Shown here piece after piece: positions 1 to 64,000 of a stretch of 64,000 nt of DNA (within the stretch, counting starts at the first letter, position 1; each line of letters begins with the position of its first letter). Position numbers and translations under genes: made by a program. This DNA comes from Stegostoma tigrinum. Its lineage: Eukaryota. The notes below the pieces were generated by a model, which searched no databases, was not told where the DNA came from, and saw nothing but the letters and a program-made list of their open reading frames with translations. The stretch spans positions 40,277,989-40,341,988 of the forward strand of contig NC_081373.1 of the NCBI RefSeq assembly GCF_030684315.1. The letters are read 5' to 3'.

Positions 1-1070
1 GGTGGTGGTTTAACCAGAGGGGACATGCCCCAGGTGAGGGGAGAGATTGAGAAGAAGAGTCATTAATGGTAAACTCAGCTGGTATAGGAATTGAATGCTA
101 GCTATTGGCATTACTCTGCATCTCAAACCACGTATCCAGCCAGCTGAACTGACCCATCCATCTCCTACACTCTTGATGACCTTGCAGCCTGCCCTTGTTT
201 GTGTTCAGCCTCTTTATCTTACTGATAATGCTCTCCCTTTACCCCTGAACCCATGATTTGCAGATTGTCATGCTGTTGTTGGCCCTACACTCTTCTCATA
301 TTGAGACCAGGGTAACTGTGGAATGTGTGAGCCCCTCCCCCACCCTCCTACAGGTTTCTGACCTTCCCGTGGTTGATGAGATTCCACTCTTCTAACTGGA
401 ATTGCACATCACCATCATCATTCCCACAGTGACCCCATCTAATGAACTCCAATCCCTAAACTGATCTTCTCACTTACCCCAGGAATGATTGTACTGCCTC
501 CTGATGATGCTCCTGTCTATCAATACCTAAAATCCCCGGGACTGACCGGGGCCCTGCCCCGACTGACTCGGAAAGACAGCCCTGAAAATCGCGAGTCAGC
601 ACCAAGAAAGCAATCTAAGAAGCATAAGCTGCATCTTATGAAAGTGCTTGAGACCTTGTAAGTGTCCATGCACTCAAAGCAACCTGGCATTGCATTCAAT
701 TCATAAGTATCCATAAATTCCAAAGTGGGTTCTAAAGACTGAAATGGTGTGTGATTTGCTTGAAAAACAGCTATGATAATGTGGAAAGGCTGGTGGTTTA
801 GCAGTGACCATTTGTAGAATGGAAGAATAAAAGAGGATGGCTTCTATAGAGCATGCAGAAGAATGATGATGATGGAGCTGGATGAATGTCCAGAAAAGCA
901 AATGGCAAGATATAGGTGCATGTAATCACACTGGCATTCATATTGGGAATTGATGACATGCAGTTTTTCATGGAATGAGGGGGGAAATGGGAAGTCATAT
1001 AGAAATGAGGTGAGGTTAGGTCCTGTCATGTAAGATTTGTAATTTTTTTTATTGTAATATCATTTATTTT

Positions 1071-1425
1071 AGATAACAAAAATGTGGAGCTGGATGAACA
1101 CAGCAGGCCAAGCAGCATCTCAGGAGCACAAAAGCTGACGTTTCAGGCCTAGACCCTTCATCAGGTGACTGTCTGAGTGGAGTTTGCACATTGTCCCTGT
1201 GTCTGTGTGGGTTTCCTCCCACAGTCCAAAGATGTTGCAGGCTAGGTGGATCGGCCGTGCTAAATTGCCCACAGTTGCCCATCAATTGCCCACACCCCTC
1301 TCTGATGAAGGGTCTAGGCCTGAAACGTCAGCTTTTGTGCTCCTGAGATGCTGCTTGGCCTGCTGTGTGCATCCAGTTTCACACTTTGTTATCTTGGATT
1401 CTCCAGCATCTGCAGTTCCCATTAC
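1071..1425. mobile_element. Fold-back mini-PLE (family A) enclosing a captured SINE segment
   Basis: Inverted PLE 3' termini (1071-1164 minus, ~1296-1425 plus), each with an HHR motif. TSD CATTTATTTTAGA at 1061-1073 and 1426-1438. Confidence 0.88.
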
Positions 1426-1451
1426 CATTTATTTTAGAGTTTGGATTTAAC

Positions 1452-2006
1452 TTAGATTAGATTAGATTCCCCACAGTGTGGAAACAGGCCCTTTGGCCTA
1501 ACAAGTCCACACCTTCCCTTGGACCATCCCACCCAGACCCATCCCCCTATAACCCACACACCCATGAACACTGTGGGCAATTTACCATGGCTGATCCACA
1601 TCTTTGGACTGTGGGAGGAAACCGACACAGACACAGGGACAATGTGCAAACTCCATACAGACAGTTACTTACATAGAACATAGAACATAGAACAGTACAG
1701 CACAGAGCAGGCCCTTCAGCCCACGATGTTGTGCCGACCATTGATCCTCATGTAGGCACCCTCAAATTTCTGTGACCATATACATGTCCAGCAGTCTCTT
1801 AAATGTCCCCAATGACCTTGCTTCCACAACTGCTGCTGGCAACGCATTCCATGCTCTCACAACTCTCTGTGTAAAGAACCCACCTCTGACATCCCCTCTA
1901 TACTTTCCTCCAACCAGCTTGAAACTATGGCCCCTTGAGACTGGAATCAAACCCAGGTCCCAGGCGCTGTGAGGCTGCAGTGCTAACCACTGAGCTACCA
2001 TGCCGC
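1452..2006 (-). mobile_element. HE1-like tRNA-derived SINE interrupted by a CR1 3' fragment
   Basis: (TAGAT)n tail at 1453-1467. Body resembles the copies at 41323-41515 and 52111-52346. tRNA-like head (GGTAGCTCAGTGGTTAGCACTG...GGGTTTGATTCC on minus) at ~1937-2005. Confidence 0.75.
1671..1936 (-). mobile_element. CR1-type LINE 3' end
   Basis: (TAGAACA)n tail. Minus-strand peptide RGHSFKL...FFTQRVVRAWNALP...FKRLLD is the typical CR1 ORF2 C-terminus. Confidence 0.85.
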
Positions 2007-2299
2007 ATGTAGATCTTGGCCTATCTGACTGAAGGGAATTAACGATTAATAGGTAAATATTTCTTCAGCCATGATGATATTTTAATACAGTATGAGAGAT
2101 TTATTCTTGGAACATAATGGGAAATTGTTGCTGTTGAATTTCACAAGTGAACAATGTAAACAGTATAGTCTGTTAAGCTTTCGGTTAGAAGTTTTCGGAT
2201 GTTCTGTTTTTGTGGCTTGGGAAAACATTGGTAAAAAGCCTTTTTGGGTCGAGCAGATTGTAGATGTCTTGACTGAAGGTAGCCATATAAAACTGTAGG

Positions 2300-3895
2300 C
2301 CCTTAGAAAGGGAGATAGTTTGAAGCAGTGAAAAAATAGATTACATCAGCGTAAATTAGTTTAGAAGTTCCAAACCAGAAGTGTTTGGTTAAAATCCCAA
2401 AGAGATTAATGAGGAAACTAGCCATTAAGGAATGGGCAATGGTCTGTCAGGTAGTCTCATTACAGCACTACTTCAAAATTTTACAAGTGGCACACAATGT
2501 TCCAATCACAAGTCACTATGTATTAGGAAGACTCAGGCTAAAATATTAAAACATTTTATTGGCCATAAAGTAAAGATGTAATCAAATTTCGCCAGGCATG
2601 TTATACATATGGGAAAAACACCAAATCTCAATTAAACTTGCCCCTTAGTTTTATTACCAGCTTTTGAAGAATTGTTTAGCAGAGTCTAAATTAAATTTCT
2701 GATCCCTACCTGAAACCAGGAATGGGAATTAGTAACTTTTAACAATTATGGATGTTTTCACATGATTTCTTGAAGCAGTGCCTTTTGAGAAAATTACTGC
2801 AAAAGCATTGGGGGGAAACGTTAGTTCATTTTTTATAAGATATGGGTCACCAAAAGAAATATAATCAGGTCATGGTTCAAATTCTATATCACAAACAAAC
2901 ATTAAAACTAATGATAACTAGTTTGAGAATAAAACAATGTTCATCTTCTGCCTATCATCCACAATCTCAAAGTACACTGGAAAGATGGCATTTAACTTTT
3001 AAAACCATGATTGGAGATTATTGCCAAGAATATCCTAATGATTGGGATAAGAGAAATTCCTTTCTTCTTCCTTGTAACTGAGGAGGTTTCTCATGAGTCC
3101 ACAGAACTTAAACCTTTTGGAATTAAAATCAACACATAAGGGGAGAGGACCATGTAAATTACTGAAAGAAAATTTGATACACCATGGCTCAAAGTCTATG
3201 CTTCCAACCTTTGCTTTGCGTTTCAGGAATAAACTGAACAAAGCATGTGAATTGGTTAAAAACAGTTCAAGGGTGCAAGAGATATTGAAAACTAAAGGAA
3301 GTGAAAAGAACTAAGTTCAAAATAGCCTTACTATGGTAGAAGGTGTTAGTATCATTATCCGTCTCTGGGGATTCATTAATAGTAAGGTTTGTTGAACCTT
3401 ACCAAATCAAAAAGAAATGCAATGATGTTGATTATGTAGTGTGTACTCCAGACATGTGAAAGAATCAGTGAATGTGTAGAAGGGATATTTGATAGTAACA
3501 GTAGTCAGGAGAAAAATATACTTATGGTAATGAAAGCACTAGGGAGAGAAAAAGTAATATGAGATAACATGTGAATAAATCAGAAATATAAAATTCATAA
3601 GTTAACCATCCATTGGTTAGATTTGAAAATATGGAGGTGCTTAAAAGATTAGATAACATCATTTTTCATTTTCCAAATAACTGTTGAAGTGACTTAAAAA
3701 GGCTATTATAAAATAATAAATCAATGTGTAGTAATAGCCAGGTAAAACAGTTTTGGCTGTTCATGATATCAATGTAGGGAACTCATTACCGAAAGAACAA
3801 AACCTTACAGACTCAATCTAGTGAGATTAACTCATGTGAGGGAAAAGATTAAGTCCATGATAGACAATAACTTTACTGAACTGAGTTATAACACT
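2300..3895 (+). mobile_element. Degenerate Gypsy LTR-retrotransposon pol fragment with integrase upstream of RT (Gmr1-like)
   Basis: Frameshifted HHCC region (AHN...SH..IRKTQ.KI.KHF.W), core SAYHPQSQSTLERWHLTFKTM...DWDK and a GPY/F-like RFVEPYQI. These are followed at ~3759-3890 by VHDINVGNSLPKEQ(P)YRLN...KIKSMIDNNF, the start of the RT region. Confidence 0.75.
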
Positions 3896-4476
3896 GTTAA
3901 CAAGATGCAAATACATAGAAATATTGCAGTAATCCCTCAATAGTGTATTCTAAAATTTGCCATTTAAACCTTCAGGGGAACATCAGGAACTTTTTTCTCA
4001 ATATTGGAAAGCTGATTTTATTTTTTCCTGCCATACTTTCCCAACTTTATCACAGTTGCCCAAAACATTTGATGGTTGGGACAATTCCACCCAAAGACCC
4101 ATTTCTTAATCTTCAACTTCACTGTGTTACAATCACATCTTGATGTTTTGTGGACAAGATTAACTGCCACACTTTGAAATTTGACCTGGCATAGAAAGGT
4201 AACTAATAACATAGAATATACTTACATTAATATCCGTACATAATGTTACAAAATTCTTCGATTACATGATTGCTGAAACAATTTTCCTCCAAGTTAACAC
4301 CTTTTCAGTTGGTATAATGTTAAGTTTGATGTGCATCCTGATTTAGCACTACTTCACTTGACGTTAAAATCACAAAGGCAAAATGACTACCTTCTGTTTG
4401 CCTACTTTTTCTGTGGGTAAAAGAGAACCATATACAAAGAAAAATGAGGAAGTAAAACAAAGTGTTAATATTTTTT

Positions 4477-4620
4477 AATAATAAAATGTGAGGCTGGATG
4501 AACACAGCAGGCCAAGCAGCATCTCAGGAGCACAAAAGCTGACGTTTCGGGCCTAGACCCTTGAAGGGTCACATTTTATTATCTTGGAATTCTCCAGCAT
4601 CTGCAGTTCCCATTATCTCT
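4477..4620. mobile_element. Fold-back mini-PLE (family A), internally deleted
   Basis: Minus arm 4477-4562 ends in the HHR stem II, then GAAGGGTC, then the plus-strand 3' tail. TSD TGTTAATATTTTTT at 4463-4476 and 4620-4633. Confidence 0.88.
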
Positions 4621-5141
4621 GTTAATATTTTTTGGTCCTTTTAAGCAGTCATTTCTCTAGCATGATTATATGTGATTAAATAAAGTTAAATGTGAAAGCA
4701 TTCCTGTTGCTCATTTTTATTAAACCTTCATAACATTGATTTTTTGAAAAGTTGTGAATCAATTAAAGCTCGAATTGGGGGAAATAGTTTTGCATGAACG
4801 TGCACTTACAACTGGTAATAACAACTAACTTTCTCTTTACTGATAGTAACCTAGGAATTACTAGATGAAAAATAACAATGTCCTTTCTACAATCCTGGGC
4901 TCATGCGGTTCAACAATAAGAAGCTGAATAATCATAGTAATCAATCTCTATCAATTAGTCTACACAGATCCAGGCATGAGGCAAGAAAAATCTCAGTGGT
5001 GCAAAGCTGTTTGAACTATACGTCTAACTTGTTGCTTTCCTCCCAAGCATGCTACTCTTACCACATGTCACGTTTCAAATTACTCATACAATTTCTCTAA
5101 TAGTTCAAACAAAGATGCTTTTGACAAACTCTGTTCATCTG

Positions 5142-5360
5142 GAGATAGTGGGAACTGCCGATGCTGAAGAATTTGAGGTATCACGGTGTAGAGCTGGATG
5201 AACACAGCAGGCCAAGCAGCATCAGAGGAGCAGGAAAGCTAATGTTTTGGGTCAAGACCCTTCTTCAGAAAAAAGGGTCTCGACCTGAAACGTCAACTTT
5301 CCTGCTCCTCTGATGCTGCTTGGCCTGCTGTGTTCATCCACCTCTACACCATGTTATCTC
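5142..5360. mobile_element. Fold-back mini-PLE (family B, CTGAAGA-type HHR)
   Basis: Inverted arms meet at ...GACCCTTCTTCAGAA/AAAAGGGTCTCGACCTGAAACGTC. TSD CTCTGTTCATCTGGA at 5129-5143 and 5358-5372. Confidence 0.88.
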
Positions 5361-7084
5361 TGTTCATCTGGATCTAGGTTATATGCTTGTTGATAAAATT
5401 GGTTGCTCATATGAAAACTATTAAAAACATTAATGAGTTATTGCAATGTTCAACAGCTTCTCAGTTGTAAAACTTCACTGGATTATTCTTTTATAGACTT
5501 TTCATTTTGTTGTATTAGAATGCATTAAACATATGCTTATGAGGGAAATTTGGATATGAAAAGGTTCATGCAAGCAAATTTGGGCTGTGTTGTTTTTGAG
5601 TATAACCAGGCTTCTTAAACTACTGAAAAAGTATCTGTGATACGAATGCAACTTCAGACAGTAAATGTGTTGGCCCCATATTTATATTCCACTTTAGCTT
5701 CCTGAAAACACCTAATAACTGCAGACAACTTGCAGAGCAGACAACTTCTAACATCACTAACATCACTACAAAGTTAGTGTGCAATGCTATCTTGATGCCA
5801 ATGTTACTATTTTAGAGGTCCAGACTCCAGCCTGTGCCCTCTGTTAACCTCATAGAGCTGACAGAATATTAAACAACATGGACGAGCACCCCCTCCCTCC
5901 CATTGTTATTAACAGTAAATGCATGTATTGTGCTTTTGGCATAGATCATTAAAATGGAAAAGAACATCCTTAACCTTTTGAGTACAGCATATCTCATGAA
6001 ACATGCACCTTCGTTATCTGCTAAAAATGTTTACTTTTATTATCTTTTCCAGCTATTGTGTACTTATGGAACAGCATACTGATGGGTCTTTCTTACATCA
6101 GTCTGTATTGTTTGAATATTCTACAATAAGTTTTCCAACTGATGCTGAAATACTGTTTTGTTTATTTAAAATCCAATGCTGAATCAAGTTACTTGCAGCT
6201 AAGTTGGCCTGGAAGGACTTTCTACTGGAATTATGAATCGCTTTTGGAATTAGGCATGATTGAGAGTATGAGCAGAGGTCATGTAGAGCAGGAGAAGCTG
6301 CTAGAGGAGGGAGAGGGAGGAAGGGGGCATCAGGGTTCCCAGCAGGAAGCCAAATATAATCAGGGAACAATGTCACTACCTACATATGTTTGTGCCAACT
6401 ATACATCACTAATGTGGTCAACACAGAAACCTGCTCCCTGCTGGAGCTCCAACCCCAATTTCAGAGGACAACAAGAACCTTTGGAAATGAGGATAAATGT
6501 GGCTTTGGCTTTTAATGAACCTTGTTTGTTTCAAGCGAATGCAACATTTCACAGTTTGCAACACACTACTGCATAAGAGAGGTTACTGAGATTCTTGGTA
6601 CACAGAAAGACAACTTCCCATAATTCACTCTTGCCAATGACAAGCAGTTGGGTGAGGGTTTGCAAGAATTTGTTAAAATTTAATTTTAATTTTTTATAAA
6701 TTTGAGTTGCCATAAAAATGACCTTGCATATACTAACTGTGAGTTTGGCCATGTACCTTGAGAGAAAGGTAGTCCACTCTCTTATTGTGCAGCTATTGTA
6801 TGACTATAGGCAGTGGGTCAAAACCTAATATACTGGCAGCAGTCCTTCATGCTGTAGTATTCTATGTGAGCAAATAATCCATACGTCACACCAGCATTCT
6901 CACACCAATTCCTTATTCATAGTCATACACAACTTTCCTTCCCTCTGTCTCTGAATATCACATCTTTCTCTTCTCCTACAATGCCAAAATAAGTCAACAC
7001 AAATACACATTCCAATCCAAATGTATAAATTAAATCATGTTATGCCACATATAAAATAAAAAAAACTCCGTTAATGAATTTCTC

Positions 7085-7322
7085 TAGTACGACTTTATAC
7101 AGAGAGTGGCAAGTGTGTGAAATGAACTGTCAAAGTAATTGGTGGATGCGGCTACAATTACAATGTTAGAAAACATTTGGCTAAGTACATGAATAGGAAA
7201 AGTTTGGAGAGATATGGGCCAGACGCAGGCATGTGGGACAGCTTTAGCTTGGGAATATGGTTGGTGTGGACTAGATGAACTGAAGGGCCTGTTTCCATTC
7301 TGTATGACTCGACAACTCTATG
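7085..7322 (+). mobile_element. CR1-type LINE 3' fragment
   Basis: TTTATACAGAGAGTGGCAAGTGTGTGAAATGAACTG... ends in GAAGGGCCTGTTTCCATTCTGTATGACTC, like the other CR1 tails in the window. Confidence 0.65.
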
Positions 7323-8439
7323 TCTTTGTGTCCCTTTCCTTGCCCTCATGCGACTCAGCAGTACTGCCCCAGAGGCCATAGTGTAGCTTGTGAAATCTTG
7401 CTGACTTTCAATGGAGAAAGCAGAACTTGGTCATGGAGGCAACTTCGAGTGACTGTTCCATTGAGGGCACAGCTTTGGACTGCAAAACCTCAGTGTGGGT
7501 GGCAGCAATCTGGCATCAGCAAGGATACTGGCAGAGTGACAGGGCAGGAATAGAATTGCTGTCCCCTTGAAAGTGGACAGCAGATTTGTACTTCATAGAG
7601 CCCATACCACCCCCTGGGGTGGCTCCTTCACAATCCTAGTAATCCTTTTGAGCAAAGTGATGGTGCAGTCTTGCAATGTCCTGGAAGTCCCATTGTATAT
7701 TGGCATCCAGAGCGATGACGGCATCAGTCAGAGCTTCCTTTGCAGCATTCAGGAGCTGGGTGATTTCTGCTTGTGTATTGCAATGGAATCGAAGACATTG
7801 TCCATCAGACGCTAAATCATGATTGGTTCTGCAGTTTTGTTAATAGAAATGGCCACTGATATAGGTTGCTGAAAGGTTGGTATCTAATCTCTTACAAAAG
7901 TTTGTGCCAAGCTAGTGTTTTATTCCACTTATGCTCCTTGACATTAAAGGGGAAGAGGGCTTTTCTGCAGGTATGCTAGAGCTCTAAGCGTTTTGTTGTA
8001 TCCACCTATCAAATGTCTTCTATAGCATGGTCCATTGAAGTTCTCATCTGAAGTATCTGCAACTGAACTAGCATGCAGTGTCATTCTCTGATGAGTGCTA
8101 GCCTTTCCCCCAGCATTGGCTCCAATGCACTTGTATCCTGTGTCTCACCATGTGTGGACAAAAGCCTCTGTGCTAATCTTTAAATAATGCAAAGTGTCAG
8201 CAATGAGTTGTTGGCTATAACTGTGAATTGCAGTAGTCCTGTCCTTTTCACTTTCATTTTCTTTCTATTCTTCTTTCACCAGCAGGGCAGCTTCCAGTTT
8301 CTGAGTATCTGAAATGAAAATAGAATAAGGATTTGGGTTTTGTCAAGATGGAATGCTAATGAATCCAAATGGATTGAGAGTTAAAGAAATGCGAGAGGTC
8401 AGATTGGATCCAATGATCTATATATCTCCATCTCATTTT

Positions 8440-8975
8440 TAATTGCTTCAGCCATACTAAGAGCCATGGTTGCATCAATAGCATTTCCCACAGTTGCCAG
8501 CACCTTCTCATCCAAGGGAATTAGAATGTGTGGAATAAACCCTTCTCCTTCTGTTCATTCTTGTTGTACATCACTTTATCTTTCATATAAAAGAAGTGTG
8601 TCAGTGAGTAATGTGCAGTCTGTTTGGGTGATGTGACTGATTTGGTTAAATACTTGCTATTGTGAGCAAGTGTTGAGACATGGATGTGAATGCCTACGAC
8701 ATTGCTAAGCAGCTAAGGGTGAAGTGAAGCTATACATGTTACATATGAGTCTTGATTGATACACAATGTCGTAGGTGAGTGATCAGAATGTACTCAATTC
8801 AGCATTGCCTGAAGCAACTGCTGCAGTAGATAGAATATGTCATTTGAAGATGCCTTCACTGACCTTGACAACTTGCGTGAGATCATTAAACTTCTTGCTG
8901 CATTGTAAAACCCTTGGAGCTACACTCCTGGCACTAATCTCCCCCACTGCCTTCTGAGCCTGTGTCTGCAGTCAT
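8440..8975 (-). pseudogene. Degenerate Myb/SANT-like gene of a PIF/Harbinger DNA transposon
   Basis: Minus strand ~8865-8955 reads KAVGEISARSVAPRVLQCSKKFNDLTQVVK followed by GT. At ~8480-8560 it reads ...IPLDEKVLATVG. Both resemble Harbinger Myb-like proteins. A very decayed transposase-like stretch may lie convergently at ~6270-6900. Confidence 0.5.
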
Positions 8976-11900
8976 TAGGACTCTTCAGAGTTCAGGGTAT
9001 CTCTCCTTCTTTCCACCTATTCCAGCGTAGCCTCTAGTGTTATACGTGAAAATCTGAATTCCACCACCACCCCCCTCCCCCATCCATTGGTCAGTCATTG
9101 CTGATTCTTCTACAGTGCAATGTCCAGAATCATCCTGGCCCCATGTTGCCTTTACCAGGATGTGTACAGAACTGCTAAACAACAGCTTGGGGAGGACAAA
9201 CTTTTCACAAAAATCATGGAAACAAGCATGCAACATGAAGTTGCCATCCAATTTGAAGTCCAATTGGACACGGATTAATTGCACATCATGATCGGGGTTT
9301 TGGGAGTTATCCAATTTATGTCCAATACCTGCTGCTTTCCTCGAACTGTAGTCTGGTGCTTTGAACTTTTTTCTTGTTTCATGCCCAGATGCTCATTTTA
9401 GCTTGTCCCAGAGACAGATTTCCCCTCATTTGAATGTCTCTTTGACTTGAAAACGCCCAGACTTCATCCCTACCAATCCAAACACTATCAAGGCCCAAGA
9501 GTACATTCCCTGCCCTTTATTGTTCAAGGCCACAAGTTCATGCTTTGACTGTTTCAAAGCAATTCCATAAAAATTAATTTCCAAATTTCTCAGGTCGTTC
9601 AGATATGTTTCTCTCTTCATCCTGCAGGTAAGGAGAATGATGTGGAAAACCCACACAACTTAACGCCAGTACAGTAATTGGCATTGGATATTACATTGGT
9701 GGTCATTACAGCAGGCCACAGGCAGAGGTGAAATAGGAGTTGCGCAGAACAGAGTCATTTGATTGCTCCATCTCCAAGTGAAGAAACTGAAGGAGCCTCC
9801 TGTCCAATATTTGCAATGGGTCTTGTGGTGTCCTCATGTACAAGATTGATTGAGCTAATGCACCATCTGATTAGTCTCAGTTCTTATTCACCTTCGTTCT
9901 TGTGATCGACACAGAGTCTGAAGCAAAGGGAGAGTACTGTGTCCCAGCACAACCATCTTTAGCATCCTCAGCAGGGAACAGTGCAGACGGCCCCCACGAT
10001 CTGATCATGTCACTGTGCTATGTACTCACATGCATACACTCCCCTCAGTTCAGCTGAAGTCTACATTTGGATTGCTTGCTGAGCCAGAGAGGGTGAGATG
10101 AGACAATTACCAAAGTGGAGGTTATGGGAATTGTTGAATTGATTTTTGGCTGTGTACAAATGTTCACTTGATTGCTAGGCTGCTTGCACTCCTCCAAAAA
10201 TGTCTCTTTCAATTTGTTGTCATGGTTTTACTGGCCATTCAGTCAGTTGCAAGATATGGGACTCGGTTTAACGAATTGTTCGATGAGTACAAGTTCTGCA
10301 ATTTCCAATGAACTTTCCTTCACGGTGATATTGCAAATGAAATTCCATTAGATGGTTAGCCTAAAAAAAAGGTCCCCCAGTTTTAAAAGGAGAAAAGATG
10401 AAGCATTCAATTGTTTTTCAGTATTTGATTATAAATGTCTAGTTACTGTTCTCTGTGTGCTGTTAGTCAAGCCTAGGTATGGTGACAGAGAAACAGGAAC
10501 TAAGCTGAAGCAAGGAGCTGTTTTAAAAGCACTGTAAATAAAGCTCTTGTTTAGCTGTGGAATCAGATACGTCATCTTTGCCTATCATGGAGAATTCAAA
10601 CACAATAGCAGGGTTATGGTTGCCAGCATTTTTCTCGGCCTCTAATTGCACTTGAACTGAGTGGCTTGGTAGTCCAATACAGGGGGACAATAAAGAATCA
10701 ACCACATTGCTGGGTGTTTGGAGCCACGGGTAGGCCAGACTAGGGAAGAATAGCAGACTTCAATACCTGAAGAACGTTTGCCAACTTGCTAGATATTCAC
10801 AACAATCAACATTGGGTGCATGATTGGCATTAAATTAGATTTCTAATTCCAGGTTTTTATTGAATTCAAAGCTCAACATCTGCTACGGTGAGATTCAAAC
10901 CCATAACCCTAGAACATTAGTCTGGTGTTTCAAATAACTCGTCCAGTTAAATTGCTACAAGACCACGACCAGCCTTAAGGTGAGATAAGTCGACAACTCA
11001 TAGACCGAACCCAGGTCTGTGGCTAGTCCCTGAAATGGTACAAAAAATAAATATTCACCACAGTGACCTTGACAGCTGCAGGTTGGGGTCAGTCAATGGG
11101 ACCCTGAGGCCTGAGGTTTTGGTGACCAGAAAATAAATGCCTGAGGCCACCTATCTCCATCTACACTATCTCCTATTGGTTTCAGTACTCTGTCAGTTTT
11201 ATGTGGTTGACTTTTGGGCAGTCCAACCTATGTCGTGAATTATGGTTGCTTCCACTTGTAGTCCCTCATTGTGCTCCTTCTAACTAGGACGTTGCTTCTG
11301 CTGAACAAGCTCCGCCATTCCAACTCCCTCAACTTCCCTCACTCATTTCTCTGCTCACCTCTGATGCACCAGTGTAGCCAACAGCCTGATTCCCCTCTCA
11401 GGAGTATGGCCACTCCCAACCCCACAGAAGCGACACCCTCAGCTCTAGCAGTGGCATCTCTAATACAGCCAATGAGCATTATTTCCCATTTCTTAAATAT
11501 GTTCATCAGCGCAGCCATAAATAATCATAAATAATTGGAAGCACATTCCCAGCTCCATCACTGGCTGCCCTCCCTTTAAAAATTGCACCACCATTCCAGA
11601 GCCATCAAGTGCAAAGTCATTCTTCAAGATGCTGTCTTTAATGCATGCCTAGTCCCACTCTCACCCCTACTGGCAAACAAAAATCCAGCTTCTTGTGCAG
11701 CTTCAGCAGTACAGTAAATTGGAAAGGACAGGGTACTTGCTAAGAATTAATGGTAGAATATTTAAATGTGCACATCATTTCATGTGTGTTTGATGGTTTT
11801 AATGCATTTCTATTTGTGAGAATTTGCAAGGTGAGCAGATTCAGTAATGGAGATATATAATGCAACTGTTATGCTTCATCTGAAGGAAGGCAGAGGAACT

Positions 11901-12934
11901 GGAATAGTTAATTTACAATTAATATTGCAAAACACTACACAGCAGCAGCATTTCCTTGTCCTTTAATAGATATTTCTGGCTGCATTGATATTAAATCAGC
12001 AGAAAGCACATTGGATATTAGAATATGGAAAATGGATAAGACTTCAACTGTGCTATTTCACGTGTAACGAGTGGAAATTAAACGTGACGTAACTAATTAA
12101 TTGATAGATTTTGCATGCTAATTCCACCAAAACTCTGGAAGCCTCAGGACTTTGTTGGATTGCCAATGGTCAGGCAGTTTCAATTGACAACTCATGAAGC
12201 ATCTACCCTCTCTCATAAATGGATTAGACTGGGAGACTCTGCTATTTTTTATATAAAAGCACAGATGAACTGCGCACATTTTTAATGGAAACTAGACTTA
12301 TTTATTAATTATTTTAAGTGGCTACCACTGTACTGCCTTCATTTTTCTTTCTAAATGCAAAAGGGCAGTAACCTTGGGTTGAGTAGTGTTGTGGTATTTG
12401 TCCAAATTGAGGAACATTCGGAACAGGAAGGGGTTATTCAGTCTCTGGGGTCTACTCTGGCATTTAATTAGTTTATGGCTGATGTGTTTCTCAACTCCAT
12501 TTTCCCACCTTTGCTCAAAATCCCTGACACCATTATGAAACAAAAATGCATCCATCTCGATGCCAAAAGCTGCTTAAATTCATCTCTGGTTCTTTCCCAT
12601 TGTTCAACATAAACTAATCGTAACAGCAGTGCACTGCAGTATAAAAAAAACACACATTCAAAGCAAGTGTTTTCCCACAGGGTCTCACCACAGAAATGAA
12701 GTGGTACAGATTAACCATTTTGAGCATTGAATATCCTTCAGCACTTCCAAGCTTGGTATCTGCCAAAAACATTTTCTGTGCCCTCAGCTACACACTGTTT
12801 TTAATAAAATGATAAAATGACAATAACCTTAAAGTGCTGTTATTTCCAAAATCAAAGGACGTTAGTAACTGGAGTAGGTTATTTCCTGCAATCACAACAG
12901 TCAGAATAAGCAGAAGTTCTGTTTTTTGACTTTG

Positions 12935-13400
12935 GTTGGCTTTCCACAGGAAGAGGGCAATATTGACTGCACATAAACATGGTAATTCGGACACCCATTG
13001 ATCAGCCCACCAGCCACAAAAGCTTCCACTCCATCTTTGCTCAATTCATCTGTAACCACAAGCTGTTCATATAGGTGTGCAAAAGATTTCTGGATGGCAC
13101 AATAATGCTTTTGTCCTGCGGCAGCTCACCATCTCCAATCTCTTTGAAACTTGAAACAGACGCACAGGTTCTGTGGTCAGAGAAAGGGATACCCATTTAA
13201 GATATGGCTGAGAATACCTGAGAAGAGCTCAGTCAGATTGGCCCAAGGGTGATATAACAAAACCACATGGAAAGTAGTTACTTCATTGATTGTGCCCCTG
13301 ACGTGGTTGGAGATACTTTGCTGTAGGCACTGTTTGGTGTCTCCAGATGGGCCATGGTATGTTGTAGTCTACAGAAAATTATAGTTGTGAAACGTGGACA
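12935..13400 (+). pseudogene. PIF/Harbinger (HARBI1-like) DDE transposase fossil
   Basis: Frameshifted motifs FPQEEGNIDCT (cf. GFP.V.GAIDCTH), KSFHSIFAQFICNH (cf. KGFHSINVQLVCD) and KGYPFKIWLRIP (cf. DKGYP...WLMTP) occur in the correct order. Confidence 0.7.
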
Positions 13401-13599
13401 TGCACAAGGAACAGATACAGAGCACAGAGCCACTTCTTGTTAGAAGAGGCAAAGAAGACAGTACTACATGGTCCACCCGATGTACCATTTGAATATAAGA
13501 AATTAGAGCAGGAATACTCTTCTCGATTGCTGATCTTCTACTTCATCACCACTTGCCTGTATTATCCACATATCAAGAGCAGGTTACAAGAGAGAATCA

Positions 13600-14133
13600 G
13601 AGGCTAGGCATACTGTGGCAAGTAACTCTCCCCCTGACTCCCGCAAAACCTGTTGACTGGCTATAAGACACAACTCTGAAGTACTCCCCACCTATCAGGA
13701 TGGATGCAACTCTAACAACATTCAAAAAAGCTTTACACCATCCAGGACAAAGCATCTCACTTGATGGTACCACATTTACAAACATCCATTCCTTCCAGCA
13801 CCAACGTTCTGTAGTTGCAGTGTTTCCCATCTATAAGATGCTGTGCAGAAATTCACCAAGGAACTTAGATAGCACCTTCCAAACCCATGACCACCTTCAT
13901 CTAGAATTACAAGGGTAGAGGATACATTGGAAACACTACCACCTGCCAGTTTCCCTCCAAGCCACTTACCATTGCAGAATTGGATCACCATTGCTGCAAT
14001 GCCGCTGCGTCAAAATTTAAGGAATTTCCTTCCTCACACATTGTGGGTCAACCTACAGCACATGGACTGCAGCGGTTCAGGAAGGCAGTTCACCACAACC
14101 TTCTCAAGGGCAACTAAGAACAGCCAATAAATA
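13600..14133 (+). mobile_element. L2/CR1-clade LINE 3' fragment
   Basis: Decayed ORF2-end peptides (NIHSFQHQRSVVAVFPIYKM.C.NSP) and a tail CACCACAACCTTCTCAAGGGCAAC...CAATAAAT. Related pieces at ~35370-35650 and ~38820-39070. Confidence 0.55.
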
Positions 14134-14134
14134 A

Positions 14135-15075
14135 GGTTGTAGACTTGTCACCAAGTTGGTTGGTTAGCGTACAGATGTTTCATGACCATGCTAGGTAACA
14201 TCACCAGTGCAGCCTCCGATGAAGCGATGTAGTTCTACTCGGCTTGGTATTTATATGATCCTGTCTGTTTAGTTGAGTTGTGTCATTGTCAGTTCTGTTC
14301 TGCATGCATTTGTACATGAGGTCTAATTCCACATGTTTACAGATTGTGTTATGGGTTGAAAACCAGGTCTCTAGGTACTCCCGTGTGTGTCTGTGATTAG
14401 TTTGAGCTAGGATGGTCACATTGTCCCAGTTAAATTGACGGCCTTCAATGTCTAAGTGCAATGAGATGAAGAAAAGCTTGTTGTGTCATTTTTCTGCTAG
14501 CTGGTATGTGTGTATCCTGGTGGCTAGTTTCCTTCCGGTCTGGCTGATGTAATGTTTGTTGCAGTCATTGCAATGTATTTTGTAAACTACGTTGATCCTG
14601 CATGTCATGGGTATGGGGTCTTTGGCCCTTGTGAGTGTGTATCGAAGTGTGGCAATGGGTTTGTGTGCTACAGTGATTCCTAGTGGTTGTAGAAGTCTCA
14701 TTGTCAGTTCTGATATATTCTTGATATAGGTGAGTGTGGTCAGTGTATTGGGCCGTACTGTGTCCTCTTGGTATTACCTATCTAGTAGACACCTGTGGAT
14801 GAAGTTGTTGGGATATCCATTGTTAGCAAAGGCCTTTTATAGGTGCTCTTCCTCCTTCCTGCATAGTTCTTGAGCTTTGCAGTGTATTGTGGCCATTTGA
14901 ATAATGTCCTAACGCAGCTTTGTTTGTGGATGTTGGGGTGATTTCTGTGGAAATTGAGGATTTTGTTAGTGTGGGTTGCCTGCCTCTATTCTGTGGTTTG
15001 GAATTCCCCATTTGTCTTTCTTTCTACCTTAATGCCTAGAAACAGAAGTTGACTGTTATCTTCCTCTTCTCAGTC
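14135..15075 (-). mobile_element. Penelope/Poseidon-type PLE 3' fragment (GIY-YIG end plus degenerate HHR)
   Basis: ORF 14486-14701: NVVYKIHCNDCNKHYISQTGRKLATRIH. ORF 14201-14461: FNWDNVTILAQ...REYLETW. No Cys linker. HHR-like motif at 14171-14210. Confidence 0.85.
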
Positions 15076-15084
15076 TTGAACATA

Positions 15085-16310
15085 GTTAAGGATAAAACCT
15101 TCACACCCTCTATAGTAGAGTATTCCAAAGATTTACCACCTTTTGAGTGAAGAAATTTCTGCTTGTCTCAGTCCTGAAAGGCCTGCCTCTTACTGTGAGA
15201 ATGTATCCACTGGCTGTAGAATCTCCTAATCAAGGGAAACATTCTTCCTGAATCTACTCTGTTGATTCCCATAAGAATTTTTTACAACTCAATTAGATCA
15301 CCTCTCATTATTCTAAACTCTAGACAATATAGATGCAGTCTGTGTAATTTTTCTTCATTGGACAATCTCTCCATTCCAAGACTGAGTATGGTAAACCTTC
15401 GAGCATGCCCTGTATGGCAAATATATCTTCCCTTAGATAAGGAGAACAAAATTGCACACAATATTCCACATGTCATCTCACTAAGGTCTGTATATTTGCA
15501 GCAAGATATCTTTCCTCCAGTACTAAAATCCTCTTGTAATAAAGGCCAATGTATATTTATATAACAAGGTGTAGAGCTGGATATACACAGCAGGCCAAGC
15601 AGCATCAGAGGAGCAGGAAAGCTGACATTTCGGGTCGAGACCCTTCTTCAGAAATGGGGGAGGGGAAGGGGATTCTGAAATAAATAGGGAGAGGGGGGAG
15701 GCGGAGAGAAGATGGATAAGGGAGAAGATAGGTGGAGAGGAGACAGACGTGTCAAAGAGGCAGGGATGGAGCCAGTAGAGGTGAGTTTAGGTGGGGATTT
15801 AGGGAGGGGATAGGTTTGTCCAGGGTGGACGGACAGGTCAAGGAGGCGAGATGAGGTTGGTAGTTCGGAGATAGGGGTGGGGCTTGAGGTTGGAGGAGGG
15901 GATAGGTGGGAGGAAGGACAGGTTAGGGAGGCGGGGATGAGCTGGGCTGGTTTTGGGATGCGGTCGGGTGAGGGAAGATTTTGAAGCTTGTGAAGTCCAC
16001 GTTGATACTGTTGTTCTACAGGGCTCCCAAGCAGAGTATGAGGTGCTGTTCCTGCAACCTTCGGGTGGCATCGTTGTGACACTGCAGGAGGCCCAGGATG
16101 GACGTGGACAACGTTTACTTAGATTTTTTTAAAGTTACACGTTGTACCTGTATATTAATTTCCAGTGACTCATGAACAAGGTCACCCAAGCCCATTTTAA
16201 ACTCAACAACTCAGCCTCTCACCTTTTAAGGAATAATCAGTATTTCAATATTTCCAATCAAAGTGGATAACCTGATATTTCTCCTCTCAATGTATTCCAT
16301 CTAACAAGTG
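15085..16310 (-). mobile_element. CR1-type LINE fragment split by a PLE piece at 15560-16108
   Basis: Minus-strand RRFTILSLGMERLSNEEKLHRLHLYCLEFRIMRGDLIEL is a CR1 ORF2 C-terminal motif. Similarity appears to resume after 16110. Confidence 0.65.
15560..16108 (-). mobile_element. PLE family B 3' fragment (GIY-YIG tail, pLTR, HHR)
   Basis: Reverse complement matches the 30100-30615 region. HHR ttCTGAAGAagggtctcgacccGAAAtGTCag at ~15622-15653. Confidence 0.85.
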
Positions 16311-16867
16311 TCTCCCCGCTGGCCGAGGTATCCTTTAATGCCTGATATAGACTCATTATGTTGAAGTTACAGTCCAACCATCTGACAACCCAATGCAAAA
16401 GTCACTTTCGTTCAGTTCCCATCATTGCCACCAACACAAAACAGCTAAACTTCCCTTTAACTGCTGCCCATTATTTGGTGTCTAATCATGCCTTATCATC
16501 ATTGTAAGTGAAAAAGCTCTTGCCCTCATAGTATACACAAATAGCCAGTTTCCACAGAGATTGGAGACCATAACAGGCTCCCAAAGCCTGCTCTGTTTGC
16601 AACTGTGCAGAAGCAGAAATTACCACTGCGATACAAAGCAAGATGTGAATGCTGTCTCGGGGTAACTGACTGAGGCAGAAGGTGAAATGATGAGATCAAA
16701 GAGCTTTGAGCTGAAATTCCATGTCCCATTTTACATTCACCCCTCTCATGGTCTGACTACATTGATCTGATATGGATTTCTATTTGCTAACCCATGTAAA
16801 ACCCACCACAGAAACTCAGGTTCATATTGAGACAAATAACTTGAAGTTTATTAACACCAATTACATA

Positions 16868-16917
16868 CATGAATATGACATTTCAGACATATATATGTCT
16901 GAAATGTCATATTCATG
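16868..16917. repeat. Perfect 50-bp palindrome
   Basis: CATGAATATGACATTTCAGACATAT|ATATGTCTGAAATGTCATATTCATG, with no spacer. Confidence 0.95.
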
Positions 16918-17145
16918 CATCTAATTATACATATGTATATATTTTATATACATAATATCCAGACAAAGCATGGGTTCGCTGCTTATTTAGGTCACCATTG
17001 CTCTACATACAAAGTTGACTGACTCGCTGGCTAACTATTCATTACCGTCTTACTGACCAACGTATTCACCATACAAAGAGTAGAATCAAGATCTTCTATA
17101 CTCGAGTATCACATGTAGTTATCATCTAGCTCCCTTACAGGTGTA

Positions 17146-17375
17146 GAGATAGTAGGAACTGCTGATGCTGGGGTCTGAGATAACAAGATGTAGAGCTGGA
17201 TGAACACAGCAGGCCAGGCAGCATCAGAGGAGCGAGAAAGCTGATGTTACAGGTCGAGACCCTTCTTCAGAAATGAAGTGTCAGCTTTCCTGCTCCTCTG
17301 ATGCTGCCTGGCCTGCTGTGTTCCTCCGGCTCCACGCTGTGTTATTTCCAGCATCGGCAGTTTTTACTACCTCTG
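17146..17375. mobile_element. Fold-back mini-PLE (family B)
   Basis: Minus arm 17146-17275 runs through the HHR. Plus arm resumes at GTCAGCTTTCCTGCTCC and runs to the 3' tail. No clear TSD. Confidence 0.82.
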
Positions 17376-19414
17376 ATGTATTTTTATCCTGCCTTTCCAC
17401 CAGCTACTGGGCATCTTCCCCTCCTCCCCCAACTTCCCAGGAACTGTTGCGACTCCGGCTGCTCCCAGCATTTCACAGAATGAAAATTTTGCCATCCATC
17501 ACAGTTTGAATGGTTTTGATGGATGTGACAGATCCAATGACAACCTTGAAAGAACAATAAGGAGTTCTCACAGCATGTTGGTCAAAGTTCCTTCCTCTGC
17601 CAAAAGCACATATATTGAGATTAACAACTCGTCTATAAAGCTGCAGTTTGTGAGATCTTGCTGTGCACAATTTGGCTATCATATTTACTGACATAGAACA
17701 ATAATTCAACATCAAGGTCATTCACTGTCATTGCAGCACATTTCAAAGAAGAATATCTGTAATACGTTTTTATGTGATAAACATTTTTCTGACTGGTATT
17801 CTCCCCTACTTAAGGAATCCAATCTTTCATTAAAATTTAATATGTAAATGAAAATATGACCTATAGATCCTTGTTAATAAAAATTGAATGTAATCTTATC
17901 ACTGGAAAAGAATTCTATGTTATTTATATCATATGCATATATCACCTCTGTGTTCTCACAGGTCATGTAGTTTTGGTGTACGGTATTAAGCCAATGTGCT
18001 ATTGTCACTATAGTTTATTATGTAAAAGTTAAGATTATTGTTTCCATCTAATTTTAATTGCTTCTGCTATTTTTGGCCTATGTTTTGTTATCCTTTGGGA
18101 ATACAAACAGTTGCAATTGCAAAATGATGTTCGAACCTCAACTATCTGGCCAAATATGAGCATCATTATTATTTACCAGGCATCTCGAGCTGACACTTGT
18201 GCACATTATGTATTGTAACCTTGTTTATTCCCTGTTCAATAGCCTTCACCTGGCTGCTCCCATTGCTATTAGTCACTGATACCACTGTAGTTCTAGGTGG
18301 CTCAACTCAGTTGTACTGTACATGGATAAACAGCAATGCCAATTAAATGTTCTGCATGAAAACCGTTACTAAGAGGCATATTGCATTTTGTAGTGACATT
18401 TTATTATCATGTTATGCAGTCAACTTCACAAATAAGTGAGGTATGTAGTGTTTAGTTTCCTTCTATTAACCAGGTTGTGGTTGAATTACATCAATACATA
18501 TCCTCAATGTGCATCTTTTTCTGTAATAAAATACCTAATGGTGCGATGCTCTATCACAGCATAAAACTCATGTGGGGAAGCTTCCTGAGTGCTACATCTA
18601 ATGAAATTGTAAACTTGCAGCATAAAAGGAGCAGGTTGCAACACAGATTAATTCTTTTCCTAAACAGATGAACCATACTCGCTGTACTCTCAAGTCAGAG
18701 AATGTAATTTATTGATAATCTTGCCTTATTCTTGTTGTGAAAACAAAGATAAAGAATCTATGAATGGTATCCAATCAGAGATACACAAAGGATTGAACTG
18801 TAGAAGAAAAGATGATCAACAGTAATGCCTTGAGACGTTCAGAAACTGTCCTGTACAACTTGACAAAGAGTCCTTCCACACACTCAAATCTTTACAGTTA
18901 TAAAACACACCACCAGGCTGCTTAGAGAATATGTCACATGAATATTTCCTGTGAACTGTTACGTACAGAATAACAGGAAATCCAAAAGTAACTAGTTAGC
19001 ACTTAAATAATAACGACAGTGGCAACTGCAAAAATGGAGTTTCTGCACAGAGTATAACAGGGTTGATTTTTCCCAAAGGTCTGGTGTTTACTGAAGGTGG
19101 CAAAAAACAACTTTTGCCAATTTTTCTAAACAACCTATAAAATACAGTTCTGTTGCTATGATGGCTAAACTGGCCCAGCCTCTGCTGGCAGAGCTGGCTC
19201 AGTGTGCTGTTGGTGGGAGGATACTATTACCAATCTGTGTATGTACACTGAAAACACCTTCCAGTGGCAATGGGGAGCCAGTGGCATTACCAGCATAACT
19301 CAATTGGCTGTACATCACCACATCAGGGAGGTAACAGAGAACTTACAAGTGAAGAGAGTGACTTGGTACACTTTCTAATGGGAGAGAAGCAGAAGGGGCG
19401 GACACTTGCTTTGT

Positions 19415-19900
19415 GTTAGGGTGGCAGAATTCCCAATACTGAAAGATACAATTGACTGCAAATATAATTTATTGGGCACCACATATTAAGGGGGAAATCC
19501 ACCATAACTGCAAGGGCTGTCACTCTTTTATGTGTATTTGGTGTGTGAGCATGCACAGAAGATCTCATTTAACGAAAGCAGGTAGTGGATGACTCCTTAA
19601 TCATTCTCCAGTTACCCTTTCTTGTCCTAATGCAATAATCACAGTGGATCTGCCTGCTTAGTGACAGCTACATGCTTTCTGTGTAGCTCATGGCTTGCTG
19701 CCATCAGCTGACCTCGAGGGGACAGCATGTGTGCAATGAGATCAAAGCTGCTACCACGAATGCTGTGCAACAGGTGGACAGTATTCATAAGCAACAACAG
19801 TTTGTTTGCCTCAGCTGCTTAGTTTCCACATTTGATGTGTTCTGCAACATTCTTCATGTTGTGGTACTTTTGAAGGCACAACTCCTGACTCTAGGCCTTT
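19415..19900 (+). pseudogene. PIF/Harbinger transposase fossil
   Basis: VAEFPILKDTIDCKY and HNCKGCHS..YVYLVCEHAQKI resemble IAGFP...GAIDCTH and NRKG.HS.NVQLVCDH. Confidence 0.55.
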
Positions 19901-22244
19901 AGTGTAAACTTCAGGAGGAGGAGTAGGAAGAAACGGGAGAAGGAGAGAAAGAGAAGGGGAAGAGGAGTGATAAGATGAGAAGGTGGATGGGAATAGGCTG
20001 TTGGAATGCCTTCATCCGTGATTGGTTAATCAAACTGTAGTTTCCCTAAAACTGCATCTCCACATCAAAGATGCTTCACCATTCCCTACTTACCTATTCC
20101 TCAGTTCTAGACAATCAGAGCATCCTCATGCCTAAGTGCTGAATCTAAAGCTTACATTAATACAATTTACAGTCCAAAATACTCTCAATAATATATTAAA
20201 ACATAAAAAAGTTTATCATTGTGCATTCCCTTTGTACTTGTCACATGGGTGCCTTCGCCTATTCTTGTACTCCTTGGCAGCGCCCTCAGTGGCTGCAGCA
20301 TGCTCTTGCAGTGGGCTGCTGACTTTCCATAGGGAGACTATGAATGGCCTTGGAGGACCTAAAGCTTTAAGGGTTTCTCCTCAGACCAGCATGGGCTGCA
20401 AGCGTCTGGGCTGGTGAGCTGAGAGGCAACAGCAGCAGCACTGGTAGAGTGACAGTGGTGGGAACGTGAAGGCTTTCATCCTGAAGCAGGTGGAAGGAAT
20501 AACGGAACTGTTGCCACTCATCAGGGAAAGCACCTAATGATCTGCTGGAGCACAGATTGCCGGAGTGCAGCATGGACCCTACAAGCCCCTTTGATCATTA
20601 TTCTCCATAGCTTTCCTGGCAGCATTCTAAGCTTGGACCAAACTGGGCTTTCTTGGCAACAAGCGCAGAGATGTCAACACAGCTGGCATTCCTGTCTCCA
20701 TGCCAATCGATATTCGCCCAGGCACTCCTGCATTAATTCCTCAGCTGAGTCCTCTGTAGCAGAACTTGTCTGTCACCTTACCCTCTAGGAAGTCAACACA
20801 CATTCCAGCTTTTTTCCTTAGCGTGACTGCAGCTCACTCATAGCTGCTCCTCACTCTGCCTTGTCCTCTAAATATTGTGCAGTTCCAGAATCCAAGCTTC
20901 TGGCTGTGAGTGTCAATGTAAACTTTCTTTCATTAGGTAATGCCCACACTGCTCATGGCTCCCCAGCAGGATGGCCTTGCCTATTTGAAGGTATAATTGT
21001 TGAATGGGATGGTTGAGGTAAGGGAGGATGGAGGTGATTTTAGATGCAATAGCCTCAGTGACAGCTTGCTCAATAATTCACAGCACCATCTCCTCCAAAG
21101 CGATGCCACTTTGTCTGCACTTTTTAAAAAATATTTACTCATGGTATGTGGGTGTCACTGCCTGGGTCAGCACTTATTGCCTTTCCCTAGTTGTCTTTGA
21201 GAAGGTAATGATATCTGCCATCCTGAACCATTGCAGTCCATGGGTGATGGCCACGTGGTATTGTCATTCAGCTATTAATCCATGAAACTCAGGTAATGTT
21301 CAGGGGCCTGTGTTCAAATCCCATCATGGCAGAATTGAATTCAATAAATACCTGGATAATGAAACCATTATCAGGGGGAAAACAACATTTTGTTCATTAA
21401 TGTCCTTCAGGACAAGAAATCTTCTGTCACTATTTGGTCTGGCCCATATGTGATTCCGGATGCACAAAAATGTGGTTGACTGTCAACTACTCTCTGAATG
21501 GCATATCAAGCCTGTCAGTAGTAACAGTCACAATGTCAACTGTAACCTCTTATTAGGTATGAACTTTCCCTGTGGACATGTTGTGCTGTGCTTGTGTGAA
21601 TAGCTGGAGGCATGTAGATTTCCTAAGTAGTGGCTCTGAGGTTTGTACTGAATGGCAACGTGTGAGGGTGGAATGGTGTATCAGATTGTTTGGTATGAAA
21701 CTTGAACAAGGATCACTCAGTAATAAGTCAGAGTCACAGAGTTTTCACAGCATGGAAAGAGGCCCTTTGGCTTATTCATCAATTCAATCCCAATTCCCAA
21801 CAATTGGCCAATAGCCAAGAGAAACTGTGATGAATACAGCAGTTTGGGAGGTTGATGGCTTGTTGGGTGAGAAATGTCATTGGACATTGGATTTCATTGA
21901 AAGATGTATTCTTTGGATTTGATCACTTGTATGAAGTCATGAATTTGTTTTTGCCTTGTCAGTTTAGTCCTCATGGTCAGATGCTTAGAAATGATCTCCA
22001 TGGCCACCTACCCTATTCCTTTGATGGGATATGCCTTGAGGGTCTCACATGGAAACATGGCTTCACTCTTCATGCCACTTGAACTAAGGCCCTCAGCAAC
22101 TTTTCACAGGAGGCTGGAGCCATCTCTCTGGCCTGTTGCTCCTTGTAGCCTTTTCTCTGTTAAAATATGCATTCCCACCCGTTGCAGTAGCTGTATGTGC
22201 TTCCCCATTGAGGGACTGCCTGATATTAAGAAGCTTAAGGTAAA

Positions 22245-22367
22245 ATATTGGCTCTGGAGATACTGAAGTATCCGCTGGAATCACCTTAACAGATGCCAGA
22301 CCACATACATTTGCTAATAAATGAGATGATGGCTTCTTAAGGACCTGGTTCTGAAAATAGTAAAACA
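22245..22367. repeat. ~120-bp direct duplication, copy 1 (copy 2 at 24378-24501)
   Basis: ATATTGGCTCTGGAGAT...GGACCTGGTTCTGAAAAT occurs twice about 2.1 kb apart, with a handful of differences. Confidence 0.95.
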
Positions 22368-23016
22368 TGTAAGTCATGTTGTCCACACACACATACACAG
22401 AGACACACCTGGGCCACTGCTAAACATACAGTCAGTCAGCAGCATGTTTCATGCTGGATTACACACTGCCGTTATTAAGATGAACAGATAGAATAGACTT
22501 TGCTGGCTGCCTGTTTCACCTCAGGCCAGGTATAGAGCAATCATCCAGGTAATCCCTGTGCTTGCTAATGGGACTTACTCCAATTTTTACCTCAATGACT
22601 TTTAATTAATTATGGGCAGATATCATTTGTAATGATATGTACTGCATTAAAAACTGACAACTCTTGGTGCTGGAACACACACTTAGATCAAAAAGATTGA
22701 CGGGTCATTTCTGATTCCTGGAAACTATCTCGGTCATTCAAAACTATCAACTAGAAACTGTACAAAATTTAATAAGCTTCTTTACTGTTCCAAAACATTG
22801 TAAGATCATGACAGATCCATTTGCGTAAGAAAGTATTAGTGAAAATGAAATCAATTATTTAGAAATAACATATAACAAGGTGACAACAAGTGGCTTTAAC
22901 TCATTGTCCAGATTGAGGAAATATTACATATATTACATTCAGTGTTACAGGCATTTAATTTGACACTTTAACAGAATTATTATCTCCTTTCATCAATTTC
23001 CAATGAATTGTTATGT

Positions 23017-23127
23017 ACATGGAATAGTGTAGGTTAGATGGGCTTCAGATCGGTATGACAGGTCGGCACAACATTGAGGGCCGAAGGGCCTGTACTGTGC
23101 TGTAATGTTCTATGTTCTATGTTCTAT
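23017..23127 (+). mobile_element. Young CR1-type 3' tail
   Basis: GTCGGCACAACATTGAGGGCCGAAGGGCCTGTACTGTGCTGTAA(TGTTCTA)n, near-identical to 37093-37197. Confidence 0.8.
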
Positions 23128-24377
23128 AAATATTGCTCAAAATCATTTTCAAATATTATTATGTCTCCTTTTACATTGATTTGTTAAGTTTTATTTAAAT
23201 TGCTCTCATATCTAGCTGGGCTGCATAGCTGCAAATGTAACTGAATTGTAAGCTTTTCTCGTATTGTGAACGCCTTTGTCTAGCAATCCAATTAATTTAT
23301 TGGCAGATGGATTGGGCTGATGGCTCTTTTAATACTGTACGAGAATTTATATCCAATGCTTGTATAAGAGTAGCATTATTTGATTTGTTTACCTTCATCC
23401 AACCTTTGAAAAGGAGCATTGAGAAAAACTCTTCAGTTTTAAAAGAAATAGGCACATTTCTGATATTATTTTGGTAACTAGACTTCAGAGATTGTTCATT
23501 GTAAAGTGTTTTGGAATGTGTTGGGCTTGTGAAAGGTGCTGTAAGAGTGCAGTTGTGTGCTTTATAACATCATAGAGTCATTACAGCACAGAAGGGGCTC
23601 ACACAGCCTATCAAGTCCATACCGGCTCTCCACAGAGCAAACCAGTCGGTCTTATTACCCTGCTCTCGCTCAGAGTCTGAAAATTTATTTCCTTCAAGTG
23701 CTCATCCAATTCCGTTTTGAAATCATTGATCTCCTGCCATTTGCTCCAATGAGTTCCAACGTTCTGAGTCAATGCCTTTCACTGTGTAAAAAAATCTTCA
23801 TGTTCCACCTACATTCCTTGTCAAAATCCTTTAACCTGTCAAGCCTTACCCTTGAAACATTAACTAATGGGAATAGCTATTCTTTGCTTTGTCCAAATCT
23901 GTCACAATCTTATATATGTCTGTGTCACCTCCCAAGTCACCTCAGCTCCAAGAAAAACAATCCCAGCCTCTCCAACCTAACTTTGTATTTCTAATTCCTT
24001 TATCTTTGTGACCATTCTGGAAAATTTGCTCTACATGGTTTCATGAATGTTCATGTGTGGTGACAAGAACTGGATGCTTTGTTCCAATTATGTCTTAACC
24101 AGAGATTCATACAGGTTCAATAAAACTGCCGTGCTTTTGTACTCAATGCTTCTTTTGTTTTCTTAAATATGTACGTTCTGCTGTGAAATGTTCTGTACCT
24201 GGTTAATGGCAACCTATCAGACATTTCTTGAGTTTTCTGTAATTGGTAGGAAACTGCAACAAAGACAGAACTAAATGATTTGATTGACTCTGTAAATTCC
24301 GAGATCTATAGTGACAAAATTTCATGAGGTTAAGCCAAAGGTCACTTGAAGTACAGCATATTCAATCATGTGGTACC

Positions 24378-24501
24378 ATATTGGCTCTGGAGATATTGAA
24401 GTATCCCCTGGAATCACCTTAAACAGATGTCAGGCCACTTACATTTGCTAATAAATGAGATGATGGCTTCTTAAGGACCTGGTTCTGAAAATAATAAAAC
24501 A
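24378..24501. repeat. ~120-bp direct duplication, copy 2
   Basis: See 22245-22367. Confidence 0.95.
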
Positions 24502-24757
24502 AAATAGAAGGAAAGCTTACGCTGACCTTGTCTTAAAGCAGGAGTAGTGGTAATGTCTCTACCTCAGAGACCTGGGTTGAATCCCTACCTGCTCCGGGAA
24601 TGTGTAATAACATCTCTGAACAGGCCAATAAAGAAAGTAGCTGGAGCCAGTAAAGTCAGACCAGTTGGCAGCAACACTGCTTTAAATTGTGCTTGCACTC
24701 CACCAAACAAGCTAATATGAGCTTTGTCATTATTTTCACCCTGTATCACAGCAGCAG

Positions 24758-24783
24758 TGAGAGAGAGAGAGAAAGAGAGAGAG
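24758..24783. repeat. (GA)n microsatellite
   Basis: GAGAGAGAGAGAGAAAGAGAGAGAG. Confidence 0.85.
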
Positions 24784-25221
24784 CACAGCTCTTTATCTGA
24801 CAGGTTGTCTCCCCAACAAGGCTGGGCAGCATCTGTGTGATCTCAAACATCCATATCATCAATGCAATAATTTCATAAACATTAATGAATGAGGCTTTCA
24901 CTTCGTTACCGTGCAACCAATCTGTGACTATATGGACAACTTAAAAATATCTGCTGGTTTGGTCACATGGAAACAATGGCACCGCTATTTGAATGTCCAG
25001 GAAGACTGAACAGACAATCCTAGTGGACTGAAGATGATACCCTCAGCCTCGTCTCATGGTTCCCTTGAGACAGTCATTAACAAGGTTTGAGAAGTGATGG
25101 AATGGGACAAATTGAAATGCCAATGCACTGGACAAACTTATCAAATGAGTGTTGATGCAAGGTTTCAAAGACACCAACAGATGGCTGGGGACAAATACTT
25201 CCCTGGGAGTTAGTGATCCAG

Positions 25222-25410
25222 TAAAAAGCAGAAAGTGCTGGAAATTTTCGGCAGGTCTGACAAAATTCTTGGGGAGAGAAGCAAAGAGAAGCAGACTAAC
25301 ACTTGAGGTCAAATGCAAACTCTGTTTTACTCTCCACTGAAGTTGTCAGATCTGTTGAGCATTTCCAGCATTTTCTGCTTTTATTTCAGACTTCCAGCAC
25401 CCTTGGAGTT
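25222..25410. mobile_element. Old fold-back mini-element from a third PLE family (C)
   Basis: AAAAGCAGAAAGTGCTGGAAAT...CAGGTCTGACAA pairs with TTGTCAGATCTG...ATTTCCAGCATTTTCTGCTTTT. Termini resemble 31497-31570 and 32490-32540. Confidence 0.65.
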
Positions 25411-27708
25411 TAGTTTTAAGACCATTTTACGCTTCACGTGATTATGGCTAACTATTTCATGCCAACTCACCAACATTTTATTGTTACAAATTTTCTCAGA
25501 GTCTCATTAACAGAATAATTCAAATCTCCAAAATCGACCTTTCCTTTTTATATCATGCAACAGGACAATAGGCAATATTCTTTATTGGTCTTTCAATATT
25601 TACTCAGAAGTATGAATATTAGCTCATTATTAGGCTTAATAAACACCTGAACACTGTGGTAAAACCTCAGCTAGGTTGGAAGGTAGCAGGCATACGAAAA
25701 CCTGGAATATTGATTAATGGATCAGACATCCCTTCAAGTTGAGTAGCATTAGAACTGAAGTATGTCTCATGGGTCAAACTTACGCCAGTTTAACAAGCTT
25801 GAATTTTAAAAAATGAGACTACAAAGGTGCAAGATGATGAGTTTGGTAATAGTACAGTGAGAGGAACAAGAGACTAGGATGCACATGGGTATATGTATAT
25901 GTATACATATATGTATATGGATATGTATATATGTATATGGGTGGGAATGACCATAAAGAACACATCATTTGGCTACACTGGTCAGTAAGCCCAGTTTGAG
26001 AGTTCCAGGCTGGCCCAGAGGCTGGATCCTGGTAGGATATTCACTTATTCAGACGCAGCAGGTAGACAATTGAGATCATTTGAAAGTCAATCATCAGAGA
26101 CCATTCCGATTTCTCCAACTGCCCTATGGACATTCCTCCTCCCCACCACAATGTCAGGAACAGGCCTGGATGAGACTAAGAGGACAGTGCTGCAGTAAAA
26201 TTCTGATGTTTGCTACCTCCTGCTACCCAACTACAGCAGTGACTGCAGGCAGTGGCTTCTTATCCACGATGATGGCTCAGCAACTGCAACTATCTTTGAT
26301 TAGAATCTTTTAAAAAATGTGCAGAGAGAATGACTCAAGATAGAAATGGCTTTTCTGGTCCTTACAGTAGGCTCCTTTAATGCTTGAGCACCTCCTACTG
26401 GCATTCCAGCTGTGAAAACTCAACCCCTGTTCTTATCTGGTGGTGAGCACTTTCTCTGGCCAAGTAACTAGTTGGCCAATAAAAGCAACATCAATGTCGG
26501 GTGACTGTTTCCAACAAGTGCAATGTTGAGACTCACAATTAACCCTAAGGTTAAGATCCAGGCCCAAAAGGCCTTACCCATGGAATTTAAGATCTTAGTA
26601 AACAAAACAAAAGTGCTTTTTTTAACCAGCCAGGTTAGAGGATAGGGAACTTCATGGAGGAAAGATTGCAAAGGAGGGTGAATTAGAATGAATTAATTCA
26701 GTATGAGTATAGACTCAAAAAGAATTAAAGAAAGGGAAGAAAAGATTGGGTTCAGAGGGAGAGAGAAAGGAGGTGGAATGGAAAAGTATGAAAAGGATAA
26801 AAACATTTAATGTTGCAACTCTTAAAGAAAATCCCTGAAAGAAATTCATAACCTGAAAGGATAAATTGCACACTTGTAATTGTCCCTTTTATAGGAAAGG
26901 AGGTTGATGGATGATCATTATCAATTATCATGTTATTAAAAGTTTACTCACACTATTAAATACTAGCCATTTATAACGTGAGTTTCATGGGCAATTAATG
27001 TTCAAATACAACTACTTCATGAAAATCACCAGGAGGTTAAGGATGTGATTATGTTTTCACTAAGTTAACTGTGAAGCTACATAAATTGTCCAGTGATCAG
27101 AACCAACTTGCAACTTACAAATTATCTCTTCCTTACTATGAACTTAACACACATTAAGGCTCTTGTGGTGTAGTAGTGACGACCCTACGTCATGAATAGA
27201 TGTAGATAGACCTGCATTCATAATCCCATCTACTCCAGAGGCTTATGATAACACATTCAAACAGGCCACTATAAACATATTAGATTGTCACCCCCTTTTG
27301 AAGAATATCATTGAATCACTTCCTTCTAATTCAGAACCTTTAGAATAAGCATTGTGAAATTCTACCATCTGTTGAAAATAAACTCAGTACCTTTACATTC
27401 TCTCATTGCAGTGCTTCCTAAACATTTTCCCATGGCAAGCACATTACAAGGCTCGTAAATTATCATCACCCAATGCTGAGGATGATAAGATTGGGGAAGG
27501 CAAGTAGAAGACCCATGAGTGTGACATAGAAAGTGGAGTTCCATGATAGCCATTGCAGTCTTGGAGTTCACAATCCAAAAATTTCAGCTGTGGTGTCCTG
27601 ACCCCCACTTTAGCAAACAGTCTCAGTGAAGGTCAACAGAGGAAGTGAGTAAATTGTTTCCATTACTAACAATGTATCAGTTAACATCTATGTGAATTGC
27701 CAATTAAC

Positions 27709-30650
27709 TGAGATAACAAAGTGTAGAGCTGGATGAACACAGCAGGCTGCGCAGCATCAGAGGAGTAGGAAGGCTGATGTTTTGGGCTGAGATCGGTCTT
27801 CAGAAATGGGGGAGGGGATTCTGAAATAAACAGGGAGAGAGGGGGGGACAGATAGAAAATGGATAAAGGAGAAGATAGGTGGAGAGGAGACAGACAGGTC
27901 AAAGAGGTGGGGTTGGAGCCAGTAAAGGTGAATGTAGGGGGGGGAGTTAGGGAGGGGATAAGTAGGTCCAGGGAGGACGGACAAGTCAAGGAGGCAGGAT
28001 GAGATAAGGGTAGAATGATCAAGGGGGCTGTAGGAGGAGGTGTCAGTGACTTGGATTCTGGCCTCGGCAATGTAGAGGTCAGTGCGCCATACTACAAATA
28101 CGCCTCCCTTGTCCATGGGTTTTATGGTGAGTTTGGGATTGGAGTGGAGGGCTACCCGTTCTTTGCAGGAGAGGTTGGAGTGAGTGAGAGGAGTGGAGAG
28201 GTTGAGGCAATTGAGATCTTGATGGCAGTTAGAGATGAAGTGATCGATGGAATTTAAGAGGCCTTGGGGTAGTGTCCAGGAGGCGGGTGTGTGTTGGAGG
28301 CAGGAGAAGGGGTCAGTAGAGGGACGGTTAGGATCATGATTAAAGAAGTAAGTGTGGAGGTGGAGGTAGCGGAAAAACTGTTCAACGTCCAAGCGTGAGC
28401 GGTATTCGTCGATGTTTGGGTGGAGGGGGAGTCAGTCCTCAGTAAAGGGCTCACCTTTGTTCCCCTCCACCCAAACATCGACGAATACCGCTCACGCTTG
28501 GACGTTGAACAGTTTTACCGTCGCATCCATGCCTACTTCTTTAACAGTGAGCCTAACCTTCCTGCTTCTGACCCCTTCTCCCACCTCCTACACACACCTC
28601 CACTCCTGGGAACCACCCCAAGGCCTCTTCCCCCTCCCTCGACTTCTTCATCTCTAACTGCCATGGAGTCATCAATCGCCTTAACTCTCCACCCCTCTCA
28701 CCCACTCCAACCTCATCCCCGCAGAAGATGTAGCCCTCCACTCCAAACCACCACAGAACCTATCTTGACACTATCTTCTCCCCCTTGGTCTAGGAACTCC
28801 CTATCTACACCCGTGACACCACCTATACCCTCCACTTCCTCCAAAACTTCCGATCCCCTGGTCCACAACACCTCATCTTTACAGTGGAGGTCCAGTCCCT
28901 GTATACCTGCATTCCCCATGCAAATGGCCTAAAGGTCCTCCACTTCTTCCTGTCCTGCAGGTCCGACTAGTCCCCCTCAACTGACACCCACATCCGCTTA
29001 GCCAAACTTGTCCTCACCCTCAACAACTTCTCTTTCCAATCCTCCCACGTTCTACAGACAAAGGGGGTGGTCGTAGGTATCCACATGGGCCCAAGCTATG
29101 CCTGCCTCTTTGTAGGTTACATGCAACAATCCCTCTTCTGTAATTACACTGGCCCTAAACCCCACCTCTTCCTCTGTAACATTGATGGCTGTGTTGGCAC
29201 CGCCTCGTGCTCCCAAAAGGAGCTTGAACAGTTCATCCACTTCACCAACACCTTCCACCCCAACCTTCAGTTCACCTGGACCATCTCTGATACCTCTCTC
29301 TCCTTCCTGGACCTCTCTGCCCCCATCTCTGGAATCCACTTGGAAACCGATATCCATTTCAAGCCTACCGACGCCCACACCTACCTAGAATAAGCCTCCA
29401 CTCACCCACCTTCCTGCAAGAAGGTCATCCCCTGTTTCCAATTCCTTCGCCTCTGTCGCATCTGCTCCCGAGATGAGGCATCCTCTCCCGAACATACCAG
29501 ATGTCCTTGTTTTTCAAGGACCGCAACTTCCCCTCCGCAGTGGTCAAAAACGTCCTCGACCTTGTCTCTCACATTTCCTGCAACTCATCCCTCACACCCC
29601 CTCCCCACAATAACAACCAAAACAAAATCCCCCTTGTCCTCATATACTACCCCACCAACCACCGGATCCAACACATCATCCTCCGACACTTCCACCATCT
29701 GCAACCTGACCCACTAACAAAGACATTTTTCCATCCCCACCATATCTGCTTTCCAGAGGGACCACTATCTTTGTGACTCCCTTGTCCACTCCCCACTAGC
29801 CCCACCACCACTAGCACTTTTCCCTGCAACCGCAGGAAGTGTTACACTCGCCCCTATACCTCCCCTGTCACCCCCATCCCAGGCCCTAAGAGGACCTTCC
29901 ACATCAAACAGATGTTCACCCGCACATCTGCTAACGTGGTATGCTGTATCCATGGCTCCCGTTGTGGCCTCTTCTACATTGGGGAAACCAAGCGGTGGCT
30001 TGGGGACCGCTTTGTGGAACACCTACGTTCGGTTCGCAACAAACAACTACAGCTCCCAGTTGTGAACCATTTCAACTCCCCCTCCAACTTCTTGGACAAC
30101 ATGTCCATTCTGGGCCTCCTGCAGTGCCACAATGATGCCACCTGAAGGTTGCAGGAACAACATCTCACATTTTGCTTGGGAACGCTGCAGCCCAAGGGAC
30201 TTCACAAGTTTCAAAATCTTCCCTCCCCTGACCACATCCCAGAACCAGCCTAGCTCATCTCTGCCTCCCTAACCATTCCTCCCATCTCAAGACTCACCCC
30301 CATCTCCTACCCACTAATCTCATCCTGCCTCCCTGACCTGTTTGTCCTCCCTGGACTGACTTATCCCTTCCCTAACTCCCCACCTACATTCACCTTTACT
30401 GGCTCCAACCCCACCTCTTTGACCTGTCTGTCTCGTCTCCACCTATCTTCTCCATTATCCATCGTCTGTTTGCCTCCCCCACCTTCCTATTTATTTCAAA
30501 ATCTCCTTCCCCTCCCCCATTTCTGAAGAAGAGTCTTGACCTGAAACGTCAACTTTCCTGCTCCTCTGATGCTGCTTGGCCTGCTGTGTTCATCCAGCTT
30601 CACACCATGTTATCTCAGATTCTCCAGCTTTGGCAGTTCCTCCTATCTCT
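27709..30650 (+). mobile_element. Rearranged PLE family B: inverted 3' end, inverted ORF piece, then decayed RT/GIY-YIG and 3' pLTR
   Basis: ORF fragments match the 54199-57066 protein (SKGLTFVPLHPNIDEY, MGPSYACLFVGY, NVVCCIHGSRCGLFYIGETKR). HHR-like ttCTGAAGAagagtcttgacctGAAAcGTCaa at ~30521-30552. Inverted terminus at 27709-28010. Confidence 0.9.
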
Positions 30651-31271
30651 GTAGCAGATTACCTGATGCTGCTTATATCCAAGTAGCAGTCAGGAATGCT
30701 TTTTGGGATATTTGTTATTAGTGCTCATCTCCAGCATCACTATTTCCATTAAGTTATCCCCGTCAATGTGTCCACTGACACGCTGCCCTTCTGTAACTTT
30801 TGGACTTCATTCCCTTGCTATTGTTGAATTCAGAAGCTCTGTGTTGACTGTAACTCACCAATATCAGACTTTAACTCTGGAATATAAAAGAGATTGTGTT
30901 TCTGCCAAAAGGTCAATTTTTCAATTTGCAGTCTTAATCATGTCACATCTGTATTTTTTTTGTTGGATGATAAAATGAAATGGCAGGGAAGGAGGCCATT
31001 CAGCCCATTCAAACCTTTGATATTATTAAATTGATCTGTTTCTCCTGGTCTGTTCCTGTAGCCCTGTATTCTTTTTCCTTCAAAATATTTATTTTACTTT
31101 TTGAACATGATTATTGGACCTGCTTCCACCGCACTTTCAAACAGCGCATTCCAGGTCACAAGTTGATGTGCAATAGAAAATGTTTAAATATGTTGCTTCT
31201 TGTTCTTTTGCTAATCATCTTAAATATCTGTCCTCTGGTTACTGCTAGGTCTCTCACAGCAAATACAGCCT

Positions 31272-32685
31272 GAGGGGCTGCAGTGGCCTAGTGTTACTGT
31301 CATTGGATCTCTCACTCCAGAGTCCTAAGTCCTTTGAGAACATGGGTTCATACACTACCCATTTAAGATGCAGAAATATGTGTTTAACAAAACACGAGTT
31401 AAAATTTACTCTACTGTTCAGTCGCCATACCAGGCTACTATAAACTCCTATCCAGCTCACTAATTTCCCTGAAGGATATGGAAGTGATACTTAAGTGAAA
31501 CAAAGAACTGCAGATGCTGGAAATTTGAAACAGAAATTGCTGGGGAAATTCAGCAGGTCTGGCAGCATCTACGGAAAGAAAACAGGATGAATTGTTCGAA
31601 TCCAGGACCTTACTTCAGAACTGATAGCAGCCAGGAAAAGCTGGTATTTATGTTGAAGACAGAGACATGATGGGGAAGAATGACACCACATTGTGAGCTG
31701 ATGCAAACACCAGATACAATTCCCTTCGCCTCTGCATTCTGCAGGGACCATTCCCTCTAGGACCCCTCGGTCCACCCCCCAACATCTCCTCATGCCTGAC
31801 ACACCTTCCCCTGCAATCAACTACCTGTTTTTTTCCTGCCTCTTCGCTGTCCAAGCCTCCACACACACCTTTCATGTGAAGCAGCAATTTAGCTGCACTT
31901 CAATCAACCTAATCCATTGTATTCACTGCTCACAATGTGGTCTCCTCTACATTGAGGATTTGAAACACAGATGGGGCTTTGCAGAACACTTTTGTTCTAT
32001 CTGCAAAAATCACCCTGAGCTTCTAGCTTCCTGCCACTTCAACACACTACAGTGTTCCTTGGCTGACATCTGTCTTGGGCTTGCTGGAGTGCATCAGTTT
32101 GGCCCAGCACAAATTGGAAGAACAGCATCTCATTTCCTGCTTCGGGACCATGCAGGACTCAATATAAAATTCAATAATTTTACAACCTTCGTCTATGTCT
32201 ATTACACAATCTCAGCCGAGGCCTGTCATGACATGGTCTGCTTTCAGCACAGCTAATCCATTTTCATCTACTTATAGTCCCCATAAGCAGATTTTCTTTC
32301 TCCCTGGCTGACTATGATCCATCTCTTCATCTCGTTAACTACTGTTCCGTTTCACTGGGCTCCATCTCCACTATCCACTCAATCCTTTCCCCCCACATCC
32401 CTTGTCTTCAGCCAATACAACACCTTTCTCCGAACAACTCTTGGTTCTGAAGAAGGGTCACTAGACTTGAAGTATTAACCCTATTTTCTCTCCATATACT
32501 GCTAGATCTGCTGAGTTTCTCCAGTTATTTCTGTTTTTGAAACCATGAGGCTTAAAGGGTCTGGCCTACATTTGACTTCAGAGCCACAGCAATGCGGTTG
32601 ACTCTTAAGTGCCCTCTGAGTAATTTGGGATGGCCTATAAATGCTGGTCTAACCAGAGATGCCAGCATCCCATGAATGAAAAAAG
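31272..32685 (+). mobile_element. tRNA-headed SINE with L2-like tail, interrupted by a PLE (31497-32540)
   Basis: Head GCAGTGGCCTAGTG...GGGTTCATAC at 31280-31355. Resumes ~32557 with GGTCTGGCCTACATTTGAC...ATCCCATGAATGAAAAAA. Related copy at ~21255-21500. Confidence 0.5.
31497..32540 (+). mobile_element. Old PLE (family C) 3' fragment with inverted termini
   Basis: ORF 31792-32256 has NLIHCIHCSQCGLLYIED (GIY-YIG). HHR-like ggttCTGAAGAagggtcactagacttGAA at ~32443-32480. Inverted terminal copy at 31497-31625. Confidence 0.75.
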
Positions 32686-35600
32686 TTGATTCTTACTTGT
32701 TCTTTCAAAACTATTCATGATTTTGAACATTTAGAATAGAATCAGCTCGTACCCTTCTCTACCCATAGGAGACCAGCCCCTGCTTCTCCATAAAACTGAA
32801 GTACATCAATCTTGTGATCATTTTAGTAAATACCTCTAATGACTTGACATTTTTCTTGAAATACAAGGCCCAGAATTGAACAGAGTACTCCAGCTGAGAC
32901 TGAACCAGTATTTTATAAGGCTTTTGTCCATATTGTTTTGTTTTAATCTGTCATAGAACATGTAGATGTTCACTGTTTCTAAGTAGAAAAGTAGATGTAT
33001 TATGAGAGTATATGTAGGAAGGTGTCACTGGAAAATCATAAATAAACCTCTGATAGAAAGAGAAAAATATTACAGATGTCAAGATTGTATGACACATCAA
33101 CAAGATAGATAATTTCAATTAGATTCTTTGAGATTAAGATAGCTTAAATATATTGCCCGAACTTGATTTCAGTTTAGGATTGAACACGTTGCCATTTACA
33201 TTACTGATGAATACAATTAATATGAGAGCACAATCCAGTCTGTATGGAGCTAGTTTTGGTCTCGTCAAGAGACCACTTCAAAACTGAAGGCTAAAAAATT
33301 GCTTTTGCAGATCTTAAAGGTCTGTAAGTACTTAGATAATGTTACTTGTCAATACCTTAATATTAACAATATAGAAGGGAAAGAATTTAAGCTGCAGATC
33401 AAATCTTTTTGCAGGAGTCAGCTAATTGCTTTTGTAAGACACAAGGCTAAATCAATATGAAAAAAAACAATGTTGAATTTGGAGAGTGAAATTTAACATC
33501 AGGAGTGACAGCCTAGCTCGAAATTTAACTCCATATCGGTAGCAAGTTATAAAAATCAAAGTAAATTAAATTTACTGATAGGTGGCGCATTAGCATCTGC
33601 AACATGATTCTGATGAAAGGGCCACCAAGCTATTAGCACATTCTCTACAAGTTATTGCAGGCCAAAAGATTGATTGGTTACAAATTGAGTTATACTTGGC
33701 TGCTGATGTAATTTACTCTACACACAGGCAACCAAGTTAGTCAATGAAGGCCTTTTTGTTTAGATTGGTAGGCCAAGCATTTAAGGCAATGCATGATACC
33801 TGCCTTCCTCTGACTTAATACAATTATGACAATCAGCTATTTTTCTAAATGAGAAAAAACGCTGATGGGAATGGTTCACGAGTTGAACTTAAGTGCTGGA
33901 TTCCTGGTCTGTTGGTATGATGATGTGATTTGGATTTATACTTCACCTTACCCCTCATTCCACCAACAGCCCCCACTCAATTTCGAAGACCCTGTTCCAC
34001 TTTGGTTGGACGTTATTAGAAGTAGGTTTTGGGTGCATGTTTTTGCAATATGAATAAATTGGGTAAAACAGATAGAAACTAGACTGGAACAGCAACAAGG
34101 AGCCAGGCTGCCTCCATCTTTGTGTGTGAGCTTGGAAAAGTCAACACAGTGGGATCAGAGATAAGTTTAAATCTAACAAATTTAAGGCAGATGACAGAAG
34201 AGACCTCCCCCAAAGAGAAAGTCGTGCAGCAATGGAACGCACTAGAGTTAGTGATTGGACCAGAGACTAATGTGATTATCTGTGTATTTCTGAAGTCCTT
34301 CACAGCTATATTGGCCTTCACATTTGTGTTAAGGCATTGCCTTAAATGCTTGGCCTACCAATGTAGGTTAGAAATTTGGTTACTAAATTTGTTATGGCCT
34401 ATTTTAGGCTCTTAAATACTGCTGCAACTCTGCAGGCATCTGAAACAGAAAGCCTAAGAACCGTTGTAAGAGTATCTGAGGGTTTCATTACAAAGCTTTC
34501 TCGAGAACCACCACTACCCCTTGCATCTTCAGCAGCAGCTTGCTTCTGTGACCCAGTCTGGTTTGAGGACCCAGCCTTCAGAGAAATTCAGGCAAATGGA
34601 AAGGAGGGTGATTGAAAACATTTGGTTAGGCCACTTTGGACTGAGAGGAGTGGGCGAGATGTTCAAACCCAAGCAATTATTATGATAGCTCAGTTAAAAT
34701 ATGAGCTTTCTCAAGATCTGGCATTCTCATTGTTAATCTGGGATACGCTTAAAGATCATATTAAATAATAATCAGTAGTGTATGTGTCCTCCAGCAGAAC
34801 TCAGTGAATAAGAATGCTCCCTTCACTGAATTACTGGTGATATAATGAAGATTAAATGCCCCTTTTAAAAAGCAATTATAAGAGCATGTGATAGTCATAT
34901 TAATAAGTGGATAATAGGACTTGAACCTTTAGCGACCTTTCTCTAAACATGAGATTTACTATTGTGAGAACAATTTATCTTGAAATTTCTTTGAGGCCGA
35001 AATTGCATAGCTCCTAAAAACAGACATGGTGTTCATAATGCATGAGTACTCCATATGCGTTCAATATCAGGTGGCAATAAGACAACTTTATACTACCTGC
35101 TAATTATCATTATTTCTGTACGCCACCATTACTTACTATTGGCTTGTCATGGTCGATGCTGAATCATGAATGTTGTTGGACAGTCAAGCAACTGTCTGAA
35201 GGAGGAGACTCCACAAATATCCCTACCATCTATGAAGGGGGAGACAAGCAGTTCAATGCAATAGATTAGACTGAAGCAGTTACATTTTCAGTCAGATGTG
35301 CCAACTGGCTGATCCAGCCCACCTCCCTCCAGAGGTCCCCAGCAACCCAAATGCCAATCTTCAGCCAATTTGACTTATTTTTATTCATCCAGAGCAAAGC
35401 AGCTGCATTATTGGCACGACATCCACAAACATTCACTCTCTCTATGCTGACACTCAGTTGTAGCGGTGTGCACCATCTATGAAATGTGCTGCAGAAATTC
35501 ATCAAGGCTCCTTAGGCTGCATGTACCAAATCCACAACCCTTCAATCATCAACCAGACATTAGCTTGTACCTGCCCACCATTTCCCACAGTTCTTGGCAT

Positions 35601-36971
35601 ATGACATGACCTTACCAAGTGTATCGCACACTGTCCCCTCACCGCGGTGAACCCCCTTTCTAATTCATGCTTTGCAAGTACTGTTATCTTCCCTTCACAA
35701 ATTTTTCCCACCTTGCCCCAGCCTGCAGGCCCCAGTTCTGAAGAATAATTTGCTTGATGTCCATGCACCAATAACAGACGCCTTGTGTCCCTCCAACATG
35801 CCTATTCCCCTCTATTTGTGTGGGTAGACCTGATAGACTGACTATGGCCCTCCATCCTCACTGAACTATCCAGAACTTGAAAATACCCAGGCCCTTGTCT
35901 GTTGGCTGTATATCTCTCAAACCACTTTAGCCCTAGCCTCCAGACTAGGTGCTTTGGAGCCAAAGGACTGACCATGACTCCCTGCACTAGAGAGGTATGT
36001 ACCCTCTGACTGGGAATACCATGACTGGATGCTTGACCGTGACTAGTCTCCTAGAGTGGCATTGACATCAGCCCTTGACTCATCGTGCCCAGGACCCCAG
36101 ACCGATGTGTGGCTCAGAGGATTTTGATGAAGATCACTCCCATAAGACTTGAAGACATGAATCACTGCTGGCTGAGCTTGCAGTATGCTAAATAAGCTGC
36201 TAGCACATGATGTAAATGTGAGATTGACATTGCAGCAAGTTGTCCACCCTCTGGACTGAGGACTGCTGACCTGCAAGGCCTACCTGGTCGTGTTGCCATG
36301 CTAATTGGCACAACATGGCAAGGCAGGCCAGACAGAGCATGCTGGAAGGTGCTAAATTTCAGAGTGCTAAGAGGACAAGGAAGAGATCTAACCTGGTCCA
36401 ATACCTGAACTTGGTGCTCTTCCATGTAACCCTGCAGCAGCCTTTCAATGCTAGGTTCTGATATGCCTTGCAATGCAAATTTATGCTTTGCTGCTTTGTG
36501 AGCAGCCTGCAAGTGCGTCTGACGGGTCTCATGATGATTTGACAAATGCTGAATGTCAATGTGTGTGAATGCATGGTGTGTGAGGCTTGTTCCTGTAGGT
36601 TATACCCTGATCTGCTCTTTGCTCCTACACTACATGGAGGTCCTTTAGAGCAAGCAATGAGCTTAAGTCACCACGTATCTGCTTTGATTTCCACATTAAG
36701 TTTTCTTGACATGTACCGCTTGTTTAGTGCATGTGGTAAGTGAGAAGCTGACTATTAATGAAGCAAGTTGAGTCATTAACAAGCAATAATACTTCTTAAT
36801 TGACAATTTGCCATTCACTAGGGAGAAACTCACAATGTTGCTTGCCAGAAGCCTAAAAAAGAGCGAAATCATTCCGAGATTGAGGTGGCCTCATAAGATT
36901 TCCCTTCCAATTCTGCCACAAATCATAACCCACATGACTCAGACCCTTTTATGATAGATATATATTCCTTT

Positions 36972-37197
36972 ACTACTCTCTGAGTAAAGAAACTACCTCT
37001 GACAGCTGTCCTATATCTTTCACCGCCTGCAACGGTAGTAGACTCGCCAACTTTAGGTACATTTAAGTCGTTATTGGACAAGCATATGGACGTACATGGA
37101 ACGGTGTAGGTTAGATGGGCTTGAGATCGGTATGACAGGTCGGCACAACATCGAGGGCCGAAGGGCTTGTACTGTGCTGTAATGTTCTATGTTCTAT
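36972..37197 (+). mobile_element. CR1-type 3' end with an inverted 5' segment
   Basis: 37025-37197 is a forward CR1 tail. 36972-37024 is the reverse complement of the immediately upstream CR1 sequence (FFTQRVV region). Confidence 0.75.
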
Positions 37198-37546
37198 ATA
37201 TGTTATGATTTTTTAGACAAATTGGTTGTAGAATTTCAATACAGTGTTAAGGATTGATTCTTGACATAACACTCCCTCCAAATAATTAAAGAAGGATTTT
37301 GAAAGTAACCTTTTGAGTTAGCTTCTTTCAAGCAGCAGCAGCTTTCTGGAATCACAAACCAAAAAATCATTATTTTAACTAAAAATATTTCTAGCCTTTG
37401 AAATTTTCCTAAATACTTAGATGTATGAAATGGACATTTGGGATGACATTACTCAGATTGAAAGTACTTTGGTAGTCTCTTCTTGGTTCACTAAGTTTAT
37501 GAATTTCTACTAACTGGGAAAAGCTATAAGGAAAAGGATGTTCCTA

Positions 37547-38480
37547 AAGCTGATGTTTTGGGTTGAGACCCTTCTTCAGATATGGGGGAGGGGAAGGGGA
37601 CTCAAATAAATAGAGAGACAGGGCGAGGCGGATAGAAGATGGATAAAGGAGAAGTTGGGTGGAGAGGAGGCAGACAGGTCAAGGAGGCAGCTTTAGAGCC
37701 AGTGATGTTAATGTAGATGGGATTTAGGGAGGGGATAATTAGGTCCAGGGAGGACAGACAGATCAAGGAGGCTGGATGAAGCTAGTCAGTAGGAGAAGGG
37801 GTGGGGCTTGAGGTGGAAGGAAAGGTTAGGGAGGCTACACTCAGTTCACAACAAACAACTACACCTCACAGTCGCGAACCATTTCAACACCCCCCCCCCC
37901 CAACTCCTTGGTCGACATGTCCATCCTGGGCCTCCTGCATTGCCACAATGACGCTACCTGAAAGCTGCAGGAAAAACATCTCATATTTCGCTTGGGAGCC
38001 CTGCAGCCCAAAGGATTTCACAAGCTCCAAAATCTCCCCTCCCCCGACTGCATCCCAACACCAGCAAGCAAGTCCCCACCTCCTTAACCTATCCTTCCTC
38101 CCACCTATGCCCTCCTTTCACCTCAAGCCCCACTCCCATCTCATACACCCTAATCTCTTCCCACCTCTTGACCTGTCCATCCTCCCTGAACCGACCTACC
38201 CTCTCCCTAAGTCCTCACCTACATTTACCTTCACTGGCTCTAACCCCCCTCTTTGACCTGTCTGCTTCCTCTCCACTTATCTTCTCCTCTATCCATCTTC
38301 TATCCGCCTCCCCTGTCTCTCTATTTATTTCAGAATCTCCTTCCCCTCCCCCATTTCTGAACAAGGGTCTTGACCCAAAACGTCAGCTTTCCTGTTCCTC
38401 TGATGTTGCTTAGCCTCCTGTGGTCATCCAGCTTTTCACCGTGTTATCTCAGATTCTCCAGCATCAGCAGTTCCTACTAT
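37547..38480 (+). mobile_element. PLE family B 3' fragment with inverted terminus
   Basis: Minus arm 37547-37835 and plus arm ~37840-38480. TSD TTCCTAAA(G/T)CTGA at 37541-37553 and 38480-38492. Confidence 0.85.
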
Positions 38481-41322
38481 TCCTAAATCTGACTGATATT
38501 CCAGGAACCAAGCGAGAGACAGTAGGAAGCGATATCAATAATATAACCAATGTCCTTTTGAAACCAATCATTACCTAGGCAGACAAAGCCTACCCAAACA
38601 CAGAGCCATGCTGTTTATGCATTGGCAAGCTAATCAAAATTGAGAGATACTAGGAACTGCTGATGCTGGAGTCTAAGTTCAGGATGCCTCTGATTGTACT
38701 CAGGAGTAGTAGCTAGGAAAGATTAAAAAGCCACAACCCTTAGTGTTTACAAGTTTGGAAAGAAGGCAGAAAAAGAACTTTAGTCAACAGAACAAAACAG
38801 GAGACACTTTCCAAATCTGTGACCGCTACACCAAGAAGATCAATGGGAACACCATCAGCTCAAGCTACCCTCCAATTCACTCACCAACCTGAATTGTACC
38901 CTCAGTGTTGTTGCATCAAATTTTAGAACTCCCAACTTAGCAATATTATGGGACTACCTAAACCTAGTGAGTGATAATGGTTCCAAAAGGCAGCTCAACA
39001 CCACCTTATCCAGGGGATTTATGGATGGTCAATAATTTGTGGGCCAGCTAGTGACACCCCTCACTTGAATGAATTTTTAAAAATATGCACCCAATCTGCA
39101 TCTGAAGTGAATTGACTCAACTACAGCCTAACTTAAAAATTATTTTATTGTGTTTAGATTTACTAAATTTCTGTGAAACTTGCAAAAGCATAATTGTACC
39201 TAGAATCATTTTACAGTGAGTCGAGATGGAAAACCATTAAATTGACTCTCTCAGTTTTGGTCTGCAATTGTTATTGGCTCAAGTCTTACAATTAAGGTCT
39301 AATTTAACACTCCAAATCTTACAGTGGTTCTGATGGAACTGCATTCAGTTTCTTTATGACTGTGAATTTACCTGTAGTAATGTATGGTATGATGAAATTA
39401 TTCATAAAATGTTAAGTATGTCTGATTTGCTTGTATTTATTAATAATATAAATTTTAAAATCTGGAATACCTTGAAATTACTAAAGCTACTTGAGTTAAT
39501 AAAATTAGATTATAAAGGCTTCATATACTTCTAAATAGAGACTAGAAGTTGATATGAGTTAATCTGAGAAAAAAGACCTTTTGTAGTTGAAATTGCATTG
39601 AATATGCATTAAAATGGGGTGAATTTGCATCATTGCAGCAGGTGCAGAGCTTTGAATGCTGGGAGCCTAAGGGGAACTGAGGCAAGCTGCCAAGTTCAAT
39701 CCCATACTGATAAAAAAAACTCAACAAGGATCATCAGAAGCAAAACTATGATTTTTCATTGCATTTCCTTTCCACAGCTAAAAGCATCAAGGGATATGGG
39801 TGGAAAAGTGAAGTTGATTTTGAAATTTAGCCATGAGTGGGCCATATGGCTGGGCTTTTTTTAATGATCTTGCAATCACTCGCAGGTTACGTTCCCTCCA
39901 TTTGTCTTGATCTCAAGCACCTTTGTGCGAATGGAAACAATGGACTGTATTTTCTACTACCTTGCTAATTACTGCCAAAGTGCATTCATCTCACCAAGGA
40001 CTATTACTCATTTTATAAGCATCACAATTCAGAATGGGGTTTTCATACAGATTCTTATTACGAAGAATATTTCTGGCGAAACACTGCATGGTCAACGAAT
40101 GTTAAAATTAGAGCCAATTTTTGAACATGTTTTGTTTCATCTATTTTCAATCACAATTTTCTTGTCATTTAAAATCAAAACACAATATCCCATGCAATGA
40201 ATAATTTAGAATATTCATATTAGATCTCCCGTAATTTTCTCAGCTTCACCAAATATAACCATCTCATTGAAAACCTCTTATCTTAATATTTGGGTAGTAC
40301 TTGCACACTGTGCATGGAGGTGACTGGTATGAGTTATGTTTCAAGATGTAGCAGAGGAGAGACACAGACACGTGAATTGAAAATGCTGGTGATTTTGACA
40401 ACCACGTGTAGTGCTATCCCCGTGTTGGAGTTGGACAGGTCAGTGAGTAGCAGTGATGTGAAACCCAGCTTGTGATTCCAGTTATTTTTTGATGTCCCCA
40501 TGGCTTTTTGAATATGGTTGGATGGTCAATGGTGTGATGGTGTGTGGAATGAATCTCTTTCTGGTGTTACTCACGATCCAGGCAGAGAAACAAAATCTCG
40601 TGAGCGCAGAGCATTCAATCCTTTGCTAATTTTCACAAATTTGATTCAAACAGTATTTCAGTAGGGCAAACGTGAGAAGTGATTGCCTGAAAGACAGACA
40701 CATAGCTGCTTTTCATTTTTCAATTTGAATGAACAATGAAGGACACAGCATGATCCATGCATAAAGCCTGGATGTGGAAAAACAACTCATTATCATTAAA
40801 TTGGTTATAGAATTGAAGCATTCCATGTGAGAACATTTTACACTTGTCTAAACAGTTGTAATAAAATAATGGACTCTCTACATCGAGTGATGAGGCAGCA
40901 AAATTGAAATTCACATCATTTCCTATCATCCATATACCAAATATGCCACAGCAATTATACAGGCTGGAAAATCGACATTTTTCTTCTTTCCTTTCTCAAA
41001 AATTTGAAAGCATTTTGCAATTTTTCCATCTTTCTGATGTCCTTTTGATAATGATGTGCCCACAGCTCCAATCAGTACACAAACTGTGGCCCAAATAACA
41101 TTTCACATAGATTCATCAACATTGTCTTGGCTTTTTTCCTGAAAGTCCCATTATGATCAAGGTTATGTGATCCATAGAGAATTGTTTTCTAACTAATACA
41201 ATATAAATGCACACTTCAGCACCTCTGGGAAACAAAACTGGTGATTTCAAAATATAATGTGCAAGGATTTTCATACTATGGTGGAGCCTGCTCTGCTTGC
41301 TGAGAACTGGAGTCTAATTAAA

Positions 41323-41515
41323 TTCCGGTTTCCTCCCACAGGCCAAAGATGTGCAGACTAGGTGGATTGGCCATGCTAAATTGCCCATTGTGTTCAGGTG
41401 TATGTGGGTTATAGGGGAATGGGGATGGGTTTGGGTGAGATGCTTCAAGGGGCGATGTGGACTTGTTGGTCCGAAGGGCCTGTTTCCACACTGTAGGTAA
41501 TCTAATCTAATCTAA
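41323..41515 (+). mobile_element. HE1-like SINE 3' half
   Basis: CCGGTTTCCTCCCACAGGCCAAAGATGTGCAG...GAAGGGCCTGTTTCCACACTGTAGG(TAATC)n. Confidence 0.75.
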
Positions 41516-42353
41516 ATGTCTAAGGCTAGGAGTACTATTTTCAGACTAAAATTCCCAGCATGCACAGCAGACCCACTAAGCAATTAGTGGAGTACAGGGC
41601 CACATCAGTGTAATAACCCTGCAGGTAACTGTTGTTCATCCTTAGTCACCAAAAACACAGTGCTATGTTAAAGGGTAATAAGACTAAACTGTTATAATAT
41701 GAAAGTCATGCAATGAAGCAGCAGTACTGGAGGAGTTTGTAAAACCTTGAGGTTTGTGACCATCACATGTGTTATTCTAAATATAACACAATTTTTGAGC
41801 CACATAAGCAGAGATGTACAGTTGATTCAATTATCACAAACATCTTCAGATGCGTCAGTCAAAAGAATGAATTCAATGAAAATACTGTTGAGCAATATAA
41901 GACTTCAATTCACTGGATGAAAACAAAAGTCAAATTACACTGGATAATCAAATCTACATGACATTTGTCGCTCCATTCCAACCACTTGAGTTCAATATTG
42001 GTCAGGTGAAGGCCCATTGAAAGGAATGGCTTTTCGTTTTTAAATCAAAGCAAATTTTCTTTTAATTGGCTTTATTCTATTTTTAATTAGCTTTTGGATA
42101 ATTACTCTGTGCAGAAAGTGCAAATGCTGTGTGTCATGGCATAAGAAATTAATCAAAACCAAAGCGTTAATATCGTTATGCTCAAAGTCGATTTTAGAAG
42201 AATGTATTTAAATGGATGAAGCTGTGGTATTGGTTGCAGAAGGTCTTATTAACATTATCATGAGTGCGGTGCAAATGAAACACAAAAATAGTTTGTACGG
42301 AAATGGAAAAAGGAAATCTCGAATCCAGCAATTAAAAGGGTAAGGTTATTTTC

Positions 42354-42548
42354 AAGATAACAAAATGTGAGGCTGGATGAACACAGCAGGCCAAGCAGCA
42401 TCTCAGGAGCACAAAAGCTGACGTTTCGGGCCTAGACCCGAAACGTCAGCTTTTGTGCTCCTGAGATGCTGCTTGGCCTGCTGTGTTCATCCAGCCTCAC
42501 ATTTTGTTATCTTGGATTCTCCAGCATCTGCAGTTCCCATTATCTCTG
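42354..42548. mobile_element. Near-perfect hairpin mini-PLE (family A) centred on HHR stem II
   Basis: About 80-bp arms around GGGCCTAGACCC, plus a ~35-nt 3' tail. TSD GGTTATTTTCAAG at 42344-42356 and 42551-42563. Confidence 0.93.
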
Positions 42549-43249
42549 AGGGTTATTTTCAAGTTCGTTTGTGAGAGAAGATATTTGAATGTGATTACAA
42601 AAATTAAGAATGTTGTTTCTTAATGTATAATTATTTGAGGATGTTTTGGTGCTTCCATTTAATTGAAATTGGGTAAATGTTTGAAGCAAAAGATCAAACA
42701 GGGTAGGTGGTGGTAGAAAAAGCAGTCAATGGATTAATCTTAAATTGCTCTGGCAAAGAAGCAACATGAATTGAATGGTTTCTTGCTGCACTGCAAAGAG
42801 CTTAGGTTTTCCTCAGTGCAAGTTACGCCTCAAATTCAAGGGAGAAGGGTAGGCCTGTTGGGAAATGCTTTGTCTAACAAATAATAGTCATGCTTCTGCA
42901 TAAATTTAAACAAGTTTCCCCTCTCAGAATTACTCATGCTTTCACATTTTATAGTATTTCAAACAATATTTTATACATTTGCAAGAAGCTTATTTAATCA
43001 CTTAATGCTGTTGAAAGCAATAGTCCTAAAGAAAACACTATAAGCCTAAGGCCAGTTTTCCTGCCATGGATTCCATTGGAGAAGCCCACTATTCTTTGAT
43101 GAAGGCTATCTCAGTATACGAAGTACCACTAGAGTCTTGTGTGTGAAAATACCCAGTATAGTGTTAATTTTATACCAACGTGACTAATTATATGTAGGTG
43201 ATGAACATTAACCATAGATTGAATTGTGCTCCTATAAGTAGGAGCAGGG

Positions 43250-43355
43250 TGGGCACTTGTGGTGCAGAGGTAGCAGCTGTACCTCTGAACCAGGAGACCC
43301 AGGTTCAAGTCCCACCTGCACCAGAGATGTAATAATATCACTGAACAGGTTGGTT
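43250..43355 (+). mobile_element. Short tRNA-derived SINE (related copies at ~24541-24625 and ~27160-27266)
   Basis: A-box-like TGTGGTGCAGAGGTAG, B-box-like CAGGTTCAAGTCCC and a shared 3' end ATAA.ATC.CTGAACAGG. Confidence 0.6.
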
Positions 43356-43707
43356 TGAAAATGTAAATAGGAATGGGCTGAAACTGTAGTGACTGGGTTA
43401 TGAGGTACATGTGTATTGTAGACAGTTAAAAATGGTTGCAAAATTTGCAACTGAGAATAAAATTTAGACAAATCTAAAATCCTGGTGGGAAATAGTCAGA
43501 AGTAAGTGTAAATTATCAGGTATGATTACCCTCTGATGTTCCCCGAATCTGAACCAAATGATCAGCAAATGAATGATGGAGCTTTGTAGACACAGATTAT
43601 ATTCCTCTCAAGCAGTAACAAAGAATGGACTCAGCATTGCTGCTTTCTACAAAAAGCACAATCAGAAGTAAACTGTGATATGGTTGCCTGTCAGAAGAAG
43701 TGCTAAA

Positions 43708-43848
43708 GGGTTCTGAAGAAGAGTCATCTTCGAGTTGTAGTATTAACTCTGTTTCTCTCTCCACATGTGTACCTGAGCTGTTGAGTTTCTCTAGCACTTT
43801 CTGTTTTTATTTCAGATCTCCAGCTTCCAGATTAATTTGCTTTTATTT
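43708..43848 (+). mobile_element. Old PLE family C terminus with decayed HHR
   Basis: GGTTCTGAAGAAGAGTC...TATTAACTCTGTTTCTCTCTCCAC...TTTCTGTTTTTATTTCAGAT aligns by eye with 32443-32540 and 25318-25400. Confidence 0.6.
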
Positions 43849-46800
43849 ATTCACTGGAGTGTGGTAAGATGCCTTATATGGACAGATTTATTTTTCTAGC
43901 TGCTGTTCAGTTCTTTAAGAAAGAGATCCAATTGGATTAGATGTTTTTCCCTGGGAGTGTCTTAGGCAGAAGTTGTTTCCTTTAGCTGAAACATCTATGG
44001 TGATACAAAAAAATAGACGTCTCAATGATTACCAGGTTTCAAAATATTCCAGATGGCAGGCATAGGTGCTAATATGAAGAAAGGTCAAAAGACCAAGCAG
44101 AATGGGAATGAAACTTTCATCAGTTAATCTGGCTATCACAGTAGAAGACAAAACTGGTGCAAAAGAACACAAGTATCATTTTGAAATGCCCAAACCTTCC
44201 TGATGGGTGTTCTTGCGCAATTAGCATAACATTTCTGATGGCTAAAAATGGCGAAATGTTGTACCTCAGCTGAACAAGCAAAAGAATACAAAGGGTTGCT
44301 AAAAGTATACTGGCCACCAGATACAAAGGACCTGGGATTCTATCAGTCAAATATTTTAAATCAGGTTATACATGGGCATACTGAAAATAATATATACATT
44401 TAATATTATGCAGATAATCATTCATTTTCATATAATATCCATTATCTGACAAGTGAATGGGTGAAGTTTATAGATTGGTAATTGCTGGCTTGAAACAATT
44501 GATGGAGATGAAGTCTGTAAAACAGCATTGATGGGGGCCAACTGTCAACTGATGGATCATTTTACACAAAGAAATGCAAGTACAAAGAAATTGTCAGAAT
44601 TCCTAAAGGAGTGAATCTCATAATGTGGTGCTAGGTATAGAATATGGAAGGTCTTTGTTGAATTTGTTTGTGACTTTTGTTTATACTTATAAATTCGATT
44701 TGTTTTATTTAAAAAGAAACCATGTCTTCATGATGTTTCATTGTATGGAAATAGTGGTCATTTACAAAAAATATACTTTTTTTCTCTAATAAATAGGGAC
44801 AGGTTGAACCTGCAAGATTTAGGGGCATTCTTGTTATCTGTAACTCCAATGAAAAAAATTAGGAAAGTGGAAAGCTTGACTCTAGTACTATCCTTTACCA
44901 CTTGGCTTTCTTGAATAGAACCGATGGGCTTCCCATTCTGGAAATACTTGCCTTGTAAGGGGAGGACAGAACTTGTGGTAGCACATTCACATAACTCTGA
45001 GGTAACGTGTGAAAACGAAAAGATGTCTCATGGGTAATGGTACCAGACATTCTGTAGCTGAAGACCAATCAGCCGTTTGGTTCCAGACTGTCTGAACAAA
45101 TTAGATTGACAGCTTTTTACCCTACATTTTCTGATATTGTCACCATCCTCACCTTACCATACGTGAACAAGAGACAACGAGATTTAAAAGTAGTTTGGTT
45201 CATCTGATTTATTCTAGGATGGTAGGAGTAGAATGATTTTAATGAATGGAATATGTCTTATCAGTTTATCAGTAAAAATGTATGCATGTCAAAAGTGTAC
45301 CTGTGTACTATGAGAATACACTAGGTATGAGTTTTTTTGTCATATGTGGATGAACTGATAGAACATGCTACATCATTCACATGGTAGCATGTTGTAATCT
45401 AAGCCTTCAATGTATTTTTTGCCAGCAGCGGGCATCTCGACAGATGCTGACAGCCAATGGATTTCATCTAGTTGATTGGAGAGTGCTCATACTAAGGCAG
45501 CAATATAATGTGATCGCTATAAACTTATCAAAAGACGATGCTGCTCATTGCAGGATAATCATACTTCATAATGACTTTATGCAGGAGGATAGAGAAGCAA
45601 GAGAGAGATGAAAAGTTATTGCACCATTCAAACAACAAGGGAAAATATGCAAGATGATCTGGTTAGAATTGGTATGACTCCGAGAAAAGAGTTGTGAGAC
45701 TCTAAAGACACACTAAAAATGGTTATTTCAACGTGCTCTTTTTGCTGCATCCCCTGGTTATTATGCCTGGGATGCTGGAACTTGATTATGCAACCCTTCT
45801 TCCTGTAGATTGTGAGCTCATTCCACAAAGGCTTTTCATGCACTACCAGTCTGTTTACACAGGATTGCAACAAAAGAAACATTTAGCACAGTTATTTATG
45901 AAGGATCGCTCTCCCTGGACTTAATGAAGTGAAACATTTGAAATTAGAATTTGGCCAGCAAACCAGATGTAAAAAAACATAATCCACTATATTGTGTCCG
46001 CTACTGGGTTGGTTACACAACCTAAAGACAGAAGTGAAGTTTAATATCATCACCATCTCAATTTGTGTTTACTTTATAACTTATCATTGGCTCAAGTCTT
46101 GATGGAAATAAACTTGCAAGGTTACAGGGATAGACTGGAGGAGTTGGACAGATCAGATTGCTCTGCAAAGAACTGGTATGAACTATGTGGGCTGATTGGC
46201 TTCCTTCTAAACTGGAATGATTACATAGCTCTATAATAGATACATAAAATCCGTAACACTTCATTAAGCAATGACCTGTCTACATCAGTACAATTAACTG
46301 CAAAATCTTTCTGCAAATTAAGGATTGAACTCTGCAGCCAGGAAGTCAGATGACCCTCTATGAACTCAGTAAATTACAATTCAACAGGCCAAATCTCCTG
46401 GTGCTTTGTCACATATACTTCATAATATTTCCCAATTAAGAAAGAAGAACAACAAAATATATTTAAAGAAAGCATCTGAGAGCTATTTGCTGTATTATAA
46501 CACAAGATCTTGCTATGTGTCTCTGAGCTTTAATTATGATATGTCGTTTTGTGTTTATCTTACAATATGATGATACTACATTGAACATATTAGTGTAGTT
46601 CTAGAAGGTAGTCTGAAATGTTATGATTTAAAGTGTTGCTAAATAATCTTGCCTCTCAGTTCTGCTGTGCTATCTCACTGTTGTACTTGACTCAATCTCA
46701 GTTTTGTGATTTTGAGAATCTGTTCACTACAATGTTCCTTTTCTCTTTTCTGTCCCCTATCATGACCCCACCCACCCCCTTTCCACTGCTGCAATCTTAC

Positions 46801-47179
46801 TAAATGTAGAGTTTAAAATATATTGTTAGAAAATTGCTGAAACACTCAAGGATGTGAATCAAGAGCTCAGTACAAAATGAGGTCATGCAGTAAGGGACCT
46901 GAACAAAGCACAAGTGTGACAGAGTTAATAGCAGTGGATGAGAAACCTGAAAGAGACATTACAGAGAAGTCACATCTGACCAGAGAGACTGATTGAAATG
47001 TTGGCATTTCACCTTTTGCAAAAGTGGACATGCTCAATTTTGTTCCAGCAAAATCCGAAATCTCTAAAGGAAAATATATGGTTTTTATTCTAAGTGTCTC
47101 ATTGCTTATCCATGCAGCATGTCACTTCTGACAATAGATATTGTACTGATTGGAACATGCATGAATCAAAGAACTTGGT

Positions 47180-48110
47180 TTGTCGATGCAGCAAGTAATT
47201 AAGAAGGCAAATTTAATATTGGCCTTCATTGCTAGAGGGATGGAGTTTAAAAACAGGGAGGTTGTGTTGCAGCTGTTTAGGGTGCTGGTAAGGCCACACC
47301 TTGGGTACTGACACAGTTTTTGTCTCCTTACCTAAGAAAAGCAGTAATGGCATTGGAGGGGGTGCAGAGGAGGTTCACTAGGTTAATCCTGGAATTGAGA
47401 AGGTTGGTGAATGAAGAGTAATTGTGCAGACTGGGGCTGTACTCATTGGAATTTCGGTGACTGAGGAGGGATCTTGTAGAAGCATATAACGTTATGAAGG
47501 GAATAGATAAGTTAGAAGCAGAAAGGTTTCTAAGGTTTTGGAGTAGATTTGTTGTTTAGGTTGTGGGTGTTGAGGTTGGTTGTCTCAATGAGCTGGCTTG
47601 TTGTTCTGCACCGGTGAGGGTGTTGTTTATAAGTTTGTATACATCCTCTAGTTTGGTCCGTTTAATGATAACAAAGGTATTGTCCATCATTAAACAAACC
47701 AAACTAGAGGAGACGCACAAACTTTTAAAGAACACCCTCACTGGAAACCAGCTTGGCGAGCCAACCAACCTCAAGCAGAGAGGTTGTTTCCAGTGGTGGG
47801 AGAAACTAGAACTCAGGGACATAGCCTCAAAATAAAGGGGAACAGGTTTAGGCCCAAGTTGAGGAAGGGATGCTTCACCCAAAGTGTTGTGAATCTGTGG
47901 AATTCCCTGTCCAATGAAGCAGTTGAATCTATCTCATTGAATGTTTTTAAGGCAAAGAGACAGAGGTTTTTGAACTGTAAGGAAATAAGGGTTATGGTGA
48001 GTGGGTGGGTAAGTGGAGCTGAGTCCTCATAAAGATCAGCCATGATCTTATTGAATGATGGAGCATGCTCAATGGGCCAGTGACCTAATCCTGTTCCTAT
48101 TTCTTATGTT
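47180..48110 (+). mobile_element. CR1-type LINE 3' region interrupted at 47529-47772
   Basis: LFRVLVRPHLGY..QF, RLGLYSLEFR.LRRDLVE and TQGHSLKIKG...FTQSVVNLWNSL motifs. Confidence 0.85.
47529..47772. mobile_element. Fold-back fragment of a Poseidon-type PLE
   Basis: Hairpin of an RT segment (DNTFVIIKRTKLEDVYKLINNTLTG on minus; IIKQTKLEETHKLLKNTLTG on plus). TSD AAGCAGA(A/G)AGGTT at 47516-47528 and 47773-47785. Confidence 0.7.
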
Positions 48111-48119
48111 TTAACTTTC

Positions 48120-51100
48120 CATGGGGCAACTGATACTCTAAACTTTCAAGAGTTGATGGATTTAGCTAAGGAATATTATGGCCCCAAGCCTCCCGTAATT
48201 CTGAGAATCTACTGGTTTTACTTGGTAGTTCAAAACCTGGGGAAGCCCAATCAGGATTTTTGACGTGGTTTAGACAACTGGCAGGGGCATGTGATTTCAG
48301 TTGAACCCTAAGTGATATGCTAAGAGACTGTTTGGTGTGGGGAAGATTAATGATGCAACCACGCGAAAGCACCTATTGCTGAAGGCCAACTGAACTTCAA
48401 ACAGGCACTACAACTGTTTTTATCATTGGAAAATACAGCAAGCGGAGCATATAAGTTGCAGGGTATTTCAACAGACACCTTCACCAGGCCAACTGAGTCT
48501 GGGGAACACCACCTGAGTTTGGACAATTGCATAGCCTCACTTAAGTCATGTCTGAACAGAGGGACTCTAGGTCAGCCCACGGTAAAACCCCGAAACAAAG
48601 CCGAGCCTGGGCCAAATGGTTAAAATTTTCTTCAGGATCTGGGCTGGCAAACCTTTGTAGTCGCTGCTGGTGTGCAGACTCAAGAAGGCAAAGGAGCCCC
48701 TCTGGACCTAAATTGAGTAAAATAACTCATAGACTGGTATCCGGGAGAGTGCACACCCTGGAAAATCCATGTATGTATGGTCCGGAACAGTTAAACTGCT
48801 TAGCAATATCCAAATCCGAACCAATTAAAATTAATGTCTGATTAAATGTCACCTGGTCCTGATGGAGGTTGACAGTGGCACGTCTGTATCAGGGTTTGCA
48901 GAAACAATCTTTACCAAAATTTGCTCTGGACTCTTTAGCCTTTAGGTTTTGCAAGACCTTGGCCAGGCTGAGAGCCTACGCCAGGAATTCCGACAGATTA
49001 ACAGTACAACTTTGATTCCTGTCTCTTATGAGAAGCATCTGGTTCAGTTACAAATGACTGTAGTAAAAAGCCCAGGCGCAAGCTTGATGGGGTGAAATTG
49101 ATTGTGAAAGATCCAACTTGACTGACTCAACAGTTTTCAATTGGAAAATGACTACCTGAGTGAGGTCCTAATAAAATGCCCAGACATTTTTCACAAAGGT
49201 CTAGGGGCTATCGAAGGAGCCAAGTCTACCTTACATGTTGACTAAGAAACAACTCCATGATTTGGCAAGGCCCACCCAATGCCATTGGCCTGTCTGGCAA
49301 AAGTAGAGGCAGAAATAAGGAGGATGGAAAGCAAAGAAATCATCAAACTAGTACAGTCTGAGGAATGGGCAGCACTGGTCTTACTGATTGTGAAGCCTGA
49401 CAGGTTGGCTCACCGTTTATGGCAATTTCAAACAAACAGCAAAATGCTTGCTGCAATTGGATAAATGCTATGCAAAACTGGTATGCAAAACTGGTGGGAG
49501 GCTGACCTTCACAAAGCTGAACAAGAGCCATGCATACCTGCAATTGTAATTAGATGAAGATTCAGTAAATATGATACAGTTAATACCCATAAGGGTTTGT
49601 ACCAGTGTCGAAGTCTGCCATTTGGGCTATCATCAACTTATGCTACTTCCCAGCAGGCCATTGGGAACAATTTACAAGGGCTACCCCCAAGTCTCTGTTT
49701 ATTTGGATGACATGCTAATAAACGGGATGACTAATAAAGAGCATTTTATAAATGTCATAAACGTTACTCCAAGACAGGTAAATGCATTAGGACGGAAAAA
49801 ATGAGTGTTCCAGGCACCCCAAGTGACCCACTTGGGCTACAGAGTTGACAAGACCAGCTACACTTGTTGGAAGATAAAGTGAGGGCGATCAAAGATGCCT
49901 CGGTTCCCATATCGATACAGGAGCTTAGCTCTTTCCTTTGGGCTGGTGAATTATTATGGAAAGTTCATATGTTACCTGACCTCCATCGTGGCACCCTTAC
50001 ACCTGCTATTTAGAAAAGGCCAGCCTTGGAAATGGTCTTACAGCCAAGAAGTAGCCTTTAGAGAAGTAAAGAAGCAACTATTCTGTAAATCCCTGATAAC
50101 AGCACCCAATCCCCCGATGGCTGGTGCCTTCTTCTAAGGAGTTGGCCCATTACAATACCGAGCGAGGTGTGGTGCTACATGCAATGCCTCCCCATATGGC
50201 ATCGGGATAGTGTTGGTTCATCAGTGGCCCAGTGGAGAGGAATACCTGGTAGCATGTGCTTCCAGGACTGTGGCTGACGCTGATTGAAGATACGCCCAGA
50301 GAGAGAAGGAAGGTTTGGCAGTTATCTTTGATGTGAGAAAGTTCTACCAACACCTTTTATGGATGTAAATTTGTAATAGTAATGGACCACAGACCCTTGT
50401 TTGGGCTACTTAGAGGACAAGCCCATGCCACCCATTATTTCAGGGCAAGTTCAGGTGGGCTCATATCCTGAGTGCATACACTTACAAGGTGGAAACTATC
50501 CGGGAGGCCAAGTGTCAAATACACATGCATTGAACCGCCTCCCATTGGCAGTTACACTACTGCTCATGCCACCACTAGAAGAGTCCGTGATAATAAAATG
50601 TGAGGCTGGATGAACACAGCAGGCCAAGCAGCATCTCAGGAGCACAAAAGCTGACGTTTCGGGCCTGGACCCTTCAACGTCAGCTTTTGTGGCTCTCTGA
50701 TGAAGGGTCCAGGCCCGAAACATCAGCTTTTGTGCTCCTGAGATGCTGCTTGGCCTGCTGTGTTCATCCAGCCTCACATTTTATTATCTTGGAATTCTCC
50801 AGCATCTGCAGTTCCCATTATCTCTGATACTAGAAGAGTCCGTTCTGGTTTTCGATGTTCTGGACATCCTTCCAGTCACTGCTGGATAATTGGACTGTGG
50901 GCACAAAAAGAATCTATCCTGGTAAAACCAAAACAGCTGGTAGTGATGAGGGAAACAGAAGGGCCAAGACAACCAGAATTGAAACTTTTCTGGACCTGGT
51001 GAGGCCAGAGGATGGAATATTTTTATGGGAAACAAGAGTGATTGCCCCTAGCAAAAGTTCACTGCCAGATACTGGCTGCATTCCACTAGGGTCATCCAGG

Positions 51101-51545
51101 CATTTCCAAAATGAAGGTATTGGTGTGGAGTTATGCCTGGTGGTCAGGATTGGATGCAGATCTAGCTACATGGTGGGTCAGTGCCCAGAGTGCCAACAAA
51201 GACAAAACATACTGCCAACAGCTCCCCTATGTTCAGGGGAATGGCGGGGTAAACCCTGGACTTGGTTACACGTTGACCATGTTGGTCTTTTCGTAGCCCC
51301 TATGTTCTTAATCATTGCGGATGCCCTTTCAAAGTGGTTGAACATTACGTAAAATTCATTTGTCGAACACAGGGACAACGATAGAAAAAATGTGAGCATC
51401 TTTTGCAATATATGTACTCCCAGAAGTGCTGGTCACAGACAGTGAGCTATCATTTACCAGCAGCATATTTGAGTATTTTCTAAAGTCGAATGGCATCCAT
51501 CATGTAATGACAGCTCCATGCCATCCGTTGTCCAATGGTCAGATT
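48120..51545 (+). mobile_element. Degenerate Ty3/Gypsy gag-pol (PR-RT-RH-IN order)
   Basis: gag-like QKPGE...LSDMLRDCLV; protease MEVDSGTSVS (~48862); RT VYLDDMLI (~49697) and GLVNYYGKFI..L..IVAPLH.L; RNase H-like CNASPYGIG; integrase SYAWWSGLD..., CPECQ, PWTWLHVDH. Many stops and frameshifts. No LTRs recognised. Confidence 0.88.
50589..50828. mobile_element. Fold-back mini-PLE (family A) inserted in the Gypsy pol
   Basis: Inverted arms with HHR. 15-bp TSD ACTAGAAGAGTCCGT at 50574-50588 and 50829-50843. Confidence 0.93.
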
Positions 51546-52110
51546 GCCTTGGAAATACTTAAGGTTAGGCAGCTCAGCAGGTTGGAAAATTAACCTAGAA
51601 GCACCTGTGGGGAAGTCATTGGGCTGCTTGGGAATCACTGCCCTGACATATCTCTGGCCAGTCTTGCAACCACACGAAGCAAATACAATTGATAAGGGCG
51701 ATATAACTGATAAAGCTAAATTTGGTCAGGAATAGGTCACGATTATTTGAAAGCATTCAGCATGAGTAAGCAACAGACTTGATTGGTTTCATCTCGAGGG
51801 GAGGTAAGGCTGTGAGGGGAGGGAATAAATTTCTACAAGCACCCACAATCATGTTTCAGCTCTGTTGTACATATTTGAGGCTGCATTGTATGTTGGAAGG
51901 GTCTACAAAATCCTTGTTCTAAACATTCTGTCTGTATGGCTGTTAAGGTACCACTAGTCAGAAAAAGAACAGATTAAGAATTTTCTTGGCAACAGTGTAG
52001 CTGATAATGGACTGGCAGAGGGCAAGATTGCCTATTAGAGAAAACTTGGATTAGGTCCTTATTAATATGAAATCAGCCACCCTGTGATTTTTATGGAAGT
52101 ATGTGAAACT

Positions 52111-52346
52111 GGGGTGACATGGTGGCTCAAATGCTGTATCACTGCACCAGGGACCCGTGTTCAATTCCACCCTCAGTGACCGCCTGTCTTGAGTTTGCAC
52201 ATTCTCCCTGTGTCTGTATGGGTTTCCTGTCAGACTCCAAAGATGTGCAGGTTAGGTGGATTGGCCACGCTGACTTGCCCATAGTATCCAGGGATATACA
52301 GGCTAGGTCGATTTAGCCATAGGAAATGCAACGGATAGCGTACGAG
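52111..52346 (+). mobile_element. HE1-like SINE 5' part (3' part resumes at 57391-57478 after the PLE)
   Basis: Head GGTGGCTCA...GTGTTCAATTCC and body GAGTTTGCACATTCTCCCTGTGTCTG...CCAAAGATGTGCAGGTTAGGTGGATTGGCC. Continues GGTGTGTTTGAGTAGGATGC...TTCCACACTGTA after the second TSD. Confidence 0.8.
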
Positions 52347-52442
52347 TGATAATGGGAACTGCAGATGCTGGAGAATCCAAGATAATAAAATGTGAGGCTG
52401 AATGAACACAGCAGGCCCAGCAGCATCTCAGGAGCACAAAAG

Positions 52443-52474
52443 CTGACGTTTCGGGCCTAGACCCTTCATCAGAG
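52443..52474 (-). ncRNA. Hammerhead ribozyme motif in the inverted arm of the full-length PLE
   Basis: Reverse complement reads ctCTGATGAaGGGtctaggCCCGAAAcGTCag, identical to 57295-57326. Confidence 0.78.
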
Positions 52475-53725
52475 AGGGGGATGGGGTGAGGGTTCTGGAA
52501 TAAATAGGGAGAGAGGGGGAGGCGGACCGAAGATGGAGAGAAAAGAGGATAGGTGGAGAGGAGAGTATAGGTGGGGAGGTAGGGAGGGGATAGGTCAGTC
52601 CAGGGAAGACGGACAGGTCAAGGGGTGGGATGAGGTTAGTAGGTAGGAGGTGGAGGTGCGGCTTGGGGTGGGAGGAAGGGATGGGTGGGAGGAAGAACAG
52701 GTTAGGGAGGCAGAGACAGGTTGGACTGGTTTTGGGATGCAGTGGGTGGAGGGGAAGAGCTGGGCTGGTTGTGTGGTGCAGTGGGGGGAGGGAACGAACT
52801 GGGCTGGTTTTGGGATGCGGTGGGGGAGGGGGAGATTTTGAAGCTGGTGAAGTCCACATTGATACCATTGGGCTGCAGGTTTCCCAAACGGAATATGAGT
52901 TGCTGTTCCTGCAACCTTCGGGTGGCATCATTGTGGCACTGCAGGAGGCCCATGATGGACATGTCATCTAAAGAATGGGAGGGGGTGTGGAAATGGTTTG
53001 CGACTGGGAGGTGCAGTTGTTTATTGCGAACCAAGCGGAGGTATTCTACAAAGCGGTCCCCAAGCCTCCGCTTGGTTTCCCCAATGTAGAGGAAGCCACA
53101 CCGGGTACAGTGGATGCAGTATACCACATTGGCAGATGTGCAGGTGAACCCCTGCTTAATGTGGAAAGTCATCTTGGGGCCTGGGATAGGGGTGAGGGAG
53201 GAGGTGTGGGGGCAAGTGTAGCATTTCCTGCAGTTGCAGGGGAAGGTGCCGGGTGTGGTGGGGTTGGAGGGCAGTGTGGAGCGAACAAGGGAGTCACGGA
53301 GAGAGTGGTCTCTCCGCAAAGCAGACAGGGGTGGGGATGGAAAATGTCTTGGGTGGTGGGGTCGGATTGTAGACGGTGGAAGTGTCGGAGGATGCCCAGT
53401 TCGTCCGCTCCCCCCACTGCACCACACAACCAGCCCAGCTCTTCCCCTCCACCCACTGCATCCCAAAACCAGTTCAACCTGTCACTGCCTCCCTAACCTG
53501 TTCTTCCTCTCACCCATCCCTTCCTCCCACCCCAAGCCGCGCCTCCATCTCCTACTTACTAACCTCATCCCACCTCCTTGACCTGTCCCTCTTCCCTGGA
53601 CTGACCTATCCCCTCCCTACCTCCCCACCTATACTCTCCTCTCCACCTATCTTCTTTTCTCTCCATCTTCGGTCCGCCTCCCCCTCACTCCCTATTTATT
53701 CCAGAACCCTCACCCCATCCCCCTC

Positions 53726-53757
53726 TCTGATGAAGGGTCTAGGCCGAAAATGTCAAC
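53726..53757 (+). ncRNA. Mutated hammerhead motif in the 5' pseudo-LTR
   Basis: ctCTGATGAagggtctaggccGAAAatGTCaa: same motif with changes in stem II and helix III. Confidence 0.6.
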
Positions 53758-54198
53758 TTTTGTGCTCCTGAGATGCTGCTGGGCCTGCTGTGTTCATCTA
53801 GCCTCACATTTTATTATCTTGGATTCTCCAGCATCTGCAGTTCCCATTATCACTGATACAATTTTAACCTCACTGCGAAGCCTCTTCCAGGGATGCCTAA
53901 CCTGAAGAAGTTACCCTCCTCCCTCCGGACCAACCTCAAGGAATCTCTCTCCCATTGCAACTCCCTTGTAATCTCTTCGGCCTTGAAACTGCTCGACCAT
54001 GTCCTGAAGTAAACCAGGTACCACTGCCACATCACCTTCCTCAGCACCTGCCTACGGAACCAGATCAACCCCAATGGACTACAGTCTACATTTCAGCCTT
54101 CCCAATTTGACCCCAACCATGACCACCTCTACACCCAGAATATTCAGACCCTTCAGAAGCGTTTCTCCCTCTGAATCCTGAAACAGACACTCGCAGCC

Positions 54199-57066
54199 AT
54201 GCGCCGGCACCTCCACACACTGCAATCCAGCCTGCCCCAGCTCAGAGCCTCCCTCTCCCAGACCTACAAAGGACCTCTGCTGTTTTTTATCCTCCGCAGG
54301 ATCCACAGACTGAACACTCAGTTTCACTCAGCTTTACTGGACACCAAAAATCGTAAGTACAACAAACTCACGGGCCCCTGCCACCCACAAGAGGATTCCT
54401 GTGCATCCCAAATCCCGAGTCTGTCCCTGCCCCTCCCCCACCATGCACCTGCCGCCATTGACTATGAGGACACAGCCGGGGACCCCATCGATGACGTCAC
54501 ATCCGCCTCCGCCAACCACACCACTTCCGGGACCGCTGCTGCAGTCACCACCTCCACGTCCAGGTACTACAGCCCACACACCACCCTCACCTCAGCTGCT
54601 GCCGCCCACCCCGATCCTCCCACCGCCGACGGAACCCCGCCCACGGTCGACGCCGACGGAACCCCACCCACGGCCGACGACCTCATCGCTCCGCCCACAA
54701 CCTCCACAGTCAGCAACCCCACAGAAGACAGCCACACTGAACCCTGCCACATCTTCACCATCCCCCCAGACCTCCCACTGACTGAGGACGAACGGTCAGT
54801 CCTTAGTAAGGGGCTCACCTTTGTCCCCCTACAACCACACATTAACGAATACCAGTCACGGTCGGACATAGAACAGTTTTTCCGCCGCCTTCGCCTCCAT
54901 GCCTACTTCTTCAACCGGGAACCTAACCCTCCCTCCACTGACCCCTTCACCCGCTTCCAACACAAGTCCTCCTCCTGGACACCACCCCCAGGCCTCCTAC
55001 CTTCCCTCGACCTCTTCATCTCTAACTGCCATCGAGACATTAACTGCCTCAACCTCTCCACCCGACTCACCCACTCCAACCTCTCCCCCGCAGAATGGGC
55101 AGCCCTCCGCTCCCTCTGCTCCAAACCCAACCTCACCATCAAACCCGCAGACAAGGGTGGCGCAGTGGTAGTATGGCGCACTGACCTCTACATCGCCGAG
55201 GCCAGATGCCAACTCTCCGACACCACCTCCTACCGCCCCCTCGATCATGACCCCACACCCGAGCACCAAACCATCATCTCCAACACCATTCATGATCTCA
55301 TCACCTCAGGGGACCTCCCACCCACAGCCTCCAACCTCATTGTTCCCCAACCCCACACGGCCCATTTCTATCTCCTTCCCAAAATCCACAAACCTGCCTG
55401 CCCTGGTCGACCCATCGTCTCAGCCTGCTCCTGCCCCACCGAACTCATCTCCACCTATCTGGACTCCATTTTCTCCCCTTTGGTCCAGGAACTCCCCACC
55501 TACATCCGTGACACCACCCACGCCCTCCACCTCCTCCAGGACTTCCAATTCCCTGGCCCCCAACACCTCATTTTCACCATGGACGCCCAGTCCCTATACA
55601 CCTGCATTCCGCATGCAGATGGCCTCAAGGCCCTCCGCTTCTTCCTGTCCCGCAGGCCCGACCAGTCCCCCTCCACCGACACTCTCATCCGCCTAGCCGA
55701 CCTCGTCCTCACCTTCAGCAACTTCTCTTTCGATTCCTCCCACTTCCTACAGACTAAGGGGGTGGCCATGGGCACCTGCATGGGCCACAGCTATGCCTAC
55801 CTCTTTGTAGGTTACGTGGAACAGTCCCTCTTCTGCACCTACACAGGCCCCAAACCCCACCTCTTCCTCCATTACATTGATGACTGTACCGGCGCCGCCT
55901 CTTGCTCCCCAGAGGAACTCGAACAGTTCATCCACTTCACCAACACCTTTCACCCCAACCTTCAGTTCACCTGGGCCATCTCCAGCACATCCCTCACCTT
56001 CCTGGATCTCTCGATCTCCATCTCAGGCAACCAGCTTGTAACTGATGTCCATTTCAAGCCCACCGACTCCCACAGCTACCTAGAATACACCTCCTCCCAC
56101 CCACCCTCCTGCAAAAATTCCATTCCCTATTCCCAATTCCTCTGCCTCCGCCACATCTGCTCCCAGGATGAGGCATTCCACTCCCACACATCCCAGATGT
56201 CCAAGTTCTTCGGGGACCGCAACTTCCCCCCCGTAGTGGTCGAGAACGGCCTTGACCGCGTCTCCCGCATTTCCCGCAACACATCCCTCACACCCCGCCC
56301 CCGCCACAACCACCCCAAGAGGATCCCCCTAGTTCTCACACACCACCCCACCAACCTCCGGATACAACGCATCATCCTCCGACACTTCCGCCGTCTACAA
56401 TCCGACCCCACCACCCAAGACATTTTTCCATCCCCACCCCTGTCTGCTTTCCGGAGAGACCACTCTCGCTGTGACTCCCTTGTTCGCTCCACACTGCCCT
56501 CCAACCCCACCACACCTGGCACCTTCCCCTGCAACCGCAGGAAATGCGACACTTGCCCCCACACCTCCTCCCTCACCCCTATCCCAGGCCCCAAGATGAC
56601 TTTCCACATTAAGCAGAGGTTCACCTGCACATCTGCCAATGTGGTATACTGCATCCATTGTACCCGGAGTGGCTTCCTCTACATTGGGGAAACCAAGCGG
56701 AGGCTTGGGGACCGCTTTGCAGAACACCTCCGCTCGGTTCGCAATAAACAACTGCACCTCCCAGTCGCAAACCATTTCCACTCCCCCTCCCATTCTTTAG
56801 ATGACATGTCCATCATGGGCCTACTGCAGTGCCACAATGATGCCACCCGAAGGTTGCAGGAACAGCAACTCATATTCCGCTTGGGAACCCTGCAGCCCAA
56901 TGGTATCAATGTGGACTTCACCAGCTTCAAAATCTCCCCCTCCCCCACCGCATCCCAAAACCAGCCCCGTTCCTCCCCTCCCTCCACTGCACCACACAAC
57001 CAGCCCAGCTCTTCCCCTCCACCCACTGCATCCCAAAACCAGTCCAACCTGTCTCTGCCTCCCTAA
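54199..57066 (+). CDS. PLE reverse transcriptase / GIY-YIG endonuclease (955 aa open frame; the ancestral start is probably ATG 53893)
   Basis: PLE RT motifs IKPADKGGAVVVW, YLLPKIHK..PGRPIVS, TMDAQSLYT, KGVAMG..MG.SYA, HYIDD, FLDL. Cys linker CNRRKCDTC. GIY-YIG NVVYCIHC...LYIGETKRRLGDRFAEH. Confidence 0.95.
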   Translation: MRRHLHTLQSSLPQLRASLSQTYKGPLLFFILRRIHRLNTQFHSALLDTKNRKYNKLTGPCHPQEDSCASQIPSLSLPLPHHAPAAIDYEDTAGDPIDDVTSASANHTTSGTAAAVTTSTSRYYSPHTTLTSAAAAHPDPPTADGTPPTVDADGTPPTADDLIAPPTTSTVSNPTEDSHTEPCHIFTIPPDLPLTEDERSVLSKGLTFVPLQPHINEYQSRSDIEQFFRRLRLHAYFFNREPNPPSTDPFTRFQHKSSSWTPPPGLLPSLDLFISNCHRDINCLNLSTRLTHSNLSPAEWAALRSLCSKPNLTIKPADKGGAVVVWRTDLYIAEARCQLSDTTSYRPLDHDPTPEHQTIISNTIHDLITSGDLPPTASNLIVPQPHTAHFYLLPKIHKPACPGRPIVSACSCPTELISTYLDSIFSPLVQELPTYIRDTTHALHLLQDFQFPGPQHLIFTMDAQSLYTCIPHADGLKALRFFLSRRPDQSPSTDTLIRLADLVLTFSNFSFDSSHFLQTKGVAMGTCMGHSYAYLFVGYVEQSLFCTYTGPKPHLFLHYIDDCTGAASCSPEELEQFIHFTNTFHPNLQFTWAISSTSLTFLDLSISISGNQLVTDVHFKPTDSHSYLEYTSSHPPSCKNSIPYSQFLCLRHICSQDEAFHSHTSQMSKFFGDRNFPPVVVENGLDRVSRISRNTSLTPRPRHNHPKRIPLVLTHHPTNLRIQRIILRHFRRLQSDPTTQDIFPSPPLSAFRRDHSRCDSLVRSTLPSNPTTPGTFPCNRRKCDTCPHTSSLTPIPGPKMTFHIKQRFTCTSANVVYCIHCTRSGFLYIGETKRRLGDRFAEHLRSVRNKQLHLPVANHFHSPSHSLDDMSIMGLLQCHNDATRRLQEQQLIFRLGTLQPNGINVDFTSFKISPSPTASQNQPRSSPPSTAPHNQPSSSPPPTASQNQSNLSLPP

Positions 57067-57294
57067 CCTGTTCTTCCTCTCACCCATCCCTTCCTCCCAC
57101 CCCAAGCCGCGCCTCCATCTCCTACCTACTAACCTCATCCCACCTCCTTGACCTGTCCGTCTTCCCTGGACTGACCTATCCCCTCCCTACTTCCCCACCT
57201 ATACTCTCCTCTCCACCTATCTTCTTTTCTCTCCATCTTCGGTCCGCGTCCCCCTCTCTCCGTATTTATTCCAGAACCCTCACCCCATCCCCCT

Positions 57295-57326
57295 CTCTGA
57301 TGAAGGGTCTAGGCCCGAAACGTCAG
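57295..57326 (+). ncRNA. Minimal type I hammerhead ribozyme motif in the 3' pseudo-LTR
   Basis: ct-CTGATGA-a-GGGtctaggCCC-GAAA-c-GTC-ag: HHR core boxes CUGANGA and GAAA, stem II, GUC triplet, short palindromic ACGT at helix III. Minimal HHRs are established in PLE pLTRs. Confidence 0.8.
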
Positions 57327-60300
57327 CTTTTGTGCTCCTGAGATGCTGCTGGGCCTGCTGTGTTCATCCAGCCTCACATTTTATTATCTTGGATAGCGTA
57401 CGAGGGTGTGTTTGAGTAGGATGCTATTTGGATGGTTTGTGTGGACCTCATGGGGTGAATTGCCAGCTTCCACACTGTACTTTTTCAAGACTTTAGTCTT
57501 GTAATTTAGTATGTGTGTCACACTTTGAAGGTGCTCTTTCTGAATTGGTTGAATAGCTAGAATATTGAGTTCATTGTTCGTGAAGTAATCCTTCCCCAAC
57601 TTGTCCTTTGATTTTCACAATGGATCCATCACTTTCTTTCTATTTTCATATCAAAATGATCCAACTCTTTCATATGACATAGATATCTCAATTAGGATAT
57701 ACTAATAACATGATGTTATGAATTGGAGTTTTTTTAGTAATATTTATAACAGAGCTTCTGTACAATTTGCCCACAAACACACTGAGAATGAACAACCTAT
57801 TTCCCTACAGATTAGTGCTTCCACGCACAAAGAGGAAATGGAACTTTTAATATTTTACTTTGAATTCAATTTTTTGGTGTTGAAATGTAATTTTCTCCAA
57901 AGATTTTAGCCTATGTGTTTTTACACTTTGAAACAACAATGGTTGAACGTGTTTTTTATGATAATTGTTTCTACTGAATCTTTTATTGATACAACATTGA
58001 CAGCAACTCATGGGTCAGCCAAGCTATAAAAATGATACTATTCACCACGATAATGTTTGTTCATAGGCTGACAGTATGCTTTGTGTACCTTGTTATTCTT
58101 GCTGCCAACCTCAAAAGCAGGACCCGGTTTTTAGGCAGAAAGCAAAAAACAGTCCTGTTTACATTACTGACATTGGTTCCACTTTTAGATTTGGTCCAGG
58201 AGTTGTGCATGTCAGTCTCATCAAAGCGTAAGTGATCTACCAAGGGGAAGGTAGCCTCCTTTTAAGGTCTGATCAGAAGATTCTTGTTGAATAAACAATG
58301 TGAATTTTATTGCATTACTGCAATACTTACAGATTACATAAATAAAATCCACATTACTACAGAGACTACTAAAGAGGCGTACACTAGTCTCAGATCTGTT
58401 TTCTATATCCTCCTTGTTTAGTTTGATCTAGTCCTTGCAACATCATCACTGTGGGTGGAACTTAAGACAGTCAGTCAAGTATGGGGGAAGTTACCTAACT
58501 GTTGAACCACTCATTTTTTCGAGCGAGCTCTAGTTGTATTTGCAACAGTAGGTAGAATCATAGAATTGTTCAAGCACAGGGAAAGGTCATTCAAACTATT
58601 GTGTCCATGCTGTCTCTCCGAAAGGTCCATTCATGTAATGCCCCTCCTTTGCCCCCTTTCTCTACATTCCTCTTCTTCAGATATTTAGAATACTTAGAAA
58701 ATGTAGAAAAATTTCCAGCACAAAATGAGACCACTCTGCCCAGTTTGTCTCTGCTTTCGGCTGAGACTTCAGGGCCCAGTGCTCAGGCAGACAGCAGTAA
58801 ACAGTTCTGTTTATATCTCCGTGGAACATGTGATAAATAATGCTTAATGGAATTAAAACAGAATTACTTTGATACCACATTATAACTTTCTGGCAATTAG
58901 GTTACTAGTAGGTGAAGCAGACAAAGTTTTCCACTTTATATCCATCAAGTTTACAGCCAAAAGATTTAAAGGGGACGCTCATGTGGCTTGGCAATGAGCA
59001 AAGCTGTGATTTCAAAATTTCAGGAGTGCATTATAAATTGATCACGTTCGTCACGACCATGTTTATCTTTTCTCCATATTTTTGGTTGTGGAATGAAATT
59101 TACAAAAGGGACTAATTTACAATCAAGGATGGTGGAAGGAATTGCTGCAATTTTTAAGTACAAGTTATGGAAACTCATTGTAGGTGGTGTTTTCGTTGCT
59201 GCTTTGGTCAAGCAATGGGGGAAGTTGTCTGTAGTTGATCCAGCGCTGTGAAGTTTACATAGAGTGACTGAAGTGAGCAAGTTACTGATTTGTTGGTGTA
59301 ATTGTGATCAGTCATGGATACCAGAAAACATCAGCCTGATTACAACTCTCTGGTTCCTTGGTCACTGAATTGCTTGTGTGTTTGAGCCAAACAGTAAGAA
59401 GCCTTTGGATCTCTCCAAGTGGATGTAGCTTGTGTGCCTCACTGCAGTCAAACTGATGCCTGAAGAAAGTAAGTTATTCCACACCATTCCTGGGCCCCTA
59501 GTTGGTGTAAGTTTTTGCCTTTGACCAGCAGCTAAGAGACTCTGCAATTATCCTGTGTGAAGAAATAAAGGAACCTGGAGAAAAGAGATTGAAGAAAAGA
59601 AAGTCATGGCAAATCAATAGGATCATTTCAGCTGACCTTGTGGACAGGTGCTATAGAACTGTGCTCCCCAGTTTCTCCTTCTCTTCACACTTAAATCAAT
59701 GCCTTATTGTTTGTGTGTGCATCTAACGGGTTCAAAAAGTAGGTGAGATTTTTAAATTGTAGAGCTGCATGTTGATAATTCATAGCTCTTTACTTGTGAC
59801 TGGAATTTACACCTTTGTAATAAACAGTAGTTCTTATTAATCATGAGGGCCTGGTCAGTCTTTTCTGTTAGCTTAATTCCAACAGCTGAATCAGGGGCTT
59901 GTCAACTGATCAAATCATTAACTCTTGTTGTGACCACAGGAGTAGTAGGGCGTGAGAAACAGTGCACTGTTCCAACTGAGTCATCACACATTACCATCAG
60001 AGCCACAAGTGATATGAAGTGTGTGAGCTGCTGCACGACTGTACATGTCAGTACTGTAAAATGCAAAAAAGTTAGGAGCAGGCATTAATGGCAACCAGCC
60101 ATTTAAAGTGACCCACCAGGCATATACCTCATGGAGTTGGTGCTCCCTTTAAATAACAATTGCACTGGCTTCCTTTTGGTCAGTCTTGAAGAGAAAGGCA
60201 GATCTCAGGAATTTAAATTTAGCTAAAAGCACTACAGAGAGGCAGATATATTAATTCGCCCTTTACCATGTTCAGGCAGAATACCTAGATATCTAAAGCT

Positions 60301-60949
60301 CAGTTGTCAGAATATGCAGAGAAGATTACCACATGAGATTTAATGGCCAAATGTCCATTTTACAATGTGGGTGACTATGAGTTGAAAGCAATCTCCTCCA
60401 CCCCCACTCACATCACAACGCTGAAAGTGGATGTCAGTATTATTTGCCCCTGATTTCTTTGCATTAATATTTTATTGATTTTTCTCTCTCTTGCATAAAT
60501 TTAAAGAGTCCAAAACTATAAATCCCAAGCCTGTCAAATGTAAATATTGTCCAAATACATAGAGTGTACATAAATCTAAAGGTTGTATTAGCATTAAATG
60601 AAAGGCTTGCAGAAAATACAGCATTTTATTTAAAATAACGTTAAGCAAACAAAGCATGCCATTACCTAGCAGACAGCACCTCAATACATCCTATTTATTT
60701 ATGAGAGACTCTATCATGTATATTGAAACATTCAAAGATTAGAGGTAGAAAGGGATAGAGAGTTCTTAGAATTGGAAAAAAGTGCTTGTTACAATGGAAC
60801 CTCACATCTGTTCCAAGAGATAAGAACTACCAAATAATCCGTAAATAGACTCTCTATGTTTGTAGTACCTATTTACCCAAATAACTACTCCAATCTCTTT
60901 GTTTGCAAATCTTATGGCTGTTTTGATTTAATTTACATGTACCACCGTT

Positions 60950-61250
60950 ATCTGTGACTCAGTTGATAGCACTTCTACCTCTGAGTTGGCATATTGTGGG
61001 CTTAAATTTCATTGCAGAGATGCAGGCACAAAGTGTAGGCTGATTCCAACGAAATACTGAGGGGATGCAGCAAAATTGCAAACATTGCCTGTTGAATGAG
61101 ACATTAAACTAAGGCTCAATTTCCCTGTTAAAAGGATACAAAAATGAAATTGCATGAATTTGAATGAAGTTACTGTGTCTGGTGCCTTGATGAATGCAGC
61201 TAATATCTAAACCAGGGTATTGGCTCACTGCTGTTTAAAGGAACATTCTG
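60950..61250 (+). mobile_element. Ancient Deu-domain-like SINE remnant
   Basis: tRNA-like head GACTCAGTTGATAGCACTTCTACCTCTGAG, then TACTGAGGGG...TGCC...GAATGAGACATTAAAC.AAGG, resembling the Deu core. Highly decayed. Confidence 0.45.
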
Positions 61251-64000
61251 TATACAATTTGTCTTCTACTACTGAGAGACTATAAATGAGCTTATAAAGA
61301 TTGATTTTAAGAGCTTTGTTTGATCCCTTTAATTGCATTTGAAAAATCTAAGCTTCTACTCTCAGATTTGGTTTATTCCAGCTAATCAAGACTCTATCTC
61401 ATGGAGAGAAAGAGCTAAAGTAATTTAACTAATAACGTAAAACAACTTTCATTCATATAGTACCTTTCACTCAATGACATCCTTTTATGTATTTGCAAGC
61501 AGATGGCAGTGTTGAGAGATGGAGAGTTGAATTTAGAAAGAGAAGATAAAGTTAGTGAAGGCGATTTAAGATACAGCAGAAGAGGTGGATTTGAACATTC
61601 TTTTAAGAAAGACGTTTAGGAAAAGAATTCAAAAACATTGCTTGGGATCATTCATATTTTCAGAAGTGAGATCAATGGATCTTCATTGGGAAAGGCATCA
61701 AAGGATATGTGGCAAAGGCAAATAAACAGTTGAGATATAGATCCACCATAAACCAAACAGCTTAGTCTCAAAAGGCTGAATGACCTATTTGTGTTCCTGA
61801 ATCACTGAAACCTCCACCCCAATGCTGAAAGGAAGAAGTATGTTAGACTGATGCAGAATAGCAATGATTGAGTGAAATTTAATTTTCTGCCCTGCGTTAA
61901 GCTTGTTGTGGTTGAGATTTTTTTTCAAGTGGAGTGAGTGGGAATACAGAGCCTTCCTACCTCCACACTTGATTAAGTCGATGGTGGCAAGGCCCATCAA
62001 TACCCTTCCAGCAATATGGCCAATTGAGGCCCTACATTGGACACTAATTGTCCACTTAAGGGTGTCATCCTCCTGTTAAGTGATATTCACCAAGAGGCAA
62101 GCAGGAGATTTGCCTTTCAGGGAGCATGACAAACAATCCCATGCAGGCTGCATGAGGTGCTCCAGGGGCTTCCCCTTGTGGAACAACACTCAGCCCTTGA
62201 TCAATGTAGCTGGTATTGGTGAACTAGGACTGCACCACTGCCCTTGCCATTCCCTCATTACCCAACAAGTTTAATTGCAGAACCCACCGACCCTTTGCCA
62301 ATATGTAGCCTGGGATCCAGCATTATTCCTAGGCTTCAGAATTTTTGGTATAGCAGCTGTGGCCACTTGTCTCCCAGAGCTACTGCCATTGTTCAATAGA
62401 ACTAGCCACCTCTGGCCAACAAACCTCACATTTCTTCCTGCGGTTCACTTGATCCCAGAGAAGGCCCACTGCTGTCCAGATAAATGTCAGAATGATGGGC
62501 CTTCCCAAAAGGAGTCATACAGGGCTGTCACTAATGAGGCCCCTTTGCCCACATGACATACCATCTGAAGTGATAGGAAAGCTAAATTTTCTGAGTGATG
62601 AGGCTGATGCAGATAGTACAAGTGGAATGGAATGACCCTAAAAAGACTTTTATAAACAAAAATAAAGATCCTGAAGTGATGTTTTAGGAGATGAAATGAG
62701 GGACAGGTATATGGCAAAAACATGAAATATAATAAATGTCGTGGAATCTGAAAGAGTTGGAAATTGTGGGTAAAATTTCCATGGAATGGGAAATCCTGGT
62801 ATTGCACCAAAATCTTTGTGGAAAATCCATGGAAATGCTGCATGGAAGTTGGGAAAATCCCTGTGGAAATGAATGATTTAGGATTCTTCTTCCTGAACAG
62901 CACTTGAGATAAAAGAAAAGAAACAGCTACCAAAAGATGAGCAAAGTACCAAACTGAACTATCTGTTCCACGCAGGTACTTAGTATCTGGAATACTGCTC
63001 AGGTGTCCCAGGCTTATCATGAGGGGATCTCTAATCTTGGTAAAATCTGGCCTCACTGAGCCTTGAATATGAACTCTGTGTATTTGCTACTTCAGTGTAC
63101 AGCCAAAGTATTTGATAACAGAGTTTTCATATTGTCTTGGATCACAGACTGTATCCAAATGGATCTTTTCAGGTTTGGGAAAATATAACTAAGAGAAAGC
63201 TCGACAGTAACAATTTGCTTAAATATGAATGTGTATTAAGTAATAATAAATGATAATCATGGTAATAATAAATGGAAAAGAAAAGAGAAAAAGCAATAAG
63301 TCTCACGCCCTTCTGCCCTTTGGAGACCCCCTAATCCATGGCTTGTCTGGAGGCTTTGGTTCATTCCTGGCACCGTTCATAATTCTGAGCCAAGGCAAAG
63401 TCCAACAACTTGGAACAAAACTCTCTCTCTTTTATACGGTTTAACAAACCAGCAGCACAGAAAACAGTAGATATAATAGACAAAACTGCTGGCCAGTATA
63501 GAAAACACAGCTGCGGAAACAATAAGCTGCAGCTGCCACCTTCGGCCCATAGAGGAATGTTCACGGAACTCATTCAAAGTCGTGCAGCATGTCAAGTATC
63601 ATTCTACCCTTTCCCAGCCTATTTTCCCATCCAGTACATTCTATTTTCCCACGTAGCTGTTGAATATCATCATTTTTTGTCCTTCGGCCCATCCTATACA
63701 CATATCTGAAGTACCACATTACAGGTGTAGAATGCTGAGACATCAGAATTTATAATGATGATGACTTGTCATGATGATGTCAATGTCACGTGATTATGTA
63801 GCGAGATCTTGGAGGAGTAGTCCAGGTCCATGTATGTACTTACATTGTTAACAATAAAGAGTTTTGAGGGAACCATTTGGACACAAAGCCAGACCCCGTA
63901 CACATGATAATACGTGGTAGCAGTGTTGGGAGTTGAATCTTCATCAGTGTCCTTATGCATCCTACAGATATCCTATTTCTCTACCTCAAGGCCTTAGCAT

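Follow-up and report, generated by a model that had tools for sequence, protein, structure and literature searches.

Paired inverted arms of PLE insertions in the shark Stegostoma tigrinum and their probable priming from both target strands

An inverted pLTR accompanied by a tail of 30-40 nt and a TSD is given as the typical PLE insertion in three reports (PMC3846280, PMC8557442, PMC2377424), so the layout that the initial annotation had treated as new was already published. One of them describes the formation of the tailed tandem and inverted copies as undefined (PMC8557442). For PAc, a Poseidon element of the anole, both target strands were nicked and extended in vitro, two RT starts flanked the tail, and a dimer was predicted; as far as its excerpted text goes, this single in vitro study left the later integration steps open, and it neither paired the two starts within one insertion nor explained the inverted copy nor described a 5' stop (PMC11167929). 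Retrozymes of the non-LTR kind are non-autonomous PLE derivatives, 363 bp long on average in one chondrichthyan, and the excerpted text of the preprint is silent on tails, on target sites, on where transcription starts and on inverted arms (bioRxiv 10.64898/2026.07.22.740005).

The shark insertions share with the canonical EN+ PLE unit the head-to-head inverted arm, a tail that is often on one end only, a variable TSD and junction palindromes, whereas the TSD is 8-10 nt in the rotifer and 13-16 nt in the shark. We quantified here a single tail in all TSD-supported pairs, a symmetric target motif and a dominant class of about 200 nt with a fixed stop. We found no prior statement in the literature of the one-tail rule, the two-fold symmetric target, the concordance of arms or the fixed 5' stop.

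PLE insertions in the window

The window is a 64,000-nt stretch of S. tigrinum DNA (GCF_030684315.1, NC_081373.1, 40,277,989-40,341,988, forward strand). Its full-length Neptune-type insertion (52333..57404, + strand) consists of a TSD, an inverted tailed arm, a 5' pLTR, the unit, a tail-less 3' end and the second TSD. The inverted arm (52347..53394, - strand) is 5'-truncated, matches 56373-57394 at 97% and carries a tail of about 31 nt at its outer end. The 5' pseudo-LTR of 430 nt (53394..53823, + strand) matches 56964-57394 at 96%, and its end at 53823 was set as c=0 for all arm positions. The tail (53824..53858, + strand) is the stretch between two RT start sites, at about c-5 and c+30..+35, and outer ends are correspondingly bimodal. 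An open stretch of 963 codons (54175..57066, + strand) encodes an RT with DKG and YIDD motifs, a CX4CxxC linker and a GIY-YIG endonuclease (residues 815-854, E 4.5e-4, just below the Pfam cut-off); relatives have both RT and GIY-YIG domains, and the in-frame stops of this copy lie upstream, in the N-terminal region. As in EN+ PLEs, RT and GIY-YIG, the latter C-terminal, are thus joined in a single ORF, the pLTR arises from a partial tandem, and an inverted copy, a tail of 30-40 nt and a variable TSD are present. A linker of the form CX2-5CxxC defines the Neptune and Nematis clades (PMC8557442), and the C-x4-C-x2-C ahead of GIY-YIG fits it; of the two, Neptune is the putative clade of the main family, and the linker places this family in a different clade from PAc (PMC11167929).

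The pLTR contains a minimal type I hammerhead motif (57297..57326, + strand; CUGAUGA, 5-bp stem II, GAAAC and GUC), with a predicted cut after 57324. The core boxes and stem II pairs are retained in 149-160 of 160 copies; the 5' copy at 53727 is mutated. An Rfam search returned no hammerhead family match at E<=1 and only weak miRNA-type hairpin matches, and folding of the pLTR/5' region was not better than that of shuffles (z=+1.4). The full-length copy sits within a SINE, and comparison of its site with SINE paralogues as an empty-site check gave seven scattered offsets.

All twelve listed sites, this copy included, have the head-to-head form that had been annotated, with the reverse-complement end on the left and the forward end on the right, and the eight claimed TSDs were all recovered. 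The TSD of the full-length copy, starting at 52333, is 14 nt. Four mini pairs have TSDs of 13 nt, exact (1061..1438, tail on the right, a 124-nt SINE piece at 1165-1288 between the arms), 14 nt (4463..4633, tail on the right), 13 nt (42344..42563, arms joined via the stem II palindrome) and 15 nt (50574..50843, within an LTR-retrotransposon remnant), and a fifth, of an older family, has 15 nt (5129..5372, tail on the left). An older pair at 37541..38492 has a 13-nt TSD with one mismatch; its left arm, at 37547, begins about 60 nt inside the terminus, at about c-63, and overlaps the TSD by 8 nt. The pair at 47516..47785 belongs to a different family with an AC-rich end, presumably Poseidon-like; it has a 13-nt TSD with one mismatch and a 41-nt tail on the left, lacks a hammerhead, and in both arms joins an RT-coding piece to the terminus. 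Among the remaining sites, an older pair (17145..17374) has tails on both arms and no TSD, a decayed pair of a third family (25222..25400) has a partial right tail and a weak, decayed 11-nt TSD candidate, and no TSD was found for a long older pair with an internal inversion (27709..30651, tail on the right) or a long decayed pair of the third family (31497..32540, tail on the left). The inverted pattern is therefore present in several PLE families, as had been proposed. Further single PLE ends, outside the earlier list, lie at 15561-16106, about 43709-43830 and 38643-38677. Of five paralogous copies of the LTR retrotransposon, two align to either side of the 50574 insertion, and in each the aligned flanks are separated by exactly 15 nt; none of the contigs covering 41800-51300 gave a readable empty allele.

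Tailed and tail-less arms at symmetric targets

An unbiased sample of ten 100-kb blocks (1 Mb) contained 75 young PLE loci. Two termini were present at 39 of them and any inverted arm at 44 (about 47 once three visible mis-calls are corrected), and about 28-31 were single-armed. Tabulating this fraction, as the initial annotation had proposed, thus showed two-ended inverted integration to be common, alongside many single-armed copies; it is not the universal rule that had been suggested.

The asymmetry between tailed and tail-less arms had been overlooked, and it holds most of the mechanistic information. Exactly one arm is tailed in 74/74 TSD-supported pairs, and in 35/35 within the unbiased blocks (p=6e-11 vs a free 50:50 choice), with the two end types near-equal overall (48/90 tailed, 42/90 tail-less). 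The exceptions all lack a TSD (two tails at 17146 in the window; no tail at C33:98334 and L159), and the same TSD finder applied to 290 mismatched end pairs yielded none. The ends of paired arms are offset mostly by 28-45 nt. Some single-armed copies are tail-less and have TSDs, which makes the tail-less end a genuine start.

The target sites are two-fold symmetric. A motif of roughly AAACMRRN lies outside each TSD edge, with A seven bases out in 111/160 half-sites (58/80 on one side, 53/80 on the other). The TSD averages 14.5 nt, with 14-16 nt in 48/62 and a full range of 10-18 nt.

Paired arms also agree in what they copied. By length class, 39 of the 74 pairs are short-short, 31 long-long and 4 mixed, against 36.6 mixed expected, and the deletion join is identical in both arms at 6/7 loci. 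Arms have 46% of variants in common within an insertion vs 12% between insertions, a comparison in which 21/54 discordant columns are the single position c-24, selected for by the search query itself. Divergence between arms at L075 (51 mismatches in 746 columns) and different joins at L175 suggest that two RNAs served as templates there.

The products observed directly are head-to-head arms, a TSD, one tail per insertion, a symmetric target motif, common template features and a sharp stop. We consider it probable that they arise when a dimer nicks both target strands and each 3' end primes RT, usually on the same RNA. The nicks would lie 14-15 nt apart; one freed end would prime at the tail-less site, the other at the tailed site some 35 nt downstream. 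As no more than about 95 and 130 nt separate the starts from the likely 5' end of the RNA, both copies would run off it and then join by short complementarity, giving hairpins of about 200 nt. Circular or read-through RNA, which has no such 5' end, would be the template for long arms and more-than-unit copies. The proposal that each strand of a staggered cut primes its own RT is thus supported by the one-tail rule, the tail-less single arms with TSDs and the symmetric target motif.

In L1 twin priming, cDNA synthesis on a single RNA is primed by both strands of the target, which produces an inversion; the second primer anneals internally at random, and the arms are free of overlap. The shark PLE resembles this in the use of both strands on one RNA, and the second arm is internally primed at 37547, L062 and C41:91468; it differs in that the second start is fixed, 35 nt from the first, and the arms overlap. 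The likeness to PAc extends to a pair of internal RT starts on either side of the tail, a hammerhead just upstream and a predicted dimer (PMC11167929). The same source reports PAc initiation as not homology-dependent, whereas the shark junctions have overlaps of 2-4 nt between element and target, which counts against our explanation; at least 2 nt are common to both at 26/51 tail-less and 26/39 tailed junctions (18% expected).

The arm stop 5' of the hammerhead

Arms stop sharply at c-104..-95 (53719..53728, + strand), 0-8 nt 5' of the hammerhead core. The stop rate per nt is 0.036 there; it is 0.003 both just upstream and at the ribozyme cut, and 0.001 farther up. Only 6/226 arms end at the predicted cut, and the earlier idea that the ribozyme sets the hairpin centre is thus not supported. 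A TATA-like TATTTAT with a putative promoter role (53693..53699, + strand; 3' copy at 57263) lies 30 nt ahead of the stop, and is spaced 34-35 nt ahead of CUGA in 97/108 young and 20/24 older continuing copies. The older family has CCATTT, an initiator-like match; both calls follow the promoter consensus. In L068, L088 and L077, template jumps begin at c-100..-102. The stop near c-100 is likely a transcription start, near 53723 (3' copy near 57293). A search for cap-derived G in the older family counted G 991, A 1797, T 419 and C 1912 before ATTT, where arm joins and templated C raise the counts of A and C. Rows with G/T at the three upstream bases, scored by eye, numbered 18 for G, 30 for T and 8 for A of the first 100 each, and the scaled estimate (G:T:A about 178:126:144) leaves a weak excess. 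Against a start, the sequence around TATTTAT looks like a splice acceptor.

The stop could instead reflect blocked RT or RNA processing (by a bound protein, a C-rich template or splicing), with priming otherwise the same, a reading that we regard as possible and rather doubtful. The stop does border a C-run, c-120 carries an acceptor-like YnCAG, and an intron of D. virilis ends at the 5' side of the hammerhead (PMC4209133). However, other C-runs show no enrichment of long-arm ends (6/82 vs 12% background), only 2/226 arms end at c-121..-116, the acceptor-like position, and a structure block would be reached from the 3' side first. The TATTTAT spacing and the CCATTT match fit a start.

Other origins of the hairpins and what they mean

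An unlikely origin is fold-back, in which a single primed, tailed cDNA snaps back and copies itself, stopping about 35 nt short, with the symmetry obscured afterwards by asymmetric deletions in the centre of the palindrome; PMC3846280 contains a related idea, self-priming on an antisense template. One tail, common variants and matched length classes would follow automatically, many mini centres lie on small palindromes, and symmetry to within about 10-30 nt is seen in 23/39 minis and in a few of the long pairs. Against it, the tail-less arm reaches farther in 13/39 mini pairs and in 16 of 29 long pairs (the tailed arm in 11), counts that also give no support to the notion that a trailing RT cannot overtake. 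Tail-less single arms with intact TSDs, second arms at C41:91468 and C1:59371 that consist, with a TSD, of sequence missing from the first, a tail-less arm at L077 with a jump that tailed arms lack, and the in vitro starts of PAc at both sites (PMC11167929) likewise disfavour fold-back, which had been offered as an equal alternative.

It is quite improbable that an asymmetric dimer carries two separate RNAs, one per subunit and usually from the same locus. L075 and L175, which obey the one-tail rule with apparently different templates, would fit, but length classes are mixed in only 4/74 pairs, and non-coding deletion units would need mobilisation in trans, yet 6/7 have an identical join in both arms despite about 28 different joins over 30 loci.

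The idea that a DNA transposase or the PLE protein mobilises the minis as units of a non-autonomous family is almost certainly wrong: they are short, abundant and inverted at the ends like MITEs of DNA transposons, but no homogeneous family with a common centre was found (34 different centres among 37 minis, which refutes it in this sample), the TSD is long and variable at 10-18 nt rather than short and fixed, the ends are unequal rather than flush, and minis grade into kb-long arms. Their retro origin, as annotated, is supported. With priming from both strands, minis, which have no sequence beyond the tail, would be dead ends and not a mobile family.

Internally deleted, more-than-unit copies of about 300-370 nt, mostly of 1-2 units, occur at 30/40 loci. 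As non-coding tandem units with a type I hammerhead they fit the non-LTR retrozymes of the preprint (bioRxiv 10.64898/2026.07.22.740005); the hairpin minis do not, because they have no tandem unit.

Extrapolated, 39 young two-armed insertions per Mb would give roughly 125,000 hairpin-forming sites in the genome, which may be a source of double-stranded RNA. Very abundant MITE-like or miRNA-like hairpins of sharks are PLE scars, and annotators should beware of them; sub-threshold Rfam miRNA matches sit on three PLE hairpins. For the PAc assay, the genomic rules predict that each start site serves a single strand, that the target is symmetric and that copying stops at the 5' end of the RNA.

We tentatively propose a stricter model, which may yet turn out not to hold: twin target-primed RT would be obligate, with a dimer, a symmetric stagger of 14-15 nt and RT starts 35 nt apart near the 5' end of one RNA; a linear capped transcript would give hairpins only, and the hammerhead would circularise RNA. 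If so, the linear capped transcript would give rise to strong-stop hairpin insertions, whose young members in this genome would number on the order of 100,000, hammerhead-circularised RNA would let copying pass the start and yield long and more-than-unit copies, and a single cycle would account for inverted pLTR, tail and ribozyme alike.

Parent element and insertions in the window

The full-length Neptune-type Penelope-like element (PLE) at window positions 52333-57404, hereafter the parent, carries a 963-codon open stretch (54175-57066) with reverse transcriptase (RT) motifs, a C-x4-C-x2-C linker and a GIY-YIG domain, and its nearest relatives among the matches listed are carpet shark proteins. 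This linker type is a mark of the Neptune/Nematis clades (PMC8557442), and by its linker the parent would fall in that group. Positions in the element are counted from c=0, set at window 53823 in the 5' pseudo-LTR and equivalent to 57393; the tail spans c+1..+35, the hammerhead core CUGAUGA begins at c-96 and the predicted cut is at c-69. At the ORF end, a ~78-nt tandem repeat (53370-53480 and 56940-57050) varies in number between copies.

Self-comparison and reading bore out the inverted PLE ends that the initial annotation had placed at 12 sites, and all eight target site duplications (TSDs) claimed there were verified; the TSD is absent or only weak at four listed sites (17146, 25222, 27709, and 31497). 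One arm is tailed at 11 of the 12 sites, and both are at 17146. For the mini (a ~200-nt inverted-arm hairpin insertion) at 50574, two of five paralogous LTR-retrotransposon copies could be aligned on both flanks, and these two have the 15 nt once between them; the host of this mini, whose insertion is listed at 50589, is a decayed LTR-retrotransposon pol remnant (about 48400-51600). The insertion at 47529 belongs to a separate PLE family with an AC-rich end, which we take to be Poseidon-like, and contains no hammerhead. In both of its arms (47529-47774) a piece of RT-coding sequence abuts the terminus, the joins lying 11 nt apart, which implies that a second PLE family also has templates with internal deletions. 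Elsewhere, a SINE piece (1165-1288) without its own TSD lies between two arms, possibly because RT switched to a SINE RNA template at the arm stop described below, and the arm at 37547 has 8 nt in common with its own TSD (37541-37553), an L1-style second arm. The window also contains an internal inversion (28015-28749) within an older PLE copy (27709-30651), a short palindrome (16859-16926) that probably represents a simple repeat, as well as two unrelated direct repeats of 93-95% identity (22239-22367/24372-24501 and 23015-23120/37092-37197).

Frequency of two-ended insertions and the single tail

Ten 100-kb blocks at arbitrary positions served as an unbiased sample, and 39 loci picked as best matches to the tailed end as a targeted one. 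Among the 75 young block loci (identity 88% or more), 39 had two termini (35 with a TSD), 5 combined a single terminus with an inverted piece from the interior of the element (4 with a TSD) and 31 were called single (11 with a TSD), against a control of 24/1929. On reading, 3 of the 31 have an older or diverged partner arm, which makes about 55-60% of the loci two-ended and leaves more than a third single-armed; to call two-ended integration the rule was thus an overstatement. When inverted repeats flanked by direct repeats were sought without a reference element (control 4/356), 61 candidates from at least four families emerged, about 9 of them false calls on element-internal repeats; in 54, one end was flush and the other offset by 22-55 nt.

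Young outer ends in the blocks are bimodal, 42 of 90 being tail-less and 48 tailed. Exactly one tail was present in all 74 TSD-supported two-terminus insertions (35 from blocks, 35 targeted and 4 from the window; p=6e-11 in the blocks), the targeted loci being a weaker test because they were selected for one tailed end. Of five pairs without a TSD, two were one-tailed and three were called tail-less; on inspection, two of these three proved to have a diverged tail and the third none. Locus L159, whose TSD is not clear, is a second case without a tail.

The TSDs are 10-18 nt long (mean 14.5, 62 sites), and the same motif lies outside each edge on opposite strands (A at -7 in 58/80 and 53/80 on the two sides, A at -8 in 51/80 and 49/80, and C/A at -5/-4; pooled p<1e-17). 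Such symmetry suggests two like nicks, which would leave 14-15 nt 3' overhangs. TSD and element overlap by 2 nt or more at 26/51 tail-less and 26/39 tailed junctions (the latter tested with 25) versus 18% expected, after 11 tail-less and 23 tailed junctions with unaligned bases were left out.

Priming and templates of the two arms

The proposal of the initial annotation that each strand primes its own reverse transcription is well supported. PMC11167929 describes nicking and extension on both strands, with two starts bounding the tail. An alternative, in which a single cDNA snaps back and copies itself, accounts for the one tail and the shared variants, but the tail-less arm extends farther in 16/29 long and 13/39 mini pairs, tail-less single arms occur with intact TSDs, some second arms consist of sequence not present in the first, and at locus L077 a jump is found in the tail-less arm only. 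Asymmetric deletion at palindrome centres could rescue part of this fold-back explanation, which we nevertheless regard as improbable. The minis are not a MITE family, as 37 of them have 34 different centres; the three repeated centres fall on small palindromes.

Arm lengths agree in class (39 short-short, 31 long-long and 4 mixed, versus 36.6 expected), and 46% of non-CpG variants are in common within insertions versus 12% between insertions, a sharing to which conversion between arms could add. A tail-to-5'-region junction pattern matched 3999 times genome-wide, and the first 40 such loci on one contig (C1, L146-L185) include 3 that are nearly full length and 30 that are units with internal deletions; of the latter, 18 measure 296-374 nt, and the 30 loci hold more than one unit and show about 28 different joins. 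Most loci with the junction are such deleted units of ~300-370 nt, in which the TATA-like box, the hammerhead and both start sites are retained along with some 150 nt past them, which sets limits to the sequence needed in cis. Both arms cross the deletion join in seven loci: four pairs are identical, two have the same length with point differences and one differs (L175). At L075 the arms are divergent from each other. One template for both arms is thus usual, not absolute. In three blocks (C20:46143, C1:81770, and C2:55185) the arms are 98.7-99.6% identical to each other but, at the terminus, share 92-94% identity with the copy in the window, which may reflect a younger subfamily or arm-to-arm conversion. 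At L062:4074-4986 the second arm, L1-style, begins at c-596 and the first ends at c-601. PAc, the anole Poseidon protein studied in vitro, needs sequence beyond the tail on its RNA, according to PMC11167929; the minis lack such sequence and are therefore predicted to be dead ends.

Arm stop at the hammerhead

Among 226 arm ends, 58 lie in c-104..-95, just 5' of the hammerhead core, 7-8 in c-130..-105 and 6 at the ribozyme cut site. Per nt, arms stop at a rate of 0.036 in c-104..-95 versus 0.003 on both sides and about 0.001 further up; the raised rate in c-94..-81 (0.013) is what trimming onto the stem II palindrome would be expected to produce. When copies are anchored on the core, the stretch 0-9 nt before CUGA contains the stop in 61/171 young and 40/64 older ones. 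In the older family, exact genome-wide counts put 3207 apparent ends on the A that precedes CUGA by four nt and 1912 and 839 on the positions one and two bases before that A, against 7376 copies that continue; the ratio is rough, since the filters differed. Single-armed copies also use the stop, and three template jumps begin there. Short repeated copies of the stop sequence (CTCTGATGA...) at the junction in block C28 at 13026 (L042) and block C3 at 80346 (L019) look like the outcome of several rounds of realignment where a template ends.

In both families TATTTAT is located some 30 nt upstream of the stop, and the sequence at the stop (CCATTT in the older, CCTCTCT in the young family) presumably matches initiator-type motifs. 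We infer that the stop is probably a transcription start; a cap-G test there gave a weak signal. More-than-unit copies reaching this position on a second pass stop in 1 of 14 cases (by eye, some ends being joins), which hints weakly at circular templates. Circular templates are proposed, and minimal hammerheads described, in PMC4209133, and PLE-derived retrozymes are treated in bioRxiv 10.64898/2026.07.22.740005.

The observation is real and the insertions are of a known kind, so that the novelty originally claimed for them was too strong. In the mostly open-access literature searched, we found no statement of a strict pairing of one tailed with one tail-less arm, of the symmetric motif, of a common template for both arms or of the 5' stop. 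With these quantitative insertion rules, an open mechanistic question becomes testable.

Follow-up and report, generated by a model that had tools for sequence, protein, structure and literature searches.

The window analysed here, the whole 64,000-nt stretch of Stegostoma tigrinum contig NC_081373.1 (positions 40,277,989 to 40,341,988), contains at 42344-42563 a 195-nt insert without an ORF, made of two 3' stubs of a Penelope-like element (PLE) arranged head to head. Such inserts are referred to below as minis. This one lies between two plus-strand copies of a 13-bp target-site duplication, GGTTATTTTCAAG, at 42344-42356 and 42551-42563, and the last 4 nt of the left copy also fit the end of the left arm. 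An inverted-repeat scan of the window finds two arms of 81 nt each (42353-42433 and 42434-42514), 99% complementary and with zero spacer, around a junction at 42413-42454. Element positions are counted with the C of the reference hammerhead's predicted GUC cleavage site as zero (57324 = 0); on this scale the CUGAUGA box begins at -27 and the 12-mer of stem II occupies -19 to -8. The tail-less arm (42353-42439, minus strand) is the reverse complement of 57305-57391 at 97.7% identity by alignment within the window; it runs from about +67 back to -19 and includes the whole stem II 12-mer. The mini is centred on the antisense copy of this 12-mer (42428-42439), with the symmetry axis at 42433/42434. 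The right arm is the sense strand and continues into the tail: 42440-42517 (plus strand) matches -7 to +70, comprising GAAAC, the GUC site and the downstream pLTR, and is followed by an optional Penelope tail of about 32 nt (42518-42549, plus strand; match to 53735-53856), which is confined to this arm. An intact CUGANGA core (CTGATGA box) is absent from both strands of the mini.

The hairpin is real and is one among thousands of head-to-head stubs. The earlier note had proposed that it folds on stem II and has lost the CTGATGA box; the arm alignment and the identity of the centre bear this out. Its further claim, that the other minis of the window also join in or beside the ribozyme, holds as well, yet none of them folds on stem II: the 5' ends of their arms lie at -21 (mini centred at 4562), -30 and -21 (5271/5273), -32 and -2 (17275/17280), and -23 and -31 (50676/50693). 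Irregular joints also occur in the window. At 4563-4631 a right arm begins near -23, jumps from about -15 to +49 and then enters the tail, and at 1165-1288 the two arms of one mini are separated by about 125 nt of unrelated repeat-like DNA with an inverted match at 1598-1668, possibly local DNA captured during joining. Two further hairpins are unrelated (16859-16926, 34-nt arms; 47611-47744, 59-nt arms).

The parent element is represented by a long insertion at 52340-57394, which follows the same plan: a tailed inverted arm (52340-53394) opposes a tail-less 4-kb arm, with a 14-bp target duplication. It has the layout of EN+ PLEs, namely a pLTR in partial tandem, an inverted 5'-truncated copy and a tail at one end. 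Its 963-aa frame (54175-57066, plus strand) has a GIY-YIG match in Pfam below the curated cut-off (E 0.00046), no match to a Pfam RT family and no match in PDB; its Atlas neighbours, at 0.98, carry RVT_1, HTH_animal and GIY-YIG. The predicted product is thereby that of an EN+ PLE, with RT followed by GIY-YIG in one ORF. The frame also contains a CX4CxxC motif, and since such a linker preceding EN points to the Neptune clade in the available text of PMC8557442, it suggests that the parent belongs there. At 27708-30651 and 37546-38480 the window holds older insertions of this family, also head to head, whose arms measure 0.3-2 kb. A separate frame at 50834-51352, directly preceded by a mini with a target duplication, holds a fragment that we take to be integrase-like from its WPGKPW/HVDH-type motif and is likely an LTR retrotransposon remnant.

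The reference hammerhead lies at 57293-57326 (plus strand) within the long copy's 3' pLTR, with a putative RNA 5' end at 57293 (-31) and predicted cleavage after 57324. It has the CUGANGA and GAAA cores, stem II, a palindromic stem III, an NUH site and stem I, which fits a minimal type I hammerhead. In 10 window copies 93% of 70 cells are paired, far above slid controls, and the pairing displays no two-sided covariation and no excess over shuffles. An Rfam scan gave no hammerhead match at E 1, only chance miRNA hairpins, and the pLTR end folds as a single strand no more stably than shuffles do (z -0.27 to 0.34). A co-fold of two copies via stem II reaches -38 kcal/mol, as it would for any near-palindrome.

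To place the mini among its relatives, we used exact-pattern searches of the 3.2-Gb genome, which favour young copies; the individual loci listed by them lie on the first contigs. An exact match to the 28-nt junction was found 147 times and one to its reversed control not once, so the junction is not due to chance. Freeing its two asymmetric positions gives 200 copies, the 147 with either parental 12-mer plus 53 symmetric ones. Of the first 30 loci, 17 owe the 12-mer to the tail-less arm and 11 to the tailed arm, while 2 are unscored; three of the 17 represent a single triplicated insertion. The latter is present with identical flanks at three places about 100 kb apart (L067, L068 and L069 on G000 C2), likely through tandem segmental duplication. 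The stem II loci belong to several subfamilies and differ in their flanks, whereas the arms within a copy share variants. The occurrence of the junction in both tail orientations and in several subfamilies indicates repeated formation and not descent from one founder. Many contigs carry near-identical copies, which could be read as one non-autonomous hairpin family amplified from such a founder, but the tail lies on either side of this junction, at least four subfamily backgrounds are represented and centre lengths vary continuously, which makes this extremely improbable. The single junction inherited by descent that would mark a self-amplifying MITE- or SINE-like family was not found among these copies.

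How prominent is the stem II fold? When both arms are required to be intact from -7 to +7, the genome holds 229 minis with a 12-nt centre, 426 with centres of 9-15 nt, 3,369 with 0-30 nt and 10,474 with 31-60 nt. The 12-nt centre is thus about seven times as frequent as its neighbours (229 against 197 across six neighbouring lengths, about 33 each), and at the same time it accounts for 229 of 13,843 comparable minis (1.7%), a fraction that CpG decay causes to be undercounted. An unbiased sample of 28 blocks of 50 kb (1.4 Mb) yielded 49 short head-to-head pairs, of which none has the fold; one unpaired old arm comes close. Another self-complementary word, +11 to +18, forms the joint in 3 of these 49 pairs (blocks L146-L155). 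Overall, junction positions are strongly non-uniform and cluster at the ribozyme; the uniform spread that would have spoken against the earlier note is not what was found. As a joining site, stem II is a real local hotspot, sevenfold above its surroundings, but a minor one, and it reads as a by-product; the DNA-level role proposed for it is not upheld by 229 of 13,843 minis.

The ends of the arms are more telling than the joints. Of 279 arms found in the 1.4 Mb, 237 passed identity and edge filters. Among these 237, ends per nucleotide number 0.19 at -60 to -34, 9.5 at -33 to -28, 4.3 at -27 to -21, 0.69 at -20 to -8, 1.1 at -7 to -1 and 1.9 at 0 to +6, and 68 arms extend past -150. Put differently, 57 of the 154 arms that reach -28 stop at -33 to -28, against 5 of 97 in the next 27 nt (-60 to -34). 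The edge is seen in all four subfamilies. Because a reverse transcriptase reaches the 3' side of the ribozyme first, a stall on its structure is expected at +1 to -8; the edge lies instead beyond the whole motif. This bears directly on the model of the earlier note, in which stem II structure stops synthesis and the stem sets or joins the ends at the DNA level. The sevenfold peak at the 12-nt centre is what such a model predicts. Nonetheless, only 9 of the 193 arms that reach -8 or beyond end within stem II (-19 to -8) and 4 of the 193 on the 3' side of the stem, where a stall is expected, solo ends are not enriched at stem II, sampled short pairs lack the fold, its overall share is small and other self-complementary words, such as +11 to +18, are used too. 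We therefore regard the model as very unlikely. Its corollary that templates cannot all have been cleaved stands, since the same 193 of 237 arms must derive from uncleaved RNA.

The -31 edge is likely the 5' end of the RNA and not a structural stall; a transcription start just upstream of the ribozyme core, probably capped, is a likely identity for it. The base preceding the -31 motif is informative in this respect. Genome-wide, 8,457 copies have a non-C base there, and a hand count of the first 100 listed gives 69 G, 26 T and 5 A. Of 70 loci fetched, 7 are long arms with a point change, and G precedes 45 of the other 63, which are truncated. For 45 loci a script detected no exact template in the partner arm, the sense strand or the target; this group is inflated by mutations near the joint, and 31 of its members have G. 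Extra G marks capped full-length 5' ends of L1, according to the accessible text of PMC11702581. However, only 9 of the 31 are a lone G, while 22 are AG, GAG or longer and mirror the arm start as its reverse complement, so that end-to-end copying between the two cDNAs accounts for the G no less well than a cap would. On either reading the template ends at -31. The oldest subfamily gives a weaker signal (the base before the A is C in 43, A in 38, G in 16 and T in 3 of 100 by hand count). Full-length copies that end at -31 are too few to be informative, with 8 matches extending beyond the tail.

The sequence context agrees with a start site. In the young family -31 is a C followed by pyrimidines, and in the oldest family it presumably approximates the initiator consensus. 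A YC-type transcription start is described for vertebrates in the part of PMC6954239 available, and for Drosophila virilis Penelope the available texts of PMC2377424 and PMC8557442 place the start inside the pLTR with the promoter downstream. Two other origins of the edge were considered and rejected. Stopping on entry into a C run is contradicted by upstream runs, at which 1 of 96 and 1 of 95 arms end, and by the further C runs within -60 to -34; a splice acceptor is contradicted by the preceding genomic bases, which are CC and not AG.

A second, smaller class of ends coincides with the cleavage site. With flanks at +10 to +25, which differ from those of the stem II count, 2,264 loci have centres of 0-30 nt. 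In a hand count of the first 50, 22 are joined exactly at AGCT (+1 to +4) and none at ACGT (-4 to -1), giving an estimate of 996 AGCT joints (interval 679-1,330) and fewer than 161 ACGT joints. Twenty AGCT examples differ in their flanks and fall into three subfamily types; scored by script, the tail is one-sided in 19 of them and present on both arms in 1 (L335, which breaks the one-tail rule described below). Among the top joints of DNA contigs, direct tandem joints into +1 account for 4 of 12 rows in one case and 3 of 12 in another; the contigs represent one sample, possibly the source of the genome itself, and hence are not independent. L342 is another such case. In the unbiased sample only 6 of 207 arms end at 0 to +2, which counts against cleaved templates, as does the anole element PAc, for which Frangieh 2024 (PMC11167929) detected no RNA ends at the cleavage site. 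Trimming from -31 would meet stem II, GGCC and ACGT before it reached AGCT, so that ends at +1 are the simplest reading, and we consider it fairly likely that the AGCT class was copied from ribozyme-cleaved RNA. In this class, which is larger than the stem II class, self-cleavage appears to set the end of the cDNA, as the earlier note had proposed in general terms; that ribozyme structure sets the main stop is not supported, given the edge at -33 to -28, and the 42344-42563 mini is not a member of the class.

A different kind of joint, from +9/+10 through an extra G to a second unit starting at -31, is found at 50677-50735 and at L057, L277 and L282. It is the top joint row among contigs and yields short tandem hammerhead units, which could seed retrozyme-like arrays.

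For the 42344-42563 copy itself, the main rival is an origin after insertion. Replication slippage between the near-direct stem II repeats would delete the centre of a longer palindrome and leave identical stem II products, and perhaps also AGCT ones. Long perfect palindromes are prone to deletion, which favours this reading, and the products expected are those seen: 147 copies with either parental 12-mer and 53 symmetric ones, or, among the first 50 listed, 9 of single-crossover and 1 of double-crossover type by hand count. But slippage fails the AGCT control, because ACGT is of equal length and nearer the centre and is used in 0 of 50 loci against 22 of 50, and longer centres are retained in thousands of minis. 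On these grounds we hold later slippage to be unlikely.

The outer 3' ends of the arms are bimodal, at +61 to +70 and +97 to +105, and tail-less ends fall in the first group. Among short pairs one arm is tailed in 45 of 49, both in 3 and neither in 1, whereas 77 of 152 other arms are tailed. The two modes correspond to the pair of RT starts on either side of the tail in the anole PAc element in vitro, where both target strands are nicked and extended and uncleaved RNA is the main template (Frangieh 2024, PMC11167929, as far as its available text goes). It is quite likely that the outer ends at +66 and +100 are two RT start sites used within one event. Since one tail is the rule and either arm can donate the stem, two cDNAs from two starts are indicated. 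The arms of a pair also tend to agree in class (21/7/4/11, p 0.0035; mixed-class 11 of 43), and they have more non-consensus letters in common than shuffled pairs (35 against 5.2 in 44 of 49 stem II loci, 18 against 4.6 in 20 AGCT loci), a sharing that would also follow from a common source locus or later conversion between arms. Shared variants and a shared cleaved or uncleaved class suggest that perhaps a single RNA templated both arms.

Copying of both arms from one source is equally what self-priming predicts, whereby one cDNA, or an antisense RNA as has been proposed for rotifer Penelope, folds back at the palindrome. Junction palindromes have been so interpreted in the available text of Arkhipova 2013 (PMC3846280), that of PMC11371274 reports R2 snap-back after full-length cDNA, and the 11 of 30 loci with a tailed-arm 12-mer could be explained in this way. 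In the 17 of 30 with a tail-less-arm 12-mer (three being the triplicated insertion), however, a folding tail-less cDNA cannot produce the tail. The tail-less arm is moreover the longer one in 15 of 45 pairs (the reverse in 27, equal in 3), blunt -31/-31 joints leave no loop, and tail-less ends sit at +61 to +70 instead of being scattered. Self-priming thus appears quite improbable.

On balance we lean towards a scheme of two-start, twin-primed cDNAs that run to the RNA 5' end and are joined by microhomology. The enzyme would prime two cDNAs, one per target nick, at the two internal starts of the element. Both would run off the RNA 5' end, at -31 if the RNA is uncut and at +1 if it is cut, and their 3' ends would be joined in one of three ways: blunt, through end-to-end copying, or at self-complementary words once they had been trimmed. 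The last of these, with ends trimmed and annealed at nearby words of which stem II is one among several, is itself likely. In the 42344-42563 mini both cDNAs would have gone past the cleavage site and paired through stem II. Of the earlier reading, then, the organisation of junctions by the ribozyme region and the mostly uncut templates remain, and stem II as the stop of synthesis does not.

It is tempting to go further and compare the first 136 nt of the RNA with retroviral strong-stop DNA. The RNA would start four bases before the core, a dimeric enzyme would prime two cDNAs per RNA a short way downstream, and most events would end as RNA-5'-end minis; the hammerhead (-31 to 0) would serve as an R-like repeat, and the cDNA, in order to copy the full element, would jump to an RNA end created by self-cleavage in the 3' pLTR. 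We consider this doubtful. Its single test, which looked for strand transfer in the form of a cap G inherited by long arms, lent no support: long arms have no clear G excess at -32 (47 of 100, from 363 loci) over the control position -39 (39 of 100, from 389 loci). If true, ribozyme cleavage in vivo would be recorded in the genome in a thousand copies, and a route to pLTR formation would follow.

Head-to-head PLE ends, junction palindromes, one-sided tails and opposite-strand hammerheads are already described in the accessible parts of PMC3846280, PMC8557442 and PMC4209133 and reviewed in PMC6765202. Searches of open-access main texts yielded no precedent for the junction map, for reading the one-tail rule as twin priming or for the cleavage-site peak. 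These features bear on how PLEs build inverted ends and tails and on the purpose of the hammerhead, questions raised in the available texts of PMC11167929, PMC8557442 and PMC4209133. Tens of thousands of natural end-products have sharp joint positions that point to an RNA 5' end at -31, to paired use of the starts and to a minority of ribozyme-cut templates, and the join points likely record both the RNA start and the position of the ribozyme cut. All three features are testable in the existing in vitro system.

Several known systems resemble parts of this picture; the comparison extends to the accessible text of each source. EN+ PLE inverted-pLTR insertions (Arkhipova 2013, PMC3846280; Craig 2021, PMC8557442) share the head-to-head 5'-truncated copies, junction palindromes or overlaps, a 30-40 bp tail at one end and a target duplication. 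The mini differs in being a 195-nt ORF-less insert and in having junctions mapped to -31, the cleavage site and stem II, and we favour two sense-RNA cDNAs over antisense self-priming as its origin. The anole Poseidon element PAc (Frangieh 2024, PMC11167929) has the same two tail-bounding starts, extension of both strands and an uncleaved main template. No PAc RNA reads ending at the cleavage site were detected there, and the text at hand does not link the starts to one head-to-head product, whereas the shark genome has a junction peak at that site and the one-tail rule. Metazoan PLE minimal type I hammerheads (Cervera and de la Pena 2014, PMC4209133) share the core boxes, an extra base before stem II, a G-C closing pair, a palindromic minimal stem III and opposite-strand motifs 100-700 bp apart; stem I of the shark parent is only 2 bp, as described there for D. 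virilis, and the mini, unlike them, is without the first core box. That text reports no evidence of in vivo cleavage. Non-LTR retrozymes (bioRxiv 10.64898/2026.07.22.740005) are likewise PLE-derived and non-coding, with a type I hammerhead, but are head-to-tail tandems of units with complete, intact ribozymes, whereas the mini has no such units and is head to head, core-less and apparently made anew each time. In L1 twin priming (PMC11702581), too, both target ends prime, the inner joint uses microhomology and full-length 5' ends carry an extra G. However, L1 inverts two adjacent RNA segments, while the two PLE cDNAs would copy the same segment from two fixed starts and so produce an inverted duplication.
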